This document shows positions 1-64,000 of a stretch of DNA of 64,000 nt, in pieces. Positions within the stretch are counted from its first letter, which is position 1, and each line of letters opens with the position of its first letter. The DNA lies in NCBI GenBank assembly GCA_036946295.1, contig JAQIJK010000002.1, forward strand, positions 122,350 to 186,349. The letters are read 5' to 3'. The notes beneath the pieces are model-generated. The model saw nothing but the letters and a program-made list of their open reading frames with translations, did no database searches and had not been told where the DNA came from. The stretch is from Methylobacterium frigidaeris (GTDB lineage: Bacteria > Pseudomonadota > Alphaproteobacteria > Rhizobiales > Beijerinckiaceae). A program made the translations under genes and the position numbers.

Positions 1-269
1 GGGGGATACGTTCGGCGACGAGGCCGCGGCCGCCGGGGCGGAGCGGGCGAAACGAGCGCGGCCGTGCCTGCTCGCGGCCGCGACGGCGATTCTGTTCCTA
101 TAATTTCGAAAATGAAGCGCCCATTCGTGTCCACGCCGGTCGGGGCCTGTCGTGGGTCGCCACCATTCGGCCCCGGGCATCCCCGGAGTGGCGGCGGCGG
201 TGCGGGCACCCGCCCGCGCCGGACACGAGGGGACGGCCGATCTCGTCGTGCTTCGTCGAGCCGGTCGTC

Positions 270-376
270 TCATGCGGTTTCCGACTGATCGCTTCGCGAT
301 GCGGAAACCAGCTTCGCTCTGCGCCGCGCGGGCTGGTGACACGATGTCCGGAACTGATCGTCCGGAAATCGTGTCA
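270..376. repeat. Modular palindromic intergenic repeat, modules B+A
   Basis: TCATGCGGTTTCCGACTGATCGCTTCGCGATGCGGAAACCAGCTTCGCTC..CCGCGCGGGC, then 40-nt hairpin TGACACGATGTCCGGAA..TCCGGAAATCGTGTCA (337-376); recurs throughout the window. Confidence 0.85.
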
Positions 377-519
377 TCAGGGCCCGACTGCCTCGGGTGC
401 CGGTCGGTCCTCGCCCTCGTCCGGGCCCGGAAACGGGTGAGGCCGAGGTCCCCTCCCTGGAGGACGGCTGGCTGGCGGCATCGGAATCCGGGCGCCGAGG
501 ATCCCGGCGCATCCGGGCG

Positions 520-1707
520 TCACGGCCCGTCTCCCGACGGGACGTCGCCGAACCGCCACGCGCCCGTCCCGAGGCGGGGGGCCGCGCCGCCGAGGGCCAG
601 GGCACTGCGGGAGAAGGTGATGGGCGTGCGCAGGCCCGGGATTCCCTCCGGCTCGATCACGAGGCCGCGGGCGGCCACCTGCGGGTCGTGCAGCGCCTCG
701 GCCACGGTGTTGATCGGCCCGCCGGGGACGCCGGCGGCATCGAGGGCCGCGATGAGGCTCTCCCGCGTCTGCAGCACCGTTCGGCCCTCGATGAGCGCGC
801 ACAGCGCGGTGCGGTTCTCCACCCGCCGCGGATTCGTCGCGAAGGCGGGCTCCCGCGCGAGTTCCGGAAGATCCAGAACCCTGCACAGAGCCGCGAACTG
901 GCGGTCGTTGCCGCAGGCGATGATCAGATGTCCGTCCGAGGCCCGGAAAGCCTGATACGGGACGATGTTGGGGTGGGCATTGCCCATCCGGCGGGGGACG
1001 CCTCCCCCGGCCAGGAAGTTCATCGCCTGATTCGCCAGCACCGCGACCCCGCTGTCGAGCAGGGACAGGTCGACGTGCTGGCCGAGCCCCGAGCGTTCCC
1101 GCTCGGCGAGCGCCGCCTGGATGCCGACGACGCCGTAGAGGCCGGTGAAGATGTCGATCCAGGCGACGCCGACCTTCTGCGGCTCGCCGCCGGGGTCCCC
1201 CGTCAGATCCATGATCCCGCACAGGCCCTGGATCAGGAAGTCGTAGCCGGGTCTCGCGGAGCGCGGCCCGCTCTGGCCGAAGCCGGTCACGGAGGCGTAG
1301 ACGACGCGCGGATTCAGCGCGGCGACGCCGGCGTAGTCGAGGCCGAACTTCGCGAGGCCGCCGACCTTGAAGTTCTCGATCAGCACGTCGGCCGATCCGA
1401 TCAGGTGCTTGAGGCGCGCGAGATCGTCCGGGTCGCGGAAGTCGCAGGTGACGGACGTCTTGCCGCGATTGGCCGCGTGGAAATAGGCCGCCGCCACCTC
1501 GGGATCCCCGGAGGCGTCCGGCCGTTCGACGAAGGGCGGCCCCCAGAGCCGGGTGTCGTCGCCCTCGGGGCTCTCGACCTTGATCACCGTCGCGCCGAGA
1601 TCGGCCAGAGTCTGGCCGATCCAGGGACCGGCCAGGATGCGGGCGATCTCGACCACCTTCAGGCCGTGCAGGGGCGGGAGGCCGTTCGGCGCTGCCGTTC
1701 CGTTCAT
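520..1707 (-). CDS. CaiB/BaiF family III CoA transferase (likely succinyl-CoA:glutarate CoA transferase)
   Basis: LHGLKVVEIARILAGPW, VIKVESPEGDDTR, NRGKTS, ENFKVG, GYDFLIQGLCG; directly downstream of gcdH. Confidence 0.9.
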   Translation of the reverse strand: MNGTAAPNGLPPLHGLKVVEIARILAGPWIGQTLADLGATVIKVESPEGDDTRLWGPPFVERPDASGDPEVAAAYFHAANRGKTSVTCDFRDPDDLARLKHLIGSADVLIENFKVGGLAKFGLDYAGVAALNPRVVYASVTGFGQSGPRSARPGYDFLIQGLCGIMDLTGDPGGEPQKVGVAWIDIFTGLYGVVGIQAALAERERSGLGQHVDLSLLDSGVAVLANQAMNFLAGGGVPRRMGNAHPNIVPYQAFRASDGHLIIACGNDRQFAALCRVLDLPELAREPAFATNPRRVENRTALCALIEGRTVLQTRESLIAALDAAGVPGGPINTVAEALHDPQVAARGLVIEPEGIPGLRTPITFSRSALALGGAAPRLGTGAWRFGDVPSGDGP

Positions 1708-1726
1708 GACCGCGCGCTCCTCTCGA

Positions 1727-2941
1727 TCAGAAGGCGGACAGGTCGGTCTGCGCCCGGCCGAGGATCAGGGCGTGGACGTCGTGGGTGCCCTCGTAGGTGT
1801 TCACCGTCTCGAGGTTCTGGGCGTGGCGCATCACGTGGTACTCGATCTGGATGCCATTGCCGCCGTGCATGTCGCGGGCCTCGCGGGCGATGGCCAGCGC
1901 CTTGCCGCAATTGTTGCGCTTGACCAGGGAGACCATTTCCGGCGCGAAGCGGTGCTCGTCCATCAGGCGGCCGACGCGCAGGCTGGCCTGCAACCCCAGG
2001 GCGATCTCGGTCTGCATGTCGGCGAGCTTCCTCTGGTAGAGCTGGGTCGCCGCGAGAGGGCGGCCGAACTGCCTGCGGTCGAGGCCGTACTGGCGGGCGC
2101 GCCGCCAGCAATCCTCCGCCGCACCCATGGCCCCCCAGGAGATGCCGTAGCGCGCCCGGTTCAGGCAGCCGAACGGGCCGCCCATCCCCGAGACCTCCGG
2201 CAGCAGCGCCCCCTCGCCGACCTCGACGCCGTCCATGACGATCTCGCCGGTCACCGAGGCCCGCAGGGAGAGCTTGCCGGCGATCTTCGGGGCGGACAGG
2301 CCCTTCATCCCCTTCTCGAGGACGAAGCCCCGCACCTTGCCGCCGTGGGCGGCCGAGGTCGCCCACACCACGAAGACGTCGGCGATCGGCGAGTTGGAGA
2401 TCCACATCTTGGTGCCGGTCAGGCGATACCCGCCGTCGATGCGGACCGCCCTCGTCGTCATGCCGCCCGGATCCGAGCCCGCATCCGGTTCGGTGAGGCC
2501 GAAGCAGCCGATCCACTCGCCGGAGGCGAGCTTCGGCAGATACCGGCGCCGCTGCTCCTCCGAGCCGTAGGCGTAGATCGGGTACATCACCAGCGACGAC
2601 TGCACGCTCATCATCGAGCGGTAGCCGGAATCGACCCGCTCGACCTCGCGCGCGACGAGGCCGTAGGCGACGTAGGACGCGCCGGCGCCGCCATACTCCT
2701 CGGGGATCGACACGCCGAGGAGACCGGCCGCGCCGAGTTCCCGGAAGATGCCGGGATCCGTCCGCTCCTCCATGTAGTCCGCCTCGATCCGCGGCATCAG
2801 CGTCCCCGCGGCGAAGGCGGCCGCGGAGTCGCGGATCATCCGCTCCTCCTCGGTGAGCTGATCGTCGAGGAGGAACGGATCCGACCAGGCGAAGGCCGTC
2901 CGGCTCTGCGGGCGGGATCCGGGAGCGGGGGTGGTGGGCAT
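1727..2941 (-). CDS. gcdH: Glutaryl-CoA dehydrogenase
   Basis: [28 protein letters not shown]-terminal [19 protein letters not shown]; start placed at ATG 2941 inside ORF 1727..3946. Confidence 0.88.
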
Positions 2942-3031
2942 GGCGCGTCCTCCGTGGCCGAAAAGGCATGCTGATGGACCGCGTCTAGAGGAGGAGGCTC
3001 CCCGGGGTGAAACCCGGTTTGCACGTATGAA

Positions 3032-3048
3032 TATGCCTGTTACGCATA
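3032..3048. promoter_or_regulatory. LysR-type binding box between divergent gcdH and LysR gene
   Basis: TATGC-CTGTTAC-GCATA perfect dyad containing T-N11-A. Confidence 0.6.
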
Positions 3049-3052
3049 GTCG

Positions 3053-4012
3053 GTGACCCGCCCGCGCCGCTTCCTGCCCTCCCTCAGCCTGCTCTCCGCC
3101 TTCGAGGCGGTCCTGCGGAGCGGGTCGACCGCCGCCGCAGCCCGCGAGCTCCACCTCTCCCAGGGAGCGGTCAGCCGGCTGGTCCAGAACCTCGAACAGC
3201 AGCTCGGCCGGCCACTCTTCGAGCGGCAGAGGCGCCGGCTCGTCCCGACCGAGGCCGCCCGCGCCTACGGGCGCGACGTGACCCGGGCCCTCGATCTGAT
3301 CCAGCGCGGCAGCATGGAGTTCGTCGCCAATCCGGGCGGCGGCGTCCTGTCCCTCGCGATCCTGCCGGCCTTCGGCGCCCGCTGGCTCGCGCCGCGGCTC
3401 GGGCGCTTCGCGCTGTCGCATCCCGGCATCACGATCAATCTCGCGACGCGCCTCAAGCGCTTCAACTTCGCGGCGGAAGGCTTCGACGCGGCGATCCACT
3501 TCGGCACCGACGACTGGCGGGAGGCCGGGCACATGAAGCTGTTCGACGAGCGCCTGACGGCCTGCATCGCGCCGGAGCTGCTCGGGGCCCACCCGGTCGC
3601 GGAGGCGCGGGACGTGTGCGGCCTGCCCCTTCTTCGGATCGAGACCCGCCCCGCGGCGTGGGATCTCTGGTTCGCGGCCCAGGGCGGCACGGCGCCCGGC
3701 GGCGGCGGGATGCTCTTCGACCAGTTCGCTCCGATGATCCAGGCCGCCGCCGCGGGGCTCGGCGTCGCCCTGCTCCCGGACTATCTCGCGGAGCCGGAGC
3801 TCGCCGACGGACGGCTGCTGCCGCTGCTGCGCCCGTGCGTCGAGGGAACGGGCGCCTACTGGCTCGTCTGGCCGGCGACCCGCGCCAACTACCCGCCGCT
3901 CAAGGCGCTGCGCACCTGGCTCGGCAACGAGCTGGGCGCATCGCAACCCGGCACGGCGGCCCTCCCGGCACCGGCCGCCAGATCGGCGCGGCCGGCAGGC
4001 CGCGATCGCTGA
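3053..4012 (+). CDS. LysR family regulator (GcvA-like, GcdR-type position)
   Basis: [31 protein letters not shown]; [13 protein letters not shown]; divergent from gcdH. Confidence 0.9.
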
Positions 4013-5258
4013 AGACGATGCAGGTCGGGCTTCCGGTCCGCGCCACCGTCACGCCTGCCGAGAGGGCTCCCGTGCCGGGATCGCGCGTGAAGCGCACGAT
4101 CGTGTCGCTGTCCTCGTTGGCCACGAAGAGGTGAAGGCCGGCCGGGTCCTGCGCGAAGAAGCGCGGCGTCTCGCCCTGCGTGCCGGTCCAGCCGACGGAG
4201 CGCAGCCGCCCGCTGCCGGGCTCGACCGCGAACGCCGCGACCGAGTCGTGCCCCCGGTTGGTCGCGTAGACGAAGCGGCCGTCCGGCGAGACCTCGATCT
4301 CGGCGGCCCGGCTGAAGCCGAGGAAGTCGTCCGGCAGCGCCGGGAGTTCCTGGATCGGGCGCAGCGCGCCGCTGCCGGGCTCGTAGCGGCAGGCCATCAC
4401 GGTCGAGGACAGCTCGTTCACCACGTAGGCGTAGGGACTGCTCGGATGAAACGCGATGTGGCGCGGCCCCTCGCCCTCCCGCGTCGCGGCGGGCCGCTCC
4501 GCGGCGGGGTGGAGCTTCCCCTCCCCGTCGAGGCGATAGGAGAGGATCAGGTCGAGCCCCTTGTCGGGGACGGCGACGAAGCGGCCGGCGGGATCGAACT
4601 GGACCTGATGCGGCTTCGCGAACGGCTGCTCGACCCGGTGCGGGCCGACCCTGCCGGAGATGGGGACGTGATCGACCACCTCGCCCAGCGCGCCGTCGGG
4701 GCCGAGGGCGAGCACGGCGAGACCCGAGACGAAGCCGTCGCGCGTGACGTGGTTGGCGACCAGGAGGTGTCGTCCGGACGGGTCGACGACGAGGTGGACC
4801 GGGTTCCTGCCCCGGCAGGACGCCTGGTTGACGAAGCTCAGGCGCCCGTCCGCGGCATCGACCCGGAAGGCGCTCACCTCGCCCGCGTCGCCATGCACGG
4901 TGTAGAGCATGCGCCGCCCGTGGTCGAAGGCGAGGAAGGACGGGTTCGTCAACCCGTCGAGCAGCTGGATCCGCTCCCAGGCGCTGCCGTCGTCCGGGAC
5001 CCGGTAGACCGCGATGCCGTCCCCGCGGGCGTTGCGCGCCCGGGTCGTGCGGCAACCGACATAGGCGAGAGCGGCCCGGGAACGCGGGCGGGCCGGGCTG
5101 GATCGGGGCGTCATCGGCAGATCCTCCATGGGCATCGTCGAGGAGGCGGCGTGCGCCGTCCGGGGCGGGGCGGCCAGCAGGCCGGCGGCCATCAGGGCGA
5201 GCGCGGCGCGCCGGGGCACCGCCCGCGCGTCCCGGCCCCCGGCCGGGTGCTCGATCAT
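3900..5258 (-). CDS. Lactonase family beta-propeller protein (6-phosphogluconolactonase/cycloisomerase-like) with twin-arginine-like leader
   Basis: [53 protein letters not shown]; leader [17 protein letters not shown]. Confidence 0.85.
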
Positions 5259-5386
5259 CGTCTCCTCCCCGATATGCTTTTTATCATCATAAACCACGTG
5301 TTTCGACGTCCCGCAAGCGGCGAGGTGGACGGAGTGCCGCCCGGAAGGCACAGGAGGCGGGAGAATTCGTCGATGGATGCGCCCCG

Positions 5387-6279
5387 ATGCCGAGGCCCAG
5401 TCTCGTTCCGCAGGTGACCGCACTGATCCTGGAGCAGATCCGCGACGGCCGGCTGGTGCCGGGCCAGCGCCTGCCGAGTCAGGTGCTGGCGGACGGCTTC
5501 CGCCTCTCGCGTGCGCCGGTCACCGCGGCTCTGAGGGCGCTGGAGGAGCGGGGGCCCTCGTCCGCTCCGAGCCGAACCGCGGCTACTTCCTCGCCGACGA
5601 CGCGCCGCGCCTGCTCCAGGACGGCGCGCCCGAGCAGGCCGCCGCGGAGACGGAGGACGCCCTCTACCTCCGCATCGCCGAGGATCGCCTGGAGGGCCGC
5701 CTGTCGGACCGGATCAGCGAGGCGGAGCTGATGCGGCTCTACGAGGTGCCCCGCCTGCGGCTGGCCAAGATCCTCTACCGGATCGCCGAGGAGGGCTGGG
5801 CCGAGCGGCTTCCCGGCAACGGCTGGGCCTTCCGTCCGATGCTCACCTCCCGGGAATCCTACGAGCAGTCCTACCGGTTCCGGGCCGCGATCGAGTCGGA
5901 GGCCCTGCGCCAGCCCGGCTACGCGATCGACGCCGCGGCGTTCGCCGCCGCCCGCGAGGAGCAGTCCTTCATCGAGCGCGAGGGCTGCCGGACGATGGCG
6001 CGCGCCGACCTGTTCCGGGCCAACGCCGCGTTCCACGAGATGCTGGTCGCCGGCTCGGGCAACGAGTTCTTCCTCGAATCGCTCCGGCGGGTGAACCGGC
6101 TGCGGCGGCTGATCGAGTACCGGGTCACGCTCGACCGGAGCCGCCTGCCGCGCCAGTCGCGCGAGCACCTCACGATCCTCGACCTGCTCGGCCAGGGCCA
6201 GCGCGAGGCCGCCGCGGTCTTCCTGCGCCAGCACATCCTGGGCGCGAGCGCGATCAAGAGTCCGCAACTGGCCGGGTGA
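5387..6279 (+). pseudogene. GntR family regulator (two HTH + FCD) split by a single-base frameshift near 5550-5557
   Basis: ORF 5387 gives the N-terminal HTH (LPSQVLADGFRLSRAPV..LEERG); the protein continues in frame 5377 (LVRSEPNRGYF..FCD); switch lies in a G5C3 run. Confidence 0.75.
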
Positions 6280-6399
6280 TCGGATCCGAATTGCATTTAA
6301 AGATCATATAATGTAGTAACCCGCATCGCCGTCCACGGGCCGCCCAGAGCCTGACCCGGCCCGTCCCCAGAGGATCGACTCCCAGAGGAGGAAACGACG

Positions 6400-7722
6400 A
6401 TGCAGGCCCCCGACATGGCGGCGCTGGAGCGCTCGACCACGCGCAAGGTGTTCTGGCGCATCATCCCCTACACCTTCGTGCTCTACGTGATCTCGTACCT
6501 GGACCGGGCCAATCTCGGCTACGCGGCGCTCCAGATGAACAGGGAGCTCGCGCTCACCAGCGAGGCGTTCGGCTTCGCGGCGGGCATCTTCTTCATCGGC
6601 TACTTCCTGTTCGAGGTGCCGAGCAACGTGGCGCTCGACAGGTTCGGCGCCCGCGCCTGGATCTCCCGGATCCTGATCACCTGGGGCATCATCGCGACGC
6701 TCACCGCCTTCGTGCAGAACGCGACGCAGCTCTACATCCTGCGCTTCCTGCTCGGCGTCGCCGAGGCCGGTTTCTTTCCCGGCATCATCATCTACCTGAC
6801 CTACTGGTTCCGGGCGAAGGAGCAGGCCACGACGGTCGCCTTCTTCACCGCGGCGATCCCCGTCTCCTACCTGCTCGGCGCCCCGCTCTCGACCTGGATC
6901 ATGGACCACTTCTCCGGGTTCGGCCTGTCGGGCTGGCGCTGGATGCTGCTCCTGGAAGGTCTGCCGGCGGTGATCGCCGGGCTGCTCAACTACTTCATCA
7001 TGACCGACAGGCCCGAGCAGGCGCGCTGGCTCAAGCCGGCGGAGCGCGACTGGCTCGTGGGAGAGCTGCGCAAGGACCAGGCGGCCCGGCGCGACGCGAA
7101 GCATCTCGGCCTGTGGGCGGCCATCACCAACCCGAAGGTGCTGTTCCTCTCCGGCGTCTACTTCATCTACCAGGTCGGCAACCTCGGCATCGGCATGTGG
7201 ATGCCGCAGATCATCAAGGGCATGTCGAGCGGCCTCACCAACTTCCAGGTCGGCCTGATCGCGATGATCCCCTACGCCTTCGCGACCGTCGCGATGGTGC
7301 TGTGGTCGAAGAACTCCGACCGGACGGGCGAGCGCCAGAAGCACACCGCCCTTCCGCTGCTGGTGGGCGCCGCCGCCCTCGCCGCGACCGGCCTCGCCGT
7401 CAGCCCGGCCGCCGCGCTCGCCCTGATCTCGATCGCGCTCGCCGGGATCTACGCCTTCAAGTCGCCGTTCTGGTCGCTGCCGGGGCTGTTCCTCACCCGC
7501 TCGACCGCGGCCGTGTCGATCGCCGCCATCAACTCGATCGGCAATCTTGGCGGCTTCGCCGGCCCCTACGCCATCGGCTACATCAAGGACTGGACCGGCA
7601 GCGCCCTCGGCGGCCTGCTGTTCCTCTCGGGCCTGCTGTTCCTGTCGTTCCTGATGACGTGGTTCGCCCGGATGGCGAACCGTCCCGAGACCGCCGCGCG
7701 GGCCGAGGTCGCGCGCGCCTGA
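6400..7722 (+). CDS. MFS transporter, ACS family (TtuB/phthalate-like organic acid transporter)
   Basis: SYLDRANLGYA, GIFFIGYFLFEVPSN, RFLLGVAEAGFFPG, INSIGNLGGF. Confidence 0.92.
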   Translation: MQAPDMAALERSTTRKVFWRIIPYTFVLYVISYLDRANLGYAALQMNRELALTSEAFGFAAGIFFIGYFLFEVPSNVALDRFGARAWISRILITWGIIATLTAFVQNATQLYILRFLLGVAEAGFFPGIIIYLTYWFRAKEQATTVAFFTAAIPVSYLLGAPLSTWIMDHFSGFGLSGWRWMLLLEGLPAVIAGLLNYFIMTDRPEQARWLKPAERDWLVGELRKDQAARRDAKHLGLWAAITNPKVLFLSGVYFIYQVGNLGIGMWMPQIIKGMSSGLTNFQVGLIAMIPYAFATVAMVLWSKNSDRTGERQKHTALPLLVGAAALAATGLAVSPAAALALISIALAGIYAFKSPFWSLPGLFLTRSTAAVSIAAINSIGNLGGFAGPYAIGYIKDWTGSALGGLLFLSGLLFLSFLMTWFARMANRPETAARAEVARA

Positions 7723-7761
7723 GGCGCCGCGTCCCGCCCCCGGCTTCACAGAGGTAGCGTC

Positions 7762-10389
<2,628 letters not shown>

Positions 10390-10392
<3 letters not shown>

Positions 10393-10616
10393 GCAGGTTT
10401 CGCAGAAGCGGTTGGCGGTCTCGCGACGGAAACCCGCGACACGATCATACGATTTCCGTTTGATCGCTTCAGGCGATCCCTGCGGGATCGTGGCGATTGC
10501 TGCGCAATCGCTTTCGCGATGAGGAAATCGGCTTCGCTCAGCTGCGTGGAGCCTTCGGCTCCACCGCGCGGGCCGGTGATACGATTGTCGGAACTGATCA
10601 TCCGCAAACCGTATCA
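10390..10616. repeat. Modular palindromic repeat, modules C+B+A, starting at the aconitase stop codon
   Basis: TGA(stop)-GCAGGTTT..AAACCCGC (10393-10437), B module with nested hairpins, A hairpin TGATACG..CGTATCA (10577-10616). Confidence 0.85.
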
Positions 10617-10989
10617 CCTGAGCGGACGAGGCGTTGGCCTGCCAGCGCAAGCCCGCTCGGCGGTGCCGGGCAGGGCCGCGCGGGGCAGCCCTGCCGAGGT
10701 CCCTGCTCGCGCCTCGTGGCCGCAGAAGCGCCGGCCGTGAGCGGCCGGTTTCCGGCCGGGCGCGTCTCGAATCCCGATCACGATATCCTCGGAAAACCCG
10801 AGCCCGGGCGGGCCTCCGCCCGACGTGCTCCTGACGACAAAGCAAGTATTCCTGACGCTATCGGCTTCGTGCCGGTCGCCATCATGATGTGCGGTCTACA
10901 AGTTCCGACCGACAACGAGCCTCGAGGTACTTTTCCGGCTCAGTGTTGTGAATTTCATATGATCGTTAATCGATTGCGCGCGAGAGCTC

Positions 10990-11361
10990 ATGATTGTTGC
11001 TTCGCGACGGCGCATGATCATTCAGCGCAGTTTGGCGAACAAGCTCATGTTCGCCGTCGGGGCCTCGATAAGCGTCACCGTGATAGGTTTCCTCGGCGCC
11101 CTCGTTCTGCTCATCGTCATGCTGACGATCTTCACGGCGACGAAAGCCCTGATCGACCGGCCTCTGAGGCGATCGACCCAGATGATCGAGGCGCTGATCG
11201 ACCGGCGCTACGACGTGACGATCCACGCTCTGCGGTGCGGCGCGTCCCGGCCATGCGGTCCCGATCTCCCGAAGGCCGGGGATGGAAGCGTGGCCGATTG
11301 CAACATCACGTTGAGCAGGTATGAAATCACACTGATCGCGAGCAACAAAATTGCTCTATGA
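10990..11361 (+). pseudogene. Remnant of methyl-accepting chemotaxis/sensor protein (TM + partial HAMP)
   Basis: SLANKLMFAVG + hydrophobic stretch + RPLRRSTQMIEALIDRRYDVTI HAMP-like segment, then unrecognisable sequence. Confidence 0.45.
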
Positions 11362-11366
11362 TGGTT
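11342..11366 (+). promoter_or_regulatory. Putative sigma-EcfG promoter upstream of LOV kinase
   Basis: GCAAC-N17-GTT, one mismatch to GGAAC-N17-GTT, 56 nt before the TTG start. Confidence 0.45.
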
Positions 11367-11421
11367 CTCGGTGTGCCCGGCGCATCCCAATCCCCGCGAT
11401 CGTAGAGGAGCCGACGAAGCC

Positions 11422-12879
11422 TTGACCGATCGCCACGAGCAGACCCGCATCGGCGCGGAACTCACCCGGGTTGCACCGAGCTCCGATCCGTTCGCCGCCG
11501 CCGTGCGGGCGACGCGGATGCCGATGCTGATCACCGACCCCAATCAGCCGGACAACCCCATCGTCTTCGTCAACACGGCGTTCTCCAGGCTGACCGGTTA
11601 CGCACACGGCGAAATCCTGGGGCGCAACTGCCGGTTCCTGCAGGGTCCGGAGACGAACAGGCAGGACGTCGCCCGCATCCGCGACGCGGTCGAACGGCGC
11701 ATGCCGGTCGAGATCGAACTGCTCAATCACAAGAAGAACGGCGAGGTGTTCTGGAATCGCCTGCTCATCTCACCCGTCTTCGATGACGATGGGCATCTCA
11801 CCTACTTCTTCGCATCGCAGTTCGACGTGACCCTGGAGAGGGACCGGCTCGTCCGCCTGCAGCAGGACCGGGACGCGCTGGAAGCCGAGGTGGTACGCCG
11901 CACCGACGACCTGACCCGGGCCGAGGAGCGGTTGCGCTTCATGCTCAAGGCCGGCCGCTTCGGCACGTGGTCGCTCGACCTGGCCGACCGGCGGCTGGTC
12001 GCCTCCGACCTGTGCAAGGAGAACTTCGGCCGCCCGGCCAGGGAGCCGTTCTCCTACGCCGACCTGCTTTCCGCCATCGATCCGGCCGACGTGGCCTGGG
12101 TCAAGGATGCCGTCCGGCGATCGATCGAGGAGCATACCGAGTACGGGGTCGAATGCCGCGTCAGGACTCCGAAGGGCGAGACCCGCTGGGTCGAGATGCG
12201 CGGGCAGACCTACTACCGGGCCGATGGCAGCCCCCTGAGCATGGCGGGCGTGACCATCGACGTCACCGAGCGCAAGCGCGGCGAGGAGCACCGGAGCCTG
12301 CTGGCGGACGAACTGCACCACCGGGTCAAGAACTCGATGGCGACCATGCAGTCCATCGCCCACCAGACCCTGCGCAATGCCGCCTCGCTGGACGAGGCGC
12401 AGACCACGCTCGACGCGCGCCTGCGCTCGCTGTCGGCGGCGCACGACATCCTGACGCGGGAGAGCTGGGAGGGTGCGACGTTGGCGGAGATCGTGGAGGA
12501 GGCCCTGCGGCCGTTCCGCATGAGCGACGGTCGGCGGTTCAGGACCGGCGGGCCGGACGTCCGTCTGTCGCCGCGGCTGGCTCTGGCCTTCGTGATGGCG
12601 CTGCACGAGCTGGCGACCAACGCGGTGAAGTACGGTGCGCTGTCGAACGACCGCGGCCGGGTGATCCTCGACTGGGACATCGTGGACGGGATGAAGCCCG
12701 ACCGTCTCTGGCTGCGCTGGGAGGAGATCGGCGGGCCGCCGGTCACCCCGCCGACCCGCAAGGGGTTCGGATCGCGAATGATCGAGCGGGTGCTGGCCGC
12801 CGAGATCGGCGGCGCTGCCGAGGTCGACTATCGCCCGCGGGGTGCCGTGTTCACCCTGGAGGCGCCGCTGCCCGAGTGA
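11422..12879 (+). CDS. Blue-light LOV-PAS-HWE histidine kinase
   Basis: GRNCRFLQG with photoactive Cys; second PAS; ELHHRVKN H-box, ELATNAVKYG, WEE and GFG; RBS GAGGAG before TTG 11422. Confidence 0.92.
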   Translation: MTDRHEQTRIGAELTRVAPSSDPFAAAVRATRMPMLITDPNQPDNPIVFVNTAFSRLTGYAHGEILGRNCRFLQGPETNRQDVARIRDAVERRMPVEIELLNHKKNGEVFWNRLLISPVFDDDGHLTYFFASQFDVTLERDRLVRLQQDRDALEAEVVRRTDDLTRAEERLRFMLKAGRFGTWSLDLADRRLVASDLCKENFGRPAREPFSYADLLSAIDPADVAWVKDAVRRSIEEHTEYGVECRVRTPKGETRWVEMRGQTYYRADGSPLSMAGVTIDVTERKRGEEHRSLLADELHHRVKNSMATMQSIAHQTLRNAASLDEAQTTLDARLRSLSAAHDILTRESWEGATLAEIVEEALRPFRMSDGRRFRTGGPDVRLSPRLALAFVMALHELATNAVKYGALSNDRGRVILDWDIVDGMKPDRLWLRWEEIGGPPVTPPTRKGFGSRMIERVLAAEIGGAAEVDYRPRGAVFTLEAPLPE

Positions 12880-13017
12880 TGCGGTTCTGGGACGATCGGT
12901 TCCGGGAACCTTATCGAAGCCCGCGCGGCGCGTAAGCGAAGCCGGTTTCCGCATCGCGAAAGCGATGGCGCAGGGATCGCCACGATCCCGCGGGGATCGC
13001 CGAGCGATCGACCGGAC
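12877..13017. repeat. Modular palindromic repeat, module A + inverted B, starting at LOV kinase stop codon
   Basis: TGA(stop)TGCGGTTCTGGGA..TCCGGGAACCTTATCG then GCCCGCGCGG..AGCGAAGCCGGTTTCCGCATCGCGAAAGCGA. Confidence 0.85.
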
Positions 13018-13139
13018 AGCGGCTTCGCCCGCGGGGAGAGAAGGTGCACCAGCCGACGCGCCCATCCTCGACCCCGGGCGCCACACGCATCCCGGGATAG
13101 ATGGGGCCGCGGCCCCACTCCGGGAGAGTCAGCTTCCGC

Positions 13140-14540
13140 TCAGAGGGCCGGGTGGCGGCGGTGCCAGTCGGTGGCGCCCTGGAAGGCGTGGCCGGCCCGC
13201 ACCAGGGCGGCCTCGCCGAAATGCGGGCCGACGAGCTGGAAGCCCACCGGCGCGCCGGCCGCGGTGAAGCCGCCCGGCAGGGTGATGGTCGGGCTGCCGG
13301 TCATGTCGAACGGGCAGGTGAAGCGCAGAAGCCCGTTCATCAGCGCCGCGTCCTCGCCGAGGGTCGCCATCGTGGCGAGGGTCGGGCCGGCGAAGGCCTG
13401 GACCGGCACCGCCAGCAGGTCGATGTCCTCGAACAGCGCCCGCACCCGGCCGCGGAAATCCTCCCGGCGCAGGATGATCTTCTGGACGTCGAGGCCGGAT
13501 TGCGCCCGCCCGAGCTCGATCAGCCCCGACAAGGCCGGCCCGTACTCGTCCCTGCGCGCCGGGTAGGTCGCCTCGTGCGCCACCGCGGTCTCGATCCCGC
13601 AGAGCGGGAACCAGTCGGTGATGGCGGCGGTCGGATCGGGAAAGCGCACCGGGACGACCTTCGCGCCGAGCCCGGTGAGCACGTCGATCGCCGCCCGCGT
13701 CACCGCGTGGGCGACCGGGTCGACGTCGCGGGCGATCCAGTCGGCGTCGACGCCGAGGCGCAGGCCGGCGATGCCGCCGCCGAGGGCCGCGGCGAAATCC
13801 GGCACCGGAAGCGGGACCGCGGTCGGATCGTCGGGATCGGCCCCCGCGATCACGCCCAGGATCGCGCCGCAATCGGCGGCGCTGCGGGCCATCGGGCCGA
13901 TATGGTCGAGGGTGGCGGCGAGTTCGAACACGCCGTAGCGGCTGACCCGGCCCCAGGTCGGCTTGAGGCCGGTGATGCCGTTGGCGGCCGAGGGGAAGCG
14001 GATCGAGCCGCCGGTGTCCGAGCCGAGGGAGCCGTAGCACAGCCCGGCGGCGGTCGCGACGCCCGAGCCGCTCGACGAGGCGCCGGCCCAGAACCCCGCG
14101 CCCCAGGGATTGCGCGGGGGCGTGACGGCCGGGTGGTGGTCGGCATAAGCTCCCTCGGTGAGCTGAAGCTTGCCCAGGATGACGGCGCCGGCATCGCGCA
14201 GGCGCTTGACCACCGTCGCGTCGTCGGCCGGCCGGTTGTCGCGGTGGATCGTCATCCCGGCGGCGGTGGGGGCGTCGGTCGTCCAGCACAGATCCTTCAC
14301 CGCGAAGGGCACGCCGTGAAGCGGCCCGCGGTTGCGGCCGGATTCCAGCTCCGCGTCGGCGGCGCGGGCGGCCGCGAGGGCGCTCTCGGCCATGACGCAG
14401 GCATAGCTGTTGAGCTGCCCGTCGAGGCGCCGGATGCGGTCGAGCTGGGCCTGCGTCGCCTCGACGGACGAGACCTGCCGCGCGGCGATCCGCCGGCCGA
14501 TCTCCAGAAGCTCGCACGCGTGCAGGTCGGCGTCGGACAC
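13140..14540 (-). CDS. Amidase-signature family amidase
   Basis: GVPFAVKDL, GASSSGSGVA, GSDTGGSIRFPS; GTG start with GAGGGGAGAG RBS. Confidence 0.9.
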   Translation of the reverse strand: MSDADLHACELLEIGRRIAARQVSSVEATQAQLDRIRRLDGQLNSYACVMAESALAAARAADAELESGRNRGPLHGVPFAVKDLCWTTDAPTAAGMTIHRDNRPADDATVVKRLRDAGAVILGKLQLTEGAYADHHPAVTPPRNPWGAGFWAGASSSGSGVATAAGLCYGSLGSDTGGSIRFPSAANGITGLKPTWGRVSRYGVFELAATLDHIGPMARSAADCGAILGVIAGADPDDPTAVPLPVPDFAAALGGGIAGLRLGVDADWIARDVDPVAHAVTRAAIDVLTGLGAKVVPVRFPDPTAAITDWFPLCGIETAVAHEATYPARRDEYGPALSGLIELGRAQSGLDVQKIILRREDFRGRVRALFEDIDLLAVPVQAFAGPTLATMATLGEDAALMNGLLRFTCPFDMTGSPTITLPGGFTAAGAPVGFQLVGPHFGEAALVRAGHAFQGATDWHRRHPAL

Positions 14541-14783
14541 GGCGTCTCTCTCCCCTCGGCTCACGGTGCCGCCTCCCGGCCTCGCGGAACGAGACGATGG
14601 CCCCCGCCCAGCCAACACCGAAAGGCCGCCCAGGGCAGATGGGAGGCCCGGAACGGCAGCATTGCCACTGTATCGCGTCAGGTGCGAGCAGGATCGCACC
14701 GGGTCGACATCTTGATGAAGCTTGCCTCAGACGATGCTGGCTGAAGACAAACCGGCCGGTGGCGAGATCGGAATGGTCGGATG

Positions 14784-14812
14784 ATGATGTCGCCAAGGCG
14801 GGCGGCCGTCAA
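14784..14812 (-). promoter_or_regulatory. Putative sigma70 promoter for amidase
   Basis: TTGACG-N17-CATCAT on the minus strand, about 240 nt upstream of the amidase start. Confidence 0.45.
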
Positions 14813-15104
14813 TCGGGGTCCGACGGCTTTTTGACCGGCCTCTCGTCGCCGCATCGGCGCGGAGACGGCGGGACCGGCGGAGGCGCCCCGCGGACGGCGT
14901 GCTCCTCGGGTTGAGCCGCCCGCGCCGAAACCGCGGACCGGTTCGCCCGCGCGGCGCGCGAGGCGGCGGGCAGGATCGCGGTGCGGCTCACCCCGCGGCC
15001 GGCATGACAAGCTGGGCAATAATCGACGCAATCGGTGCGCAACAGCGCACCCATAGAGGTCCGGCTCACGAACGGCCGACAACGGCCGCGGAGGGGGACT
15101 GATC

Positions 15105-15200
15105 ATGCTGCCTTTCTTCAGGATCGTCATCGCAGGCGTCATTCTCGTCGCGTGGAGCCACATCGCTCCCGTCCTGACGGCGCTCGGCGCGATGCCATAG
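15105..15200 (+). CDS. Small hydrophobic membrane peptide (31 aa)
   Basis: MLPFFRIVIAGVILVAWSHIAPVLTALGAMP*, RBS GGAGGGGGA upstream; below ORF-track cutoff. Confidence 0.5.
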   Translation: MLPFFRIVIAGVILVAWSHIAPVLTALGAMP

Positions 15201-15587
15201 GGACGGACGGGGCAGGGCGCCGGCGGATGCCGGACAGCGATGGAGGCGAGGGCGCCGGCCGGCTCTCGCGCGGATCGCCCCCGGCGAGGGTCACGGCTGC
15301 GATCAGGGCCTGATCCCGGAATCAGGCCCGCTACGAGTCCCGCACGATCCCGGCGAGAAGATCCCGACGACGGCCCGCGGTCGCCCCTCGGCGCCAACCC
15401 TCGGCATCCCTGGGCCTTCACCGCCGCGTCGCCGATGGGTTCGTCGAATCCGGCGACGGGCCGGCTCGTCCGCCTGCCCTCCGAGCCCGGTCCCGACGGG
15501 CAATCCATGGCACGTCGCACGATCCGGACGGGTGGGCGTTATGCGAGGGGATCCGTCCCCCTCCGGTCGGGACGAAAGGAACTGACG

Positions 15588-15833
15588 ATGGCGAAGCTCT
15601 TCATCGCGAAGGTCGGCACATCCCGCCCGCTCGTGACCGTTCGCGCCTCGGGCGAAGGCGAGGCCCGGCTCTTTCTGGAGGCGGCCTACCCCGACGAGAC
15701 GATCGAGGCCGTGGCCGAGCCGAGCGACTGGGCGAGCGACGCCGATACGGGCGACGCGGCGGGCGACATCCGCGAGCATCCCGGCGTGACGTGGCAGGCG
15801 CCGTCGAGCCTCGCCGAGCGGCCCGGCTCGTGA
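15588..15833 (+). CDS. Hypothetical small acidic protein (81 aa)
   Basis: AAGGA RBS before ATG; MAKLFIAKVGTSRPLVTVRASGEGEARLFLEAAYPD; strong GC3 codon bias. Confidence 0.7.
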   Translation: MAKLFIAKVGTSRPLVTVRASGEGEARLFLEAAYPDETIEAVAEPSDWASDADTGDAAGDIREHPGVTWQAPSSLAERPGS

Positions 15834-16022
15834 TGTCGGCCGGCTGAGCCGGCCTCGATCCCCGTCCTCGCGACCCGCCTCGGCGGCCCGTCCGCAGCGC
15901 CGCCCGATTTCGCGCGGACGGGTGCCGCGGCCCCGCCGAACGGATCGCCCGGATACCGGTCCGGTCGGGCCGTGTCCGCTCGCCGCCAGCGCGGCGAGGG
16001 GCACGGCGGTCCTCCTGCCGGC

Positions 16023-17471
16023 CTACGGGATGACCGGCGGAGCGTAGGTGAAGGTGGTCATCAGGTAGGAGGCCAGGATCATCACGATCGGGAAGTGGAT
16101 GAAGAACTGCATCGACGTGTAGCCGATCAGGTCCTTCGACTTGAGGCCGAGCACGCCGAGAAGCGGCAGCATCCAGAACGGATTGATGAAGTTCGGCAGC
16201 GTCTCGGCGATGTTGTAGACCATCACGGTCCAGCCGAGATGGGCGCCGATCTCGTTGGCGGCCTTCATGACGTAGGGCGCCTCGATCACCCACTTGCCGC
16301 CGGCCGAGGGGATGAAGAAGCCGAGGGTCGCCGAGTACAGGCCGACGATCAGCGAGAAGGCGCCGGAATCGTGCGCGAGGCTCACGAACCAATGCGCGAT
16401 CGTGTCCGACAGGGTGGCGCCGGCGCCGTTCTTCACCCGCGTCAGCATGTAGGCGATCCCGCCGTAGAACGGGAACTGGAGCAGGACGCCGGCGACGCTC
16501 GGCATCGCGTGCGAGAAGCTCGTCAGGAAGCCCCGCGGCCGCCAGTGCAGCAGCGCCCCGACCAGCAGGAAGACGAAGTTGTAGGTGTTGAGCCCCGACA
16601 TCGTGATGAGCGGGTTGCCCGCCTTGAAGGTCTCGAACAGCCACCCGGCCGCCAGCACCACCGTGAGGATCGTCAGGATCGGGCTGAATTCGAGGTAGTC
16701 GCCGGGTCGCGCCGGGCGCTGGTCCTCCGCCTTGGCGTCCACGAGGCTCACGCCGAGGTCGGCCGCGGTGACGGCGTTGGCGTCGGACGGGGTGGTGTAG
16801 TGGCAGATGGCGGCCGAGAGCAGCGTGCCGACGCCGATGACGAGCAGGTTCTGCCAGGTCAGGATCGTCTCGTAGAAGCTGATCACGCCGGTGATCGGCA
16901 TGAGCGAGGCGGGGATGCTCGCCGGGGTGGCCTGGAGCTGGGCGGCGGACGAGCTGATGCCGAGCGTGAACCCGAAGCCGAGGCCGAGATAGCCGGCCGC
17001 GCCGGCCGCCCGGTAGTCGAGCCGGAGGTCGCCGCGGCGAGCGATCTCGCGGACCAGCAGCCCCGAGAAGATCAGGCTCACGCCCCAGTTCACGAGCGAG
17101 AGCAGGATGCTGACCACGCCGACGAAGACGACGGCGCCCCGCCCCGTCCGGGGGAAGGCCGCCGCGCGGCGCATGAGCCGCGCCACCGGGGGTGAGACGG
17201 CGACGACGTAGCCGCCGACCGCCACGAGCGCCATCTGCATCGTGAACGGGATCAGGCTCCAGAAGCCGTCGCCGAAGGCCCGGCTGACGCCCACGGCCTC
17301 GCCCCCGTGCAGCAGGACGCCGCCGGCGACCAGGATCGTGGCGAGAAGCACGAAGATGTAGGCGTCGGGAAACCACCGCTCGGCGAAGGCCACCATCACC
17401 TGGGAGAGGCGCACCAGGACGTTCTCCCGCGGTGGGGCCTGCGTGGAAGCGGGGGCAAGGGTCCGGCTCAT
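16023..17471 (-). CDS. atoE: AtoE/TIGR00366 short-chain fatty acid transporter
   Basis: AERWFPDAYIF, GFWSLIPFTMQM, FFIPSAGGKWVIEAPY, NFINPFWMLPLLG. Confidence 0.85.
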   Translation of the reverse strand: MSRTLAPASTQAPPRENVLVRLSQVMVAFAERWFPDAYIFVLLATILVAGGVLLHGGEAVGVSRAFGDGFWSLIPFTMQMALVAVGGYVVAVSPPVARLMRRAAAFPRTGRGAVVFVGVVSILLSLVNWGVSLIFSGLLVREIARRGDLRLDYRAAGAAGYLGLGFGFTLGISSSAAQLQATPASIPASLMPITGVISFYETILTWQNLLVIGVGTLLSAAICHYTTPSDANAVTAADLGVSLVDAKAEDQRPARPGDYLEFSPILTILTVVLAAGWLFETFKAGNPLITMSGLNTYNFVFLLVGALLHWRPRGFLTSFSHAMPSVAGVLLQFPFYGGIAYMLTRVKNGAGATLSDTIAHWFVSLAHDSGAFSLIVGLYSATLGFFIPSAGGKWVIEAPYVMKAANEIGAHLGWTVMVYNIAETLPNFINPFWMLPLLGVLGLKSKDLIGYTSMQFFIHFPIVMILASYLMTTFTYAPPVIP

Positions 17472-17484
17472 GGAAAGCTCCTTC

Positions 17485-17653
17485 TCGTACGGTTCTCGAT
17501 GGGTCGCTTCGGGCGATTCCTGCGGGATCGCGGCGATTGCGGAGCAATCGCGACGCGAGGCGGAAACCGGCTTCGCTCATGCGTGCGGAGCAAAGCTCCG
17601 CCGCGCGGGCTGGTGATGCGGAATCCGGAAGCAATCTTCCGGATTCCGCATCA
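17485..17653. repeat. Modular palindromic repeat, modules B+A, ending at Mo-enzyme stop codon
   Basis: A hairpin TGATGCGGAATCCGGAAG-CAAT-CTTCCGGATTCCGCATCA (17614-17653, perfect 18-bp stem, two GANTC sites); terminal TCA is the minus-strand stop. Confidence 0.88.
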
Positions 17654-20600
17654 GGCATCGAGCACGCAGTCGGCGAGCGGGACGGCGCGGCAGGTCAGGC
17701 AGTGGTCGGAGGGGCCGTCGTAGGCGGCGAGGTGCGCGACCGTCCCGGTGGCGAGCCTCACCTGGCAGCTCTCGCACTGGCCGGTGCGGCAGCCGCTCGG
17801 CAGGCGCAGGCCGGCCTTCTCGGCGGCATCGAGCAGGGTTCCGGCGCCGGGCGACCAGAGGAAGCTCGCCCGGCTGCGGGCGAGCGCGATGGTCCGCGGG
17901 GCGAGGTCCGGCGGAACGTCGGCCCGGGCGCCGAACAGTTCGCTGGCGATGTCGAAGCGCGGCACCCCCCAGCCGCGCAGGAGCGAGGTCGCGTCCGCCA
18001 CGAACGCCTCCGGGCCGCAGATGTAGGCGAGGGGGTGCTGGCCCGGAAACGGCGACGGCAGATCGAGGAGGGCGGACCGTCCGGTCCGGTCGTAGTCCCG
18101 GCCGGGGTGGTCCCCCGGCGCCGGCCGCGTGAAGACATGCGTCGCCGCGAATCCCGGCAGGCGGGGGGCGAGCGCCCGCATTCGGGCGCCGAAGGGATGC
18201 GCGGTCCCGTCGCGGCAGACGTAGACGAGCCGGATCCCGGGCGGGCAGTGCGGAATGCCGGCATCGGCGAGCGCCTCGAGGTAGCTCACGAAGGGCGTGA
18301 TGCCGATGCCCGCGGCGAGCAGGATGACGGGACGGTTCCCGCCCAGGGGCGGCGTGAACGTGCCGTGCGGGGCCTCCAGCGACAGGGTCGCGCCGACCCC
18401 GAGGCCGTGGAGGTGGGACGACATCCGTCCCGGCGTCGCCGTTCCGGGGCCGACCAGCTTCACGGCGATGTCGTAGCGCGCGGGGTGCCGGTGCGGGCCG
18501 GTGAGCGAGTAGGCCCGCGCCAAACCTCCCTCCGTGGCCACGCGGACGTGCTGCCCGGGCTGGAACCCGGCGAGGGGGCCGCCATCCGCCGGCGCGAGGG
18601 AGAGAGCCAGAACATCCGCGGCTTCGTGTCGGACCGCCGCGATCGTGAAGGCGCGCCCTCCGCTCCACCAGCCGCGGCTGCGCGCCTCGTCCCGGGTGAT
18701 GTCGCAGGCGACCGCGCGAAGCGGCACCGACCCGCTCACCGGGTCCCGGCTCTCGTCCGAGAGCGCGTCGTTGACGTTCAGGGTGTCCGGACCGGCCTCC
18801 GGGGTGCGCGGCCGCCCGAGAGGCGGACAATCCTCCCACCAGCCGAACTCCGCGATGACCGTGTCGTCCGCGAGCGTCGGATCGAGGCGGGCGCGCAGCC
18901 GGGCCGTCCCGTGCGTCGTGCGCAGGACGACCCAGTCGCCGGCCCGGATGCCGCGGGCGGCGGCGGCGGCGGGGCTGATCTCGACCGAGGGATCCGGTGC
19001 CTTGCGGCGGAGCGAGGCGACGTGCCGGTGCGAGCTGTGAACGTACCAGCCGGACTTCGCGGTCGAAAGCCAGAGCGGCAACGTCGGATCGCCGCCTCCG
19101 GCGGGCGCGACGAAGGAGGGCAGGGGCGGGTGGCCGTGCTCCAGCAGGAGTTCGGAATAGAGCTCGGCCCGGCCGGTCGGCGTGGCGAAGCCCGCGGGGC
19201 TTCCGTCCGCGCCCGGCGCGGCGTACTTGCGTTCCGGACAGAGTTGCGGGATGCGGACGCCGTCCGGACGCGCGCGCAGCTCCGCCACGGTCAGTCCGAG
19301 CGGCGCGAGCTGGTGGTTCCAGCCGGCCTCGACCGAACCACCGAAGAACGCCTCGGCGTGGCCGAGCCGGCAGGCGAGGTCGAACACGATCTCGTAATCC
19401 GCCCGCGTCTCGGCGAGGGACGGGAGCATCGCCTGGCGCAGTTGCACCAGCTCGACGGCCTCCTGGGTGATCTCGAAGCCGACCTTCAGCGCCTCGCGCT
19501 CCCAGGGCATGCTGGCCGGGAGCACGATGTCGGCGTTCTCCGCCGTCGGATTCATGAACATGTCGACGTGGACGTGGAAGCCGAGCGCCCGCAACGCCTC
19601 CCGGTTGCGGGCCGACCCTCCTTGCGACACCGCGAAGTTGGTGCCGAAGCTCATCAGGGCTTCGACGCGGTAGGGCTCCGCCTCCAGCACCGCGCGCGCG
19701 AAGTCGCGGGCCGTGATCCAGCCCCTGGCAGGCGGGCCGAGCGGCAGGGCGGCGAGGCCGAGGGCCTTCGCCCGCTGGTGCGGCGCCAGCAAGCCGTAGT
19801 CGTTCACGCTCCGGGACGGGGGCGCCACGGTCCAGAGATTGCCGCCGGCCCGGTCGTTCGCTCCCGTGAGGGCGTAGAGGGCTGAGATCGCCCGCTCGGT
19901 CTGGGTCGCGTTGGTGTGCTGCCCGACCCCGGTCCAGGAATGGTAGGCGAGACGTGGCGAGTTCTCGAACAGCGCGTAGAACCGGGCGAGATCATCGGGG
20001 CCGAGGCCGGTGATCCGCGCGACGTGGTCGGGTGTGTATGCGGCGGCGTCCCGTCGCAGCAGCGTGAACGCGGTCGCGCAGCGCAGGCGGCGTCCGTCGC
20101 CCGCCGGCAGCACGGCCTCGCCCTCCAGCAGGATCGCGGGATCGTCGGGATCGGAGTTCCCCGGGCGCGGCCCGTCGGGGCCGAGCACCATGAAGCCGGT
20201 GTCCGAGCTGCCGGGCCGGAGGTCGCAGGCCCGAACGAAGCGTCCGGTGTCGCGATCGACCAGGAACGGCGCGTTCGTCCAGCGCCGCACGAAGGGGGTG
20301 TCGTACCGCTGCGTCGCGATCAGGTGCCGGATGGCTCCCATGGCGAGGGCCGCGTCGGTGCCGGGACGAACGCGCAGCCACAGATCGGCATCCTCGCCCG
20401 ACCCGCCGCGCTTGGGATCGACGACGGCCACCGTCGCGCCGCGGCGGCGCGCCGCCGCCACGCGGGTCGCCTGGGCGAGCCAGGTCCGGGCCGGATTGTG
20501 CCCCCACAGCACGATCACGTCCGCGCGGTCGTAGTCGGCCGCGCCGATGCCGCGTCCGAACGTGAGAGCCTGGGCGTAGTCCTTGTGCCAGCCGCAGACC

Positions 20601-21019
20601 TCGACGGCGTAGATCAGGTTCGGGCTGCCGAAGACCCGGATGAAGCGCTCCACCCACTCGAAGCTGTCCACCATCGGCGTGCCGCTCGGGGTGGTGACGG
20701 CGAAGGCGACGGCCTCGGCCCCACGCTGCGCCCGGATCCCGCCGAGGCGGGACGCGATCTCGGCCAGCGCCTCGTCCCAGGAGATCGGCACGAAGCCGGG
20801 ATCCGGGTGGTGGCGCGATCGCGTGCGCCGGAGCGGAACGGTCAGCCGCCGCGGGCTGCCCACCAGCTCGGGAGCAGCGCGCCCCTTGGCGCAGAGCGCG
20901 GCGCCGGTGGGATGGTCCGGGTTCGGACGCACGCTCACGAGCCGGCCGTCCTCGACCTCGTTGAGGGAGCCGCACCGCGAGCGGCAGAGGGTGCAGTAGC
21001 CCGCCTTGACCTCGATCAC
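17651..21019 (-). CDS. DMSO-reductase-family Mo/W-bisPGD enzyme fused to FNR-type FAD/NAD(P)H reductase and [2Fe-2S] ferredoxin
   Basis: CTLCRSRC..C [4Fe-4S]; WGHNPA, VRPGTDAALA, ADIVLPA; C-terminal RAYSLTG, LLAAGIGITP, YICGP, CRTGQCESC..C. Confidence 0.88.
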   Translation of the reverse strand: MIEVKAGYCTLCRSRCGSLNEVEDGRLVSVRPNPDHPTGAALCAKGRAAPELVGSPRRLTVPLRRTRSRHHPDPGFVPISWDEALAEIASRLGGIRAQRGAEAVAFAVTTPSGTPMVDSFEWVERFIRVFGSPNLIYAVEVCGWHKDYAQALTFGRGIGAADYDRADVIVLWGHNPARTWLAQATRVAAARRRGATVAVVDPKRGGSGEDADLWLRVRPGTDAALAMGAIRHLIATQRYDTPFVRRWTNAPFLVDRDTGRFVRACDLRPGSSDTGFMVLGPDGPRPGNSDPDDPAILLEGEAVLPAGDGRRLRCATAFTLLRRDAAAYTPDHVARITGLGPDDLARFYALFENSPRLAYHSWTGVGQHTNATQTERAISALYALTGANDRAGGNLWTVAPPSRSVNDYGLLAPHQRAKALGLAALPLGPPARGWITARDFARAVLEAEPYRVEALMSFGTNFAVSQGGSARNREALRALGFHVHVDMFMNPTAENADIVLPASMPWEREALKVGFEITQEAVELVQLRQAMLPSLAETRADYEIVFDLACRLGHAEAFFGGSVEAGWNHQLAPLGLTVAELRARPDGVRIPQLCPERKYAAPGADGSPAGFATPTGRAELYSELLLEHGHPPLPSFVAPAGGGDPTLPLWLSTAKSGWYVHSSHRHVASLRRKAPDPSVEISPAAAAARGIRAGDWVVLRTTHGTARLRARLDPTLADDTVIAEFGWWEDCPPLGRPRTPEAGPDTLNVNDALSDESRDPVSGSVPLRAVACDITRDEARSRGWWSGGRAFTIAAVRHEAADVLALSLAPADGGPLAGFQPGQHVRVATEGGLARAYSLTGPHRHPARYDIAVKLVGPGTATPGRMSSHLHGLGVGATLSLEAPHGTFTPPLGGNRPVILLAAGIGITPFVSYLEALADAGIPHCPPGIRLVYVCRDGTAHPFGARMRALAPRLPGFAATHVFTRPAPGDHPGRDYDRTGRSALLDLPSPFPGQHPLAYICGPEAFVADATSLLRGWGVPRFDIASELFGARADVPPDLAPRTIALARSRASFLWSPGAGTLLDAAEKAGLRLPSGCRTGQCESCQVRLATGTVAHLAAYDGPSDHCLTCRAVPLADCVLDA

Positions 21020-21097
21020 TCCGGCCTCCCCCGATAGGTAGTGCGTGACGCGCTATATTGAGACGCGTCGCGCGCCACCGCAAGTCGGTATCGAACT

Positions 21098-21192
21098 CGT
21101 ATCACCGGCCCGCGCGGCGCGGAGCAAAGCTCTGCGCGCACCTGAGCGAAGCCGGTTTCCGCGTTGCGAAGCGATCAATCGGAAATCGTATA
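21098..21192. repeat. Modular palindromic repeat (decayed A end + inverted B) in divergent promoter region
   Basis: CGTATCACCGGCCCGCGCGGCGCGGAGCAAAGCTCTGCGC..TGAGCGAAGCCGGTTTCCGCGTTGCGAAGCGATCAATCGGAAATCGTATA. Confidence 0.8.
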
Positions 21193-21213
21193 ACAGGCAG
21201 CGGAGGTCGAAGA

Positions 21214-21909
21214 ATGGTCAGCACTCAGAACGCCGCCCCGGTGCCGGTGGCCACCGAAGCCAATCTGCGCGAGCAGGTGCAGCAGCGCCTTCGCCTCGGC
21301 ATCGTGTCGGGGGAAATCGGGCCGGGAACCATCCTGTCCGTCCCGGCCCAGGCGCGGATTCTCGGCGTTTCGACCACGCCCGTGCGGGAGGCGCTCCTGC
21401 AGCTCACCGCGGACGGCCTGCTTCAGCCGCTGCGCAACCGCGGCTTCTGCGTGGTCGAGCCGACGCTCGAGGAACTGCGCAACCTGTTCGAGGTCCGGTT
21501 GCAGCTCGAAACCTCGGCCTTCGTGAAGCTGGTGCGAGGCGGGCTGGACGACGTCTCGGAACTCACGACGCAGGCGGATGCCATCGCCCGGGCCGTGCGC
21601 GCGAACGACGTCCAGCTCTACCTTGCCGCCGACCGCGCCTTCCACCGGGAGTTGCTGTCCCGGGCCGGGAACGCCGTCCTGGCCGGGATCGTGATGCGGC
21701 TGCGGGACACGATGAGGTTGTATGGCATCGGCTCGGAAGCCGGGTTGGCCCGCCAGGAGGAATCGGTTCCCGAACACTACCGCATCATCGAGATGCTGCA
21801 GCGGGGTGGCGAGCCCGAAGCCGCGTCGGCGCTCATGCACAAGCACATCATGGATTGGGAGCCGATCTTCTCGGAATTTCTCAGGATCGGCGAGCCCTGT
21901 CGCGATTGA
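21214..21909 (+). CDS. GntR family regulator (HTH + FCD)
   Basis: LGVSTTPVREALLQL..RNRGF; DRAFHRELL; GGAGG RBS. Confidence 0.9.
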   Translation: MVSTQNAAPVPVATEANLREQVQQRLRLGIVSGEIGPGTILSVPAQARILGVSTTPVREALLQLTADGLLQPLRNRGFCVVEPTLEELRNLFEVRLQLETSAFVKLVRGGLDDVSELTTQADAIARAVRANDVQLYLAADRAFHRELLSRAGNAVLAGIVMRLRDTMRLYGIGSEAGLARQEESVPEHYRIIEMLQRGGEPEAASALMHKHIMDWEPIFSEFLRIGEPCRD

Positions 21910-22075
21910 GTTCAGGGCCATCGCTTCGAGCCCGCATTCTCCGATCGGAGAAGCTGGTGCCGCCAGGGGGGGCCCCTGACCCCGGCGGGCGTGTCGCAGG
22001 TGAAGGACCGCCGAGCGGGGGCCGGCCGGCCGAGGCACGATCGTCATCGTCCCCGACCGGCCGGCGGAACGCTGG

Positions 22076-22387
22076 TCAGTGGCTGATCATCCACGGCCGT
22101 GCCGCCGGGAAGCCCTTCGCGGCGGCCGGCGCCGCCGCGGTCTTCTTCGGCGCGCAGCAGCCGCAGCCGGGGCCGTGGCTGCGCCTCGGCGCGTGGCGGC
22201 TGCGCTCGTTGGTGGCGTGGGCCGCCTTCAGCCCCGCATCCATGCCCGACAGGCGCGGCGCGGTGAGGAAGGCGCGCCCGCACGCCTCGCCGCAATCCGG
22301 GCAGTCGTGGGGATCGCGGAACTGCGCCATCGGGCGCAGGACCGTGAACGGGCCGCAGGACTCGCAGGAATAGTCGTAGACCGGCAT
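22076..22387 (-). CDS. fmdB: FmdB family zinc-ribbon protein
   Basis: MPVYDYSCESCGPF..CPDCG; directly after fmdA. Confidence 0.9.
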   Translation of the reverse strand: MPVYDYSCESCGPFTVLRPMAQFRDPHDCPDCGEACGRAFLTAPRLSGMDAGLKAAHATNERSRHAPRRSHGPGCGCCAPKKTAAAPAAAKGFPAARPWMISH

Positions 22388-22388
22388 G

Positions 22389-23618
22389 CTACTTGTCCGG
22401 CGAGATCGGCATCTGGACCGAGCCGTCGAGGTACTGGGTCGGTCCGGCGGCGCTCGGGTTGATGTCGAAGTCGAAGATGCCGGTCGGCAGCCACAGGGTC
22501 GCGCAGGCGTTCGGCACGTCGACGACGCCCGAGATGTGGCCCTGCACCGGCGCGGTGCCGAGGATCGAGTAGGCCTGGGCGCCGGAATAGCCGAACTTCT
22601 TCAGGTACTCGATCGCGTTGAGGCACGCCTGCCGGTACGCCACCGTCACGTCGAGGTAGTGCTGGCCGCCGCTCTCGTCGACCGAGATGCCCTCGAAGAT
22701 GAGGTGGTCGTCGAAGCGCGGGACGATCGGCGATGGCTTGAAGATCGGGTTCCTGATCCCGTACTTCGCCATGCCGTCCTTGATGACCTCGACCTTGAGG
22801 TGGACCCAGCCCGCCATCTCGATCGCGCCGCAGAAGGTGATCTCGCCGTCGCCCTGGCTGAAATGCAGGTCGCCCATCGAGAGGCCGGCGCCCGGGACGT
22901 AGACCGGGAAGTAGATCTTCGAGCCGCGCGACAGGTCCTTGATGTCGCAATTGCCGCCGTGCTCGCGCGGCGGGACGGTGCGGGCGCCCTCCGCCGCCGC
23001 CTTGTCCCTCGCGTCACCCGACAGGCGGCCCATATGGGCGGTCGGGCCGAAGGGCGGGTTGGCCAGCCCCGGCACCCGGGTCGGGTTGGTGGCGATCAGC
23101 GCGGTCTCGCGCTCGTTCCAGGTCGCGAGCAGCTTCGGGTCGGGCAGGCATCCGATCAGGCCGGGATGGATCAGGCCGGGGAAGCGCACGCCCGGGACGT
23201 GGCGCGACTTGGTGAACATCCCCTCGAAGTCCCAGATCGACTTCTGGGCGAGCGGGAAGTGGTCGGTGAGGAAGCCGCCGCCGTTCTGCTTCGAGAAGAA
23301 GCCGTTGAAGCCCCATTGCGACTCCGGCTTGGCGCCGATGTCGAGGAGGTCGACGACCAGCAGGTCGCCCGGCTCGGCGCCCTCGACGCCGATCGGGCCG
23401 GAGAGGAAGTGCACGATCGACAGGTCGATGTCGCGCACGTCGTCGGCCGAGTCGTCGTTCTTGATGAAACCGCCGGTCCAGTCGTAGGTCTCGACGATGA
23501 AGTCCTGCCCGGGCTTCACGTAGGCGACCATCGGGATGTCCGGGTGCCAGCGGTTGTGCACCATGTCGTTCTCGTAGGCCGACTGCGTCAGGTCGACCTT
23601 GATCAACGTCTCGGGCAT
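22389..23618 (-). CDS. fmdA: Formamidase
   Basis: HNRWHPDIP, VHFLSGPI, PPREHGGNCDIKDL, GDLHFSQGDGEITFCGAIEM, VVDVPNACAT. Confidence 0.93.
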   Translation of the reverse strand: MPETLIKVDLTQSAYENDMVHNRWHPDIPMVAYVKPGQDFIVETYDWTGGFIKNDDSADDVRDIDLSIVHFLSGPIGVEGAEPGDLLVVDLLDIGAKPESQWGFNGFFSKQNGGGFLTDHFPLAQKSIWDFEGMFTKSRHVPGVRFPGLIHPGLIGCLPDPKLLATWNERETALIATNPTRVPGLANPPFGPTAHMGRLSGDARDKAAAEGARTVPPREHGGNCDIKDLSRGSKIYFPVYVPGAGLSMGDLHFSQGDGEITFCGAIEMAGWVHLKVEVIKDGMAKYGIRNPIFKPSPIVPRFDDHLIFEGISVDESGGQHYLDVTVAYRQACLNAIEYLKKFGYSGAQAYSILGTAPVQGHISGVVDVPNACATLWLPTGIFDFDINPSAAGPTQYLDGSVQMPISPDK

Positions 23619-23710
23619 GCGTTTCCCTTTCCCCTGGAGCGGGTGTTTCCCCGGCCTGCCGGCCGGGATCGTGGTCGCGAGGGCGCGGGGCCGGCTCGCG
23701 GTGTTCGGGA

Positions 23711-23842
23711 TCATACGGTTTCCGGAAGATTACTTCCGGAAACCGTATGATCAGCCCGCGCGGCGCCTGAGCGAAACCGGTTTCCGCATCGCGAAAGCGA
23801 CCGCTCGCGGTCGCCTGAAGCGATCAACCGGAAATCGTATCA
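23711..23842. repeat. Modular palindromic repeat, A + inverted B, ending at urtE stop codon
   Basis: Perfect 18-bp stem TCATACGGTTTCCGGAAG-ATTA-CTTCCGGAAACCGTATGA (23711-23750); B ends CGTATCA, where TCA is the urtE stop. Confidence 0.9.
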
Positions 23843-24583
23843 GACCGACAGGTAGCGGGCGACCGTCGCCTCATCGATCTCGGCGCGGGCCTCCTCGTGA
23901 ACGATCGAGCCATTCTCGATGACGAGAACCCGATCGGCAATATCGAGGGCGAAGCTCAGCACCTGCTCGGAGACGACGATCGAGAGCCCGCGCTCGTCAC
24001 GGATCGTCTTCAGCGTCCGGCCCATCTCGCGGATGATCGAGGGCTGGATGCCCTCGGTCGGCTCGTCGAGGAGCAGCACCTTCGGCCGGCTGGCGAGCGC
24101 GCGGGCGATGGCGAGCTGCTGCTGCTGGCCGCCCGACAGGTTGCCGCCGCGCCGGCCCTTCATCTCCAGGAGCACCGGGAACATCGCGTAGAGGTCCCCC
24201 GGCACCTTGGATTCGCCGGTGACGGTCAGCCCGGTCTCGATGTTCTCCTGCACCGTCATGGTGGAGAAGATCATCCGCCCCTGCGGCACGTAGGCGAGGC
24301 CCCGGGCGACGCGCTGGTGGCTCCTGAGCGCGGTCACGTCGCGGCCGTCGACCCGGATCGTGCCGGCGCGGGCCGGCAGGATGCCCATCAGGGTCCGCAT
24401 CAGGGTCGACTTGCCCATGCCGTTGCGGCCCATCACGGCGACGATCTCGCCCGGCGCGACGGTGAGGTCGATGCCGTGCAGCACCTCGCTCTGGCCGTAG
24501 GCGGCGTGGAGGTCGGTGACCGACAGGACCGGGGCGGCGCCGGGCGCTGCGACGGCAGAGGGAACGGGAGCGGTCTGGAGCAT
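23840..24583 (-). CDS. urtE: Urea/short-chain amide ABC transporter ATPase UrtE
   Basis: GRNGMGKS, YVPQGRMIF, LSGGQQQQLA, DEPTEGIQPSII. Confidence 0.9.
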   Translation of the reverse strand: MLQTAPVPSAVAAPGAAPVLSVTDLHAAYGQSEVLHGIDLTVAPGEIVAVMGRNGMGKSTLMRTLMGILPARAGTIRVDGRDVTALRSHQRVARGLAYVPQGRMIFSTMTVQENIETGLTVTGESKVPGDLYAMFPVLLEMKGRRGGNLSGGQQQQLAIARALASRPKVLLLDEPTEGIQPSIIREMGRTLKTIRDERGLSIVVSEQVLSFALDIADRVLVIENGSIVHEEARAEIDEATVARYLSV

Positions 24584-24597
24584 GGCGGTTCCTCCCC

Positions 24598-25371
<774 letters not shown>

Positions 25372-25382
25372 CGAAACAATCC

Positions 25383-26525
25383 TCACTCGGCGGGGGCGCC
25401 CTGGGGCAGCGCGGCGGGGGCGGGGCCGGCGGCCTTGGGGCGGCGGGTCAGCAGCGGCTCGACGTGCTGGCGCCAGATGCCGGCGAGGCCGTTGGGGAAG
25501 GCGAGCACCACCGCGATGAACAGCGCGCCGAGGCCGAACAGCCACAGTTCGGGGAAGGACTCGGAGAAGGTGGTCTTGGCCCAGTTGACCAGCAGCGTGC
25601 CGTAGATCGCGCCGAACAGCGACAGCCGTCCGCCGACCGCGGCGTAGATCACCATCTCGATCGACGGCACGATGCCGACGAAGGACGGCGACATGAAGCC
25701 GACTTGGAGGGTGAACATCGCCCCGCCGATCGCCGCGAACGCGGCCGCGAGGCAGAAGGCGAAGATCTTGAAGCTCGCGACGCCGTAGCCGGAGAAGCGG
25801 ACCCGGTCCTCCTTGTCGCGCATCGCCACCAGGATGCGGCCGAGCTTCGAGCGCTTGACGTATTGCGCCACCAGCACGCAGGCGACGAGCAGCCCACCGT
25901 TGACGAAGTAGAGGATGGTCTTCGCCGAGTCGGTGCGGATGTCCCAGCCGCTCAGCGTGCGCAGGTCGGTGATGCCGTTGATGCCGCCGGTATAGCCCTG
26001 CTGGCCGACGATCAGGATGGTCAGGATCGCGGCGATCGCCTGGGTGATGATCGCGAAGTAGGTGCCGCCGACCCGGCGCTTGAACATCGCCGCGCCGACG
26101 ATGAAGGCGAACAGGGTCGGCACCAGCACCACCGCGATCAGGGTCAGCGGCAGGCTCTTGAACGGCGTCCAGAACCACGGCAGGGCGGTGATCTGGTTCC
26201 AGTCCATGAAGTCCGGGATGCCGGGGGTCGACTGGATCTTGGTGTTGGCGACCGACGACGCCTCGAGCTTGAGGTACATCGCCATGCAGTAGCCGCCGAG
26301 ACCGAAGAACACGCCCTGGCCGAGCGACAGGATCCCGCAGTAGCCCCAGCAGATGACGAGGCCCAGAGCCACGAAGGCGTAGGTGAGGTACTTGCCGACC
26401 AGGTTGAGCCGGAACCCGTCGAGGGCGAGGGGCAGCACCGCGAAGAGCAGGGCGCAGAGGAGGGCGAGGGAGGCCCACTCCACCGGCTTCATGAACGGGT
26501 TGTCGTTGAGGGTCGGGAGTTTCAT
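25383..26525 (-). CDS. urtC: Urea/amide ABC permease UrtC
   Basis: WGYCGILSLGQGVFFGLGGY, PGIPDFMDWN, RDKEDRVRFSGY. Confidence 0.92.
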   Translation of the reverse strand: MKLPTLNDNPFMKPVEWASLALLCALLFAVLPLALDGFRLNLVGKYLTYAFVALGLVICWGYCGILSLGQGVFFGLGGYCMAMYLKLEASSVANTKIQSTPGIPDFMDWNQITALPWFWTPFKSLPLTLIAVVLVPTLFAFIVGAAMFKRRVGGTYFAIITQAIAAILTILIVGQQGYTGGINGITDLRTLSGWDIRTDSAKTILYFVNGGLLVACVLVAQYVKRSKLGRILVAMRDKEDRVRFSGYGVASFKIFAFCLAAAFAAIGGAMFTLQVGFMSPSFVGIVPSIEMVIYAAVGGRLSLFGAIYGTLLVNWAKTTFSESFPELWLFGLGALFIAVVLAFPNGLAGIWRQHVEPLLTRRPKAAGPAPAALPQGAPAE

Positions 26526-26537
26526 GCGCGTCGCTCC

Positions 26538-27464
26538 TCAGCGCCGGACCTTGAGGGTGAAGAGGCCCTGCGGCCGCAGCATCAGGATTCCCACGACGGC
26601 GAGCAGGGTGATGACCTTCGCGGTCGAGCCGGAGAGGAAGAATTCGAGGGTCGACTGGGTCTGCGAGATCGAGAAGGCCGACGCGATGGTGCCGAGCAGG
26701 CTGGCGGCGCCGCCGAAGACCACGATCAGGAAGGTGTCGACGATGTAGAGCTGGCCCGAGGTCGGCCCGGTCGAGCCGATCATCGTGAAGGCCGAGCCGG
26801 CGATTCCGGCGATGCCGCAGCCGAGGCCGAAGGTGAGGCGGTCGACCTTCCCGGTGTCGATGCCGACCGCGCCAGCCATCACCCGGTTCTGCATCACCGC
26901 CCGGACCTGCTTGCCGTAGCGCGACGCGAACAGCAGGGCGGCGACCACGAGGGTGATGAGCACGGTGATGCCCATCACGAACAGGCCGTTGATCTGGATC
27001 TCGATCGTGTCGGTCGCCTGGATCGAGCCCATCATCCAGGACGGCAGCTCGACGCCGACCTCGCGGGCGCCGAAGATCGAGCGGTAGGCCTGCTGGAGGA
27101 TCAGCGACAGGCCCCAGGTGGCGAGCAGCGTGTCGAGGGGCCGCTTGTAGAGGTGGCGGATCAGCCCCCACTCGACCAGCATCCCCAGGGCGCCTGCGAC
27201 CACGAAGGCCAGCGCCATCGCGACGAAGAAGTAGACCGGAAACAGGCCCGGCAGGTGGGCCTGGAAGAACGTCGAGCACAGGTAGGTCATGTAGGCGCCG
27301 AGGATCATGAATTCCCCGTGCGCCATGTTGATGACGCCCATCTGGCCGAAGATGATCGCGAGGCCGAGCGCCATCAGCACGTAGACCGAGAACAGGATCA
27401 GGCCGGCGAAGCCCTGCATGGCGAAGATCGCGCCGAGGTCGCCGAGCGAGTAGTCACCGAACAT
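26538..27464 (-). CDS. urtB: Urea/amide ABC permease UrtB
   Basis: GLAIIFGQMGVINMAHGEF, LYKRPLDTLLATWG, YIVDTFLIVVFGG. Confidence 0.92.
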   Translation of the reverse strand: MFGDYSLGDLGAIFAMQGFAGLILFSVYVLMALGLAIIFGQMGVINMAHGEFMILGAYMTYLCSTFFQAHLPGLFPVYFFVAMALAFVVAGALGMLVEWGLIRHLYKRPLDTLLATWGLSLILQQAYRSIFGAREVGVELPSWMMGSIQATDTIEIQINGLFVMGITVLITLVVAALLFASRYGKQVRAVMQNRVMAGAVGIDTGKVDRLTFGLGCGIAGIAGSAFTMIGSTGPTSGQLYIVDTFLIVVFGGAASLLGTIASAFSISQTQSTLEFFLSGSTAKVITLLAVVGILMLRPQGLFTLKVRR

Positions 27465-27530
27465 GGGCGGGAGCTCCGGCAGGAGGTTCGATCAATTGGC
27501 AATGCGCCAGCGATCACGGAACTGGCGTGA

Positions 27531-27664
27531 ACCCTCCCCCCTCTGCGCGAGGCTGTCCGGGGAAAAGAAATGGCGCATCTCCCCTCTCCTACTCGGGAGA
27601 GGGGATCCCGCGCTTGATTTCAAAAGGAATTTTCCCTGGACAGCCGTGCGCGGAGGGGGAGGGT
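27531..27664. repeat. Nested inverted-repeat element (CCCTCCCC..GGGGAGGG arms enclosing a CCCCTCTCC..GGGAGAGGGG hairpin)
   Basis: Imperfect ~32-bp terminal IRs 27531-27563 and 27633-27664; inner hairpin 27581-27604 matches arms of element 40678-40856. Confidence 0.8.
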
Positions 27665-27676
27665 CAGGACTGCGCC

Positions 27677-28948
27677 CTACTGGTAGCCCTTCGGGAACGG
27701 GTTCGGCTCGATCAGGTCGGCGCTCTCGTAGACCACCTCGAACTGGCCGTTCGGCAGCGCCTTGCCGACCCGCGTCTTCGACCACAGGTGGTGGTTGGGG
27801 TGGATCCGCACGTAGCCTTCCGGCGCGCCCTTGAACTCGATCCCGGCCGACGCCGCCGCGACCTTGTCGACGTCGAACGAGCCGGCCTTCTCGACGGTGA
27901 GCTTCCACAGGTACGGACCGAGATAGGCCGCCTGGGTCACGTCGCCGATCACCGTCTTCTCGCCCCACATCTTCTTGAAGGCGGCGACGAACTTCTCGTT
28001 GTTCGGGTTCTTGAGCGACTGGAAGTACTTCATGCAGGCATAGGCGCCGGCGATGTTCTCGCCGCCGATGCCGTCGATCTCGTCCTCGGTCACCGAGATC
28101 GTCATCAGCACCTGCTTCGACAGGTCGATGCCGGCCGCCTTGAGCTGCTTGTAGAACGCCACGTTCGAGCCGCCGACCACGTCGGTGAAGATCACGTTCG
28201 GCTTCGTCAGCTTGATCTTGTTGATGACCGAGTTGAACTGGGTGTGGCCGAGCGGGAAGTACTCCTCGCCGACGACCTTGCCCTTCAGCACGTTCTCGAC
28301 GTGCTTGCGGGCGATCTTGTTCGAGGTGCGCGGCCAGATGTAGTCCGAACCGATGAAGAAGAAGGTCTTGGCGTCCTTCTCCTTGGCGACCCAGTCGAGG
28401 CTGGCGAGGATCTGCTGTGTCGCCTCCTGGCCGGTATAGATGACGTTCTTCGACTCTTCCAGGCCCTCGTAGAAGGTCGGGTAGTACAGCATGCCGTTGT
28501 ACTGCTCGAACACCGGCAGCACCGCCTTGCGCGAGGCCGAGGTCCAGCAGCCCATCACGGCCGCGCACTTGTCGTTGACGAGCAGCTTCTTGGCCTTCTC
28601 GGCGAAGGTCGGCCAGTCCGAGGCGCCGTCCTCCTGGATGATCTTGATCTTGCGGCCGAGCACGCCGCCGGCCTGGTTGATCTCCTCGATCGCGAGCTTC
28701 TCCGCCTGCTGCGCCCCGGTCTCGGAGATCGCCATCGTGCCGGTGACGGAGTGCAGGATGCCGACCGTCACCTCGGTGTCGGTCACGGCGAGGCCGGTGG
28801 TGTTGACCGCCGAGGTCGGCGGGGCGGCGGCGTGGGCGAAGCGCGGCAGCATCGCGGCGGCCGGCACCGCGGCGAGCCCCATCAGCAGCCTGCGCCGCAG
28901 CGCGGAATCCAGGCCGCGATCGTTCCCCTCTGGGTTGCCGTCTGCCAT
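27677..28948 (-). CDS. urtA: Urea/amide ABC substrate-binding protein UrtA (Tat signal)
   Basis: RRRLLMGLAA; GILHSVTGTMAISE, EDGASDWPTFAEK, CWTSASRK, FYEGLE, SDYIWP. Confidence 0.93.
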   Translation of the reverse strand: MADGNPEGNDRGLDSALRRRLLMGLAAVPAAAMLPRFAHAAAPPTSAVNTTGLAVTDTEVTVGILHSVTGTMAISETGAQQAEKLAIEEINQAGGVLGRKIKIIQEDGASDWPTFAEKAKKLLVNDKCAAVMGCWTSASRKAVLPVFEQYNGMLYYPTFYEGLEESKNVIYTGQEATQQILASLDWVAKEKDAKTFFFIGSDYIWPRTSNKIARKHVENVLKGKVVGEEYFPLGHTQFNSVINKIKLTKPNVIFTDVVGGSNVAFYKQLKAAGIDLSKQVLMTISVTEDEIDGIGGENIAGAYACMKYFQSLKNPNNEKFVAAFKKMWGEKTVIGDVTQAAYLGPYLWKLTVEKAGSFDVDKVAAASAGIEFKGAPEGYVRIHPNHHLWSKTRVGKALPNGQFEVVYESADLIEPNPFPKGYQ

Positions 28949-29051
28949 CGCTCGTCCTCTCGTGCTGCGCGGCTCTCGCGGTCCGGCCCCGCTCGTCGGC
29001 GGGCCCCCTCGTCACGCGGCATGCAGGCTAGGAGGCGTGGTGCGATGCAGC

Positions 29052-29073
29052 ATATACGCTGTTTTGCGTATAT
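29052..29073. promoter_or_regulatory. Perfect dyad, candidate operator between divergent urtA and kinase
   Basis: ATATACGC-TGTTTT-GCGTATAT, AT-rich perfect 8-bp inverted repeat in GC-rich DNA. Confidence 0.55.
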
Positions 29074-29228
29074 CGCCGGGCCGGGCTCCGCCGCAGGATC
29101 GGGCTGCGATCGCAGTGGGATTGCGGCCGACCGGACGTTGCGGCAAGGATCCTGCACGGGCCGGCAGGCTCTCCCGGGCCCGGCCGGCGCCTCGCTGCGC
29201 CGCACAACGAGGATCGGTCCTCTCCACG

Positions 29229-32200
29229 ATGCACGGACGCCAGCGCATCATTCCGGTCCGTCGCGACTACAATCGCTGGGTCGCCAACGAGACCCTCGAG
29301 GACTTCGCGCTGCGCTTCACCGCCGAGCGGGCGCGGCGCTGGTCGTCGGCGCGGGTGGCGCTCACCGCGCTCGGCTCGGTGGCGTTCCTGGCGCTGGAGG
29401 CGATCGGCGGCACCCTGATCCTGTCGAGCGGGTTCACCAACACCGTCCTGGCGGTGCTCACCGTCGGGCTCGTCATCTTCGCCACCGGCGTGCCGATCGC
29501 GGTCTACGCCGCCCGCCACGGCCTCGACGTCGACCTGCTCACCCGCGGGGCCGGCTTCGGCTACATCGGCTCGACCATCACCTCGCTGATCTATGCCGGC
29601 TTCACCTTCCTGTTCTTCGCCATCGAGGCGGCGATCATGGCGCTGGCCCTGGAGCTGTGCTTCGGCCTGCCGCTGGCGCTCGGCTACCTCGTCAGCGCGC
29701 TCGCGGTGATCCCGCTCGTCACCTTCGGCTTCGCCCTCATCAGCCGGTTCCAGGTCGTGACCCAGCCGGTCTGGCTCGCGCTGAACCTGCTGCCGCTGGC
29801 CTTCATCGCCGCCAAGGCCGAGGCGCCACTCGCGACCTGGATCGCCCATACCGGTCCCGCGGCCGCCGGCTTCGACCCGCTGCTGTTCGGGGCGGCCTGC
29901 GGGGTGCTGTTCGCGCTGATCGCCCAGATCGGCGAGCAGGTCGACATCCTGCGCTTCGTGCCCCCGAGGCGGGAGACCGGCGGCGTCCGATGGTGGGTGG
30001 CGGTGCTCGGCGCCGGCCCCGGCTGGATCGTGCCGGGCCTGCTCAAGATCCTGCTCGGCTCGTTCCTGGCGGTGCTGGCCCTCGGCCACGGCGTGCCGGC
30101 CGAACGGGCGAGCGAGCCGACCCAGATGTACGCCGTCGCGTTCGGCCACGTGACGGCCCATCCCGGCGCGGTGGTGGTGCTCACCGGCCTGTTCGTGGTG
30201 CTGTCCCAGCTCAAGATCAACGTCACCAACGCCTATGCCGGCTCGATCGCGTGGTCGAACTTCTTCTCGCGGCTGACCCACAGCCATCCGGGCCGGGTGG
30301 TGTGGCTGCTGTTCAACGTCGCCATCGCCCTGATGCTGATGGAACTCGGCATCTACCGCACCCTGGAGCGGACGCTCGGCCTCTACGCCCTGGTGGCCGC
30401 GGCCTGGGTCGGGGCGCTGGTGGCCGACCTCGCGGTCAACAAGCCGCTCGGCCTGTCGCCGCCGGGAATCGAGTTCAAGCGGGCGCATCTCTACGACATC
30501 AACCCGGTCGGCATCGGCGCGATGGCGCTGGCCTCGCTGCTCGCCTGCCTCACCCATGTCGGGCTGTTCGGCCCGCTGCCGCAGGCGTTCTCGGCCTTCG
30601 TGGCCCTCGGCACCGCCTTCGCGGCGGCCCCCCTGATCGCCTGGGCGACGGGGGGCCGCTACTACCTCGCCCGCCGGCCGCGGCGGCACTGGCGGGGCGG
30701 CGGCGAGATCGCCTGCCGGGTCTGCGAGCACGGCTTCGAGGCCGAGGACATGGCGTATTGCCCGGCCTACGCCGCGCCGATCTGCTCCCTGTGCTGCTCC
30801 CTCGACGCCCGCTGCGGCGACCTGTGCAAGCCCCACGCCCGCTTCGGCGCCCAGCTCCGGCGGGCGGCGGAGCGGGTGCTGCCGGGCCGGGCCGCCGCGG
30901 CGGTCGAGTCCCGCCTCGGCCGCTACGCCGGCGTGATGCTGATCCTGTGCGGCGCGGCCGGGCTGATCCTCGGCGTCGTCTACGCCGAGGGCGCGCACCG
31001 GGCGCCCGAGCACGCCGACGCCCTCGCCCGGGCCCTGTGGGCGGTGTTCCTCGTCATGGCGCTGATCTTCGGGGTCGTCGCGTGGCTCTACGTCCTGGCC
31101 CAGGAGAGCCGCCGGGTCGCCCAGGAGGAGACCGCCCGCCAGACCGCCCTGCACCGGGCCGAGATCGCCGCCCACCGGGTCACCGACGCCAAGCTCCAGC
31201 GCGCCAAGGAGGCGGCGGAGGCGGCCAACCTCGCCAAGAGCCGCTACGTCGTCGGCATCAGCCACGAGCTGCGCACGCCCCTCAACGCCGTCCTCGGCTA
31301 CGCCCAGCTCCTCGAGGCCGACCCGCTGATCGCCCCGGCGCGGCAATCCGGCATCCGGGTGATCCGCCGCAGCGCCGAGCACCTGTCGGGCCTCATCGAC
31401 GGCCTGCTCGACATCTCGCGCATGGAGGCCGGCCGGCTCCAGCTCCACCGCAACGAGGTGCGGCTGTCCGACTTCCTCGACCAGATCGTCGACATGTGCC
31501 GGCCCCAGGCCGAGGCGGCGGGGCTGTCGTTCCGCTTCACCCGCCCGGCCTCGCTGCCGGCCCTGGTGACGACGGACGAGAAGCGCCTGCGCCAGATCCT
31601 GCTCAACCTGATCTCCAACGGCATCAAGTTCACCGCCCGCGGCGAGGTGGCGCTGACCCTCGGCTACCGCAACCAGATCGCCGAGTTCACCGTGACCGAC
31701 ACCGGCTCGGGCATCCCGGGGGACGACCTCGGGCGGATCTTCGAGCCGTTCGTGCGCGGCACCCTGCCGGCGGCCTCCGCGGTGCCGGGCACCGGGCTCG
31801 GGCTCACCATCGCGCACCTGCTCGCCCAGGTGATGGGCGGCGAGATCACGGTGACGAGCGAGGTCGGCCGCGGCAGCACCTTCCGGCTGCGGCTGATGCT
31901 GGCGTCGATCGAGCGCCCGGACCGGGCGATGCCGGCGCTGGCACCGATCCACGGCTATGCCGGGCGCCGGCGCACGATCTTCGTCGTCGACGACGACCCG
32001 GCCCATCGCGAGCTGATGCGCGAGATCCTGGCGCCGCTCGGCTTCACCCTGCTGTCGGCCGCCGACGGCGCGGCCTGCCTCGCGCTGGCGGCCGGGTGCC
32101 GGCCGGACCTGTTCCTGCTCGACATCGCGATGCCGGGGATGACCGGGTGGGAGCTGGCGCGGGCACTGCGCGCCTCCGGCCACGGCCCGGCCCGCATCGC

Positions 32201-32585
32201 GATGATGTCGGCCAACGTGCACGAGATCAGCCCGCAGCGCGGCGAGGACGCGCCCCACGACGCGATCATCCCCAAGCCCTTCGACCTGCGCGACCTGCTG
32301 TCGTGCATCCAGGGCCTGCTCGGGCTCGACTGGACCGGCCCGGAGCCGGCCGCCATTCCTGCCCAGGCCCCGCGGCGGCAGGCTCCGGCCCGCGCCCGGC
32401 CGGAGCAGATCGCGGAGCTGATCCGCCTCGGGCGGATCGGCCATGTCCGCGGCATCGAGGCGAAGCTCGCGGAGATCGAGGAGGAGACGGCCGCGCCGTT
32501 CGTGGCCGAGCTGCGCGGGCTGGTGCGGGCCTACGACCTGCCGCGCTACATGGCGATGCTGGAGGGGATGCGGGCCGATGTCTGA
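29229..32585 (+). CDS. Hybrid histidine kinase with N-terminal permease-like multi-TM domain, Cys-rich linker, HisKA/HATPase and REC
   Basis: About 12 TM segments with QLKINVTNAYAGS; CRVCEH..CPAY..ICSLCCSLDARC..C; SHELRTPLN, NGIKFT, DTGSGI, GTGLGL; VVDDD..DIAMP. Confidence 0.88.
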   Translation: MHGRQRIIPVRRDYNRWVANETLEDFALRFTAERARRWSSARVALTALGSVAFLALEAIGGTLILSSGFTNTVLAVLTVGLVIFATGVPIAVYAARHGLDVDLLTRGAGFGYIGSTITSLIYAGFTFLFFAIEAAIMALALELCFGLPLALGYLVSALAVIPLVTFGFALISRFQVVTQPVWLALNLLPLAFIAAKAEAPLATWIAHTGPAAAGFDPLLFGAACGVLFALIAQIGEQVDILRFVPPRRETGGVRWWVAVLGAGPGWIVPGLLKILLGSFLAVLALGHGVPAERASEPTQMYAVAFGHVTAHPGAVVVLTGLFVVLSQLKINVTNAYAGSIAWSNFFSRLTHSHPGRVVWLLFNVAIALMLMELGIYRTLERTLGLYALVAAAWVGALVADLAVNKPLGLSPPGIEFKRAHLYDINPVGIGAMALASLLACLTHVGLFGPLPQAFSAFVALGTAFAAAPLIAWATGGRYYLARRPRRHWRGGGEIACRVCEHGFEAEDMAYCPAYAAPICSLCCSLDARCGDLCKPHARFGAQLRRAAERVLPGRAAAAVESRLGRYAGVMLILCGAAGLILGVVYAEGAHRAPEHADALARALWAVFLVMALIFGVVAWLYVLAQESRRVAQEETARQTALHRAEIAAHRVTDAKLQRAKEAAEAANLAKSRYVVGISHELRTPLNAVLGYAQLLEADPLIAPARQSGIRVIRRSAEHLSGLIDGLLDISRMEAGRLQLHRNEVRLSDFLDQIVDMCRPQAEAAGLSFRFTRPASLPALVTTDEKRLRQILLNLISNGIKFTARGEVALTLGYRNQIAEFTVTDTGSGIPGDDLGRIFEPFVRGTLPAASAVPGTGLGLTIAHLLAQVMGGEITVTSEVGRGSTFRLRLMLASIERPDRAMPALAPIHGYAGRRRTIFVVDDDPAHRELMREILAPLGFTLLSAADGAACLALAAGCRPDLFLLDIAMPGMTGWELARALRASGHGPARIAMMSANVHEISPQRGEDAPHDAIIPKPFDLRDLLSCIQGLLGLDWTGPEPAAIPAQAPRRQAPARARPEQIAELIRLGRIGHVRGIEAKLAEIEEETAAPFVAELRGLVRAYDLPRYMAMLEGMRADV

Positions 32586-33504
32586 GACCATCCCGGCGGC
32601 GCCGCCCGCCTCCGGCCGGGACGTGGTGCTGGTCGTCGACGACTCGCCCGAGGCCCTGAGCTTCCTCACCGCGGCGATCGAGGCCACCGGCGCGACCGTG
32701 CTGGTGGCGGTCGCCGGCGAGGCGGCGCTGGCGCTGGTGCAGGAGATCACGCCGGACATCATCCTGCTCGACGCGGTGATGCCGGGCCTCGACGGGTTCG
32801 AGACCTGCCGGCGCCTCAAGGCGGTGCCGGCGCTCGCCCACGTGCCGGTGATCTTCATGACCGGGCTGACCGAGACCGAGCACATCGTCGCGGGGCTGGA
32901 GGCCGGGGGCGTCGACTACGTCACCAAGCCGATCGCGCCCGGCGAGATCCTGGCCCGCATCCGCGTCCACCTCGCCAACGCCCGGGCGGCCCAGAGCGCG
33001 CGGCTCGCCCTCGACAGCGCCGGCCGCTACCTGTTCGCGGTCTCGCCGGGCGGGGCGGTGCGCTGGTGCACGCCGCAGGCGGCCCGGCTCCTGCGCGACC
33101 TCGACCCGGTCCCGGCGCGGGCCGCCGGCGATCCCGCCCTGCCGGACGGGGCCCTGGCCTGGCTGCGCGCCGGCGCCGCCGCCGCCCTCGCCCTCACCGG
33201 TCCGGACGGCCGCCGGTTCCAGCTCAGCCGCATCGGTCAGGTCGACCGCGACGAGATCCTGCTGCGCCTCGCCCTCGACGGCGGCGGCGAGATCGAGCGG
33301 CTGCAGCGGGCGCTCGGCCTGACCCGGCGCGAGGCCGAGGTCCTGCTCTGGGTCTCCCGCGGCAAGGCGAGCCGCGACATCGGCGAGATCCTCTCCCTCA
33401 GTCCGCGCACCGTGACCAAGCACCTGGAGCAGATCTACGCCAAGCTCGGCGTCGAGAACCGCACCTCGGCCTCGGCCCTGGTCCTTCACGCGCTCCAGGA
33501 CTAA
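32578..33504 (+). CDS. Response regulator, REC + LuxR HTH
   Basis: VVDDSP, DAVMPGLDG, YVTKP; LTRREAEVLLWV..SPRTVTKHLEQIYAKLGV; overlaps kinase stop. Confidence 0.92.
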   Translation: MSETIPAAPPASGRDVVLVVDDSPEALSFLTAAIEATGATVLVAVAGEAALALVQEITPDIILLDAVMPGLDGFETCRRLKAVPALAHVPVIFMTGLTETEHIVAGLEAGGVDYVTKPIAPGEILARIRVHLANARAAQSARLALDSAGRYLFAVSPGGAVRWCTPQAARLLRDLDPVPARAAGDPALPDGALAWLRAGAAAALALTGPDGRRFQLSRIGQVDRDEILLRLALDGGGEIERLQRALGLTRREAEVLLWVSRGKASRDIGEILSLSPRTVTKHLEQIYAKLGVENRTSASALVLHALQD

Positions 33505-33557
33505 GCAGACTTGCGTTGGCACGCCAACGCTTCGTCCGCTCGGGTTCTTGTCGTGCC

Positions 33558-33602
33558 GCAGGTTTTCGTCGCGAAACCGGTGACCGCTTCTGCGAAACCT
33601 GC
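33558..33602. repeat. Repeat module C (inverted copy of 10393-10437)
   Basis: GCAGGTTTTCGTCGCGAAACCGGTGACCGCTTCTGCGAAACCTGC. Confidence 0.75.
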
Positions 33603-33808
33603 TTGGAGCAGGGTCCGATCACGCTGCAATCGAACCCTGCTTTATGTCATTGATTTTGCAACATTTTATGCGACGAAGGGGTGTCCAATGCTCCAGCGGG
33701 CCTGACCGCCTCCCGCCTCCGGATGCCCACGCCCGGGAGCCGCAGGCCGACGTCTCCACCGTTCGCCGTGAGGAGAGGCGGCCGGTGCGAACGATGCCGG
33801 CAACACAA

Positions 33809-34606
33809 TCAAGCCTGCCCCGAGCGGGCCGGGCGCATCCCGCCATAGGTGGTGAGGTGCGCCCCGGCGAGCCAGCCGGCATCCACCGGCAGGTTGATGC
33901 CGGTGATCGCCGCGGCGTCGTCGGAGAGCAGGAAGGCGACCCCGCGGCCGATCTCGTCGGGCTCGACGAGGCGGCCCAAGGCCGCCGCGTCGGTGAGCAG
34001 GCGGGGATCGCGCTGGCCGCGGTCGATCGCGGCCTGGAGCGGCGGCGTCGCGACGTAGCCCGGCGAGACCGCGTTGACCCGCACGCCCGAGCGGCCCCAT
34101 TCGGCGGCGAGGCAGGCCGCCATGTGCACCACCGCCGCCTTCGAGGGCGCGTAGGCGTGCAGCGGCGCCGTGCGCCACGCGGTGACCGAGCCGGTGATGA
34201 CGATGCCGCCCCGGCCGCGCTTGGCCATGCGGGTGCCGGCGGCGAGGCACGACACGTAGACGCCGCGCAGGTTGACCGCGATGATGCGGTCGAACTCGGC
34301 GAGCGGCAGATCCTCCGGCCGGCCGCCCGGCTGGATCAGCCCGGCATTGGCGATCAGCGCCTCCACGGGGCCGATCCGCCCCTCGATCCCGGCGAAGGCC
34401 GCCTCGGTCGCCGCCTCGTCCGCGACGTCGAAGGGCACCGCCTCGGCGCCCAGCGGCCCGGCGACCTCCCGGGCGCGGTCGGCGTCGATGTCCGAGATCA
34501 CGGTGCGCCAGCCGCGCCCGGCCAGCACGCCCGCGATGGCGAGCCCGATCCCGCTCGCGCCGCCGGTCACCAGGGCGACCCGGCCGCGTCCCTCGTTGCG
34601 CTCCAT
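33809..34606 (-). CDS. SDR family oxidoreductase
   Basis: TGGASGIG, NAG, YAPSK, VRVNAVSPG. Confidence 0.92.
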   Translation of the reverse strand: MERNEGRGRVALVTGGASGIGLAIAGVLAGRGWRTVISDIDADRAREVAGPLGAEAVPFDVADEAATEAAFAGIEGRIGPVEALIANAGLIQPGGRPEDLPLAEFDRIIAVNLRGVYVSCLAAGTRMAKRGRGGIVITGSVTAWRTAPLHAYAPSKAAVVHMAACLAAEWGRSGVRVNAVSPGYVATPPLQAAIDRGQRDPRLLTDAAALGRLVEPDEIGRGVAFLLSDDAAAITGINLPVDAGWLAGAHLTTYGGMRPARSGQA

Positions 34607-34659
34607 CCCGCATCTCCTGTCGAACTCGATACCGCCGCGCTTTCGAACCGGCGCCGGCG

Positions 34660-35370
34660 CTACACCGCGAGGTAGCGCTGGGTGATCGCCGCGTTGCCGC
34701 GCAGGTCGGCGATGGGGGCGCGGTAGACGACCTGCCCCTTGTCGACGACCGTCGCGTGGGTGGCGATGTCGAGGCAGAAATGCATGTTCTGCTCGGCGAG
34801 CAGGATCGTGACGCCCATGCCGCGCAGGGTGCGGATCAGCTCGCCGATCGCCTGGACGATGATCGGCGCCAGCCCCTCGCTCGGCTCGTCGAGGAGCAGC
34901 ACCTCGGGATTGCCCATCAGGGCGCGGGCGATGGTGAGCATCTGCTGCTCGCCGCCCGAGAGGCGCCCGGCCATGCGGGTGCGCATGCCGGCGAGGATCG
35001 GAAACACCTCGTAGATCCGCGCCAGCGTCCAGTGCGCCTCGCCCCGCGGGCCGGTCTTGGCGCCGACGATCAGGTTGTCCTCGACGGTGTGCTCCGGAAA
35101 CACCTGCCGGTCCTCCGGCACGTAGCCGATGCCGGCCCGGGCGATGCGGTAGGGCGCCCGCCCCGAGACGGTCTCGCCGGAGAGCACCACCTCGCCCCGG
35201 CGCGGCGGCGCGAGGCCCGCGATCGCCTTGAAGGTGGTGCTCTTGCCGGCGCCGTTGCGGCCGAGCAGCGCCATGGTCTGGCCCTTCTCGACGCTGAGGT
35301 CGAGGCCGAACAGGATCTGGCTGGCGCCGTAATAGACGTCGGCGCCGCGGACTTCGAGCATCGCCGCCAT
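34660..35370 (-). CDS. Branched-chain-type ABC ATPase (LivF-like)
   Basis: GRNGAGKS, LSGGEQQML, DEPSEGLAP. Confidence 0.9.
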   Translation of the reverse strand: MAAMLEVRGADVYYGASQILFGLDLSVEKGQTMALLGRNGAGKSTTFKAIAGLAPPRRGEVVLSGETVSGRAPYRIARAGIGYVPEDRQVFPEHTVEDNLIVGAKTGPRGEAHWTLARIYEVFPILAGMRTRMAGRLSGGEQQMLTIARALMGNPEVLLLDEPSEGLAPIIVQAIGELIRTLRGMGVTILLAEQNMHFCLDIATHATVVDKGQVVYRAPIADLRGNAAITQRYLAV

Positions 35371-35372
35371 GC

Positions 35373-36143
35373 TCACGCCTCCCCGACCGCTTCGGAGAGG
35401 CGGTGGTCGGTGCCGAGATAGGCGTCGATCACGTCCTGGTTGCGCCGGATCTCGTCCGGGTTGCCCTGGGCCAGGACCGCGCCGTATTTCAGGACGTGGA
35501 TCGCCTGCGCGATCCTGAACACGATGTCCATGTCGTGCTCGATGAACAGCACGGTCATGCCGGTGGCCTGCCACAGGTCGCGGACCTTGCCGATCATCCG
35601 CCAGCGCTCCTCGGGCCCCATGCCGGCGGTCGGCTCGTCGAGGAGGAGCACCTTCGGGTCCATCGCCAGGGCGAGCCCGATGTCGAGGAGCTTCTGGTCG
35701 CCGTGCGAGAGGTTGGCCGAGAGGATCCCGGCCTTCGGGCCGAGCCCGAGCATCTCCATGATCGCGTCGGCCCGGCGGACGGCGTCCGGCACGGGGAAGC
35801 GCGACAGCACTCGGCCCGAGCCGCGCCGGTGCGAGACCACCGCGGAGGTCAGCGCCTCGCGGACGGTGAGGCTCGGAAACAGGGCGGCGACCTGGAACGC
35901 CCGCGCCATGCCGCGGCGCACCACCTCCAGGCTCGACAGTCCGACGATGTCGGTGCCGTCGAACAGCACCCGGCCCTCGTCGGGCCGGACATGGCCGGAG
36001 ACGAGGTTGAAGAAGGTGGTCTTGCCGGCGCCGTTCGGGCCGATGATCGCGGTGAGCGAGCCGGCGGGGAAGTCGATCGAGACGTCCTTCGTGGCGCGCA
36101 CGCCGCCGAAGGACTTCGAGAGGTGCTCGACGCACAGCATCAC
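35373..36143 (-). CDS. Branched-chain-type ABC ATPase (LivG-like)
   Basis: GPNGAGKTT, LSHGDQK, DEPTAGM, IEHDM. Confidence 0.9.
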   Translation of the reverse strand: MMLCVEHLSKSFGGVRATKDVSIDFPAGSLTAIIGPNGAGKTTFFNLVSGHVRPDEGRVLFDGTDIVGLSSLEVVRRGMARAFQVAALFPSLTVREALTSAVVSHRRGSGRVLSRFPVPDAVRRADAIMEMLGLGPKAGILSANLSHGDQKLLDIGLALAMDPKVLLLDEPTAGMGPEERWRMIGKVRDLWQATGMTVLFIEHDMDIVFRIAQAIHVLKYGAVLAQGNPDEIRRNQDVIDAYLGTDHRLSEAVGEA

Positions 36144-37168
36144 ACCGTCCTGCCGTTGAGGGGCGCGGCCTCGAAGGTCTGGGCCGCGGGCTCCGCCGTC
36201 GCCGGCGCCGCCGCCCGGCGGGCGCGGCGGGCCTGGATCGCGTCGTAGACGAAGTCGGCGAGGCCGCGGCGCAGCCCGAGCACGATGACCAGGATGACGG
36301 TGCCGAGCACGAGGCCGTGGTGCTCGGTGTAGATCGTCACGAAGTGGTTGAGGGTCTGGAGCAGCAGCGTGCCGACGAGCGGGCCGAGGAAGAGCTTCAT
36401 CCCGCCGAGCATGATCATGAAGATCGCCTCGCCGGAGGTGGTCCAGAACGCGAATTCCGGGTAGGCGCCTGAGACGAACAGGGCGAGGATCAGGCCGCCG
36501 ACGCTCGCCATCGCCGCCGCGAACACGAAGATGCCGAGCTTCATCGCGGTCACGTCGACGCCGAGGAAGTTCGCCCGCGCCGGGTTGTCGCGGATCATCC
36601 GCAGGGTGTAGCCGAACGGCGATTGCGAGACCTGCCGCATCGCCAGGATGCAGACCACGAACACCACCGCGCAGGAGCCGTAGAGCACCCGGGCGTCGTT
36701 GAGGTCGAGGCCGAGGACCGGCGGGCGCGGAATGCCGCCGCGCAGGCCCTGGTCGCCGCCGGTCAGGCCGACCCAGGTCACGATGATGCTGTGGATGAAC
36801 ATCTGGAAGGCGAGCGTGATGAAGGAGAAGTAGATCTCCTTCAGCCGCACGCAGATCGCCCCGATGACGAGCGCGATCAGCGCCGTGCCGCCGACCGCGG
36901 CCAGCGCCGCGACCGGGATCGAGACGAGGCCCGACTGCATCAGGAGCCCGAACGCGTAGGCGCCCGACGCGAAGTAGGCGGCGTGCCCGAACGACACGAG
37001 GCCGGTGAGCCCGACGAGCAGGTTCAGCGACATCGCCATCAGGCCGTAGGCGAAGAAGTAGATCAGGAAGTCGCGCAGGGCCGGCTGCGGAAACACCACC
37101 GGCAAGGCGATGAGCAGGCCGAGGCCCGCGAGGGCGACGGCGAGGTCGCGGACGAATCCGGCGCGCAT
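36140..37168 (-). CDS. Branched-chain-type ABC permease (LivM-like)
   Basis: GLTGLVSFGHAAYF, SPFGYTLRMIRDN, IMLGG..GPLVG. Confidence 0.9.
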   Translation of the reverse strand: MRAGFVRDLAVALAGLGLLIALPVVFPQPALRDFLIYFFAYGLMAMSLNLLVGLTGLVSFGHAAYFASGAYAFGLLMQSGLVSIPVAALAAVGGTALIALVIGAICVRLKEIYFSFITLAFQMFIHSIIVTWVGLTGGDQGLRGGIPRPPVLGLDLNDARVLYGSCAVVFVVCILAMRQVSQSPFGYTLRMIRDNPARANFLGVDVTAMKLGIFVFAAAMASVGGLILALFVSGAYPEFAFWTTSGEAIFMIMLGGMKLFLGPLVGTLLLQTLNHFVTIYTEHHGLVLGTVILVIVLGLRRGLADFVYDAIQARRARRAAAPATAEPAAQTFEAAPLNGRTV

Positions 37169-37169
37169 G

Positions 37170-38072
37170 TCAGGCGGCCTCCCGGCCGAGCAGCCCGCTC
37201 GGCTTGACGACGAGCACGAGGGCCATCAGGGCGAACATCAACCCGTCGACGAAGAGCGGGAAGCCGATCGCCCCGAAGGCGCGGGTGAAGCCGATGAGCA
37301 GGGCGGCGAGGAACGCCCCGGCGATCGAGCCCATGCCGCCGATCACCGTGACGATGAAGCTCTCGATGAGGATCGACACGCCCATGCCGGGGGTCAGGGT
37401 GCGGATCGGCGCGGCGAGCGCCCCGGCGAGGCCGGCGAGCAGGCTGCCGAGGCCGAACACCCCGGCGTAGAGCAGCGTCGTGTTGATGCCGAGCGCGCCC
37501 ACCATCTGCGGGTTGATGGCGAGCGCCCGCACGATCTTGCCGAGCCGCGTGCGGTTGATGCCGAGCCACAGGACGAGGCCCGCCGCGAAGGCGACGCCGA
37601 CCATGAACAGGTAGTAGCCGGGCACGAAGCCGCCGGCGATCTCGACCGGCGGCAGCGCGAACACGTCGGGCATGCCCATCATGCGGTACTCGCCGCCATA
37701 GAGGATCTTCACGCCGTCGTCGAGGATCAGGATCATCGCGTAGCAGACGAGGAGCTGCATCAGGATGTCCCGCCCGTAGACGCGGCTCATGACGAGGCGC
37801 TCGAACAGCACCCCGAACAGCCCGACCCCGGCCGCCCCCGCCACCATCGCGACGAGGAAGCTGCCCGTGAGCGCGTAGGCCGTGAAGGCGAGGTAGGCGC
37901 CCAGCATGTAGAAGGCGCCGTGGGTGAAGTTGATGATCCCGAGCACCCCGAAGATCAGGGACAGGCCCGAGGTGACGAGGAACAGCAGCATCCCGACGAT
38001 CAGCCCGGTCGAGACCTGGGTGACCGCGCACGATGCCGACGACAGGCAGTCGACGAGAGCCTCGAGGTTCAA
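37170..38072 (-). CDS. Branched-chain-type ABC permease (LivH-like)
   Basis: GLSLIFGVLGIINFTHGAF, TRLGKIVRA, VIGGMGS. Confidence 0.9.
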   Translation of the reverse strand: MNLEALVDCLSSASCAVTQVSTGLIVGMLLFLVTSGLSLIFGVLGIINFTHGAFYMLGAYLAFTAYALTGSFLVAMVAGAAGVGLFGVLFERLVMSRVYGRDILMQLLVCYAMILILDDGVKILYGGEYRMMGMPDVFALPPVEIAGGFVPGYYLFMVGVAFAAGLVLWLGINRTRLGKIVRALAINPQMVGALGINTTLLYAGVFGLGSLLAGLAGALAAPIRTLTPGMGVSILIESFIVTVIGGMGSIAGAFLAALLIGFTRAFGAIGFPLFVDGLMFALMALVLVVKPSGLLGREAA

Positions 38073-38150
38073 GGCGGTTCTCCCCGGACGTGAGGATCGG
38101 GGCGGCGGGAGCGGGCGCCCCCGCCGCGACGAAGTCAGGACAGGACCGCC

Positions 38151-38258
38151 TCATACGATTTCCGACTGATTGCTTCGCAATGCGAAAATCGGCTTCGCTC
38201 AGGCGTCGCGCGGGCTCGTGATACGATGTCCGGAAGATTCCTTCCGGACATCGTATCA
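38151..38258. repeat. Modular palindromic repeat, B+A, ending at SBP stop codon
   Basis: Perfect 18-bp stem TGATACGATGTCCGGAAG-ATTC-CTTCCGGACATCGTATCA (38219-38258); terminal TCA is the minus-strand stop. Confidence 0.9.
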
Positions 38259-39521
38259 GGCGTAGCCCTTGCCCTTCTTCCACTGCGTCTCGAGTTCGAC
38301 GATCCTGGCCCAGTCGACGTCGGAGAAGTCCTCGACGTAGGGGGCCTTGGGCACGGTGCGGCCCCAGGCGACCGGATAGCCGACGATGGTGTGGTCGCCC
38401 TCGCGCATCGTGATGGTGTCGCCGACCGCGAAGGGGGCGGCCACCGCCATGCCCTTCAGCTCGGCGGCGAGCTTCGCACCCTCGGTGCGGCCGCCGGTGC
38501 GCTTGAGCGCCTCGGCGATGAACAGGCAGGCGAGGTAGCACTGCCACGCCCAGTTGGTCGGCTCGTGGCCGGCGATCTTCGCGAACCCGTCCGCGAAGGC
38601 GGTGTTGGCGGGCCTCGCCGGATAGGTGCGGTTGTAGCGGTAGGCGGTGTTGAGGCCCGGCGGCAACTGCTTGATCGCGGTCAGCACCGGCGGGTCGCCG
38701 AGGCCGCCCGAGAACATCGCGACGTTGGAAAACAGCCGGTAGAGGTTGCTCTGCTCGATGAACGCCACGAGGTCGCCGCCCCACAAAGCCGAGTAGACCG
38801 CCTGCGGCTTGGTCTGCAGGATCTTGGTGATGCTCTCGGTGTAGTCGGGGGCGAACAGCTTCGGCCAGACCTGGTCCACGGTCTCGATCGACGGCTCGAA
38901 CATCTTGGCGAATTCGAGGAACTCGGCGGTGTTGTCGCGGCCGTAGGCGTAGTCGGGCGAGCACGTCATCCAGCGCTTCAGCCCCTTGTCCTTGGCGATG
39001 CGCGCCGCGTAGGTGCCGCCCGCCACCGCGTCGTGGATGCCCTGGCGGGCGCAGCGGAACGCGGTCTTGACGTGCAGCTTCGGGTCGGCCGACAGCGAGG
39101 ACGTCTCCGAGCAGGTGTGCAGGCACAGCACCGGCAGGTCGCGGATCACCTCGTGGACCGCGAAGGCGCCGGAGGACGCCTCGCCGTCGATGATGATCTC
39201 GCAGCCGTCGTTGTTGATGAGGTCGCGGGTGACCTTGGCGGCCTCGTCGGGGCGGCCCTTGGAGTCGCGGTCGACCAGTTCGAGGGTGCGGCCGCCGATC
39301 CCGCCGGCCTCGTTGATCTGCCGGAAGGCGAGCTGCACCGCCGCCCGGCTCGACGTGCCGAGGATCGCGACGCGCCCCGACAGGATCGTCGGCATCCCGA
39401 CCCGGATCGCCTTCGCCTGGGCCCCCGCGATGTGCGGGAACCCCGTGATCGCCGCGCCCGCGGCCAGTCCACCCAACATCTGCCGGCGCGATGGCGCGCG
39501 GCCCAGCGTCTTCGTGCCCAT
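38256..39521 (-). CDS. ABC substrate-binding protein (LivJ/Peripla_BP_6 type, Tat signal)
   Basis: SRRQMLGGLAAG leader; INEAGGIGGR, RDSKGRPDEA, DYAYGRD. Confidence 0.88.
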   Translation of the reverse strand: MGTKTLGRAPSRRQMLGGLAAGAAITGFPHIAGAQAKAIRVGMPTILSGRVAILGTSSRAAVQLAFRQINEAGGIGGRTLELVDRDSKGRPDEAAKVTRDLINNDGCEIIIDGEASSGAFAVHEVIRDLPVLCLHTCSETSSLSADPKLHVKTAFRCARQGIHDAVAGGTYAARIAKDKGLKRWMTCSPDYAYGRDNTAEFLEFAKMFEPSIETVDQVWPKLFAPDYTESITKILQTKPQAVYSALWGGDLVAFIEQSNLYRLFSNVAMFSGGLGDPPVLTAIKQLPPGLNTAYRYNRTYPARPANTAFADGFAKIAGHEPTNWAWQCYLACLFIAEALKRTGGRTEGAKLAAELKGMAVAAPFAVGDTITMREGDHTIVGYPVAWGRTVPKAPYVEDFSDVDWARIVELETQWKKGKGYA

Positions 39522-39656
39522 CTGGTTTCCGTCCCTGATCTTGCGGCCCGGGCGTTTTCGCCCTGGACTGGCGTCGCTTGTGTTGTGGTTTTTGTTTTAT
39601 AACTCTTGAGGATCCGGCAAGGCCCGGAGTAAGTCAACGGATATTTGTTCCGGCGG

Positions 39657-40637
39657 TCACGGCACCGGCTCGCCCGCCGCGCTCCGCCACGCCTCGCGCA
39701 GGGCGGCGGCCGCGAAGGCGAGCACCGGCGCGGTCGCGCCGATCGCCCGCCCCATGGTCAGGATGCCGTGCATCTGGTCGGAGAGGTGCAGGGCCGTCAC
39801 CGGCACCCCCTCCCGTTCGAGGCGCGCGGCGTAGGCGCGGCCCTCGTCGCAGAGCGGGTCGTGGGTGCAGGTGAGCACCAGGGCGGGCGGCGCCCCCGCG
39901 AGGCTGTCCGCCCGGAGCGGCGAGGCGTGCCAGTGGCTCCGCGAGGCCGGATCGGGGGCGTAGTGGTCGACGAAGTAGCGCATCGTCGCGGCGGTGACCG
40001 GCACCCCCTCGGTGACGCGGGCATAACTTCCGCCGGTCATCGCGAGGTCGACGACGGGGTAGAGCAGGACCTGGAACACGCTGCGCGGCAGGGTCCCGTC
40101 GCGGCCCATCAGGGCGAGGACCGCCGCGAGGTTGCCGCCGGCGCTGTCGCCGCCGACCGCGAGCCGGGCGAGATCGACGCGCAGGGCCCCGGCCTCTGCG
40201 GCGACGAAGGCGAGGGCGGCGGCCGCGTCGCGCAGGGCGGCCGGGAACGGGTGCTCCGGGGCGAGCCGGTAGTCGACCGCGATCACGCAGGCGCCGGCGC
40301 CGTTGGCGAGCCGCCGGCAGATGCCGTCATGGGAATCGAGGTTGCCGAGCATCCAGCCGCCGCCGTGCAGGTAGAGCAGGCAGGGCAGCACCGCCTCCGG
40401 GTCGGTGCCGGCGCCGCGGTAGAGCCGCAGCGGCACCGGGCCGGCCTCGCCGGGCGCGGCGAGGTCGCGGATCTCCGCCATCGGGTCGGGCGGCGGCTGC
40501 AGCACCGCGCGCCCGGCGCTGTAGGCCTCCCGCGCCGCCTCCGGCGCCAGCGCCTCGAAGGGCGGGCGGCCGGACTCGCGGATCGCCCGCACCAGGGCCA
40601 CGACGTCGGGGTGCATCGCCGGCTCGTGTGTCTGCAT
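39657..40637 (-). CDS. HSL-family alpha/beta hydrolase (esterase/lactonase)
   Basis: HGGGW, DYRLAPEHPFP, GDSAGG, DPLCDEG, HG. Confidence 0.92.
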   Translation of the reverse strand: MQTHEPAMHPDVVALVRAIRESGRPPFEALAPEAAREAYSAGRAVLQPPPDPMAEIRDLAAPGEAGPVPLRLYRGAGTDPEAVLPCLLYLHGGGWMLGNLDSHDGICRRLANGAGACVIAVDYRLAPEHPFPAALRDAAAALAFVAAEAGALRVDLARLAVGGDSAGGNLAAVLALMGRDGTLPRSVFQVLLYPVVDLAMTGGSYARVTEGVPVTAATMRYFVDHYAPDPASRSHWHASPLRADSLAGAPPALVLTCTHDPLCDEGRAYAARLEREGVPVTALHLSDQMHGILTMGRAIGATAPVLAFAAAALREAWRSAAGEPVP

Positions 40638-40677
40638 GCCCCTCGTCCTGCCTGCCATGCCTTGGATCGTTCGAGCC

Positions 40678-40856
40678 CGGGATCCCCTCTCCCGAGTGGG
40701 AGAGGGGTAGGGGCGACAGAAGATCGCGCAGGGTGGTTCGGCTTCCGCAATGATCCTGAACGGTCGAGCTGCGCAGCTCGACCCTGGACGCCTCATTCCG
40801 AAGCCGGGCCACCCTCACCCCTGTCCCCTCTCCCACCCGGGAGAGGGGGACCCGCG
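40678..40856. repeat. CIR/RIME-like element with hairpin-forming terminal inverted repeats
   Basis: Left arm GATCCCCTCTCCCGAGTGGGAGAGGGGTAGGGG; right arm CCCCTGTCCCCTCTCCCACCCGGGAGAGGGGGACCC; inner hairpin GGTCGAGCTGCGCAGCTCGACC. Confidence 0.82.
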
Positions 40857-40902
40857 TTCGAAATTTATACCTACATTACAGAGGGTTGCAGCCCACCCCG
40901 CC

Positions 40903-42537
40903 TCACCCCAGCGCGAACCCCTCGTAGCCCTCGCGGGCGACCCGGTCGCAGATCGAGCGGTAGCGGGCCATGCCGCCGGCATAGGGCATGAACACCCGCG
41001 GCTTGCCCGGCACGTTGGCGCCGAGATACCAGGAACTGCTCGCCATCGGCAGCAGCGTCGCCGAGGCGGCCTCGTTGACCCGGGCGACCCAGGCGTCCGT
41101 CGCCTCCGGCGTCGCCTCGATCCGGTCGAGGCCGCGCTCGCGCAGATGGGCGATGCAGTGCGCGATCCATTCCGCATGCTGCTCGATGGCGACCGGCATG
41201 TTGGTGAGCACCGACGGGCTGCCCGGCCCGGTGACGGTGAACAGGTTCGGGAAGCCGGGCGTCTGCAGGCCGAGATAGCTGCGCGGACCGGCCGCCCATG
41301 CCTCGCTGAGCGCGAGCCCGTCGCGCCCGCGGATGTTGAGCCCGAGGAGCGGGCCGGTCAGCGCGTCGAACCCGGTGGCGAACACGATGACGTCGAGGGG
41401 ATAGGTGGCGTCGCGGGTTCGCACCCCGTCGGGCGTGATCGCCTCGATCGGCGCCGCCTTGAGGTCGACCAGCCGGACGTTGTCGCGGTTGAAGGTCTCG
41501 AAGTAGTCGGTGTCGATCGGCGGCCGCTTGGTGGCGAAGAGGTGGTCGCGCGGGGTGAGCGTCTCCGCCGTCTCCGGATCCTCGACGACGCTGCGGATCT
41601 TGGCACGAATGAACTCGGACGCGGTCTCGTTGGCGTCCTTGTCGAGGAGGATGTCGCGGAAGGCGGCGCGGAAGCGCAGGCCGCCCCGCTCCCAGGCCGC
41701 CTCGTAGATCGCCTGCCGCTCCCCCGGCGAGACGTCGAGGGCGGAGCGGTCGGAGACGTCGAACGGGTGGCCGTTGGTCGCCTCGCGGGCCTTGCGGCGC
41801 AGCTCGGCGGAATTCTCCCGCACCCACGCCTTGAACTCGGCGTCCATCGGGCCGTTGCGGGCCGGTACGCTGTAGTTGGCGGTGCGCTGGAACACCGTGA
41901 GGTGGGCCGCCTGCGCGGCGAGGACCGGCGTCGCCTGGATGCCGGTCGAGCCGGTGCCGATCAGCCCGACCCGCTTGCCCGCGAAGTCGACGCCCTCCTG
42001 CGGCCAGCGTCCGGTGTGGTACCACCGGCCGGCGAAGCTCTCGAGCCCCGGGATCGCCGGCACGTTGGCGGTCGAGAGGCAGCCGACGGCGGTGATGAGG
42101 AACTGCGCCTCGAACGCCTCGCCGCCCTGCGTCGCGACGGTCCAGCGGTTCGCGGCCGCGTCGTAGGTCGCCCCGGTGACGCGGGTGTCGAGCTGGATGT
42201 CGCGGCGCAGGTCGAAGCGGTCGGCGACGTGGTCGAGGTAGCGGCGGATCTCACCGTGCTCGGGGTAGCGCTCGGTCCACTCCCACTCGTCCTCCAGCTC
42301 GCGCGAGAACGAGTAGGAATAGTAGTAGCTCTCGGAATCGCAGCGCGCGCCGGGATAGCGGTTCCAGTACCAGGTGCCGCCGATGCCCTCGGCCGCCTCC
42401 AGCACCCGCACCGACAGGCCGAGCCGGTCGCGCAGCAGGTGGAGCTGGTACAGGCCCGAGAAGCCGGCCCCGACGACGACCGCGTCGTAGTGCCGGACGG
42501 ACCCGGCCTCGATGGTCTCCGCGCGCGGATTCCCCAT
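40903..42537 (-). CDS. Type I Baeyer-Villiger monooxygenase
   Basis: GAGFSG, GGTWYWNRYPGARCD, fingerprint FAGRWYHTGRWP, GTGSTG, ATGFD. Confidence 0.93.
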   Translation of the reverse strand: MGNPRAETIEAGSVRHYDAVVVGAGFSGLYQLHLLRDRLGLSVRVLEAAEGIGGTWYWNRYPGARCDSESYYYSYSFSRELEDEWEWTERYPEHGEIRRYLDHVADRFDLRRDIQLDTRVTGATYDAAANRWTVATQGGEAFEAQFLITAVGCLSTANVPAIPGLESFAGRWYHTGRWPQEGVDFAGKRVGLIGTGSTGIQATPVLAAQAAHLTVFQRTANYSVPARNGPMDAEFKAWVRENSAELRRKAREATNGHPFDVSDRSALDVSPGERQAIYEAAWERGGLRFRAAFRDILLDKDANETASEFIRAKIRSVVEDPETAETLTPRDHLFATKRPPIDTDYFETFNRDNVRLVDLKAAPIEAITPDGVRTRDATYPLDVIVFATGFDALTGPLLGLNIRGRDGLALSEAWAAGPRSYLGLQTPGFPNLFTVTGPGSPSVLTNMPVAIEQHAEWIAHCIAHLRERGLDRIEATPEATDAWVARVNEAASATLLPMASSSWYLGANVPGKPRVFMPYAGGMARYRSICDRVAREGYEGFALG

Positions 42538-42759
42538 GGCGTCCTTCCTCCCTGGTCGGACGCGCAGCCCGTGGCCGGGCGCGGTCCGTCGTGGTGTGCC
42601 GGAGCCGACCGGACGGGCCCGCCCCGTGATCGCCGCTCGGGCCGCAGTGTCATGGCGTGACCGCTGCGACCGGGGTTCGTCCCCGGCTGTCCGGCGTCGT
42701 CGATGAGCGAGGCTAACGCGTTGCGCAGGCCGCATCCATTTCCCATACTGCGAACCACA

Positions 42760-42776
42760 TGTGAAAAACCTTCACA
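42760..42776. promoter_or_regulatory. LysR-type binding box
   Basis: TGTGAA-AAACC-TTCACA perfect dyad containing T-N11-A between divergent BVMO and LysR. Confidence 0.6.
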
Positions 42777-42799
42777 GGTCCGGCGGGGGACGACGGCGC

Positions 42800-43732
42800 G
42801 TGAACCGCTTCGGGGAGATGCTCGTCTTCGTGCGGGCGGTGGAGGATGGCGGCTTCTCCGCCGCCGGGCGCAGCCTGACCATGACCCCGTCTGCGGTGAG
42901 CAAGCTGATCGGCCGCCTGGAGAACCGCCTCGGGGTGACGCTGTTCAACCGCGCCGCCCGCACCGTCACGCTGACCGCCGAGGGGGAGGCGTTCTACGCC
43001 GCGGCCCGGCGGGCGGTGGAGGCGGTCGAGGACGCGGAGACCGCGGTGCTCGGCGGCCGGACGGCGCAGGGCACCTTGCGGATCCGCTCGATGCCGACCT
43101 TCGCGACCCACCAGCTCGCGCCGCTGATCCCGGCCTTCCGCCGCCAGCACCCGGCCCTGCGGCTCGACTTCGTCCTCAGCATGGAGCCCGGCAACCTGCT
43201 CGACGGCGGCATCGACGTGGCGATCCATGTCGGCGAACTCGCCGACTCTTCGCTGGTGTCGCGCCGGTTCTCCGGCACCCGCTGGATCATCTGTGCGTCG
43301 CCGGCCTACCTCGCGGCGCGGGGCATGCCGACGGACCCGGCGGATCTCGCCACCCACGAGTGCCTCAACTTCCCCTCGACCGCGCCGTGGAGCATCTGGA
43401 GCCTGCGCGACGGCGGGGCGATCCGGCGGCTCAAGCCGGGCGGGAGCGTCGCGGCCAATACCGGGCAGATGCTGCTCGCCATGGCCCGGGCGGGCGCCGG
43501 CATCGTGCGGCTGGCCGAGTTCCACATCATCGACGACCTGCGCGCGGGCCGGCTGATCGAGCTGCTGCCGGATCACCACAACGGCGCCGAGGATCCGATC
43601 TTCGCGCTCTACAGCGGCCGGCGCCACCTCAGCCACCGGATCCGGGTCTTCCTGGATTTCCTCGACGCCTCGTTCTCGAAAGAGCCGCCGGCCTGGCGGA
43701 GGACCGCCGCCGAACGGGCGCTACCGGCCTGA
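42800..43732 (+). CDS. LysR family regulator (CrgA-like)
   Basis: MLVFVRAVEDGGFSAAGR..SAVSKLIGRLENRLG; GTG start inferred. Confidence 0.9.
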   Translation: MNRFGEMLVFVRAVEDGGFSAAGRSLTMTPSAVSKLIGRLENRLGVTLFNRAARTVTLTAEGEAFYAAARRAVEAVEDAETAVLGGRTAQGTLRIRSMPTFATHQLAPLIPAFRRQHPALRLDFVLSMEPGNLLDGGIDVAIHVGELADSSLVSRRFSGTRWIICASPAYLAARGMPTDPADLATHECLNFPSTAPWSIWSLRDGGAIRRLKPGGSVAANTGQMLLAMARAGAGIVRLAEFHIIDDLRAGRLIELLPDHHNGAEDPIFALYSGRRHLSHRIRVFLDFLDASFSKEPPAWRRTAAERALPA

Positions 43733-43765
43733 TCCGAGGATTCTGAGGCTCCGCACGGGCGTCGA

Positions 43766-43793
43766 TTGTTCCATAATCTTTCTTATGCGAATC
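43766..43793 (-). other. XerC/XerD dif recombination site
   Basis: Minus strand GATTCGCATAA-GAAAGA-TTATGGAACAA: 11-6-11 geometry with the CATAA/TTATG inner motif of proteobacterial dif. Confidence 0.82.
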
Positions 43794-43799
43794 GTGGCG

Positions 43800-43960
43800 T
43801 GTAGGCGCAAAGTCGAAATGTCCCACCTGAGCCAAGTCGAAATGGCACGCGCCCCCGTTTTGCGGAACGCGGGAGGTCGCCATGGGGTGGGTCCTGATGG
43901 GCGAGCGCGAGTTGCAGCGGGTCGAGGTGCTGTCGGCGGTTCTGGCCGGGTGCGCGATCG
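43800..43960 (+). mobile_element. Truncated IS left end (ISNCY/IS481-like) with transposase N-terminus remnant
   Basis: TGT-initiated end, two AAGTCGAAATG repeats (43810, 43834), GGAGG RBS, MGWVLMGERELQRVEVLSAVLAG then loss of similarity. Confidence 0.7.
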
Positions 43961-44006
43961 AGGTGGCGACGGCGCTTGCCGGGTCGCCGCCACGGCGGAT
44001 GGGAGG

Positions 44007-45383
44007 CTATCGCGCGTCGAGAGATGCGCCCGCCAGCGTGGGCATGAAGAAGCCGAAATCGGGGACGGCATCGATCCTCTGAAGCCGGCCGTACAGCGCC
44101 CGGGCGGCCGTGGCCGACAGCCGCCGCCCGGCGCAGGAGACGAACTTCCGCTCGCGGTCCGCCTCGCTCATCGGCCGCTCCGGATTGCCGACCGCGAGAT
44201 CGCGATGCCCTCCGATCCGCCGGCCGTCGTGCAGGACGATCGTCATCTCGACCGGCGCGGTGCCGATGAAGCCGAGGCGTGCGAGGTCCGGGCTCAGGGC
44301 CATCCTCACCCGTCCCATCACCTGTCGGGTCAGGGGATCGGCGAGCCTCGCCTCGGTGAAGCTGTCGAGGGTGACCTCGCCGTGGACCAGGGCCGCGGCG
44401 AGCACGAACTCCATCGAGAACCTCGCCTGCGCCGGGGTGCGCGGGTCGTGACAGACCAGCTCCCTCTCGGCGAGCAGGCTGGTACCGACGTGGATCTCCG
44501 CGACCTGCGCCGGCCCGAAGCCATGCCGGGCGACGAGATCGAGCAGGAGGTCGCAGGCCGGGTGGGACCCGCTGCAGCACGGATAGCGCTTGTAAGCGAG
44601 CCCGCGCGCGACGAGGTCGTAGGGCCGGCCGAACCGCACGGGTCCGGGCAGGACCTGTTCGCCGGCAGGACTTCCCGTGAAGCATCGGATGAAACCGTCG
44701 GCGCCCTCGACCGCCTCGCCGGAAGCAGTCAGGCCGGCGCGGGCCAGGGACACGGCTTCGAGCCCGTTCCGGGCGGCCATGCCGGCATGGTACGGCTTCG
44801 TCTGAGTGCCGAAATTGGCGCGGATGCCGCCGGCCCGCGAGAGCGACAGGGCCAGGGCGTTGATCGTGACGGACCGTTCGAGGTCCAGCAGCCGGCAGGC
44901 CGCCGCTGCGGCGCCGAGGGTGTAGAAGACCGCGGTGGTGTGCCAGCCGTTTCGCGACACCGCCGGCATGGACAGGTCCGCCAGACGATGCGCCACCTCC
45001 ACGCCGGCCAGGTAGGCCAGGACGACCTCGCGGCCGGACGCGCCGGCGCTCTCGCCGATCGCGAAGGCCGCCGGTGCGACGACCGTGGTCGGATGGGCGA
45101 TCGTGGTCCAGCTCGTGTCGTCGAAGTCGAGGGCGTGGCCGGCCACCCCGTTGCAGAGGGCGGCGTGTTCCGGATCGAGCCGCGCGGCGTGACCGATGAC
45201 GCTGGAGGATCCGCCGGAGCCGCGTTCCGTGGCCCAGGCGAGGACGTTGCGGGTGACGGGCTCCCGGGCGCCGGCGATGGCGACGCCGACGTAGTCCGTC
45301 AGGGCCTCGCGGGCCGCGCCGATGGCACCCTCATCGGCGTCCGCGGTGGCCAGAAACTCGGCCGCCTGTTCGAGGAAGCGCAT
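44007..45383 (-). CDS. MmgE/PrpD family protein
   Basis: NGVAGHALDFDD, HPTTVVAPA, GWHTT, TQTKPYHAG, YKRYPCC. Confidence 0.9.
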   Translation of the reverse strand: MRFLEQAAEFLATADADEGAIGAAREALTDYVGVAIAGAREPVTRNVLAWATERGSGGSSSVIGHAARLDPEHAALCNGVAGHALDFDDTSWTTIAHPTTVVAPAAFAIGESAGASGREVVLAYLAGVEVAHRLADLSMPAVSRNGWHTTAVFYTLGAAAAACRLLDLERSVTINALALSLSRAGGIRANFGTQTKPYHAGMAARNGLEAVSLARAGLTASGEAVEGADGFIRCFTGSPAGEQVLPGPVRFGRPYDLVARGLAYKRYPCCSGSHPACDLLLDLVARHGFGPAQVAEIHVGTSLLAERELVCHDPRTPAQARFSMEFVLAAALVHGEVTLDSFTEARLADPLTRQVMGRVRMALSPDLARLGFIGTAPVEMTIVLHDGRRIGGHRDLAVGNPERPMSEADRERKFVSCAGRRLSATAARALYGRLQRIDAVPDFGFFMPTLAGASLDAR

Positions 45384-45405
45384 CGGGGACGGGTCTTCGC
45401 TCGGC

Positions 45406-46158
<753 letters not shown>

Positions 46159-46171
46159 GATCCTGAGTTCC

Positions 46172-46981
46172 TCACCGAATGCGGAACCGGCGCTCAAGAT
46201 GAGCCGTCCATAGATTGATCGGATAGCAGTACAGAAAGAAGCACAACAGGGCGAAGCCGTAGAGCGGGGCGAACAATTCCGGGCGACCGCCCTCGGCGGC
46301 GTGGACCTGGGCGGTGAGCGTCAGCATCTCGGAGACGCCGACGATCGAGGCGAGCACCGTCGCCATCGCGACGAGGGCGTAGATGTTCATCCACGGTGGC
46401 AACATGCGCTTGATGCACTGCGGCAGGATGATGAGCCACATCGTCCTGCGGCGGTCGAAGGAGAGCGCCTCGGCCGCCTCCCACTGGGTCGCGGGCACGG
46501 ACCGGACGGCTCCGCGCACGACCTCGGCGACGTTGGCCATGACCGGGAGGGCGAAGCCCACCGTGGCCTTGATCCAGTCCGGCAACGGGATGGTCCTGCC
46601 CAGCGCGGTGACCTGGAACGGCACCAGGAACATCACGAAGAACAGCAGCACAAGCCAGGGCGCGTTACGGAAGAACTGCGTCACCGCCCAGCTCGCGCGC
46701 GCGAGCAGTCCATTCTCCGAGAGCATCCCGAGGCCGAGACCCAGGCCGGCGACCGTGCCCAGCAGCATCGCGAGCATCGAGATCAGGATGTTGAAGGCGA
46801 AGCCCGAGAGCAGGAGCGGCGCCCACTTCACGATGACCTCCAGGGGGGAGGCGGCCGCGGATCCCGCCTGCGCCCAGGCGGTGGAGGCCAGCATGACGCC
46901 GCAGACGCTCAACGCGGCCGCGGAGAGCGGGTTGAGGCGCAGGGGCAGACGGGTCGGGACGACCCGGTAGGGCAGAAGCAC
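46172..46981 (-). CDS. Polar amino acid ABC permease (start uncertain)
   Basis: FFRNAPWLV, AEVVRGAVRSVPATQWEAAEAL. Confidence 0.85.
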   Translation of the reverse strand: MLLPYRVVPTRLPLRLNPLSAAALSVCGVMLASTAWAQAGSAAASPLEVIVKWAPLLLSGFAFNILISMLAMLLGTVAGLGLGLGMLSENGLLARASWAVTQFFRNAPWLVLLFFVMFLVPFQVTALGRTIPLPDWIKATVGFALPVMANVAEVVRGAVRSVPATQWEAAEALSFDRRRTMWLIILPQCIKRMLPPWMNIYALVAMATVLASIVGVSEMLTLTAQVHAAEGGRPELFAPLYGFALLCFFLYCYPINLWTAHLERRFRIR

Positions 46982-47014
46982 GGGCAGGTCGCGGCCGGCC
47001 CTTCGAGGGCATCG

Positions 47015-47761
47015 TCATCGGCCGTATCCCGGAATGCGCAGGGCGCGTTCCCAGCGATGCATCAACCAGACGAGGACGCCCACGAGGATGCCGTAGGTCG
47101 CCAGCAGCAGGACCATCATCTCGAGGACGTTCTGCGACTCGGACCAGATCTGCTTGACCGCGTAGAGGGTTTCCGGGACCGCGATGGCGTAGGCGAGCGT
47201 CGTGGTCTTGAGGAGGTTGACGAGGTTGTTGTTCAGCGCCGGCAGGCAGACGCGGATCGCCAGGGGCAGCACGACGTAGAGATAGGCCTTGAGGCGCGTG
47301 TAGCCGAGCGCCTCGGCGGCTTCGACCGTGGTCTTGGGCACCGCCTCGATGCCGGAGCGGAAGATCTCGACGTTGAAGGCCGCCGCGAACAGCGACAGCG
47401 AGATGATCGCCCACTGGACGTTGCTGATCAGTGGCGTGCGCATGCCGCCTGCCGTCTCGACCGAGGGCAGCAGGCTCCCGACGCCGAAGTAGAAGAAGAA
47501 GATCTGCACCAGCGGCGGCGTGTTGCGGAACACCACCACGAAAGCGTTGACGATGGCGCGCAGGATCTTCGAGGGACCGCCCTGGATCAGGGCACCGATC
47601 GCGCCGAGGACCAGGCTGGCGACGATCGTCGTGATGCTCAGAAACAGCGTCATCCTGAGGCCGTTCAGATAGCGATTCCAATCGTAGCTATCGTAGAAGA
47701 CTGTGAAGTTGTATCCGGTCGACTCATAGATTTGTTGGAACCAGTCAGGAACCAATCCCAT
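47015..47761 (-). CDS. Polar amino acid ABC permease
   Basis: FRNTPPLVQ, EIFRSGIEAVP..EAAEALG, LLKTTTLA. Confidence 0.9.
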   Translation of the reverse strand: MGLVPDWFQQIYESTGYNFTVFYDSYDWNRYLNGLRMTLFLSITTIVASLVLGAIGALIQGGPSKILRAIVNAFVVVFRNTPPLVQIFFFYFGVGSLLPSVETAGGMRTPLISNVQWAIISLSLFAAAFNVEIFRSGIEAVPKTTVEAAEALGYTRLKAYLYVVLPLAIRVCLPALNNNLVNLLKTTTLAYAIAVPETLYAVKQIWSESQNVLEMMVLLLATYGILVGVLVWLMHRWERALRIPGYGR

Positions 47762-47863
47762 GGCATGACCCCGCATTGTCGAGGCCGGACGCCTCGCATC
47801 GCTTCATCGTCGCGACCTCACCTTCCGGCGGGGCAGCAGCCGGTTCGCTGCCCCGCCATGCCG

Positions 47864-48688
47864 TCAATGGCCGGCCTTGTACTTCTCGTGCATCGCCTGC
47901 GAATACTCGGTCGGGGCGATACCCCACTTCTTCTCCTCGTCCACGATGAAGCCGGTCTTCATCCAGTCTCTCGTGGTGTCCTCGAGCATCTTCTGAAGGC
48001 TGGCATTGCCCTGAGCCACGGCGATCATCCAGGGCGCCGAGAGCACTCCCTTCAGCGGCATGGCGTAATCGTTCTTCCACTCGTCTTCGAGCAATTTACC
48101 CTGGATGAATGTCTGATCGTAGAGATATCCGATGCAATTGCCTTGCTTCATCGCGAAGAGGGGCTTTTCCGCGCCGTCGAAGGCGACGATCTCCACGCCG
48201 TAGGTGCGGGCGACGTCCTTGTTGTACCAGGCGCCGGAGGTCGCGCAGACCGACTTGCCCTTCAGGTCGGCCCAGTCCTTGATCCCGGCCTTCTTGTTGA
48301 TCAGGACGTTGACGAAATCCGAGTAGTACAGCGGCTCGATGACCTGCACGACGCGGCGGCGCTCCGGCTTGTCCGACATGGTCGCGATGAGGACGTCGAT
48401 CTTGCCCTGCTGCAGAAACTCGATCCGGTTGGACGAGGCGACCGGCACGAGTTCGAGCTTGACGCCCAGCCGCTTCGCCACGTCTGCCGCGAGGTCGGGC
48501 TCGATGCCGACGACCTTCCCGGTCGGATCGCGGAAGCCGAACGGCCTGTAGTCGGCCTTGACTCCGACGAGCAGGGTGCCGCGCTGCTTGATGGCGTCGA
48601 CGCCATCGGCCGCCCGGGCGCCCGAGAGCGCCAGCAAGGCCACCGCGCCCGACATCACGAGTCGAAGAACACTTTGCATCGGTCCCAC
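47864..48688 (-). CDS. Polar amino acid ABC substrate-binding protein (SBP_bac_3)
   Basis: Signal peptide; GVKADYRPFGF, SSNRIEFLQQGKID. Confidence 0.9.
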   Translation of the reverse strand: MGPMQSVLRLVMSGAVALLALSGARAADGVDAIKQRGTLLVGVKADYRPFGFRDPTGKVVGIEPDLAADVAKRLGVKLELVPVASSNRIEFLQQGKIDVLIATMSDKPERRRVVQVIEPLYYSDFVNVLINKKAGIKDWADLKGKSVCATSGAWYNKDVARTYGVEIVAFDGAEKPLFAMKQGNCIGYLYDQTFIQGKLLEDEWKNDYAMPLKGVLSAPWMIAVAQGNASLQKMLEDTTRDWMKTGFIVDEEKKWGIAPTEYSQAMHEKYKAGH

Positions 48689-48731
48689 CTCTCTCGACGG
48701 AGTATAAGGAAGTCGGCGGCCGGCCGCACTC

Positions 48732-49934
48732 TCATGCCGGCTGCGGCGACCCGGTCGGCCGGCTCGACTGGAAGCGCCCGACGGAGAACGGCGCGGTCGG
48801 AATGCGGCTGCGGCCCTCGGTCAGCAGCTCGGCCGCCACGTTGCCGATGCCGGCCGAGTGCTTGAAGCCGTGGCCCGAGCAGGCCGAGACGGCCAGGACC
48901 CGATCCTGATCGGGGTGCCAGTCGATGATGAACCCCCGGTCGGGAGTGATCGTGTAGAGGCAGGCGGCCGCCTGGGCGACGCGCGGCGTGGCGCCCGCCA
49001 GGCGTCCCGCGACGTGACGCCGGTACATCTCGGCCGACTCGCCGGGATCAACCGTGCGATCGAGTGCATCCGCGGTGGTGCTGGTCTCGTACTGCTCGGT
49101 CGCCACCTTGATCCGGCGGTCGCCCGGCAGGGGAGGAAAGCCGTAGAGGTAATCGACATCGGTGGCGCCGTGCATCCAGATGAATGCCGGCGTGTCCGCC
49201 CGGTAGGCGCTGGTATCGTCGAGTTCGTACCAGTGCAGAAGCTGACGGGTGACGGTCAGCAGGCGATCGAACGGCTCGCCGAGCAGCCGGGCATTCCAGC
49301 CGCCGGCCGAGACCATCACGCGGCTGGCGTGGAAGGTCCCGGCGGAGGTCTCGACGCGGACGCCGTCGCCGTTCTGGACGAGCGCGAGAACCTCGACGCC
49401 GGTGCGGATCTCGGCCCCGAGTTGCGCGGCCCTGGTGAGCTGCGCCGCGACGCAGCGCTCCGGGAACACGAAGCCGCCGCCCGGCTCGAAATAGGCCTTC
49501 TCCGTCCCTTCGAGGTTCAGGAACTGCGGGAAGCGACGGGCGACCTCCTGCCCGTCGAGCATCTCGTGCGGGATCCCGAACTCCCGCGCCGCCCCGAGCG
49601 AGCGGGCCACGAAGTCCGGCTTGCCGTGATGCGAGGTCTCCCCGACGCCGGGCGCCATCACCAGCACGCCGCACGCGTTGAGCAGCGTGTCACCCGTCTC
49701 GGCCTCCAGCTCGCGCCAGATCCGGTGCGAGTCGAGGACCAGCGGGACGTAGTCGCGGCCTTCGCCGACGGCCTGCCGCGTGATGCGGGTCTCGCCATGG
49801 CTCGATCCCATCGTGTGCGGGGGCGCGAAGCGGTCGATGCCGATCACCTTCGCACCCCGCTTGGCCAACTGGTAGAGGGCCGCGCTGCCCATCGCCCCCA
49901 GGCCCACCACCAGAAAGTCTGCGCGCTCGCTCAT
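48732..49934 (-). CDS. SolA/monomeric sarcosine oxidase family FAD amine oxidase
   Basis: VVGLGAMG, SSHGETRITR, AAACLYT (covalent-FAD Cys position), SACSGHGFK. Confidence 0.9.
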   Translation of the reverse strand: MSERADFLVVGLGAMGSAALYQLAKRGAKVIGIDRFAPPHTMGSSHGETRITRQAVGEGRDYVPLVLDSHRIWRELEAETGDTLLNACGVLVMAPGVGETSHHGKPDFVARSLGAAREFGIPHEMLDGQEVARRFPQFLNLEGTEKAYFEPGGGFVFPERCVAAQLTRAAQLGAEIRTGVEVLALVQNGDGVRVETSAGTFHASRVMVSAGGWNARLLGEPFDRLLTVTRQLLHWYELDDTSAYRADTPAFIWMHGATDVDYLYGFPPLPGDRRIKVATEQYETSTTADALDRTVDPGESAEMYRRHVAGRLAGATPRVAQAAACLYTITPDRGFIIDWHPDQDRVLAVSACSGHGFKHSAGIGNVAAELLTEGRSRIPTAPFSVGRFQSSRPTGSPQPA

Positions 49935-50055
49935 GTGACTGCCAAGATGCCTATTCCGTGAACTGCTCCGAAACTGATTGAATTCGCGGCGGTCCGACAA
50001 GGAAATTGCTATGAATGAAGCAAAATTGTAACCAGGTATAAATTTCACTTAATCG

Positions 50056-51030
50056 GTGTGCCCGATGTCCCCTGCCCTGGACCTGAAGACCCTCCAGATC
50101 GTGGCCGCGGTCGCCGAAACCGGCAGCATGCTGGACGCCGCGCAACGCTATGGTGTGACGCAGTCGGCCGTCTCGCAAGCGGTGCGCCGGGCCGAGGCGG
50201 CTGCCGGCGTCACGTTGCTTGACCGGGCCCGGCGCCCTCTGGTGCCCACGCGGGCGGGCCGTCTCCTGGTCAGCCGTGTCGGTGACCTGAACCGGGACTA
50301 CGAAGCCCTGCTGGGTGCCTTGCGGACCGCCGCGGCCTCGCCGGAGCGTATCGACCTGCGCCTCGGCCTCGTCGACTCCTACGCCGGCACGGTCGGCGCC
50401 CACCTGGTCAAGGAACTCGTGACGGGAGCAATGGCCTTGAGCCTCTCCGCGTGGTCGGGATTGGCGGCATCCCATGCCGAGGCGCTGCTGCGCCAGACGA
50501 TCGACGCCGCGATCACCTGCGACGCGATGGAGGACCTGAAGGACGTCGAGCGGTTCCCGTTCTACCGCGAGCCCTACGTGCTGATCGTGCCGCGGGAGCT
50601 TGCGGCCGAGCTTGAAGGCCAGGACTTGGCGGTGATCCTCGCGCGCCATCGTCTGGTCAGGCACAGCGAGCGCTCCTCCGTTGGCAGCCAGGTGGAACGG
50701 CATCTGAGCCGACTGGGCATCCGACCGCCCAGGGCATTCGAGTTCGACACGTCGGACAGTCTGATCGCCATGGTTGCGACCGGGATGGGCGTGGCGATCA
50801 CCACCCCGCTCTGCCTGTTGCAGGGCATCGCCCATGCCGCCCACGTCGGCGTATTGCCGCTTCCCGGCCCCGGCTTCTCCCGCGACCTGCTCCTCGTCGC
50901 CCGGAAGGGCGACCTTTCCTCGCTGGCACCACGCATCGCCGAGATCGCCCGCTCGACCATCGCGAACCACGCGATGCCGCGCATCCAGACGCTTGTCCCC
51001 TGGTTCGCGCGCGACACCCAGAACACCTGA
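50056..51030 (+). CDS. LysR family regulator
   Basis: LDLKTLQIV..GVTQSAVSQAV; divergent from the oxidase/ABC/PrpD operon. Confidence 0.88.
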   Translation: MCPMSPALDLKTLQIVAAVAETGSMLDAAQRYGVTQSAVSQAVRRAEAAAGVTLLDRARRPLVPTRAGRLLVSRVGDLNRDYEALLGALRTAAASPERIDLRLGLVDSYAGTVGAHLVKELVTGAMALSLSAWSGLAASHAEALLRQTIDAAITCDAMEDLKDVERFPFYREPYVLIVPRELAAELEGQDLAVILARHRLVRHSERSSVGSQVERHLSRLGIRPPRAFEFDTSDSLIAMVATGMGVAITTPLCLLQGIAHAAHVGVLPLPGPGFSRDLLLVARKGDLSSLAPRIAEIARSTIANHAMPRIQTLVPWFARDTQNT

Positions 51031-51336
51031 TGAACAATCGCCGGCACCGGCGCCCGGTTCGAGTTCAGATACGACTCGCCGAGGCATCCGGCAGCCGTCC
51101 GGTCGTCCGGCATCGTCGCCGGGTGCGCCGGGCGGGCTGCGGCCGAAGCCCTGTTCCCCTTGCGCCGCAGCGCACCATTCGTGACCGACGCTGTACTGAC
51201 GGGCCGGAGCCTCATCGGCCGCGCAAGGAGGATCGGGCCGGGCTCCGCCCCGACATGCCGGGCTCCCTGCCCCAAGGCCCGCTTGAGCTGGTCGAGGATC
51301 GGGGTGATGATCTGGCCGGATCAGCCGTTGGAGGCC

Positions 51337-51445
51337 CTCTCCGTCTCGATCGCGACCCCCTCGACGATGAGACCCTGCCCGCCCCGCTCTTCGCCAACCT
51401 CTGCGCCGACGAGGACGGCAAGACCTTCTCGGCATCTGGAGCCGC
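51337..51445 (+). pseudogene. DUF736-family remnant (frameshifted)
   Basis: LSVSI / LDDETLPAPLFANLCADEDGKTFS / IWSR read across two frame changes; resembles the DUF736 C-terminus. Confidence 0.5.
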
Positions 51446-51558
51446 GCCAAAGGCTCGTACCACGGGCCGCCGGCAGAACCGGCGGAACTGACGAGCCCCG
51501 GAGCCCCGTCGCCTCGCCTCACCGGCAGGGCGGAGTCGCGAATGTCATGGGGCGAGGC

Positions 51559-52299
51559 TCAGGCAGCACGACCGCTCGACGGATCCCCGAGGGGGGAGCT
51601 GTCTCGGTGTCGCGCCGCGGCGCGCCCGAGTCGGGCAGTGGTATCCGTCGTGATGGCGTTGCCATGCCCGAAGCAGACCGCTCGCGGGGCGAGGGCGGCG
51701 AGCTTGCGCTGGCTGCGCCGCCCTTCAGCCTCGTCCTCGAATCAGACGGGATCGCTCAGGCCGAGGTTGTTCATGAACACGTCACCAGCGATGAGCAGCC
51801 GCTGCCCCTGCCACAGGAACCCGACCTGACCCGCGCAGTGGCCGGGAAGATGAACCGCCCGCAGGCCGCCGGCGAGCGGCAGCGTCTCCCCATCTGCAAT
51901 GTGCTGGTCGATGCGGAACGGCTCCATGCGCTCGTCGGGCCTCCAGACGAGGCGGAACAGGATGCCTGGCAGCAGGCCGCGTCCCGGCGTCATCGGGCGG
52001 AACGGTCCGCCGCTCTCCGCGAGAGGCACGTCGGCGGCATGCATGTAGGTTCGCGCCCCCGTTGCCCGAACGAGGTCGGCTGCGCTGCCGATGTGGTCGG
52101 GGTGGCCGTGCGTGAAGACGAGGTGCTTGAGGTCGCCCGGCTTGCGCCTGAGCTTGCCGATCGCTCCCAGCACGCAGTCCGTTTTCCCGGGAAAGCCCGC
52201 ATCGACGAGGACGAGGTCCGACCCGGCGTCGAGCAGCACCGCGTTGGCATTGCCCATCGGCACGAGGTACGCGCCGTCGATGATTTTCTTGAGGGTCAT
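51559..52299 (-). pseudogene. MBL-fold metallo-hydrolase with premature TGA at 51742-51744
   Basis: THGHPDHIG, PGHCAG, AGD; same frame continues past TGA as FEDEAEGRRSQRKLAALAPRAVCFGHG. Confidence 0.8.
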
Positions 52300-52809
52300 G
52301 ACCTGATCCCGCCTCCGATGCCCGCTTCCAGGCACCATTAGCCGGAACGGGACCGTTTCGGCGGCGAAAATGGCGCAGAAACAAGGATCTATGGGATCGA
52401 TCCCGTTTTATCGAGAAATCATCATCAGGTGATTTTGTGTCGAAAATTTCGAATCGACTGGCGCCTACAGAAGTAGATCGATCATCGCATGCGTCCATCG
52501 ACGGCGTGCATGGCCGCGTGTCGTGATGGTTTTCCGGATTCGTCACACATGCGATTTGCATTGTGCGCACAGGCGTCCTCCAGGAATCTGCCATCCCGCC
52601 ATGGATTGTCTGCGGATGAATCATGATTTTGCATTCTCAAGCCGCGTCACATGATTGCGGCAAACGCATTTCGTTTCATCACTGATTTTATACTAATATA
52701 CATTCCATAACTTGATGTCGTGCGTTTTGATCGTTTCAGTGTTTGTGTTTCAATCTGAGATTTAACTCATCGCCAAGGAACACAACCAAAAGTAAACCAA
52801 GTCCTTGAT

Positions 52810-52833
52810 GAACTTTTGCGCCCGGTGCGGGTT
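52810..52833 (+). promoter_or_regulatory. Putative sigma-EcfG promoter
   Basis: GAAC(TT)-N17-GTT about 85 nt upstream of the PRC-barrel gene. Confidence 0.45.
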
Positions 52834-52917
52834 TCCAATCGCACGACGAAGACTACCTGGTGGACAGCCAAGGTGGAGATTTTCGCAATTCGACGCCATG
52901 GAAGCAGGAGCACTGGT

Positions 52918-53370
52918 TTGAGACAGTTCATCATCGGCCTCGGTGCACTCGCGTTGACATGCGCCGCGCTCCCCGTTCTGGCCCAGGGCACCACGGCGCC
53001 GAACGCTGCGACCACATCGTCCACCGATACGGGGATGAAGATCGCCGACACCGCGACGGTGAAGCTCAAGTACGTGACCGTGAAGCCCGCCGACGTGATG
53101 TCTTCCAAGCTCGTTGGAACGACGGTCTACAACAACAAGAACGAGACCGTTGGTGAGGTCCAGGACCTTGTGATCGAGAACGGCAAGAGCATCACCGGTG
53201 TCGTCGTCGGCGTCGGTGGATTTCTGGGCCTCGGCGAGAGCTATGTCGTGCTCGATCCCTCCACTCTTGCCATGAGCAACAAGAATGGCAAGTGGACAGT
53301 CCATGTCGACACCGACAAGGACACGCTCAAGGGAGCGCCAAAGTTCGAGTATTCCAAGAAGAACGGCTGA
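52918..53370 (+). CDS. Secreted PRC-barrel domain protein
   Basis: Signal peptide; SSKLVGTTVYNNKNETVGEVQDLVI..VVGVGGFLGLGE. Confidence 0.88.
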   Translation: MRQFIIGLGALALTCAALPVLAQGTTAPNAATTSSTDTGMKIADTATVKLKYVTVKPADVMSSKLVGTTVYNNKNETVGEVQDLVIENGKSITGVVVGVGGFLGLGESYVVLDPSTLAMSNKNGKWTVHVDTDKDTLKGAPKFEYSKKNG

Positions 53371-53395
53371 TGCTGGTTCGGCAGGAGAGAGTAAC

Positions 53396-53659
53396 ATGAA
53401 GCACGTCATCATTGCCTCGGCGGTCGCAGCCGGCCTCGGCCTCATCGCGTCGGCTCTGCCGTCGCAGGCGCTCCCCGTATCGGCCGCTGGTGTGACCGCC
53501 GGTGCGGATACCGGCCTCGTTCAGGTGAGAATGTCCAGGCGTCAGATGCGCAGCCACAGAGTGCGGCAGAGCTCGGCGAGCCGTGGCAATGCCGCCATGC
53601 CCTCGCGCCCGCCCGCGGCGAGGCAGTACGGCCAGACCACGGGTGGTCCTCGTCGGTGA
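53396..53659 (+). CDS. Small secreted basic protein (87 aa)
   Basis: AGGAGA RBS; MKHVIIASAVAAGLGLIASALPSQA signal; Arg-rich tail. Confidence 0.7.
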   Translation: MKHVIIASAVAAGLGLIASALPSQALPVSAAGVTAGADTGLVQVRMSRRQMRSHRVRQSSASRGNAAMPSRPPAARQYGQTTGGPRR

Positions 53660-53754
53660 CTTGCGCACCCGTCATCGTGACTGACAGCAGGTTGCAGCAA
53701 TAGGACGAAGGGCCGCCGGAGGGCAGGAATGCATCCGGCGGTCCTTTTCATGAT

Positions 53755-54675
53755 TTGGATGCCTGCATGATCTTCTCGGAGGCGCTCGATCGCCTTGAGC
53801 AGCTCGGCCGTGCGAGCGCTGCGCTCCTGCCGGGTCTCGCCATCGCTCTCGTCTTGTTCGGCCTCGGCCTGCTCGTTGCCCGCCTCGTACGTTCTGGAGT
53901 TCGACGAGCTGCCGCGATGCGTAGCGCATCGTCCGGTTCCGCCGCCGTTCTCGGGCGCATTGCCGGTGGCGTGACTGTCCTCGTTTCGTTCCTGGTCGCC
54001 GCCTCGGTGGCCTTCCCGTCGGTCTCGGCCGCCGACCTGTTCAACCTGCTCGGCATCGGCGGCGTGGCCATCGGCTTCGCCTTCCGCGACGTCCTGCAGA
54101 ACCTTCTCGCGGGCATCCTCATCCTGCTGACCCGCCCCTTCGTCATCGGCGACCAGATCCGAGCAGGTTCGTACGAAGGCACGGTCGAGGATGTCTGGGT
54201 GCGTGCCACGGTGCTGCGCACCTACGACAACCAGCGTGTCCTGATCCCGAACGCCATCCTGTTTGTCGACAAAATCACCGTCATCACCGCGCACGAGAAG
54301 CGCCGCCTCTCCTTCCCTCTGACTATCGGCAACGGCGACGACATCAGGGAGGCGCGTCGGGTGATCACGGAAGCTCTGCGCGCGACCGAGGGAGTGCTCG
54401 CAGATCCACCGCCGGAGGCCCTGGTCACCGGCCTCGGAGCCGCTGGCGTCGACATGACGGCACGTCTCTGGATCGATCCGCCCCGGCGTCGCGACGCGAT
54501 GGACGCGCTCGATCAGGCCATCGCGAACGTGAAGGAGGCGCTGGCCGCTGCCGGCATCGACCTGCCGTACCCGACAACCCAGGTGCTGTTCCATGATCAG
54601 ACCGAGGACACCGACGGCGACCGCTCTCGCCAGCGCGAAGGCTGGCCCGTGGGGAGGGAAGATCGAGGGCACTGA
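53755..54675 (+). CDS. MscS family mechanosensitive channel
   Basis: LGIGGVAIGFAFRDVLQNLLAGI..RPFVIGDQI, DNQRVLIPN. Confidence 0.9.
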   Translation: MDACMIFSEALDRLEQLGRASAALLPGLAIALVLFGLGLLVARLVRSGVRRAAAMRSASSGSAAVLGRIAGGVTVLVSFLVAASVAFPSVSAADLFNLLGIGGVAIGFAFRDVLQNLLAGILILLTRPFVIGDQIRAGSYEGTVEDVWVRATVLRTYDNQRVLIPNAILFVDKITVITAHEKRRLSFPLTIGNGDDIREARRVITEALRATEGVLADPPPEALVTGLGAAGVDMTARLWIDPPRRRDAMDALDQAIANVKEALAAAGIDLPYPTTQVLFHDQTEDTDGDRSRQREGWPVGREDRGH

Positions 54676-54712
54676 TACGGTTTTCGGACGATCAGTTCCG
54701 AAAACCGTATCA
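54673..54712. repeat. Solo module A hairpin starting at MscS stop codon
   Basis: TGA(stop)TACGGTTTTCGGACGATCAGTTCCGAAAACCGTATCA. Confidence 0.85.
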
Positions 54713-54867
54713 GACCGCTGAAGGTGAGGTGTGGGCTTTGACGCTACGGCTGGAATTGGATGTTCCGGCTTCTCGAGTCCAACGATGGGATTGGTCGAGC
54801 CTCGACTCAAGAATGGCCGTTCGAACCACGAAGCATTTCGAGGATGGGACGGTGAATGCCCCGCTGT

Positions 54868-54892
54868 GGAACCATTTGTATTACTCGGAGTT
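54868..54892 (+). promoter_or_regulatory. Sigma-EcfG promoter
   Basis: Exact GGAAC-N17-GTT, 48 nt before ATG 54941. Confidence 0.7.
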
Positions 54893-54940
54893 AGGTCTTT
54901 GACTTCGGATCGTTCCCGCAAATCGAGGAGTATCGCGATC

Positions 54941-55201
54941 ATGTCACTCAGACTCATCGGAATGGCGGCAGGGTTGGTGATCGTGGCGGCAAGCTTCACC
55001 GCACCGGCTAACGCAGGCGGCAATCATCGCGCCGTGAGCTTGAACGATGCTCCGGCAAACTGGGCCGGCATGACCCGGAACAGCAGAAAAGCGCACCGCC
55101 AGCGCAAGCCGCGTGACGGGGCAGGAAGCGCGTCGTCGTCGGCGCCCAATGGTCGCGGGACCGGCATGGGGCCGACCGGCCAGCCGAGCGGGGTCAAGTA
55201 G
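54941..55201 (+). CDS. Small secreted protein (86 aa)
   Basis: GAGGAG RBS; MSLRLIGMAAGLVIVAASFTAPANA signal; EcfG-type promoter. Confidence 0.65.
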   Translation: MSLRLIGMAAGLVIVAASFTAPANAGGNHRAVSLNDAPANWAGMTRNSRKAHRQRKPRDGAGSASSSAPNGRGTGMGPTGQPSGVK

Positions 55202-55319
55202 GGCACGGCTCGCCGCCCGGCCCGGCCCCCTTCCTCCATCCCTCATCGCCGGTCGCGTGCAATCCTTCGCGCGTGGCCGGCCGCCAGCCTCCTCTCGTTC
55301 AAGGGTCGTCGCGTTGTCG

Positions 55320-55640
55320 ATGCGATATGCACTTGTCTCGAAGACCTGCCTCGGCGCTGCCGGGAGTCTCGGCCTCGTCGTCCTCGCTCTGTCGGGCGCG
55401 TCTCACGCGCAGTCGGTCGGCAGCCGGATCGACCAACCGACCCCCGCGACCCTGCCCTCGGGGACACACCAGGGCAACAATCCGGTCTCGCCGGCCGACC
55501 AGCCAACCGGTCGTGTCGCGCCCCCCAGCGCCATCAGTTCGTCCTCCGACGTGATGAGGTCGGAAGGCTCCGTGCAGGGCGAGGAAAGCAAGGGCAAAAT
55601 CAACCCGATCCAGCATCTCCCCAAGGACATGCGGCGCTGA
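55320..55640 (+). CDS. Small secreted low-complexity protein (106 aa)
   Basis: Signal ending ASHA-Q; P/S/Q-rich mature part. Confidence 0.6.
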   Translation: MRYALVSKTCLGAAGSLGLVVLALSGASHAQSVGSRIDQPTPATLPSGTHQGNNPVSPADQPTGRVAPPSAISSSSDVMRSEGSVQGEESKGKINPIQHLPKDMRR

Positions 55641-55654
55641 GCAGGCGCTGCATC

Positions 55655-55676
55655 TGATCGATCGGAAACCGTATCA
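55655..55676. repeat. Fragment of modular repeat (inverted B end)
   Basis: TGATCGATCGGAAACCGTATCA resembles the end of 23752-23842. Confidence 0.55.
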
Positions 55677-55774
55677 GTGGTCGGGTGGCGCGATCGAGAT
55701 ATGACTGTCGTTGATCTTTCAAGATGAGGTGCGGGCATGGTTTGCAGATCTGAACCGATACCCGTTGCCGTCCC

Positions 55775-57175
55775 ATGATGATCGCAGGCCGAGTGCGCGA
55801 TTGCATAGCGACGCTCGTACGTCGGTCTTTGAGGGAATTCATCGGCCTTCCGCTCATCATCGTGGTTGGGTTCGTCGGCCTTTTCGCGGTGACATACCTT
55901 CTCGACGATGCCCTCTGGAACCGGTCCGGTCCCGCGCCGATTCCCTGGCTGGCCCGTCTGCTCGGCGACGCTTCCGCGATCGCAAGCCTGCTGAGCACGG
56001 TCGCGTCCGGTATGATCACGGTGACCTCGATCACCTTCTCGCTCCTGCTGATAGCTGTACAGCAGACCGCATCGACGCTTTCGACCCACGTCTACGATCA
56101 GTTCATTCAGCGGCGCTCGAACAAGCTCAGTTTCGGCTTCTTCGTCGGCCTCTGCGTGTTCGTGCTGCTGACCCTGGGCAGCGCCGGCGCCGCCCACAGG
56201 CCCGTCTTCGGGGCACTCCTGTCGCTCCTGATGACCGGGGCCGCGCTGTGCATGGTGGTGATCCTGATCTACAGCACCGTCGATCAGATGCGGCCCCACT
56301 CGGTCATCACGGCGATCCATGGCCACACGATCAAGGCCCGCCTGGCGGAACGACACCTGATCGAGGCCACGCGCCGGGCGCCGCGTGACAGCCTGTTGTG
56401 GTCGCAGATCGTCCGTACGGACGGGTACGGCGTGGTCTGCGAGCTGGATGTGACGTCCATCGAGCGATCCGCGTCGGATCACGACGCCGAGATCGAGATC
56501 ATCGCGCGCGTCGGGACCAACGTGGCGTTCCGGGATCCCCTCTATCGCGTGCATGCCCGGCAGCCTTTGCCGGCGGACACCCTGGCCGACCTCGAGGAGG
56601 CGGTCGGGACATCCTTCAAGATCGAGCCCCGGCGGACCATCGACAGGGATGCGGGCTTCGGAATCGAGCAACTCTACTCGATCGCCTGGACCACCGCCTC
56701 GACGTCCAAGCAGAACCCGCAACCAGCGATTCTGGTCTGCCACTGCCTTCGGGATATCATCGCCCGCTGGAGTCGCGCCGACCCGTTCCCGGAACGGCCC
56801 TCGTCACGGGTCGTCTACTCGGACAGGGCTGTGGACGACGCCATCTCGGCGATCGCCTCGATCGGTGTCGCCGCATCGGAGAGTATGCAGAGCACCCTCG
56901 CTGCCGAGATCTGGCGGACCCTCGCAACGCTGATCGACGATGTGTCGGCCGAGCGTCTGCCGGCCCTGACGGACACGGTCCGCCGGCTGATATCCTCGCT
57001 CGGCGATCACGTGTTGACCTGCGATCTGGAGCAGGAACTGAACAGGTGTCGGATCGCCCTGAACAACAGGGGCGAAGGTCCGGTTGCCGACATGGTGCAG
57101 GAGGCGGCTTGCAAGTTGGCGACCAGTATCGGCGAGCTGAATGCCCGCGGGACCCGGGTTTCTGCCGCGAGCTGA
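55775..57175 (+). CDS. DUF2254 family membrane protein
   Basis: LSTVASGMITVTSITFSLLLIAVQQ, GFGIEQL, SKQNPQPA. Confidence 0.8.
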   Translation: MMIAGRVRDCIATLVRRSLREFIGLPLIIVVGFVGLFAVTYLLDDALWNRSGPAPIPWLARLLGDASAIASLLSTVASGMITVTSITFSLLLIAVQQTASTLSTHVYDQFIQRRSNKLSFGFFVGLCVFVLLTLGSAGAAHRPVFGALLSLLMTGAALCMVVILIYSTVDQMRPHSVITAIHGHTIKARLAERHLIEATRRAPRDSLLWSQIVRTDGYGVVCELDVTSIERSASDHDAEIEIIARVGTNVAFRDPLYRVHARQPLPADTLADLEEAVGTSFKIEPRRTIDRDAGFGIEQLYSIAWTTASTSKQNPQPAILVCHCLRDIIARWSRADPFPERPSSRVVYSDRAVDDAISAIASIGVAASESMQSTLAAEIWRTLATLIDDVSAERLPALTDTVRRLISSLGDHVLTCDLEQELNRCRIALNNRGEGPVADMVQEAACKLATSIGELNARGTRVSAAS

Positions 57176-57580
57176 GGTCGATCGCGGAAAGCCTGACGAA
57201 TGCTTGCTGCCTCGCGGCTCGAACGAAGGGTGGCCCCGGCTGAAAGCCACCCTTCACCGGTTCGGCTGGGATCTCCAGCCCCTCGCGCCGCCGGATCCGC
57301 CTCGACCCGATTCCCGTCGGCGCGGAAGCGATCGCACCACCGATCCGAGTCAGATCAGGCTATCCGGACAGCAACGAGGGCCGAGCTTCGCTCGATCCGC
57401 CACGAGTGGCCATGTACTCGTTCAGCTCAACCGACGCGGGCAATTGACAGTCCGTCCAAATGGGCGAAGCATGAACATGCCCGGTTCGTGCGGACGCGGC
57501 TGCTGATGCCGAGTGACTGTGCATGGCCGTGTTCCGACTGAAGCACCATCGGTCGAGGCAGGTGGTGGAGGCGTGGGGAG

Positions 57581-58909
57581 ATGCCTATGGCAGGGATCCG
57601 AGCAACGCCGCTTGGTCGATCGACGCTCGCTTTCGGCGCCGCGTCAGCGCTGTTGATCATGACGGGGCCCGTGCGACCCGACGAGACCTGCCAATCGCCC
57701 TACATGGCGAAGATCACCGGCATCGAGGATTTCGTCTACGTCTGGACGCTCGGGGTCGACGGGCTCGGCGACGGTTCCGACAAGCTCGTCACAATCGACG
57801 CACGCGAGACCTCAGCCACTTTCGGCAAGCCGATCCATGTTGCTTCGGTCGGAGGCCGGCACGAGGCGCACCACGGTGGCTTCACCGACGACCGGCGCCA
57901 GTTCTGGGCCGCCGGCCTGTCGGACAGCAGGATCTTCATCTTCGACGTGGCGACCAGGCCGGCGACGCCCCAGCTCGTCAAGGTGATCGACGACTTCGTC
58001 GAGAGGAGCGGCGGCGCGGCCGGCCCGCATGGTGCCTACGCGCTGCCCGGCCGCATGCTGATCCCAAGCCTGTCGAACCGGCACGGCACCGGTCGAGCTG
58101 CGCTCGTCGAATACTCGAACGAGGGCGACTACGTCACGACGCATTGGTTGCCCACCGATGCCGAGCCGAACGGCGCGAGGATCGAGGGCACGGCGGACGG
58201 CTACGGCTACGATGCCCGCGTGCTGCCGCGCCGCAACGTGATGCTGACCTCGTCCTTCACCGGGCTCGAGAACTACATGCGCCCCCTCGGTGACCTGATG
58301 AAGGACGGCGAGGCGATGAAACGGTTCGGGCACACGATGGTGCTGTGGGACTTCCACGCCCGCCAGCCCCGCACCGTGCTGAGCGTGCCCGGCGTGCCGC
58401 TGGAGATCCGCTGGGCCTGGGGGCCGCAGAACACCTACGCCTTCACCTCGACCGCGCTCACCGCGAAGCTCTGGCTCGTGCGCGAGGACGAACGCGGCGC
58501 CTGGAGCGCCAAGCCTGTGGCCGACATCGGCGACCCGTCCACCCTGCCGGTGCCCGTCGACATCAGCCTCTCGGCCGACGACCGCACGCTGTTCGTCGAC
58601 ACCTTCATGGACGGAACCACCCGCGTCTTCGACGTCTCCGATCCCGACACGCCGCGGCAGATCTACGAGAAGAAAATCGGCTCTCAGCTCAACATGGTCT
58701 CGCAGAGCTGGGACGGCAAACGGATCTACTACACCAGCTCGCTCCTGGCGAACTGGGACAAGACCGGAGCAGAGAACGAGCAGTTCCTCAAAGCCTACGG
58801 CTGGAACGGCAAGGAGCTGGCGCCGCGCTTCGCGATCGACTTCACGGCCGAGCGGCTCGGGCGCCCGCACATGATGGCGTTCGGCGCCACCTCGCTCTAC
58901 GCGAAGTGA
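57581..58909 (+). CDS. SBP56/methanethiol oxidase (MtoX)-like secreted beta-propeller
   Basis: DETCQSP, VWTLG..SDKLVTI, EAHHGGFTDDRR, GPH..LPGRML, GYGYD, PLEIRW, NMVSQSWDGKR, ANWD. Confidence 0.9.
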   Translation: MPMAGIRATPLGRSTLAFGAASALLIMTGPVRPDETCQSPYMAKITGIEDFVYVWTLGVDGLGDGSDKLVTIDARETSATFGKPIHVASVGGRHEAHHGGFTDDRRQFWAAGLSDSRIFIFDVATRPATPQLVKVIDDFVERSGGAAGPHGAYALPGRMLIPSLSNRHGTGRAALVEYSNEGDYVTTHWLPTDAEPNGARIEGTADGYGYDARVLPRRNVMLTSSFTGLENYMRPLGDLMKDGEAMKRFGHTMVLWDFHARQPRTVLSVPGVPLEIRWAWGPQNTYAFTSTALTAKLWLVREDERGAWSAKPVADIGDPSTLPVPVDISLSADDRTLFVDTFMDGTTRVFDVSDPDTPRQIYEKKIGSQLNMVSQSWDGKRIYYTSSLLANWDKTGAENEQFLKAYGWNGKELAPRFAIDFTAERLGRPHMMAFGATSLYAK

Positions 58910-58914
58910 CGCCG

Positions 58915-59586
58915 ATGCGACCCGCGGTACTCCTCGGCCTCGCGGCGCTGGCCTTCGGTGCCGCGGCCCTCGCTCACGACGCCCACCCGCCGCGGCCGGA
59001 AGCGGCGGCCGTCTTCCCCATCCCGCCGCCGGGGAGCTATCGCCTGCCTGCGATCAAGCCTGCGGCGAGGGGCAGCGTCCTCGACGAGGCCGGCCGTCCG
59101 CGGGACCTCCTGGGCGACGCGGGCGGCATCACGGTGCTGGCACTGATCTACACGCGCTGCGGCGACGTCTGCCCGCTTGCCAGCGCCGACATGGCTCGGC
59201 TGCAGGACCTCGCCGCGACGGACCCGGCCGTGGGGCGCCGGATGCGCCTCGTCACGCTGAGCTTCGACCCCGAGCACGACACGCCGGAGGTGATGCGCGA
59301 CTTCGCCGCCGGGTGGCGCTCCGCCGATCCCCTCGCACCTCCCTGGGCCTTCCTCACGGCGCCCGGCAGGGCTGAGATCGCGCCGATCCTGGCGGCCTAC
59401 GGGCAGCGCGTCGATGGCGGCCCAAACGGGGCACTGAATCACGTCTTCCGCGCCTTTCTGATCGATTCCGGGTGCCGCGTGCGCAACATCTACAGCCTCG
59501 ACTTCTTCGAACCCGCGCTCGTCCTCACCGACGTCCGCACGCTGCTTCTCGAGGAATCCGGCTCCGGGGAGGCGCAGGACCGCTGA
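58915..59586 (+). CDS. SCO1/SenC copper chaperone
   Basis: IYTRCGDVCP (CxxxC), SFDPEHDTPE, LNHV. Confidence 0.9.
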   Translation: MRPAVLLGLAALAFGAAALAHDAHPPRPEAAAVFPIPPPGSYRLPAIKPAARGSVLDEAGRPRDLLGDAGGITVLALIYTRCGDVCPLASADMARLQDLAATDPAVGRRMRLVTLSFDPEHDTPEVMRDFAAGWRSADPLAPPWAFLTAPGRAEIAPILAAYGQRVDGGPNGALNHVFRAFLIDSGCRVRNIYSLDFFEPALVLTDVRTLLLEESGSGEAQDR

Positions 59587-59617
59587 GCGCTGCGTTTCGA
59601 GGTGAGGAGCGTAGGTC

Positions 59618-61336
59618 ATGGTGAAGTCCAGGGCTGATCCTCGCCGCTCGCTCTTCGCGAAGTACTTCGTCGTGGTGTTCACCGCGGTGGCGCTGCCCCT
59701 GTTCGCGAATGGGGGGCTGGAGGCGTGGTTGAGCTACCGTGACCGGCGCGACCAGCTGCACGCGCTGCTCGGCCTGGAGGCGCGAGCGGCCGCCCTCCGC
59801 ATCCAGGGCTTCATCGACACCATCCGCGAGCAGCTCGGCTGGATGGTGCAGTTGCCCTGGACACCGGCGGCAGAGGATCGCCAGCGCCTCGACGCCCTGC
59901 GCTTGCTGCGACAGGTGCCCGCCGTCGTGCAGCTCACCCTCATCGACGGGGATGGCCGCGAGCGGCTGCATGTCTCGCGCGTCAGCCTCAACCGGATTGG
60001 GAGCGGCGCCGACCGCTCGGCCGATCCGGCCGTGGCCGGAGCCCGGCCAACGCGGGTATGGTACGGGCCGGTGACCTATCACCGCGGTTCCGAACCCTTC
60101 ATGACGATGGCGGTGGCAGGCAACCGCGCTTCCGTCGGCGTGGCGGTTGCGGAGATCAACCTCAAGCTGATCCGGGACGTGATCTCGGGGATCCGGGTCG
60201 GCAACACCGGACAAGCCTTCGTGCTCGACGGACCGGGTCGGCTGATCGCCCATCCGGACATCAGCCTCGTGCTGCGCGGCGCCGATGATCCCGCGGCGCG
60301 GTCTCTCGCGACCCTGCGCGCGGCCGGGGGCACGGCGACGGGCATGGACGCCCTCGGGCGCAACGTCATCGCTGCGACGGCCGGGATCCCTGGCGTCGAC
60401 TGGACGGTGGTGGCGATGCAGCCTACCGCGGAAGCGTTCGAGTCGATCTCGCGAGCACTCCTCCGCACCGGCGCGCTCATCCTTCTCGGCATCCTCTTCG
60501 CCGCCGCGCTCGCGTACGAGCTGGCACGGCGTATGACCGGCCCGATCCGGCTGCTCGAACACGGCACGCAACGGATTGGCTCCGGAGATTTCGGGCACCG
60601 CATCGAGATTGCCTCGGCGGACGAACTCGGCCGGCTCGCCGCACGGTTCAATGCGATGGCGACTGAACTCGCGCTGTCGCAGGAACGGCAGGAGCGCATC
60701 GGGCGCCTGAGGCGCTTTCTTGCCCCGCAGGTCGCCGAACTCGTCGATCGCTGCGACGATGACGGTGTCCTCGATGGACGACGTGTCGAGGTTGCGGTCG
60801 TCTTCGGCGACTTGCGCGGCTTCACCGCCTTCTCGGCCGGTTCGCCACCCGAGGTGGTGATCGAGGTTCTCGGCGAATACTTCGCGGCTTTGGGCGACGT
60901 GATCACGTCTCACGGCGCCACCCTGGTCACCTTCACCGGCGACGGCCTGATGGCTCTGGTGAACGCTCCCGTTCCCGCACCGGATCCCGGCTTCGCCGCC
61001 GTGCGACTCGCCGTGGCCATGCAGGAGGCGGTCCGGCCGCTCGCCGTGGGGTGGGACGTCAAGAGTTATGGCATCGGGTTCGGCGTCGGCGCCGCGATGG
61101 GACCTGCGACCGTCGGGCGGATCGGCTACGAGGGCCGCTCCGACTACACGGCGATCGGACCGGTGGTGAACCTCGCCGCCCGCCTCTGCGCTGCCGCCGC
61201 GGACGCGCAGATCCTGATCGACACGGCTCTGGCCGAAGCCGTGCGCGGGCGCCGTGCCGTCACGCCCCTCGGCACGCTGTCGCTGAAGGGGTTGTCGGGG
61301 AGTGTGCCGGTCTTCGCTGTCGCGTATGGGTTGTGA
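59618..61336 (+). CDS. Class III nucleotidyl cyclase with Cache and HAMP domains
   Basis: TM-Cache-TM-HAMP (DELGRLA); FGDLRGFT, FTGDGLM, YTAIGPVVNLAARL. Confidence 0.9.
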   Translation: MVKSRADPRRSLFAKYFVVVFTAVALPLFANGGLEAWLSYRDRRDQLHALLGLEARAAALRIQGFIDTIREQLGWMVQLPWTPAAEDRQRLDALRLLRQVPAVVQLTLIDGDGRERLHVSRVSLNRIGSGADRSADPAVAGARPTRVWYGPVTYHRGSEPFMTMAVAGNRASVGVAVAEINLKLIRDVISGIRVGNTGQAFVLDGPGRLIAHPDISLVLRGADDPAARSLATLRAAGGTATGMDALGRNVIAATAGIPGVDWTVVAMQPTAEAFESISRALLRTGALILLGILFAAALAYELARRMTGPIRLLEHGTQRIGSGDFGHRIEIASADELGRLAARFNAMATELALSQERQERIGRLRRFLAPQVAELVDRCDDDGVLDGRRVEVAVVFGDLRGFTAFSAGSPPEVVIEVLGEYFAALGDVITSHGATLVTFTGDGLMALVNAPVPAPDPGFAAVRLAVAMQEAVRPLAVGWDVKSYGIGFGVGAAMGPATVGRIGYEGRSDYTAIGPVVNLAARLCAAAADAQILIDTALAEAVRGRRAVTPLGTLSLKGLSGSVPVFAVAYGL

Positions 61337-61373
61337 TACGGAATCCGGACGATGACTTCCGGATTTCGTATGA
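61334..61373. repeat. Solo module A hairpin starting at cyclase stop codon
   Basis: TGA(stop)TACGGAATCCGGACGATGACTTCCGGATTTCGTATGA. Confidence 0.85.
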
Positions 61374-61385
61374 GATCCGCGCGGC

Positions 61386-62417
61386 TCACTCGATGACCAT
61401 GTCGGCGCCGCTGAGAAGCGAGGCCGGAACAGTCACTTCGAGGGCGGTGGCGGCCTTGAGGTTCACGAACAGCTCGACCTTCGTGACGAGTTGCACCGGG
61501 AGGCCGGAGGGCCGTTCCCCCTTGAGGATCCGTCCGGCATAGAGGCCGGCCAGCCGGTGCGTCTGCGTGAAGTCGCCGCCGTAACTCATCAGGCCGCCCG
61601 CAAGGGGGAAGTCCCGCGTCTGCGTGATCACCGGCAGGGCGTAGCGGAGCGCGAGGGCCGCCAGGAGACGGCTGCGCAGGGCGAAGTAGGGATCGGAGGT
61701 GAAGACGAGCCCCCCGGGCCGCCGGGCCGCCGCACCTTCGAAGATCGGCTCGAAGTCCGCCTCACAGCCGACCGGCGAGGCCCGGAGCTGCACGCCCAGG
61801 GTTTCGGCGGCGTCGTGCAGGGAACGCAGCTGTGAGGACGCAGTCGGGCTGGTCGGATTGAAGGCCACCGCAAAGGTCGCGGCAGCCGGCACGGCCTCGT
61901 GCAGAAACTCCAGCCTCTTGCGCGACACTTCCACGCTCAGGCTGGACACGCCCGTGATGTTGCCGCGCGGACGTGCGAGGTCCTGCACGACCCCGAGCGC
62001 GACGGGATCCCCACCCATCTCGAAGATGATGGGAATCGTCGCACTGGCCGCCTTCGCGGCCAGTGCGACGGGCGCTCCGCCCGGGGCGGCCAGAACCGCA
62101 ACCCGGCGCTCGGCCAGATCCCGCGCGAGATCGGGCAGCCGCTCGTAGCGCCCCTCGGCCCAGCGGAAATCGATCGCGGCGTCGTGCCCCTCGGCAATTC
62201 CCGCCTCGGCCAGCCCCTCGCGGAACGCTGCGAGCCGACTGGCGTATGGCCCGGGAGATTCCAGGCCGAGATAGCCGATGACCGGCAGGGCCGCGCTCGG
62301 CTGCGCGCGTGCTGCACGCGGGACGGCGATCGCTCCCCCGAGCCAGACGAGCACGTCCCGGCGCTTCGCTCGCGGAGCGAGGAGAACTCCCGTGTCGAAC
62401 TGCCGATGCATCATCAT
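61386..62417 (-). CDS. ABC_sub_bind (PF04392-type) substrate-binding protein
   Basis: KRRDVLVWLGG, AAFREGL, RWAEGRYERLP, RPRGNITGV, GGLMSYG, KGERPSGLPVQ. Confidence 0.88.
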   Translation of the reverse strand: MMMHRQFDTGVLLAPRAKRRDVLVWLGGAIAVPRAARAQPSAALPVIGYLGLESPGPYASRLAAFREGLAEAGIAEGHDAAIDFRWAEGRYERLPDLARDLAERRVAVLAAPGGAPVALAAKAASATIPIIFEMGGDPVALGVVQDLARPRGNITGVSSLSVEVSRKRLEFLHEAVPAAATFAVAFNPTSPTASSQLRSLHDAAETLGVQLRASPVGCEADFEPIFEGAAARRPGGLVFTSDPYFALRSRLLAALALRYALPVITQTRDFPLAGGLMSYGGDFTQTHRLAGLYAGRILKGERPSGLPVQLVTKVELFVNLKAATALEVTVPASLLSGADMVIE

Positions 62418-62601
62418 CGCGGACCGTCTGAGGATTTTCGATCGGCCGGCCGGATCACAGCCGCCTCGCTCGACGGCGTGGTCTTGGTCAACGTTGGTGG
62501 TCGCCATGGCTGCCGCCGGCAACACTGGATCGGGACCTGAAATCCGGCAACCTGACGATCTGATGGATGCGCCGGACGTAAACAGAAGCCCTCGGCTCTC
62601 C

Positions 62602-63408
62602 CTAACGCCTGATGCCGCGCGTAACCCAATAGTCGCGAGGCACGCAAATCCCGAGCGAGGTGGAGAACTGCGCGTGGAAGGCGATGAAGTCGCGACGCAA
62701 CTCGGCGCGGCGGCTCTCGTCCAGGCTGGTGGCGAGTGACTTGGTTGGGCCATAGCCGGTGGAGAACGTCTCCCACGCCGCCTCGGCGCTCGGCTCACGG
62801 TAGAACGAGACACCTTTCTCGAAGGCCAGATCGAAGTCCTCGCCCAGCAGCTCTCCAATCCGCTCGGTGCGGCCCCACTCGAACGGCGACGGCGGTGCGG
62901 AAGCAGGCGGCGGCATATAGGGCTTCATCACCATGAACATCCTGAACACGTTGCTGTCCGACAGCCAGGTGGTGAGCGCGATGCGTCCGCCCTTGCGGCA
63001 CACCCGCGCCAGTTCCGCGGCAGCAGCCTCTGGCCGACTGGCGAACATCACGCCGCAGGTGGAGATCACCGCATCAAACCTGCCGTCGGCGAATGGCAGC
63101 TTCTCGGCGTCGCCCACTTGGTAGAGGATGTTCAGGCCCTCGGCTTTGGCCTGCTCGGTCGCGGCCTCCAGCAACGCGGTGCTGATGTCGGCCCCGATCA
63201 CTTCGGCACCGCGCTTGGCGACGAGCCGCGAGGTCCAGCCGGTCCCCGTCGCCAAGTCGAGGATCGTTTCCCCTGGCTGAGGGGCGAGGCGCAGCACGCA
63301 GTGCTCGATACTGTCGGCGATGCCCCGACTGATTTCGTTGTAGTGAGCCCCGCCAGAGTTCCAGACGCTGGCCGGCCTGGCGTTGTGCGGTTGGATCTCG
63401 TTGCTCAC
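62602..63408 (-). CDS. Class I SAM-dependent methyltransferase
   Basis: ILDLATGTG, GADIS, GDAEKLPFADGRFDAV; GTG start with GGAGG RBS. Confidence 0.9.
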   Translation of the reverse strand: MSNEIQPHNARPASVWNSGGAHYNEISRGIADSIEHCVLRLAPQPGETILDLATGTGWTSRLVAKRGAEVIGADISTALLEAATEQAKAEGLNILYQVGDAEKLPFADGRFDAVISTCGVMFASRPEAAAAELARVCRKGGRIALTTWLSDSNVFRMFMVMKPYMPPPASAPPSPFEWGRTERIGELLGEDFDLAFEKGVSFYREPSAEAAWETFSTGYGPTKSLATSLDESRRAELRRDFIAFHAQFSTSLGICVPRDYWVTRGIRR

Positions 63409-63796
63409 GGCCGCCTCCGATTTGCGCCGAGCACGTAGCCATGATGCTGCGACCGTTCCCGTACGAAAGTCCACTGCAATCCGCTCGATGTCGCAGAAAC
63501 GAAGAACAGTAAGCAGACCAATCGGGGTAAGCCCGATGCTCCCGGCGCTGAGCTTCGGGTGGGAGTTGTTCTGCTGCGCGCCGAGGCAGACAGCAGGTCC
63601 GCACTGGAAGGTCCGCACAGAGGTCAGGCCGACAACCTGGGCGACGCCGCGGCCGGGATCACGCCGCGCAGGTCGGGTCCATCGTCCCTCGGGTGTTGTC
63701 GAACTGCCGTGCTTCGTGGTTCGCGATTGACCGGATCTGTTTTGAACATAGCATTGGCCTCCAAGTTCGCACGGCTCTTCAACACGGAGCAATGTC

Positions 63797-64000
63797 ATGC
63801 GAAGACGGGAATGCCTCTCCTTCCTGGGCACGCTCATATTCTCGCGGCCAACGATCGCCTCAAGCCAAAGCAGAGTGATGGCTTGGCGGGTCGGGATTGT
63901 TACGGCTTACTATCCCGATGATGCGGAAATACAGTCGCGCCTCGATGGTTTCACGCGTGAATTGCGCAGTCTTGATGCCAAAAACAAGACTATCACAAAT
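63797..64000 (+). CDS. Second PF04392-type binding protein, 5' part (runs off window)
   Basis: GGAG RBS; MRRRECLSFLGTLIFSRPTIASSQSRVMAWRVGIVTAYYPDDAEIQSRLDGFTREL; open to window end. Confidence 0.65.
   Translation, partial: MRRRECLSFLGTLIFSRPTIASSQSRVMAWRVGIVTAYYPDDAEIQSRLDGFTRELRSLDAKNKTITN

Follow-up and report, generated by a model that had tools for sequence, protein, structure and literature searches.

The Rhizobium-specific intergenic mosaic elements (RIMEs) of Sinorhizobium are mosaic palindromic intergenic repeats that serve as targets of insertion sequences, and we know of no TGA target or fixed polarity for them. The REP/BIME and REPIN-RAYT systems of E. coli and Pseudomonas (Nunvar et al. 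2010, PMC2817692) comprise hundreds of short palindromic intergenic units, bacterial MITEs such as Correia/NEMIS, ERIC and RUP (PMC2229807, PMC3184786) are under 200 nt with terminal inverted repeats and a short target repeat, and elements of the IS1031 group prefer 5′-TNA-3′ and generate a 3-bp repeat, with TGA among the documented triplets (PMC12016507). Hairpin repeats numbering hundreds per genome can also serve as recognition sites for a small GIY-YIG nuclease (PMC11893778), and E. coli REPs lying at most 15 nt from a stop codon are associated, in the summary given in PMC12306157, with ribosome stalling and lower expression. We describe here a repeat family that is without annotation in public records and has no Rfam match at gathering score within the 64-kb window (the whole stretch of DNA analysed). 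We consider it likely that these are small mobile elements, non-coding and non-autonomous, that are restricted to a single Methylobacterium clade, a judgement that covers their structure, their insertion at TGA and their docking on stop codons as a by-product, all taken together.

A genome-wide search, as proposed in the preliminary description of the window, recovered 578 loci with ~1,250 terminal arms, amounting to roughly 1% of this 5.75 Mb Methylobacterium genome; the nhmmer profile of hairpin A (module A) matched 378 loci, 306 of them at full length, and a 12-nt arm matrix found 1,251 arms as against 69 in a reversed-sequence control. That description had listed 11 copies built from interchangeable modules A, B and C. 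Repeat sequence is present at all 11 coordinates, but A and B are the two ends of a single fixed-order composite of 108-170 nt that runs from an 18-bp hairpin A through a spacer to hairpin B and may include small hairpin cassettes. Module C is a distinct family of about 14 copies (10390-10446 and 33551-33603 in the window) that merely adjoins a composite at 10445, and two of the 11 copies therefore belong elsewhere. The composite core is 105 nt and optional hairpin cassettes of 17-22 nt extend it to about 170 nt, the clean composites (n = 152) falling into size classes of 108, 125-130, 147 and 167-170 nt; overall, composites range from 80 to 193 nt (median 148) and have no coding capacity. Hairpin A forms the left end and hairpin B, of the same polarity, the right end, and their outer arms constitute 18-nt terminal inverted repeats with the first letters TACGRNTTYCGG; the master copy of M. 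carpenticola reads TACGGTTTCCGGA[A/T]GATC at both ends. The hairpin foot TGA/TACG is retained in >85% of copies. Perfect 18-bp stems with different arm sequences do occur at 17614, 23711 and 38219, and the compensatory change read from them is upheld by real covariation of the arms within copies (15.35 paired positions versus 14.11 ± 0.09 with shuffled partners), although perfect stems are a minority (41 of 266 copies, 15%; mean 15.3 of 18 positions paired). Copies decay: truncated ones occur and imperfect stems are the majority. The composite family is also a specific landing site for an IS110-family element, and three copies into which 0.69 kb of foreign DNA is inserted have a rare variant of the A arm in common while occupying different TGA sites.

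The copies in the window are collected in Table 1, with gene positions, here and genome-wide, from our own codon-usage caller (82% coding density, 96% self-sensitivity) rather than curated annotation. On these calls, all seven genes that had been claimed to end on a copy do have its terminal TGA/TCA as their stop codon, and Pfam confirms the seven identities (aconitase, PAS/HWE kinase, molybdopterin enzyme, ABC ATPase, periplasmic binding protein, MscS and cyclase). The three operon positions likewise hold (Mo enzyme-SCFA transporter, binding protein-permease and ABC ATPase-FmdA), with the operon copies lying between a stop and the next ribosome-binding site.

Table 1. Repeat copies in the 64-kb window, with flanking triplets, neighbouring genes and empty sites in relatives.
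Feature	Coordinates	Strand	Flanks and context
Composite, 107 nt	270..376	-	B to A on + strand; TCA (270-272) ... TCA (374-376); off stop codon; nearest minus-strand gene call ends at 520
Module C copy, separate family	10390..10446	+	First TGA 10390-10392 = aconitase stop codon
Composite, 172 nt	10445..10616	-	Spacer hairpin and two loop cassettes; TCA...TCA flanks; adjoins module C
Composite, A hairpin and B end both decayed	12877..13010	+	TGA 12877-12879 = PAS/HWE histidine kinase stop
Composite, 169 nt	17485..17653	-	A-end TCA 17651-17653 = molybdopterin enzyme stop; other side = ribosome-binding site and start (17471) of SCFA-transporter gene; distal triplet copy decayed to TCG; empty site in M. 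carpenticola (L014) CTCCTTC-TCA-AGCATCGAG
5′-truncated copy, spacer and B, without A hairpin	21098..21196	+	Sits between CGTA and TAA; promoter-like region, uninterrupted in three relatives
Composite, 132 nt, rare reversed polarity	23711..23842	+	TCA...TCA in A-to-B orientation; inner triplet TGA; B-end TCA 23840-23842 = stop of urtE-like ABC ATPase; A end overlaps upstream ATG of FmdA reading frame; bare TCA at urtE-like stop, without element, in M. oryzihabitans (L041)
Module C copy 2, separate family	33551..33603	-	
Minimal composite, 108 nt	38151..38258	-	A-end TCA 38256-38258 = binding-protein stop; TCA...TCA flanks; within operon, between binding-protein stop and permease gene; empty sites in M. 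currus (L001), M. oryzihabitans (L042), M. carpenticola (L043)
Lone A hairpin, 40 nt (A-only or 3′-truncated)	54673..54712	.	TGA 54673-54675 = MscS-like gene stop
B-end arm fragment, about 22 nt	55655..55680	-	
A hairpin (TGA...TGA) and spacer remnant (A-only or 3′-truncated)	61334..61385	+	TGA 61334-61336 = Cache/HAMP cyclase stop; convergent gene's stop (TCA 61386-61388) directly after

Read in the A-to-B orientation, 120 of the 152 clean composites are flanked by TGA...TGA and 4 by TCA...TCA (120 vs 4, binomial p = 9e-31), and eight orthologous empty sites in relatives each display a single TGA/TCA. These comprise the binding protein-permease and Mo enzyme-transporter junctions, the urtE stop, C1:4609305, C1:3734984, C1:3520677, C1:2500991 and C1:4825673, the last being an intergenic TGA and not a stop. 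The single TGA of the empty sites and the one-sided flank counts together identify the composite as a mobile element that duplicates a TGA target and inserts with fixed polarity, its mobility being deduced from insertion polymorphism rather than from mechanism. The earlier proposal of a MITE- or BIME-like mobile element that uses a T-N-A triplet without disrupting genes thus stands, since the triplet is duplicated between empty and filled alleles, but the target is specifically TGA on one strand rather than a generic TNA. In two filled/empty pairs the empty allele carries TAA or TAG in place of TGA; TGA may not be obligatory, or these stops may have changed later. Insertion occurs at 5′-TGA-3′ in a single polarity with hairpin A beside the target TGA and leaves TGA on both sides of the composite, and the left TGA pairs with an inner TCA to form the bottom three base pairs of hairpin A. 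An inner TGA accompanies the outer TCA in three of six reversed copies as against none of 133 normal copies (Fisher p = 5e-5), the central base of the outer triplet covarying with the internal complementary triplet. Counted against the replication fork, orientation comes out at 71:72, in a genome whose cumulative GC skew gives no credible origin or terminus. The family is absent from 105 of the 120 sampled Methylobacterium species, and M. carpenticola has about 213 matches, in a sample of which all 20 are near-identical 108-nt units with TGA..TGA in the same polarity (9 of 20 on stop codons); these ~213 near-identical copies point to a recent burst.

The lack of a cognate transposase noted for the window extends to the whole genome, where we found no long or transposase-bearing element with the family arms, both PF01797 (RAYT/IS200 Y1 HUH) and PF13586 (IS1031-type DDE) being absent. 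TnpB (PF01385) and the Y2 IS91 domain (PF04986) were likewise missing from the carriers examined. A 30:1 polarity toward an asymmetric 3-nt target is unexpected for a DDE transposase, and the known strand-specific families are absent from the carriers. We infer that the mobilising enzyme acts in trans. It may, as a tentative preference, be specific to one strand and recognise the hairpins; a classical DDE transposase that generates a 3-bp duplication and whose partner element is lost or unrecognised is a possibility that we hold more loosely. In a more specific form, for which we see only a low chance, a new strand-specific enzyme that is neither Y1 nor Y2 HUH would read the two same-polarity hairpins and choose its target via base pairing with the inner triplet, as the inner TGA with outer TCA of the rare reversed copies suggests; if true, the family would represent a minimal form of insertion guided by nucleic acid, with the commonest stop codon as its natural target.

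An alternative to the reading as a whole is that the composites are ordinary MITEs whose parent, now lost from this genome, was a DDE insertion sequence with a 3-bp duplication at TNA (of the IS1031 subgroup of the IS5 family, or IS3/IS30-like). Such an origin would fit the 18-nt terminal inverted repeats, the 3-nt direct repeat, the non-coding length of <200 nt and the ability to carry cargo, and the TNA-type target and 3-bp repeat match the IS1031 group (PMC12016507). We nevertheless hold it to be somewhat unlikely, as a two-fold symmetric transpososome does not account for the polarity with respect to the target's central G (120:4 here, 20:0 in the recent burst), and this genome has neither PF13586 nor a long element with the family arms. 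Moreover, the small IS5-type element that is abundant in M. carpenticola bears ends (GGGCCTGTTG...) unrelated to those of the family and targets TA/CTAG.

Among element sides with a gene end nearby (n = 372), 176 have the stop codon at offset 0, 24 at -50 to -1 and 2 at positive offsets. The A-end TGA of the composite is a stop codon in 75 of 137 cases (55%), whereas among all TGAs located outside coding bodies the share of stops is 14.2% (p = 1e-28). About 45% of copies lie off stop codons, and for roughly 180 genes, about 4% of the total, an element occupies the stop codon exactly. The docking seen in the window is thus a genuine enrichment across the genome, but its reading as a dedicated property of the family is not supported: a conditional null, in which a random TGA/TCA is drawn within the same emptied intergenic region, expects 47.1 of the 63 docked copies observed (63/114; 0 of 20,000 simulations reach 63). 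Stop usage is 4,088 TGA, 614 TAG and 195 TAA, so that TGA accounts for 83% of gene ends, and TGA is scarce in the intergenic DNA, which is 72% GC. Docking is hence mostly a by-product of the TGA target, the exact position on stop codons following from that target and the rarity of intergenic TGA in a GC-rich genome; the excess of docked copies over the null (63 vs 47) may signify some added preference or selection for stop codons. Downstream of a gene, the stop codon would often be the sole, or one of very few, harmless TGA targets, and insertions in promoters and coding sequence were presumably purged. Convergent gaps hold 39% of copies (16% genome-wide) and divergent gaps 8% (16% genome-wide), and co-orientation in tandem gaps is 61:20.

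Alternatively, the repeats could be recruited 3′-end RNA elements (stabilisers, translation-termination modulators or protein-binding sites) held at stops by a selected host function, with their spread being secondary. The composite at 38151..38258 folds at -57.6 kcal/mol as RNA (z = -6.4; as DNA z = -5.8), and transcribed copies would form a very stable predicted 3′ hairpin starting inside the stop codon, which favours such a function, as do docking above the conditional null, the covariation of arms within copies and the effects of stop-proximal REPs in E. coli, as summarised in PMC12306157. We nonetheless judge it improbable: the family is absent from 105 of the 120 sampled species of the genus, and orthologous genes function in its absence; some 45% of copies lie elsewhere than on a stop; decay, truncations and the mere 15% of perfect stems are evident; and the docking fraction is the same in young M. 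carpenticola copies and old ones. In an intrinsic-terminator test the composites showed no U run, the sequence after hairpin A being CCAGCCCGCGCGG and that after hairpin B an arbitrary flank rich in GC. On the preferred reading as TGA-targeting mobile elements, the predicted 3′ hairpin may still stabilise the upstream mRNA or damp termination-coupled expression, as a side effect and not as the cause of the position.

Spread by a RAYT (REP-associated Y1 tyrosine transposase), with the family as a REP/BIME or REPIN population like those of E. coli and Pseudomonas, is very improbable and largely refuted. Though the high copy number, the intergenic palindromic units arranged in mosaics with intervening motifs, the enrichment downstream of genes and the use as an IS110-family landing site, as PMC12288879 describes for REPs, all recall such systems, PF01797 is missing from the five carriers searched (this 99.9%-complete genome, M. 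carpenticola, M. oryzihabitans and two further carriers), with control genomes responding, no GTAG-type tetranucleotide stands at the hairpin foot, and ten genes that lie between inverted arms have ordinary metabolic functions; the preliminary REP/RAYT attribution is accordingly not supported, given that PF01797 is lacking here and in two other heavy carriers. That the repeats are recognised by an Ssn-type GIY-YIG single-strand nuclease (an NTS/SRM-like system), for which the precedent in PMC11893778 and a 97-aa GIY-YIG gene in this genome speak, is scarcely credible and unsupported, since that gene neither co-occurs with nor adjoins the repeats, being present in two species without the family, absent from M. 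carpenticola despite the recent burst, free of flanking elements and 2.3 kb from the nearest arm.

The mobile-element reading provides a simple, testable reason for small hairpin repeats lying so often exactly on stop codons in GC-rich bacteria, namely that, where a short A/T-containing target matches the dominant stop codon, hardly any other landing site is safe. About 4% of genes in this organism now end within an 18-bp hairpin stem, and in several operons a structured insert of 108-170 nt separates a stop codon from the ribosome-binding site that follows, which constitutes a natural series for studying the effects of 3′ structure on termination, mRNA decay and operon polarity in a biotechnologically used methylotroph. 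The strict polarity, the lack of a known transposase and the M. carpenticola burst together make the family a tractable starting point for finding a mobilising enzyme that may be new. Being unannotated, the family will also confuse gene-end and small-RNA predictions in these genomes.

In comparison with known systems, the family resembles REP/BIME and REPIN-RAYT in its hundreds of short palindromic intergenic units, mosaics with variable inserts, bias to gene 3′ ends and convergent gaps, and targeting by IS110-family elements. It differs from them in lacking a RAYT in the carriers examined and in its defined ends, duplicated 3-nt TGA target and clear presence/absence polymorphism, the composite being a fixed two-hairpin unit rather than alternating REPs. 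With the bacterial MITEs it shares terminal inverted repeats, a short target repeat, a non-coding length of <200 nt and copy-number bursts, and with the IS1031-subgroup IS5 elements (PMC12016507) a target triplet of the form TNA and a 3-bp direct repeat; unlike these, it targets only TGA in one polarity (30:1), the duplicated triplet becomes part of its terminal hairpin, and this genome yielded no parent IS that shares its ends. Compared by description, the RIMEs are similar as mosaic palindromic intergenic repeats of the same bacterial order that are targeted by insertion sequences. The IS200/IS605 elements are set apart by their Y1 TnpA and TnpB, neither of which is present in the carriers, whereas the ends of the composite resemble classical inverted repeats and its target is only 3 nt; yet, as in IS200/IS605, insertion is strictly polar and beside a short specific sequence, hairpins of the same strand polarity stand at both ends, the recognised site includes the left flank, and the outer triplet covaries at its central base with a complementary triplet inside the element.

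Across the source genome (the own genome below), a profile search recovers the 40-nt module A hairpin at 378 loci, 306 of them full length. A 12-nt arm matrix, built on purpose without the terminal triplet, finds 1,251 hairpin arms versus 69 in the reversed-sequence control; these arm matches group into 578 loci with a total of ~63 kb (1.1% of the genome). All 11 copies given for the window in the preliminary description are repeat DNA and are linked to each other by repeat detection. Instead of the interchangeable modules proposed there, one ordered composite dominates with 152 clean copies and a further ~85 that have one arm under threshold, and most of the apparent 'B-only' loci have a variant A hairpin overlooked by the arm matrix. 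The composite runs from hairpin A through a spacer, which ends in CCCGCGCGG and may include a 17-nt hairpin, to hairpin B, whose loop holds 0, 1 or 2 hairpin cassettes of 22 nt each; the optional hairpin and the cassettes account for the size classes of 108, 125-130, 147 and 167-170 nt. Together, the outer arms of A and B make up inverted repeats of 18 nt; the two hairpins share the same strand polarity and fold strongly (z = -6.4 for RNA, -5.8 for DNA). The three stems originally cited as perfect are so, but genome-wide this holds for just 41/266, with a mean of 15.3/18 positions paired; pairing within copies is 15.35 versus 14.11 +/- 0.09 for shuffled partners. An Rfam scan of the window matched no family.

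Read in A-to-B orientation, the flanks are TGA...TGA in 120/152 clean composites and TCA...TCA in 4/152 (p = 9e-31), and the extended target consensus displays nothing past TGA except an avoidance of T at position -1. The empty counterparts of filled orthologous sites that had been anticipated exist in relatives, with a single TGA at the insertion point (see table). Two more filled/empty pairs are ambiguous, with a TAA or TAG end in the empty allele, and the chromosomal paralogue of the MscS-like gene was rejected as an empty site, its C-terminus being unrelated. A later deletion at a CCGG microhomology accounts for one 3'-truncated copy, and the 5'-truncated copy at window position 21098 is placed between CGTA and TAA.

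The hairpin is present in 15 of the 120 sampled Methylobacterium species and absent in 105, with large families (pattern matches) in the own genome (302), M. carpenticola (213) and M. oryzihabitans (159); the nearest carriers among the matches listed are M. oryzihabitans TER-1 and M. carpenticola ID0610. All 20 of the 20 copies sampled from M. carpenticola are near-identical 108-nt units with TGA...TGA flanks in one polarity, which argues for a recent burst in this species. With one genome taken per prokaryotic species, a wider scan gave at least 51 matches; those listed lie on Methylobacterium contigs and on one Azospirillaceae MAG contig. Plasmid records also contain the composite without annotation.

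Genes of the own genome (two replicons, 5.75 Mb, 72% GC) were called with our own codon-usage log-likelihood caller (4,897 genes; 96% of own calls recovered), and Pfam agrees with the names first given to ten relevant window genes. The 350-kb replicon that carries the window (bases 122350-186349) has its nearest public plasmid in Methylobacterium currus, at 90.5% identity. Its ends, C2:1-7908 and C2:342526-350440, are an identical 7.9-kb sequence, probably because the overlap of a circular assembly was left untrimmed, and elements in this terminal 7.9 kb are therefore counted twice.

On 176 of the 372 hairpin sides with a gene end at -300 to +45 nt, the gene's stop lies exactly at offset 0; 24 lie at -50 to -1 and 2 at positive offsets. 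As random gene truncation predicts two thirds positive offsets, the stop codon is hit as such and not accidentally supplied. The proposed enrichment of terminal TGAs at stops is borne out by a test free of gene calls (open frame >=60 codons plus codon score), with 75/137 composite A-end TGAs versus 14.2% of the 23,530 TGAs outside coding bodies (p = 1e-28). We also constructed a conditional null, in which the element is deleted and a random TGA or TCA is drawn within the same intergenic region including the flanking stops. This already expects 47.1/114 composites to be docked versus the 63/114 observed, a value attained in 0/20,000 simulations. Since the emptied region has a median of 152 nt with 3.5 TGA/TCA triplets, and TGA is the stop of 83% of genes, the exact docking on stops follows mostly from the TGA target, with a small excess over the null that persists. 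Docking is similarly frequent among the young copies of M. carpenticola (9/20). Convergent gaps are enriched in elements (39% vs 16%) and divergent gaps depleted (8% vs 16%), and in tandem gaps the elements are co-oriented with the upstream gene by 61:20; this is the distribution that a purging of promoter insertions would produce. The cumulative GC skew of the own genome gave no credible origin or terminus for a replication-strand comparison.

At the urtE site, an ATG from the element's terminal TCAT (window 23712-23714) opens the longest FmdA reading frame; the Pfam formamidase profile match starts only at residue 39, and the real start is thus probably downstream of this ATG. Genome-wide, just 3/73 downstream genes apparently use the ATG that faces outward at the B end (CGTATGA).

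Sites and coordinates of the composite family and of other repeats (C1, chromosome contig; C2, 350-kb replicon; L052 and L055, loci of the own genome and M. oryzihabitans, respectively)
Feature	Coordinates	Remark
Binding protein-permease junction	window 38151-38258	empty site with one TGA in M. currus, M. oryzihabitans, M. carpenticola
Mo enzyme-transporter junction	window 17485-17653	empty site with one TGA; in the filled allele the element lies between the stop and the ribosome-binding site of the next gene
urtE stop	window 23711-23842	empty site with one TGA
Four chromosomal stop codons		empty sites with one TGA each
One intergenic TGA, not a stop		empty site with one TGA
Module C copies	window 10390-10446, 33551-33603	about 12 more in C1
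CCCCTCTCCCGAGTGGGAGAGGGG palindromic family	window 27581-27617, 40670-40707, 40825-40862	
GGGCAATCGCTTCAGCGATTG ... CAGGGCCATCGC repeat, ~250-300 nt	C1:5268870-5269175; L055:1875-2123	own genome; M. oryzihabitans
IS110, full length	C1:139360-140936	
IS110, full length	C1:367527-369093	L052
IS110, full length	C1:2401443-2403009	
IS110, deleted	C1:573789, 1463653, 1528634, 3679929, 4177363, 4205708	~0.69 kb

The lack of a cognate transposase, first noted for the window, extends to the whole own genome for four Pfam families. PF01797 (RAYT, IS200) and PF01385 (TnpB), both of which do match control genomes, and PF04986 (IS91) are absent from the own genome and the other heavy carriers, and PF13586 (small IS5-type/IS1031-type DDE) is absent from the own genome. 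As candidate mobilisers, we rejected a multi-copy PF13586-type element of M. carpenticola, whose ends are unrelated and whose target is TA/CTAG; a GIY-YIG/Ssn nuclease (cf. PMC11893778), as the small GIY-YIG gene neither co-occurs with nor adjoins the elements; and ten single genes that lie between inverted arms, each an ordinary metabolic or transport gene. A list of long arm-bounded elements in the own genome consists mostly of chance pairs due to element density, and the only real ones are composites holding an IS110-family insertion.

Three copies at different TGA sites hold a 0.69-kb insert and have the same rare A-arm variant. These cargo copies, together with the inverted repeats and the 3-nt duplication, fit a DDE-type MITE with a TNA target, which is also the target of the IS1031 subgroup (PMC12016507). 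The 30:1 polarity relative to the target's central G and the shared polarity of the two hairpins are instead reminiscent of single-strand transposons. The combination of an outer TGA, inner TCA and right TGA is seen in 92 copies, and an inner TGA occurs just with an outer TCA, in 3/6 reversed copies versus 0/133 (p = 5e-5). Subfamilies with an inner TCC or TCG (25 copies) are likewise at TGA; if pairing matters, the central base of the triplet alone is informative. Hairpin-templated correction after insertion would account for the triplet covariation equally well. The family behaves like a MITE and has the appearance of a BIME, in line with the REP/BIME- or MITE-like element of the early description, but the RAYT expected of a REP system was not found, PF01797 being absent from the own genome and the other heavy carriers.

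The IS110-family element (PF01548 + PF02371) is represented in the own genome by three full-length and six internally deleted copies. In the six deleted copies and L052, it enters the composite between ...CCTGAG and TGAGCGAAGCC in the same orientation, and the B-side junction is likewise seen for the C1:2401443 copy. With one point and orientation of entry, the composite family is a specific landing pad for this element.

Several other repeats share the neighborhood. Module C (TGAGCAGGTTTCGCA...GAAAACCTGCGGCACGAC...), once counted as a part of the family, is a family of its own with about 14 copies and is only adjacent to a composite. It reaches past the 55 nt first noted, begins with TGA in many copies, one of which supplies or occupies the aconitase stop, and is also found in M. 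carpenticola (locus L034). The CCCCTCTCCCGAGTGGGAGAGGGG copies at window 40670-40862 are the arms of a ~190-nt nested palindrome, and the motif is polymorphic between the own genome and M. oryzihabitans (loci L069, L070). At the loci orthologous to window 38100-38256 in two other Methylobacterium species (L044 in genome G087; L045 in G081), the gap between this same binding-protein stop and the permease gene is occupied by another palindromic element (CCCGGGATCCATAACCGC...GCGGTTATGGATCCCGGG), and the junction was accordingly colonised independently by unrelated repeats. For the GGGCAATCGCTTCAGCGATTG ... CAGGGCCATCGC repeat, the own genome and M. oryzihabitans each have a filled site whose orthologue in the other genome is empty; the repeat looks like another mobile non-coding element.

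REPs at <=15 nt from a stop were reported to stall terminating ribosomes (PMC12306157); by analogy, a stable composite hairpin that begins within the stop codon could have such an effect or could protect the upstream mRNA. Any such effect would probably be a consequence of the distribution and not its cause, as the family is missing from most species of the genus and from orthologous operons, and a large number of its copies show decay. We consider the strict TGA polarity, the quantitative account of docking and the missing mobiliser to be the points of interest, and the recent burst makes experiments feasible. Searches of the Methylobacterium literature gave no description of the composite family, and the sole MITE found there, MiniMdi3 (~400 bp), is unrelated. 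The family differs from REP/REPIN systems in lacking their defining RAYT, and from IS200/IS605, IS91 and IS1031, whose transposases were not found for it. Just as REPs are a landing pad for ISPpu9-type elements, so is the composite family for its IS110-family element.

Follow-up and report, generated by a model that had tools for sequence, protein, structure and literature searches.

Organisation of the locus

The window (the whole stretch of DNA analysed, 64,000 nucleotides from Methylobacterium frigidaeris) carries on its reverse strand a stop-free frame that encodes a molybdoenzyme-reductase fusion (Table 1). The sequence-only reading had described this protein as a single 1122-aa chain with [4Fe-4S], bis-PGD, FAD/NAD(P)H and [2Fe-2S] domains. 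A Pfam profile search agrees: six domains are recognised, all above their gathering scores, with the catalytic body at 118.6 bits (PF00384, cut-off 24) and the dinucleotide-binding cap at 79.2 bits (PF01568, cut-off 26.8). The open reading frames lie exactly at the stated positions, which also confirms that the transporter gene is co-oriented with the fusion and that the GntR gene diverges from it.

Table 1. Features of the fusion locus, in coordinates of the window
Feature	Position	Strand	Basis
AtoE/SCFA_trans-family transporter, 482 aa, presumed substrate importer	16023..17471	-	PF02667, E 1.9e-82
Mo/W-bisPGD-FNR-[2Fe-2S] fusion gene (P0001), 1122 aa, GTG start	17651..21019	-	open frame, six Pfam domains, full-length orthologues
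C-terminal plant-type [2Fe-2S] ferredoxin domain, aa 1051-1114	17678..17869	-	PF00111 Fer2
NAD(P)H-binding domain, aa 900-1010	17990..18322	-	PF00175 NAD_binding_1
FNR-like FAD-binding domain, aa 799-888	18356..18625	-	PF00970 FAD_binding_6; R835-x-Y837-S838 motif
Dinucleotide-binding cap, aa 649-770	18710..19075	-	PF01568 Molydop_binding, E 2.9e-22
Molybdopterin (bis-PGD) catalytic body, aa 58-549	19373..20848	-	PF00384, E 4e-34
Cys142 codon, predicted Mo/W ligand	20594..20596	-	aligned with acetylene hydratase Cys of GSPNWTSAMYMC
N-terminal [4Fe-4S] (FS0) domain, aa 5-53	20861..21007	-	PF04879 Molybdop_Fe4S4, 35.8 bits
Arg13 codon, position of acetylene hydratase catalytic Asp13	20981..20983	-	alignment to 2e7z
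Divergent intergenic control region	21020..21213	.	read directly
Divergent GntR/FCD regulator	21214..21909 (longest ORF from 21058)	+	PF00392 + PF07729

The FS0 ligands of the fusion are Cys9, Cys12, Cys16 and Cys43, joined by Lys45. Since this motif begins at residue 9, there is no space for a twin-arginine leader, which bears out the earlier claim that the protein has no Tat signal. Cys142 sits inside the signature E-x-C-[G/N]-W-H-K-D. A [4Fe-4S] motif of this kind with a following Lys and a protein metal ligand is the pattern of the DMSO reductase (MopB) superfamily, of which the fusion is, judged by its Pfam domains and ligand motifs, a predicted member. In the reductase half, the domain order FAD_binding_6, NAD_binding_1, Fer2 is that of phthalate dioxygenase reductase (PDR) and the class I oxygenase reductases, and the RxYS, GxGxxP (G904-x-G906-x-T908-P909, accompanied by C1001-G1002) and Cx4Cx2C...C (Cys1077, 1082, 1085 and 1110) motifs are all present. 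The AF2 model of the chain forms one confident body (pLDDT 90.1, pTM 0.88).

The transporter matches PF02667 over aa 19-469 (278 bits), that is, over the full length; it scores 275 bits against the TIGR00366 cut-off of 576 and is therefore a divergent member. No terminator-like site was found between the fusion and AtoE genes in the window. A GGAGG ribosome-binding site (21025-21029, reverse strand) lies 5 nt upstream of the fusion GTG. On the other side of the control region, the probable start codon of the regulator gene is the ATG at 21214 (231 aa) rather than the start of the longest frame at 21058: homology begins near 21238, and most called orthologues have a length of about 220-255 aa. 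The divergent region contains two TCGTAT[A/C]AC boxes; a conserved GntR operator was sought and rejected, no element being common to this region and its orthologous counterparts.

Conservation of the fused architecture

The fused architecture is widespread: hundreds of species from the Hyphomicrobiales, Burkholderiales and Actinobacteria have it, as do 12 of the 121 species genomes of the genus. Orthologues are full length at 34-88% identity, and more than 170 of the loci fetched carry the complete fusion. An assembly artefact or a stop codon lost in this one assembly, which the sequence-only reading had named as a possible source of the fusion, is thus ruled out. An apparent split into a molybdenum subunit and a separate FNR-Fer2 gene in loci L150-L167 was likewise rejected: the split had been read because both halves had been queried separately, and the ORFs are fused (1124 and 1142 aa). 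Nine rows of the tree whose branch measures about 4.7 substitutions per site were disregarded; they are probably wrongly extracted frames. Public RNA runs represented next to none of the locus, and the ESM Atlas gave nothing but generic names.

Residue conservation was scored over 39 fused sequences (34-88% identity). The ligands of all four cofactors are invariant (39/39), with C9, C12, C16, C43, K45 and C142 in the molybdenum half and the four [2Fe-2S] cysteines in the reductase half; R835-x-Y837-S838 (39/39) and the NAD-domain motif do not vary either. Next to Arg13, Ser14 is kept in all 39 sequences and Arg15 in 37; the neighbours of Cys142, namely E140, W144, H145, K146 and D147, are conserved in 36-38.

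Comparison with acetylene hydratase

The nearest solved relative by sequence is the acetylene hydratase of Pelobacter acetylenicus (PDB 2e7z; phmmer E 2e-49), which is also the best fold match to the predicted structure (TM 0.85, rmsd 3.6 Å), at an identity of only 23%. Both proteins are cytoplasmic, lack a Tat leader and have an N-terminal [4Fe-4S] cluster. In the HMMER alignment to 2e7z, the Cys of the acetylene hydratase GSPN...C segment (GSPNWTSAMYMC), which we take from the acetylene hydratase literature to be the W ligand, aligns with Cys142 of the fusion (GSPNLIYAVEVC), so that the likeness put forward in the sequence-only reading proved real. The same alignment pairs CQSCDINC with CTLCRSRC and replaces the catalytic Asp13 by Arg13, as had been noticed at the outset; among the 39 fused sequences this position is Arg in 32 and Lys in 5. 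The hydrophobic substrate ring of acetylene hydratase includes, among other residues, Ile14 and Ile142, as described for 2e7z; at these two positions, the ones compared, the fusion has Ser and Gly/Asn (its residue 143). The fusion has the GSPN...C cysteine and lacks both the catalytic Asp13 and these two isoleucines of the hydrophobic ring. It differs further by about 70 aa inserted after residue 248 and by its reductase: acetylene hydratase is non-redox and has no FAD/NAD/[2Fe-2S] module.

Partner genes in related operons

The sequence-only reading had proposed conservation of the atoE and gntR neighbours as a check, and both are widely kept: among the 80 loci of the window's clade, an AtoE gene follows the fusion in 62 and a GntR homologue, mostly divergent and adjacent, is present in 66. 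The transporter is more conserved than the fusion enzyme in these loci. A GntR homologue is also found in 41 of 80 actinobacterial-type loci. Of 172 fused loci, 96 have AtoE within 7 kb of the fusion, 47 an OCD-family gene, 13 glutamate dehydrogenase (GDH), 12 an ABC importer and 8 P5C dehydrogenase.

The OCD-family gene passes the NCBIfam equivalog for Δ1-pyrroline-2-carboxylate (Pyr2C)/Δ1-piperideine-2-carboxylate reductase (431 and 398 bits, cut-off 322). It was also considered as a true ornithine cyclodeaminase, in connection with N5-hydroxyornithine, and this was rejected, the OCD model giving 109 bits against 350. Its linkage to the fusion recurs in three deep clades of the tree, and in L167 the gene order is fusion, OCD-family gene, AtoE, with spacings of 34 and 4 nt. 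In Burkholderiales an aldehyde dehydrogenase (ALDH) gene about 20 nt after AtoE passes the P5C-dehydrogenase equivalog (790-815 bits, cut-off 614); in Amycolatopsis and some Streptomyces a glutamate dehydrogenase gene follows the fusion or AtoE, and at one locus (L003) a split P5C reductase follows AtoE. The operon thus recruits enzymes of the proline/glutamate node across three phyla, an observation new to this analysis. Of the 80 loci in the window's clade, only about 7 have a Pyr2C reductase within the operon. The window's own plasmid encodes a 68%-identical Pyr2C reductase 85 kb from the operon, and the 1.3-kb gap after atoE in the window holds no relic of an OCD or ALDH gene.

Other neighbours are more scattered. 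In many loci the genes after AtoE are unrelated (PdxA, a biotin-synthase-like radical-SAM gene, UPF0029). A UbiD gene near the fusion in Xanthobacter scores 428 bits against the pyrrole-2-carboxylate decarboxylase PA0254/HudA and 373 bits against Fdc1, its best match being another UbiD-like decarboxylase (6da6, 443 bits); such a HudA-like gene is confined to this one genus. In the window, a formamidase and an amide ABC importer adjoin the module and an amidase is also present. A functional tie to these genes was rejected, this neighbourhood being kept in no other locus.

Proposed function and alternatives

Pyr2C reductase, P5C dehydrogenase and glutamate dehydrogenase as partners point to a nitrogen-containing C5 acid that ends as proline or glutamate, and we consider it probable that the fusion module feeds such an acid into the proline/glutamate node. 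The earlier proposal, a reductase or hydroxylase that is coupled to NAD(P)H and acts on a small organic acid in the cytoplasm, is supported, fitting architecture, conservation and neighbours alike. Its small organic acid is narrowed: the generic short-chain, unsaturated or alkynoic acids that it had put forward for assays give way to the C5 nitrogen acid favoured by the accessory genes. From the observed architecture, conservation and gene linkages we infer a direction of electron flow, a product class and a substrate.

As an overall explanation we tentatively favour an import-and-convert module ending in proline or glutamate. The GntR/FCD protein would sense a small carboxylate, the AtoE-type carrier would bring it into the cell, and the fusion would use NAD(P)H to reduce it there, in the cytoplasm, electrons passing within the chain from FAD to [2Fe-2S], to [4Fe-4S] and on to the Cys142-ligated Mo/W-bisPGD. 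That the module works by reducing the acid to a pyrroline carboxylate at the expense of NAD(P)H is plausible, if short of an even chance; the product would be a Δ1-pyrroline carboxylate (Pyr2C or P5C) convertible to L-proline or L-glutamate. P5C dehydrogenase suits P5C better than Pyr2C, and the accessory genes therefore fix no single product isomer.

Pyrrole-2-carboxylate, whose two-electron reduction would yield such a pyrroline carboxylate, is our leading, though speculative, candidate for the substrate. On this somewhat unlikely but specific proposal, the fusion would be a self-sufficient NAD(P)H:pyrrole-2-carboxylate reductase that forms Δ1-pyrroline-2-carboxylate (or P5C), and the first heterocycle-dearomatising Mo/W-bisPGD enzyme; we know of no bis-PGD enzyme that reduces a heteroaromatic ring. 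Arg13, Arg15 and Lys146 may hold the carboxylate, Trp144 may stack on the ring, and His145 and Glu140 could donate protons. By a rough estimate, the pyrrole/pyrroline couple lies below NAD(P)H, so that the next enzyme would have to pull the reduction step. Reduction of 5-oxoproline to P5C was set aside at about +45 kJ/mol with NAD(P)H, a rough figure from textbook couples rather than a computed one. Pyrrole-2-carboxylate is a by-product of hydroxyproline breakdown. It inhibits proline racemase and hydroxyproline epimerase (PMC4113996), and its metabolism has been called poorly understood (PMC12899673).

Which way the electrons flow does not follow from the architecture alone. The fusion could run in reverse, from substrate through Mo, [4Fe-4S], [2Fe-2S] and FAD to NAD(P)+, as a water-dependent hydroxylase or dehydrogenase and a bis-PGD analogue of xanthine dehydrogenase; it might, for example, hydroxylate pyrrole-2-carboxylate at C5, with an OCD-type imine reductase then giving 5-oxoproline for 5-oxoprolinase and GDH. 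Mo, Fe-S, FAD and NAD are the cofactor set of NAD-reducing Mo hydroxylases, which the fusion parallels, and GDH and the imine reductase would also suit a 5-oxoproline route. PxpABC-type 5-oxoprolinase genes do lie 2-4 kb from the fusion, but only in one Bradyrhizobium lineage; moreover, modules of the FAD_binding_6/NAD_binding_1/Fer2 type are known to oxidise NAD(P)H, and P5C dehydrogenase, tightly operonic in Burkholderiales, would have no role, so that we regard this direction as unlikely. Members of the DMSO reductase superfamily usually catalyse oxygen-atom transfer, and an NAD(P)H-dependent reductase of an N-oxide, S-oxide, N-hydroxy compound or oxyanion that bears or resembles a carboxylate would suit the Arg/Lys-rich pocket and the PotD/PhnS-like binding protein of the ABC importer variant; in that case the oxide's carbon skeleton would account for the proline/glutamate neighbours, or their presence would be partly coincidence. 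We know of no N- or S-oxide of a pyrroline or proline carboxylate that is a common natural metabolite, the neighbours include no nitrite reductase or sulfur-metabolism gene, and the fusion falls far below every cut-off of the NCBIfam nitrate, selenate, arsenate, thiosulfate and S/N-oxide reductase models, all of which makes oxo transfer improbable.

The kinship in sequence and fold with acetylene hydratase raises the thought of a non-redox hydratase whose fused reductase only keeps the metal reduced and active, the substrate being an alkynoic or alkyne amino acid. Anti-Markovnikov hydration of propargylglycine, for instance, would give glutamate semialdehyde for a P5C dehydrogenase or reductase, in keeping with the P5C dehydrogenase neighbour. 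Arg or Lys in place of the catalytic Asp, and Ser and Gly/Asn in place of the ring isoleucines, speak against this, as does the NAD(P)H module, which is strictly conserved and stoichiometric, more than occasional reactivation would call for; alkyne amino acids are rare, yet the module is found in hundreds of species, and Pyr2C reductase would be left without a role. We therefore rate a hydratase as very unlikely. Formate is itself a short-chain carboxylate, and the window's formamidase, which lies with an amide importer beside the module, could release it for a cytoplasmic formate dehydrogenase linked to NAD(P)+, or for a CO2 reductase; Fdh-alpha (TIGR01591) is indeed the best NCBIfam match by E-value. 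Its 210 bits stand against a cut-off of 666, however, the formamidase neighbourhood recurs nowhere else, and Cys142 is followed by Gly/Asn-Trp-His, where formate dehydrogenases such as FdhH have a (Se)Cys-His pair; this reading is extremely improbable.

Implications

Bis-PGD molybdoenzymes normally rely on electron-transfer subunits distinct from the catalytic one, and the compounds on which they are known to act are for the most part inorganic oxyanions, S/N-oxides, formate and a few hydrocarbons. In the fusion, the entire NAD(P)H-to-Mo wire lies on one cytoplasmic chain, in hundreds of aerobic soil and plant-associated species. Needing one gene and a cheap reductant, the enzyme should therefore be unusually tractable for enzymology and biocatalysis. 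Judging by its conserved partners, the enzyme would act on a C5 acid that contains nitrogen, a chemistry that to our knowledge no member of the superfamily performs. Should pyrrole-2-carboxylate be the substrate, a gap in the metabolism of that compound would be filled, ring reduction would join the repertoire of the family, and together with Pyr2C reductase a new two-step route from pyrrole-2-carboxylate to L-proline would exist in soil and plant-associated bacteria. Even with another substrate, the operon supplies a short, testable list of candidates.

Relation to known systems

Literature searches returned nothing on the fusion architecture, on the fusion/AtoE/GntR trio or on a Mo enzyme tied to pyrrole-2-carboxylate. 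The statement of the sequence-only reading that no characterised enzyme has this architecture accordingly stands: none was found in the literature or among solved chains. No reductive route from pyrrole-2-carboxylate to proline is known to have been described. The enzymes reported to act on this compound are the Arthrobacter Py1 flavin monooxygenase and the UbiD-type decarboxylases HudA/PA0254 (cited in PMC12899673). They share the proposed substrate with the fusion but have unrelated folds and chemistry (oxygenation, decarboxylation).

After acetylene hydratase, the second-best sequence match is the polysulfide/thiosulfate reductase PsrA/PhsA (PDB 2vpw; E 1e-43, TM 0.81), a Cys-ligated bis-PGD enzyme with FS0, as predicted for the fusion. 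Unlike the fusion, Psr is exported by the Tat system, and a 4x[4Fe-4S] subunit and a quinol anchor in the membrane supply its electrons; under the NCBIfam PhsA model the fusion reaches 180 bits against a cut-off of 694. The order flavin, NAD, plant-type [2Fe-2S] of the C-terminal 330 aa is that of PDR (PDB 2pia), to which the phmmer match spans aa 792-1097, and this half also matches the NAD(P)H-oxidising modules of flavohaemoglobin, BenC and PaaE. Self-sufficient fusions on PDR-type modules exist in enzymes of the P450-RhF/CYP116B type. Such fusions share with ours the logic of a catalytic domain with its own NAD(P)H-to-FeS supply; the catalytic partner in PDR-type systems is a Rieske oxygenase or P450, whereas here it is a bis-PGD molybdoenzyme, a pairing of which we found no described example.

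Among self-sufficient single-chain bis-PGD enzymes that take electrons directly from NAD(P)H, NasN represents the only other kind known to us. This assimilatory nitrate reductase of Mycobacterium smegmatis is monomeric and depends on NADPH (Tan et al. 2020, cited in PMC7816997). MSMEG_6816 and MSMEG_2237 of the same organism (PMC7816997) were considered as counterparts of the fusion and rejected, being 720 and 760 aa long without extra domains. The fusion misses the cut-offs of the assimilatory nitrate reductase models NF047855 and NF041323 (NasC/NasA/NarB), with 139 bits against 1100 (NasC) and 58 against 1000. NasN joins a diflavin (FMN+FAD, CysJ-like) reductase to a NarB-type domain, whereas the fusion described here joins an FNR and [2Fe-2S] reductase to a molybdenum domain of the acetylene hydratase/Psr-like kind.

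Organization of the fusion module

Re-reading of the window returned exactly the coordinates that an earlier sequence-only reading had claimed for the three ORFs of the module. The fusion ORF runs for 1122 codons without interruption, has a GC3 of 0.92, in keeping with the strong third-position GC bias typical of real genes here, and starts at a GTG with a GGAGG box 5 nt before it. All six domains score above the Pfam gathering thresholds. Since the first cluster cysteine is already residue 9, the protein lacks a Tat leader, as that reading had also stated, and is predicted to be cytoplasmic. No terminator-like site was found in the fusion–AtoE intergenic stretch.

Features of the module, its surroundings and a related plasmid region
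Feature	Position	Strand	Assignment
Aconitase-family protein	7762-10392	+	farther downstream; no evident tie to module
HWE-type histidine kinase with PAS domains	11371-12879	+	farther downstream; no evident tie to module
Amidase-signature enzyme	13140-14699	-	PF01425; downstream of atoE
Amidase–atoE interval (1.3 kb)	14700-16022		no convincing gene, no OCD or ALDH relic
AtoE carrier	16023-17471	-	PF02667 (AtoE/SCFA_trans); downstream of fusion, co-oriented
Fusion	17651-21019	-	Mo/W-bisPGD-FNR-[2Fe-2S] protein
Molybdop_Fe4S4	fusion aa 5-53		Pfam
Molybdopterin	fusion aa 58-549		Pfam
Molydop_binding	fusion aa 649-770		Pfam
FAD_binding_6	fusion aa 799-888		Pfam
NAD_binding_1	fusion aa 900-1010		Pfam
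Fer2	fusion aa 1051-1114		Pfam
GntR/FCD regulator	21058-21909 (longest ORF)	+	Pfam; upstream of fusion, divergent; start probably ATG 21214
FmdA-plus-transporter cluster, adjoining GntR gene	22389-28948	-	formamidase/acetamidase (PF03069, E 6e-182), then ABC importer (Peripla_BP_5 urea/short-chain-amide-type binding protein, two BPD_transp_2 permeases, at least one ATPase)
Pyr2C reductase and DAO-type flavoenzyme	L249:9649-12391		same plasmid, 85 kb from module
Pair with adjoining RepA/ParA genes	L249:8244-14193

Distribution and conservation

The fusion architecture is real and widespread. The best-ranked hits of a 5.8-billion-protein search were full-length relatives that carry the same six Pfam domains (Methylobacterium, Bradyrhizobium, Enterovirga), and the Mo half alone, searched against a 50%-identity representative library, retrieved fusions of about 1100-1150 aa with identities as low as about 38%. 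When one genome per species was scanned for the window-type motifs CTLCRSRCG and E[VI]CGWHKD, 440 loci were found, and an actinobacterial-type alignment scan gave at least 564 confirmed relatives. Hosts include Methylobacterium, Bosea, Bradyrhizobium, Xanthobacter, Azorhizobium, Brucella cytisi, Bordetella, Paraburkholderia, Cupriavidus and Comamonas, as well as Streptomyces, Amycolatopsis, Nocardia, Rhodococcus, Saccharopolyspora and Mycolicibacterium; public databases label the protein only 'molybdopterin-dependent oxidoreductase'. Within Methylobacterium the gene is patchy (12 of 121 species genomes), and the replicon that carries the window (contig C2, 350,440 bp; the window is C2:122350-186349) has RepA (PF10134) and ParA-type genes and looks like a megaplasmid or chromid. 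The fusion thus looks like an accessory, mobile trait.

Across 39 aligned fused sequences (34-88% identity) every predicted cofactor ligand is invariant. The invariant positions are the four cysteines of the N-terminal [4Fe-4S] cluster with Lys45, Cys142, R835-x-Y-S, G904-x-G-x-T-P, and Cys1077, Cys1082, Cys1085 and Cys1110. The family has signatures of its own inside the cluster motif ([R/K]13-S14-R15) and at the predicted metal ligand (E140-x-C142-[G/N]-W144-H145-K146-D147). The AF2 model is confident as one body (pLDDT 90.1, pTM 0.88).

Unfused cousins form a large family of proteins of about 795 aa (44-49% identical; Thalassobaculum, Reyranella, Nisaea, Minwuia, Hyphomicrobiaceae) with the motifs CALCKSRC and TEICNWHKD. 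No FNR-Fer2, AtoE or OCD gene lies near them. They are another uncharacterised bis-PGD group, one with no evident electron partner.

Conserved gene neighbourhoods

Conservation of the atoE and gntR neighbours, which the earlier reading had put forward as a check, was borne out among the 80 loci of the window's clade (54-88% identity), 62 of which have AtoE after the fusion and 66 a GntR/FCD homologue, in most cases divergent and adjacent. Beyond these two genes the neighbourhoods vary from locus to locus; the module's neighbours in the window, a formamidase, an amide ABC transporter and an amidase, are not conserved at other loci. At all Burkholderiales loci of this clade with AtoE except one (L059), and in one Bradyrhizobium MAG, AtoE is followed, about 20 nt away, by an aldehyde dehydrogenase that scores 790-815 bits against the 614 cut-off of the NCBIfam equivalog for L-glutamate γ-semialdehyde (P5C) dehydrogenase. 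In several Hyphomicrobiales, among them Methylobacterium sp. J-077 and B. elkanii, the gene after AtoE is of the Pyr2C (Δ1-pyrroline-2-carboxylate)-reductase type, and at one locus (L003) it is a split P5C reductase. An orthologue of the operonic Pyr2C reductase, 68% identical, is encoded on the plasmid that carries the window.

Actinobacteria and a second group of Burkholderiaceae have an OCD/μ-crystallin gene between the fusion and AtoE (order: regulator, fusion, OCD/μ-crystallin gene, AtoE); at locus L167 the gaps on either side of it are only 34 and 4 nt. With 431 and 398 bits, the OCD-type product clears the 322-bit equivalog threshold for Δ1-pyrroline-2-carboxylate/Δ1-piperideine-2-carboxylate reductase, and its PDB matches include a Δ1-pyrroline-2-carboxylate reductase; it falls below the cut-off of the ornithine cyclodeaminase model, and that assignment was rejected. 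Glutamate dehydrogenase (GDH) comes after the fusion in one Amycolatopsis group and after AtoE in others. Within 7 kb of 172 fused loci (a few fetched twice) we counted AtoE 96 times, the OCD-type reductase 47, GDH 13, an ABC importer 12 and P5C dehydrogenase 8; 46 loci had none of these, most of them from one Streptomyces paralogue clade. In the tree the window lies within a well-supported proteobacterial clade of 83 rows, in which the loci with a PotD/PhnS-like ABC importer replacing AtoE are nested, and OCD linkage occurs in three deep clades.

Four Xanthobacter loci have a variant cluster: a GntR gene and then, in order, a pirin/YhhW-like cupin, an ABC importer (PotD/PhnS-like SBP, permease, TOBE ATPase), the fusion, a 390-aa protein, a HudA-like UbiD decarboxylase 2.4 kb downstream of the fusion, and a 384-aa protein; the 390- and 384-aa proteins have no Pfam match. 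Compared with Fdc1, HudA/PA0254, a decarboxylase of pyrrole-2-carboxylate, is the nearer relative of this UbiD, although its top match is another UbiD-like decarboxylase; the linkage is confined to Xanthobacter.

The Streptomyces paralogues (59-62% to the Streptomyces operon type) have none of the conserved neighbours and at some loci follow glycoside-hydrolase genes (GH6, 3-keto-disaccharide hydrolase), so they may have a different substrate. Distant fused relatives on metagenome contigs (42% and 38% identity) adjoin GarD/UxaA-type dehydratase, MR_MLE enolase-superfamily and sugar ABC transporter genes, or FAA_hydrolase and Pyr_redox_2 genes, which suggests that the wider family includes other substrates.

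Proposed reaction

The fusion is the sole component present throughout, which makes it the most likely catalyst of the initial, committing step. By their annotation, the accessory enzymes all act on Δ1-pyrroline carboxylates or on the proline and glutamate formed from them. That any cell can process these compounds would explain why a one-enzyme module is enough in most genomes. In its C-terminal third the fusion is similar to modules that oxidise NAD(P)H in flavohaemoglobin, phthalate dioxygenase reductase, BenC and PaaE, and a reductase half of this type favours a reduction yielding a pyrroline carboxylate; the opposite electron flow, which would make the fusion an XDH-like hydroxylase, is a less likely alternative.

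For such a reduction, pyrrole-2-carboxylate is a candidate substrate: addition of two hydrogens would give a pyrroline carboxylate, Pyr2C by 4,5-addition or P5C by 2,3-addition. Unless proline is formed in between, P5C dehydrogenase and Pyr2C reductase imply different isomers as the product. In addition, at many loci the genes after AtoE are unrelated. As a small planar monocarboxylate, the compound would suit an AtoE-type carrier, an FCD sensor and an Arg/Lys/Trp/His pocket. By a rough estimate the first reduction with NAD(P)H would be uphill, and a co-encoded, strongly exergonic imine reductase could pull on it, in agreement with the operon. Pyrrole-2-carboxylate forms spontaneously from Δ1-pyrroline-4-hydroxy-2-carboxylate, an intermediate of the hydroxyproline pathway. 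It serves as an inhibitor and intermediate analogue for hydroxyproline epimerase and proline racemase family enzymes (PMC4113996), and its microbial metabolism has been called poorly understood (PMC12899673).

Comparison with known enzymes

The nearest solved structure to the AF2 model is acetylene hydratase (TM 0.85, 23% identity), followed by polysulfide reductase; no solved chain spans beyond the Mo half (TMq ≤ 0.57). The likeness to acetylene hydratase put forward in the sequence-only reading is confirmed by HMMER alignment, as is the exchange it reported of the catalytic Asp for Arg. The fusion is not an acetylene hydratase, because Arg13, Ser14 and Gly143 replace Asp13, Ile14 and Ile142. 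It also falls far below every cut-off of the NCBIfam models for formate dehydrogenase and nitrate, selenate, arsenate, thiosulfate and S/N-oxide reductases. We found no description of the architecture or operon in the literature, solved structures or curated families, in line with the earlier statement that no characterised enzyme is known to be built this way.

We know of no bis-PGD enzyme for ring reduction; dearomatisation by a W-pterin is carried out by the unrelated, AOR-type class II benzoyl-CoA reductase. To our knowledge, NasN is the only comparable self-sufficient bis-PGD enzyme. As described in PMC7816997, citing Tan et al. 2020, NasN is a nitrate reductase with a diflavin module. 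It differs from the fusion in both respects.

Follow-up and report, generated by a model that had tools for sequence, protein, structure and literature searches.

A dif-type XerC/XerD site with replicon-wide KOPS polarity on a 350-kb RepA/RepB/RPA replicon of Methylobacterium frigidaeris

Introduction

Among enterobacterial replicons, all those larger than 250 kb have a XerCD site under the control of FtsK (Fournes et al. 2025, PMC11724359). The central regions of such sites differ between non-homologous chromosomes, and a shared central region would favour fusion through Xer recombination (Val et al. 2008, PMC2533119). In Azospirillum, dif is found on most large secondary replicons with a KOPS switch near it, and in A. 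brasilense two chromosomes carry a pair of dif sites each (preprint, bioRxiv 10.64898/2026.09.14.751567). Elements of the IS1202 family that target dif sit 5 bp from the XerC side of pdif/dif (Harmer, Pong and Hall 2023, PMC10132070), and ISMex6 is listed in the same study next to a Methylobacterium site, CGTTCGCATAA-GATATA-TTATGGAACGT. Natural chromosome-chromid fusions have been described in V. cholerae, S. meliloti and Cupriavidus necator KK10, in single strains each (PMC8729776).

Here, we analysed a stretch of 64,000 nucleotides (the window, C2:122350–186349) from a Methylobacterium frigidaeris genome that consists of two contigs, C1 (5,399,355 bp) and C2 (350,440 bp). An initial annotation of the window had read a 28-bp site within it as the chromosomal dif at the replication terminus, with DNA to its right that may have been integrated by Xer recombination. 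Both the site and the IS stump that flanks it belong to known kinds (PMC11724359; PMC10132070).

Results

A dif-type site on the minus strand of the window

The minus strand at positions 43766–43793 of the window reads GATTCGCATAA-GAAAGA-TTATGGAACAA, in an 11-6-11 geometry. Two 11-bp arms, with inner CATAA and TTATG, flank a 6-bp central region, which is the architecture of dif-type sites. The Xer site that had been claimed at this position is indeed present in the sequence, on the minus strand, and comprises the following parts:

43766..43793 (C2:166115-166142), minus strand: dif-type XerC/XerD recombination site, matching the genus consensus and the sole such site on C2
43783..43793, minus strand: putative XerC-binding arm GATTCGCATAA, resembling the E. 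coli and Acinetobacter XerC arms in PMC10132070
43777..43782, minus strand: central region GAAAGA, 6 bp, unique to this site within the genome
43766..43776, minus strand: putative XerD-binding arm TTATGGAACAA, from the dif-site search of the genome and the genus consensus

The arms were assigned to XerC and XerD by likeness to E. coli dif, and an IS1202-family end lies on the XerC-arm side of the site, the side described in PMC10132070. Both arms fit a genus-wide consensus, NNTTCGCATAA-N6-TTATGGAAC, which is present in 119 of 121 genomes of the genus, while a reversed control pattern had no match among the 121. The core pattern matched once in the window and never in 100 dinucleotide-preserving shuffles; a dif-type core is therefore not expected there by chance. 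Judged by its sequence, the 28-base element is a genuine dif-type XerC/XerD site, with binding of XerCD predicted.

The site lies on a plasmid-type replicon

At C2:52–59 kb, we identified a RepA plasmid partition protein (TIGR03453, 520 bits), RepB (PF07506 and ParB_N) and a replication initiator of the RPA family (PF10134, 228 bits). A search for RepC (PF03428) had no match in the genome, a weak negative given that the query matched no control genome either. The dnaA gene (2.466 Mb) and the chromosomal parA/parB (1.78 Mb) are on C1, which closes without C2 because its own ends overlap, by 149 bp. The recombination genes xerC, xerD and ftsK are likewise all on C1: the XerD-like and XerC-like genes there are reciprocal best matches, both slightly below the NCBIfam cut-offs, and two genes have an FtsK gamma domain. 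Of these two, the longer FtsK maps to C1:457589 (open frame 1488 aa), and the second FtsK-gamma gene (C1:3298023-3298196, open frame 879 aa) lies ~10 kb from a dif site at C1:3287437. No tyrosine recombinase or serine resolvase was detected on C2 at E ≤ 1e-5.

Since C2 carries RepA/RepB/RPA, and C1 carries dnaA and parAB, the site resides on a megaplasmid or chromid and not on the main chromosome. The label of chromosomal dif hence does not hold, C2 being a 350-kb plasmid-type RepA/RepB/RPA replicon and dnaA, parAB, xerC, xerD and ftsK all sitting on the separately circularised C1. No overlap was found between the ends of C2; the contig is likely circular, the sole basis being an ORF of coding-like codon composition that runs across the joined ends. 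Two odd-length Aragorn tRNAs on C2 were considered as chromid markers and discounted, one of them lying inside a well-supported hydrolase gene. A second RPA-family initiator (PF10134, 211 bits) is encoded at C1:2251861-2252598, away from any KOPS switch, and may be an integrated plasmid remnant.

KOPS polarity switches at the site, whereas GC skew runs through it

The nine KOPS words that the initial annotation had listed around the site, and its three counter-examples (4519 and 27532 to the left, 54651 to the right), were all reproduced exactly:

10668, 15210, 19118, 27656 and 40705 (10668..40712), plus strand: GGGNAGGG words left of the site, part of a forward-biased arc at C2:~52-163 kb
50070, 51265, 51373 and 55450 (50070..55457), minus strand: GGGNAGGG words right of the site, at the start of a reverse-biased arc

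Within the window alone the bias is weak (5:2 on the left versus 1:4 on the right); contig-wide it is strong. From the replication module to the site, C2 has 18 forward and 4 reverse copies of GGGNAGGG, whereas the rest of the replicon, beyond the site and back to the module, has 22:57 (Fisher p = 9e-6), and this contig-wide flip in polarity bears out the earlier claim that KOPS converge on the site. The best two-breakpoint model of C2 places the convergence between 163054 and 172419, bracketing the site at 166115, and the divergence within 27–54 kb, where the RepB-RepA-RPA module starts or just below it; in 500 sign permutations its score was never reached. One site on the replicon, at the KOPS convergence, is thus what C2 presents. 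The two arms from module to site are uneven, at ~112 kb and ~238 kb, and the KOPS bias over C2 166–278 kb is only about 9:17. The most strand-skewed octamers in the genome are GGGGAGGG and GGGCAGGG, in a ranking that is partly circular, the arms having been defined from GGGNAGGG.

A ~180-bp dispersed repeat lies at window positions 40669–40856, between an esterase and a monooxygenase gene. It is 80–87% identical to at least five C1 loci, has copies in relatives as well, and contains GGGTAGGG at 40705, which the initial annotation had counted as a KOPS.

Cumulative GC skew of C2 has its minimum at 29 kb and its maximum at 278 kb and rises straight through the site at 166 kb. The skew turning point by which a dif may be recognised is absent at the window site, in a genome where skew is weak and noisy. 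The replication terminus that had been placed in the window is not supported by these extremes, there being no inversion at 166 kb; the C2 terminus may lie elsewhere, or replication may be asymmetric, as the skew passes through the site. The site accordingly reads as one placed by FtsK polarity, and not as a proven replication terminus.

The straight course of the skew would also suit a secondary or relic Xer site that plays no part in maintaining C2 and came in, for instance, on a DNA fragment, with the KOPS switch reflecting how the replicon was assembled. C2 is heavily rearranged relative to its relatives, all three IS stumps beside dif sites of this genome are old, and a related plasmid lacks such a site: no dif-like site was found on a Methylobacterium currus plasmid that shares the left-flank oxidoreductase and LysR genes. 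We nevertheless regard a relic as unlikely. The arms are perfectly conserved and identical to those of both C1 sites described below, C2 has exactly one site and no alternative resolvase, the KOPS polarity is replicon-wide and was not matched by permutation, and large replicons generally need such a site (PMC11724359).

An ISMex6-like stump abuts the XerC arm

Immediately beyond the XerC arm, the window contains the remains of an IS:

43794..43799, no strand assigned: gap GTGGCG, 6 bp, between the XerC arm and the IS end, in the position of a target-site duplication
43800..43950, plus strand: ISMex6-like IS1202-family stump, from DNA alignment of its end to ISMex6

The IS end that had been reported to adjoin the site is confirmed, starting at 43800, the seventh base after it. 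The stump comprises a left terminal repeat at 43800–43826 (starting TGT; TGTAGGCGCAAAGTCGAAATG), start codons at 43882 and 43897 and ~18 codons of a transposase N-terminus. A AAGTCGAAATG box at 43810 recurs 24 bp on, at 43834–43848, giving the layout of terminal and inner repeat seen in ISMex6. About 150 bp survive and the rest is missing; the surviving part is ~70% identical to the first ~150 nt of an intact 1535-bp ISMex6 in another genome of the genus (L047; G007:C2:56500-60500, positions 91-1690). That element has TGT...ACA ends and lies 5 bp from a dif-like site with the spacer TATACG. Its 438-aa transposase (NF033594, 477 bits) is 100% identical to a copy on the Methylorubrum extorquens AM1 megaplasmid and 99.3% identical to another copy, whose annotation is ISMex6-family transposase. 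At the same locus, the 5-bp sequence CATGG is duplicated at both sides of the intact ISMex6, and next to it comes the left end of an older copy, a layout that indicates two successive insertions beside this one site. The ISNCY_2 transposase (NF033594, about 440–460 aa) and the 5-bp target duplication are thus found at L047, whereas the window keeps only ~18 codons.

The assignment of the stump rests on the DNA alignment of its end and not on an ORF: the 66-aa ORF at 43882–44082 had no Pfam match and in BLASTP was not significantly similar to the ISMex6 transposase, and tblastn found no other transposase remnants of the ISMex6-type family in the genome. By this alignment, the stump is a decayed relative of ISMex6 and not ISMex6 itself.

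The ~60 bp past the window site are 90% identical to the DNA abutting C1:185653, with a weaker likeness at C1:3287437. At all three sites of the genome, and in relatives, the IS1202-family end is always on the GATTCGCATAA side, 5–6 bp off, the gap being 6 bp in the window versus 5 bp in five other copies examined. The accessory sequences of cer and psi lie on the XerC side, and a conserved ~60-bp sequence on that side of all three sites would be compatible with a small-plasmid-type Xer site, cer- or psi-like, which works independently of FtsK with accessory sequences and proteins. This flank, an IS1202-family terminal repeat, is not present at the canonical single dif sites of the genus; it aligns to the IS end, and we rejected it as an Xer accessory sequence. 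KOPS polarity and the 350-kb size of C2 favour the FtsK pathway as well, making a cer/psi-like site very unlikely.

Synteny ends at the IS, and an island was not found

The genes nearest to the site and stump are as follows:

42761..43732, plus strand: LysR regulator, last gene of the left block syntenic with G022 and G023
44007..45383, minus strand: MmgE/PrpD-family gene, first gene right of the stump, with no match in 40 relatives searched

The left flank is 81–90% identical to contigs of two relatives (G022:C37 and G023:C3) until the end of the LysR gene, ~70 bp before the site; the window's right-hand genes are located elsewhere in relatives or are absent. Synteny with relatives thus breaks at the site, within about 70 bp, as would be expected of the proposed island edge. 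The sequence to the right is AT-richer, as had been noted (GC 0.60–0.65 at 51–58 kb), but it does not have the cargo of an accessory island. The genes right of the stump are ordinary metabolic and transport genes (PrpD-family, amino-acid ABC transporter, DAO oxidase, LysR, MBL hydrolase, PRC-barrel protein, MscS, DUF2254, SBP56 and cyclase), with no mobility, phage, integrase or island genes among them.

Together with the correct dif architecture and the local KOPS convergence, the end of synteny and the lower GC at 51–58 kb are what one would see if this were the dif of the main chromosome at its terminus, with a right-hand island that entered by Xer recombination (an IMEX). An IMEX is bounded by two dif-like sites, of which one is often degenerate, and carries phage, plasmid or island cargo, and neither feature was found here. 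A search of C2 that allowed up to 6 mismatches across the 28-mer, or 1 within the core, detected no second or degenerate dif, the sole weak core match, at C2:51799, having a poor XerD arm. The degenerate second dif and the tyrosine recombinase that the initial annotation had proposed to look for beyond the 64 kb were thus not detected on C2, and its proposal of Xer-mediated integration finds no support in the right-hand genes, none of which is a mobility gene, or in the junction, which falls inside a truncated IS. In addition, C2 is a RepA/RepB/RPA replicon, and the self-closing C1 has its own dif sites at KOPS convergences. We therefore give hardly any credence to a chromosomal dif with an IMEX beside it. 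In Acinetobacter-type pdif modules, genes are flanked by inversely oriented pairs of sites, and C2 has a single site. Rearrangement at the IS, the interior of which is truncated, and not Xer integration, offers the best explanation of the synteny break.

In G022:C37, the homologues of the left flank are followed by a toxin-antitoxin-like pair and then repA/repB, not by dif; the antitoxin-like gene and the homologues of C2 repA/repB are at L088 (180000–199999; positions 17634–20000). The contig then continues with DNA that, in the M. frigidaeris genome analysed here, is on C1 at 4.42–4.43 Mb, a layout that shows extensive shuffling between replicons. We also compared the GGAAGA-spacer sites of G040, G081, G084, G022, G048 and G086 as possible orthologues of the window site and set them aside, as their flanks have no synteny with the window.

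Two further sites on C1 share the arms

The site is alone on C2 but not in the genome, contrary to the single copy expected of a chromosomal dif: two sites on C1 have the same arms and other spacers, namely C1:185653 (GCAACA) and C1:3287437 (GGTATC). They lie 2–4 kb from KOPS convergences at 181925 and 3285222. KOPS divergences on C1 are at 1774512, adjoining parAB (1777891–1779120), and at 4052877, adjoining a RepA (TIGR03453, 659 bits)/RepB pair at 4056704–~4058900; dnaA is ~0.7 Mb from the parAB divergence. Beside the C1 repAB locus, neither RepC nor any other initiator was detected with Pfam or NCBIfam, nor a ctRNA with Rfam. A large inversion was considered as the origin of the double KOPS pattern of C1 and set aside, the extra divergence being at repA/repB and the extra convergence at a dif site. 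A serine resolvase gene and a ParA-like fragment at C1:169468-170860, ~15 kb from the C1:185653 dif, may be plasmid-derived DNA.

In total, the genome has three partition/origin-like loci and three dif sites, each with a private spacer, which fits the rule on divergent central regions (PMC2533119). C1 looks like a chromosome-chromid cointegrate.

Several dif sites per chromosome recur in the genus

Among the 120 other genomes of the genus, a hand tally gave one dif site in 84, two in 18 and three or more in 16. The listed single sites nearly always have the spacer GATATA, and genomes with three or more sites mostly share the GATTCGCATAA arm. Within any genome the spacers are all different (sites with at most one mismatch); between genomes, GCAACA, GGTATC, GGAAGA, GGGATC and GGTAGG recur.

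On three large contigs (G040:C1, G081:C1 and G084:C1), dif sites alternate with partition genes. The order on G081:C1 is parA, dif, repA, dif, repA, dif, with an identical order on G084:C1, and on G040:C1 four dif sites accompany five partition loci. KOPS polarity was followed in G081 and G040 through 40 evenly spaced 20-kb samples each (loci L048–L087 and L092–L131). By segment, the counts were 20:5, 2:25, 10:4, 4:15, 9:3 and 9:35 in G081, and 19:6, 2:12, mixed, 8:0, 3:14, 18:11, 4:8, 13:5 and 2:29 in G040. Polarity flips at the landmarks as predicted, with some segments individually not significant.

Between adjacent repA genes at 1.81–2.40 Mb of G040, KOPS are mixed, as if there were a further convergence without a recognisable site. 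Separately, in many single-dif genomes (loci L001–L030) a G-rich KOPS-like word (GGGTGAGGGGG or GGGCAGGGG) occurs ~15–25 bp past the XerD arm, on the same strand and pointing away.

Discussion

The sequence of the site, its copy number, the type of replicon, the KOPS polarity, the absence of plasmid-borne recombinases and the relationship to the IS are all observed here, and in view of them we consider it highly probable that the window site is the FtsK/KOPS-guided XerCD dimer-resolution site of C2, a 350-kb megaplasmid or chromid. From these observations we infer XerCD binding, FtsK dependence and spacer incompatibility, which would combine in the following way. RecA crossovers would join two sister copies of C2 into a dimer. 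Septal FtsK would load on polar GGG[GC]AGGG words and pump DNA until both copies of the site meet, where chromosome-encoded XerC and XerD would bind the two 11-bp arms; FtsK would then activate XerD for the first strand exchange, and XerC would finish the reaction. The private spacer GAAAGA would allow recombination with the sister copy and not with the GCAACA or GGTATC sites that share the arms. An IS1202-family element would have inserted by the XerC arm, and a later rearrangement inside it would have brought the present right-hand genes to the site.

Read in this way, the window site adds an alphaproteobacterial RPA/RepAB megaplasmid to the published rule of FtsK-guided Xer dimer resolution on large secondary replicons, and the stump extends the list of IS1202-family elements that home on Xer sites.

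The wider multi-dif pattern is more interesting than the window site alone. We lean slightly towards the view that the main chromosome of this clade is a long-lived multi-replicon cointegrate, in which each segment has its own parAB/repAB, KOPS polarity and private-spacer dif, and of which C2 is a unit that is free in this strain. One circle would then have 2–4 KOPS convergence zones with a dif in each, and shared arms with differing spacers would allow a single XerCD pair to resolve dimers at each terminus while the intervening DNA is neither deleted nor inverted. A limited literature search found no description of such a multi-dif layout in Methylobacterium. If confirmed, the pattern would offer a natural system for how a bacterium manages a chromosome with several termini, and would bear on whether the extra origin-like loci are active and whether spacer divergence prevents the molecule from deleting itself.

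Compared with described systems, C2 is closest to R27 and the enterobacterial replicons above 250 kb, with which it shares one dif-like site, a replicon-wide KOPS bias and recombinases supplied by the chromosome (PMC11724359). It differs from them, as far as the sequence tells, in its alphaproteobacterial arms (GATTCGCATAA / TTATGGAAC) and its RPA and RepAB genes. As with dif1 and dif2 of Vibrio cholerae (PMC2533119), one XerCD pair would serve several sites whose differences fall mainly in the 6-bp central region; here, however, the differences are confined to the spacers, the arms being identical, and two of the three sites are on one circle. The secondary replicons of Azospirillum, also an Alphaproteobacterium, likewise have dif with a KOPS switch nearby, in another genus and with another motif, and that study found no repABC replicons, in contrast to the RepA/RepB-type partition genes of the present genome.

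The stump resembles ISMex6 and the ISAjo2/ISAba32 group (PMC10132070; Siguier et al., bioRxiv 10.1101/2022.12.17.520857), in which a TGT end lies 5 bp from the XerC arm, terminal and inner repeats are formed from the same box and the target duplication is 5 bp; relative to ISMex6, it retains ~150 bp of the left end, with a 6-bp gap and about 70% identity. Finally, C1 and relatives, though not the window site, are like the fused replicons (PMC8729776) in combining, on one circle, more than one partition/origin module and more than one dif. In contrast to those fusions, the Methylobacterium layout is shared by at least four species-level genomes, among which spacers recur.

Follow-up and report, generated by a model that had tools for sequence, protein, structure and literature searches.

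The 64,000-nucleotide stretch of Methylobacterium frigidaeris DNA analysed here (the window, from contig JAQIJK010000002.1) carries a methanethiol oxidase gene, mtoX, followed directly by a gene for a SCO1/SenC copper chaperone and then by a gene for a predicted class III nucleotide cyclase (Table 1). The genes lie on a 350 kb secondary replicon of a 5.75 Mb genome. A promoter and terminator scan of the mtoX locus returned none, and no gene of the CCP_MauG family was present within the window.

Table 1. Features of the mtoX locus, numbered from the first nucleotide of the window
Feature	Position	Strand	Basis or remark
mtoX, SBP56-family periplasmic methanethiol oxidase precursor, 442 aa	57581..58909	+	NCBIfam NF052453, Pfam SBP56, AlphaFold model, dN/dS
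Signal peptide, residues 1-33 (predicted)	57581..57679	+	Predicted mature N-terminus D34-E-T-C after hydrophobic leader
Cys37, sole cysteine	57689..57691	+	Invariant in family; within invariant DETC near mature N-terminus
His97-His98 (EAHH), putative Cu ligands	57869..57874	+	Equivalent to His89/His90 of Hyphomicrobium MTO
His150 (GPH), putative Cu ligand	58028..58030	+	Equivalent to His140 of Hyphomicrobium MTO; aligns with first His of 2ECE LHTVHC
Leu229 (CTC), position of proposed TTQ Trp211	58265..58267	+	Within SSFTG-L-ENY
Loop 229-240, four of eight signature positions (L229, R234, P235, M240; W, M, D, L in MauG-linked enzymes)	58265..58300	+	Column statistics, 162 loci
Trp392 (ANWD), second proposed TTQ Trp (Trp374 of strain VS), kept	58754..58756	+	Invariant in all subfamilies sampled
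His430 (RPH), putative Cu ligand	58868..58870	+	Equivalent to His412 of Hyphomicrobium MTO
SCO1/SenC copper chaperone, 223 aa	58915..59586	+	Pfam PF02630, 45.8 bits; starts 5 nt past mtoX stop
C82xxxC86 of SCO1	59158-59172	+	Sequence
H176 of SCO1	59440-59442	+	Sequence
dCache_1-HAMP-Guanylate_cyc protein (class III nucleotide cyclase)	59618..61336	+	Pfam; starts 31 nt past SCO1 stop

Methanethiol oxidase performs a key step of the volatile-sulfur cycle, and the homolog in humans is encoded by a disease gene. The true TTQ system is that of methylamine dehydrogenase and MauG; BthA and MbnH are MauG-like enzymes, and MbnH acts on a Trp of a copper protein. For bacterial MtoX the only cofactor proposal is copper plus a TTQ made by MauG, which was deduced from the neighbouring mauG gene and the apo structure 2ECE, and the Trp was held to be strictly conserved on the basis of a four-sequence alignment (Eyice 2018, PMC5739008). 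The TTQ of MtoX is still termed 'supposed' by Cao 2024, and the PDB contains no MtoX structure. The Trp-Trp quinone thus has the standing of a proposal in both papers, and the sequence-only reading of this DNA, which had treated it as established, went too far on this point.

The mtoX product scored 706.6 bits against the NCBIfam equivalog NF052453 (MthilOxMtoX, cut-off 650) over model positions 3-407 of 408, and 142 bits against Pfam SBP56 (PF05694). Its AlphaFold model reached a pTM of 0.82, with pLDDT below 50 over residues 1-46, and the top PDB fold match was 2ECE (E 3e-25, TM 0.74), at an identity of only ~22%. The predicted mature start, DETC (residues 34-37), agrees with the sequenced Hyphomicrobium MTO N-terminus, DETXNSPF. 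The gene is an open, full-length frame under purifying selection (dN/dS 0.15-0.29 against eight relatives), and at least 12 Methylobacterium species carry MtoX proteins that are 85-93% identical and have all ligand motifs invariant. By family membership the gene encodes an MtoX-type protein, as had been suggested for an exported SBP56 protein close to bacterial methanethiol oxidase. Such proteins were found above the NF052453 cut-off in 15 of 121 sampled Methylobacterium genomes.

The residues proposed to bind the metal are unchanged. His97, His98, His150 and His430 are all present and were invariant in the alignments, and the retention of the EAHH, GPH, RPH and ANWD motifs noted earlier was borne out. 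Cys37 would correspond to Cys28 of RpMTO, which is needed in that enzyme according to Cao 2024.

SCO1 lay directly 3' of mtoX in nearly all loci surveyed. When scored with a profile HMM of mtoX-linked SCO1 proteins, the window SCO1 obtained 234 bits, whereas the two further SCO1 paralogs of the genome reached 81 and 74 bits, and by this comparison the window SCO1 is the dedicated mtoX-linked subtype. The cyclase gene is kept at this place, at 80-85% amino acid identity, only in the eight closest Methylobacterium species. The mtoX neighbourhoods of three lineages hold different nucleotide-cyclase genes, and 'adenylate cyclase' is the label of a neighbour gene in Table S7 of Eyice 2018 (PMC5739008). 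The cyclase is a clade-specific neighbour, neither part of the enzyme nor a stand-in for mauG; what had been described as SCO1/SenC and then a cyclase instead of mauG therefore stands as regards the intact SCO1 and the missing mauG, but not as regards a substitution by the cyclase.

The flanks of residue 229 align without gaps to the TGW-NNY motif given for W211 by Eyice et al., so that the SSFTGL motif does place a Leu at the proposed TTQ position. In the AlphaFold model Leu229 occupies a loop between strand 220-224 and helix 236-241; the distance of this residue from the copper site is taken from Figure S11 of Eyice 2018 (PMC5739008). There is no other Trp within 25 residues of position 229, the nearest being W189 and W256, and an alignment shift that would bring another Trp to this position was rejected on these grounds and on the invariance of the flanks. 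Of the top 120 database homologs, all at least 69% identical, 51 have L at position 229 (query included), 37 have I, 12 W, 11 R and 4 K, with others making up the remainder and the flanks invariant; the states other than Trp at this level of identity were L, I, R, K, F, M, Q, H, V or A. A strain-private Leu or a sequencing error was likewise rejected, since the replacement is common to many species and to metagenome proteins. Because the Trp at the 211 position is replaced, the proposed Trp-quinone cofactor cannot form here.

The relationship between this residue and mauG was surveyed in 162 deduplicated, judged loci among those listed by three scans, which reported more than 600 further loci. 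A search of 50%-clustering representatives was left out of the survey, as most of its hits were fragments and divergent paralogs lacking the His ligands. Among the 162 listed loci, Trp was present at 229 in all 88 MauG-linked enzymes and in all 13 for which both SCO1 and MauG were non-adjacent, whereas the 61 SCO1-only enzymes were divided between Trp (28) and L, R, F, K, M or Q (33); a non-Trp enzyme with a linked MauG was not found among them. The association between the residue and mauG co-occurrence, which the sequence-only reading had suggested checking, was thus recovered. The search pattern of the second scan (GWSNYMM) contained Trp and was biased, so the counts were repeated on the two scans with Trp-free search patterns, giving 29, 32, 32 plus the window, and 0. 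Independent Pfam annotation of contigs with Ile-state and Phe-state MtoX showed SBP56 and SCO1 and no CCP_MauG. The mtoX-linked 'MauG' proteins are themselves nearer to bacterial peroxidases and BthA-type 6E1C (140-151 bits) than to true MauG (81 bits).

An IQ-TREE tree of 114 rows was calculated with column 229 removed. Fifteen changes were inferred at site 229, nine of them from Trp to another residue, and all 15 fell on branches without linked mauG; in the branch-length test (10.6 for branches without linked mauG against 7.4) this gave P ~3.5e-4. Change counts over all columns, 2839 against 1834, just track branch length. A paired-comparison test was uninformative and unable to attain significance, because the Trp changes sit inside clades already without mauG. 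The loss of mauG is older and wider than that of the Trp, which was replaced at least nine separate times after mauG was lost, and five Trp-bearing SCO1-only genomes have no MauG ortholog at all. The two losses were not joint, as had been argued, given that 28 of the 61 SCO1-only enzymes keep the Trp; the companion argument, that a distinct subfamily rather than decay is involved, agrees with the purifying selection, the survey and the tree. The claim of strict Trp conservation is consequently wrong for a large, selected branch, and the invariance of the Trp coincides exactly with the presence of a MauG-like gene.

Column 229 belongs to a small set of columns with a mauG-linked skew, which seven further positions share. 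By column statistics over the 162 loci, eight positions are invariant in MauG-associated MtoX (P76, H169, G170, W229, M234, D235, L240 and K395), and these constitute the eight-residue signature as defined in this analysis. The window protein has E, G, T, L, R, P, M and T, respectively, and matches none of the eight. K395 adjoins W392. These positions became free to vary after mauG was lost, and would therefore define a site of importance only in the presence of MauG; from the sequences compared, the core of the enzyme appears independent of this site. The prediction that a full signature without linked mauG implies mauG in trans held in 5 of 5 methanotroph genomes tested, each of which had a MauG-like ortholog (569-608 bits) on another contig, and failed in four Acidobacteriota MAGs, which keep all eight residues and in which no CCP-family gene was found. 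The four MAGs are ~90% mutually identical and maybe incomplete; given these genomes, something other than MauG may constrain the signature.

We consider it likely that mtoX and SCO1 form a two-gene operon for a working periplasmic, Cu-dependent thiol oxidase of the MtoX type, which is independent of MauG and lacks a Trp-derived quinone. The 442-aa precursor would be exported and cut before Asp34, as suggested by homology to the sequenced Hyphomicrobium N-terminus, and the mature protein is predicted from the model and its fold match to adopt the SBP56 beta-propeller. Copper would be delivered by the co-encoded SCO1/SenC, with its CxxxC motif and His, to a putative site made up of His97, His98, His150 and His430, to which Asp211 and Glu275 probably add; through the 2ECE alignment, these two residues appear to be the equivalents of Asp189 and Glu252, the proposed Asp/Glu copper ligands of SELENBP1. 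Family membership suggests that the enzyme uses O2 to oxidise methanethiol or closely similar short-chain thiols, yielding the aldehyde, H2O2 and either sulfide or sulfane sulfur. The enzyme is a member of the SCO1-only branch of MtoX, which is large, widespread and for the most part alphaproteobacterial, and in which the MauG-like di-haem gene was lost and the eight positions were then freed.

A more tentative extension, which we hold to be possible though not the likelier case, is that the eight positions mark a real target of the MauG-like enzyme, namely a modification or cross-link formed from Trp, which would supplement the copper site without being obligatory. The Methylobacterium enzymes would then be natural variants that have no such cofactor and yet oxidise methanethiol, in which case a comparison of both MtoX types would settle whether a protein-derived cofactor exists and what it contributes. 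The branch offers a natural experiment for this: one MtoX type is unable to form the proposed cofactor, and the residues to look at in the type that might form it are few. Environmental surveys that use mtoX as a marker of the methanethiol sink would be counting two biochemically different subfamilies.

A shift in function seems unlikely, but deserves the most consideration among the alternatives. The Trp-less SCO1-only branch would then comprise periplasmic copper proteins with another substrate (a thiol, sulfide or a selenium compound) or another product, the pocket having been reshaped by the 229-240 loop and by residues 169/170 and 395. The eight positions do change together, four of them in one loop; the NF052453 score is the second lowest among 16 full-length matches in Methylobacterium, 57 bits over the cut-off; and the variety of cyclase genes near mtoX in three lineages could point in the same direction. 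A specificity determinant should, however, be conserved within a clade, yet position 229 is highly variable and flips between L and R inside Methylobacterium, which fits relaxed constraint better than the new quinone or changed specificity that the sequence-only reading had envisaged. There is also no change in any of the proposed metal ligands, in Cys37 or in the dedicated SCO1.

It is very improbable that the enzyme still acquires a cofactor derived from Trp or otherwise from the protein, formed from the invariant Trp392 and a different partner and matured in trans by a chromosomal di-haem peroxidase. The genome does hold one gene of the CCP_MauG family, on the other contig (C1:1487363-1488436), but its product scored 185 and 68 bits, against 569-608 bits for true orthologs of the mtoX-linked MauG-like gene, and aligned full-length to canonical cytochrome c peroxidases. 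A mauG in trans was accordingly rejected for this genome. M. tarhaniae, which has the same MtoX type, has no CCP-family gene in its genome, and an alternative Trp near position 229 is missing. Least probable of all is a decaying or inactive remnant, an idea to which the absence of both a proposed-essential residue and its accessory gene, the secondary replicon and the limited occurrence in the genus lend some colour, and which is contradicted by the intact frame, the selection data, the ligand motifs conserved across species and the retained dedicated SCO1. The observation made in the sequence-only reading is therefore confirmed, neither another Trp at the TTQ site, nor a mauG elsewhere, nor a strain-private Leu having been found, and its interpretation is partly supported.

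The preferred reading, a MauG-independent copper enzyme, can be set against the systems already described. The window protein resembles MtoX of Hyphomicrobium sp. VS and RpMTO of Ruegeria pomeroyi (SPOA0269) in equivalog family, signal peptide, DETC motif, the equivalents of His89/90/140/412, the second Trp and the single N-terminal Cys, and its locus resembles their mtoX-SCO1/senC-mauG operon in the SCO1/SenC directly downstream (PMC5739008). It differs in having no mauG-like gene in the operon or in the genome, a Leu for Trp211, seven further MauG-associated residues changed and a sensor cyclase gene after SCO1. Other MtoX lineages follow the logic of methylamine dehydrogenase and MauG in pairing a di-haem gene of the CCP/MauG superfamily with an invariant Trp; unlike methylamine dehydrogenase, the window locus lacks both the two-Trp pair and MauG.

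The mauG-less gene order in Methylobacterium was already known. Table S7 of Eyice 2018 lists mtoX and SCO1 without MauG for Methylobacterium nodulans, sp. 4-46, WSM2598, 174MFSha1.1, M. tarhaniae and M. variabile; the order is the same as in the window, an adenylate cyclase is a neighbour in three, and the proteins are 85-93% identical. That table records gene presence only, and the linked Trp loss and the eight-position signature are not described in the paper, in which the Methylobacterium strains tested were all mtoX-negative (PMC5739008). In the literature, we found no published assay of any SCO1-only, Trp-less MtoX.

Recombinant human SELENBP1, C. elegans SEMO-1 and R. denitrificans RdMTO, produced in E. 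coli, are Cu-dependent methanethiol oxidases (PMC10362175, PMC13603461). They share the SBP56 fold with the window protein, and their Cu-dependent oxidation of methanethiol or alkyl thiols was obtained without MauG. Unlike it, they are cytoplasmic, have no signal peptide or SCO1 partner and keep the Trp, a residue that all SBP56 enzymes with demonstrated MauG-free activity still possess. Of the human H137/H140 pair, the second His corresponds to Tyr153 in the window protein.

The mtoX gene of the window lies on the second contig, 350 kb long, of a genome of 5.75 Mb (71-72% G+C), and no second NF052453/SBP56-type gene was found in the whole genome. Its product scored 706.6 bits against NF052453, the NCBI methanethiol oxidase equivalog model, for which the curated cut-off is 650, and its nearest homologues among the database matches listed were all from Methylobacterium. 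The only solved structure related to it by sequence is 2ECE (Sulfolobus SBP56), which was also the top structural match (TM 0.74) of its AlphaFold model (pTM 0.82, core pLDDT ~90). A hydrophobic leader is followed by D34-E-T-C, in agreement with DETXNSPF, the sequenced mature N-terminus of Hyphomicrobium MTO, and H97/H98, H150, H430, W392 and the single Cys37 are kept. Reading codon 229 directly confirmed the CTC described in the sequence-only reading; the retained ANWD, EAHH, GPH and RPH motifs (W392, H97/H98, H150, H430) and the succession of SBP56 protein, SCO1/SenC and cyclase (Pfam and NF052453 matches) were likewise as claimed.

Coordinates of the features discussed (plain numbers, window positions; C1, main contig; G000, the window's own genome; L and other G numbers, surveyed loci and genomes)
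Feature	Position	Strand	Remarks
mtoX	57581-58909	+	442 aa; Pfam SBP56 142 bits
Leu229 codon (CTC)	58265-58267	+	proposed TTQ Trp211 position
SCO1/SenC	58915-59586		223 aa; starts 5 nt past mtoX stop; C82xxxC86 + H176
dCache_1-HAMP-class III cyclase	59618-61336	+	starts 31 nt past SCO1; Pfam
DUF2254 membrane protein	55775-57175	+	upstream of mtoX
MscS-type channel	53755-54675	+	upstream of mtoX
Sole CCP_MauG-family gene of genome	G000 C1:1487363-1488436	-	flanked by chemoreceptor and ABC binding-protein genes
Other SCO1/SenC paralog	G000 C1:4913758-4914402	+	main contig
Other SCO1/SenC paralog	G000 C1:5175652-5176323	-	main contig
mtoX-linked 'MauG' (example)	L036:10020-11255
Microvirga Mcv34 cyclase homologue	L024:5302-6939	-	upstream of mtoX, opposite strand
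Constrictibacter globin and cyclase genes	L231:4110-5550		immediately 5' of mtoX
First mtoX copy of G094	G094 C1:1252828-1254054		same strand as second copy
Second mtoX copy of G094	G094 C1:1304971-1306197		same strand as first copy

The formation of TTQ from W211 and W374 had been taken as established; the residue numbers are correct, but the literature has TTQ only as a proposal. W211 (TGW-NNY) and W374 (ANWD) were given as "potentially involved" in TTQ formation (Supplementary Figure S12), the proposal was drawn from the neighbouring mauG together with apo structure 2ECE, and both Trp were called strictly conserved from a four-sequence alignment (Eyice et al. 2018, PMC5739008). The cofactor is still "supposed" in Cao et al. 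2024 (PMC10936201), and in the literature searched only these two papers bring methanethiol oxidase and tryptophylquinone together. E. coli-made human SELENBP1, C. elegans SEMO-1 and RdMTO are copper-dependent methanethiol oxidases, in papers where TTQ goes unmentioned (PMC10362175, PMC13603461). Table S7 of Eyice et al. 2018 (PMC5739008) has six Methylobacterium genomes with mtoX and SCO1, MauG absent and an adenylate cyclase neighbour listed; the mauG-less mtoX-SCO1 gene order in this genus is already on record since 2018.

Leu229 is not private to the strain. Among the best 120 database homologues (at least 69% identical), residue 229 was L in 51 (query included), I in 37, W in 12, R in 11, K in 4, F in 2 and V, H, Q or A in 1 each, while the SSFTG and NYMRP flanks and the ANWD, EAHH, GPH and RPH motifs were almost invariant. 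The W/L state at position 211 was surveyed against mauG co-occurrence, as the sequence-only reading had proposed, in three sets of 80 listed MtoX loci, taken with their 8 kb flanks on contigs that represent each species by one genome. Six-frame ORFs were scored with HMMs built here for MtoX, SCO1 and the CCP/MauG family, and duplicates and loci with <3.5 kb downstream were removed from the counts. Residue 229 was Trp at 88/88 loci with a linked MauG-like gene, at 13/13 with neither SCO1 nor MauG adjacent, and at 28 of the 61 with SCO1 only, the other 33 having L, R, F, K, M or Q. Among the surveyed loci listed, none combined a non-Trp enzyme with a linked MauG. For loci with neither gene adjacent, 5/5 genomes checked carry on another contig a 569-608 bit MauG ortholog of SCO1-MauG fusion size. 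The search pattern of the second scan included the Trp and was hence biased; the two unbiased scans gave 29 loci with Trp and MauG, 32 with Trp without MauG, 32 plus the window with neither, and 0 non-Trp with MauG. Independent Pfam annotation of an Ile-state and a Phe-state contig found SBP56 and SCO1-SenC, and no CCP_MauG on either.

An IQ-TREE tree of 114 rows from the unbiased scans was built with column 229 left out. Parsimony placed 15 changes at this column, nine of them from Trp (L x3, R x2, M x2, H x1, K x1), and 15/15 on branches reconstructed without linked mauG; with branch lengths of 10.6 without and 7.4 with, the probability that all 15 fall without is ~3.5e-4. A FastTree tree of 160 rows repeated the result (P ~4e-5). 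Methanotroph loci whose MauG lies in trans went into the class without mauG, which makes the test conservative. A paired comparison did not reach significance, the Trp changes lying inside clades already without mauG. From these placements, the sequences indicate that mauG was lost first and Trp then replaced repeatedly. Joint loss, as originally claimed, does not hold: five Trp-retaining SCO1-only alphaproteobacterial genomes also have no MauG ortholog (top match 150 bits).

Over all 409 columns, changes on MauG-less (2839) and MauG-linked branches (1834) were in line with branch length, and a few columns were strongly skewed toward the former. At eight positions (P76, H169, G170, W229, M234, D235, L240, K395), >=95% of the 88 MauG-linked enzymes share one residue, which <=46% of the 61 SCO1-only ones keep. 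At these sites the window protein reads E, G, T, L, R, P, M and T (0/8), and its Methylobacterium relatives also score 0/8. A caveat comes from four Acidobacteriota/Thermoanaerobaculia MAGs (G001-G004; L063, L079, L183, L190), whose SCO1-only loci keep 8/8; a search of these assemblies, which may be incomplete, found no gene of the CCP/MauG family in them, and the four are ~90% identical to each other.

A mauG elsewhere in the genome was not found. Against the profile of linked MauG proteins the sole CCP_MauG-family protein reached 185 + 68 bits; it aligns full-length with canonical cytochrome c peroxidases, and M. tarhaniae, with the same MtoX type, has no CCP_MauG-family gene in its genome. 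The mtoX-linked 'MauG' proteins of other lineages themselves match bacterial peroxidases and BthA-type 6E1C (140-151 bits) better than true MauG (81), with a two-domain alignment to 6E1C only; by sequence, their label rests on superfamily membership and a Trp-modifying role is putative.

Decay of the locus is disfavoured, as had been argued, by dN/dS of 0.15-0.29 for mtoX against eight relatives and by the retained dedicated SCO1. Residue 229 alternates between L and R inside a single genus, and ten different states of it occur among proteins >=69% identical; this favours relaxed constraint over a new catalytic or specificity role for the position. The best-supported reading is that the window MtoX is a predicted functional periplasmic copper thiol oxidase with SCO1 alone for maturation, in a large SCO1-only subfamily whose MauG-related site would have been freed from constraint. 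The earlier interpretation thus largely stands, apart from its overstated premise and the losses being sequential. The locus is a variant of a known enzyme family with a known gene order; the coupled Trp loss and eight-residue signature were not found in the literature searched.

The gene is accessory in Methylobacterium, with mtoX above cut-off in 15/121 sampled genomes. Seven exported MtoX-like proteins (P0123, P0124, P0126, P0132, P0134, P0145, P0152), 40-52% identical to the window protein, keep an ADET/ADEP mature N-terminus, lack the Trp and have the EAHH, GPH or RPH His replaced; judged from these motifs, they may be non-copper paralogs. Two are apparent fusions of 625-663 aa.

Dedicated SCO1 was present at essentially all mtoX loci surveyed. 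On the mtoX-linked SCO1 profile the window SCO1 scored 234 bits, against 81 and 74 for the two main-contig paralogs, presumably housekeeping chaperones for cytochrome oxidase. The eight closest Methylobacterium species keep the cyclase gene 3' of SCO1 at 80-85% amino acid identity; Microvirga Mcv34 has a 61% homologue, and Constrictibacter has a cyclase gene beside a globin gene. Such recurring nucleotide-cyclase genes near SCO1-only mtoX may tie cAMP signalling to thiol or sulfide sensing. Synteny across 34 related loci starts at mtoX itself, the DUF2254 and MscS-type genes being seen beside it in 0/34, and G+C dips to 0.63-0.66 across 53000-58000 against 0.71 replicon-wide. One surveyed Methylobacterium genome (G094) has two mtoX copies of equal score ~52 kb apart, which suggests a recent segmental duplication.
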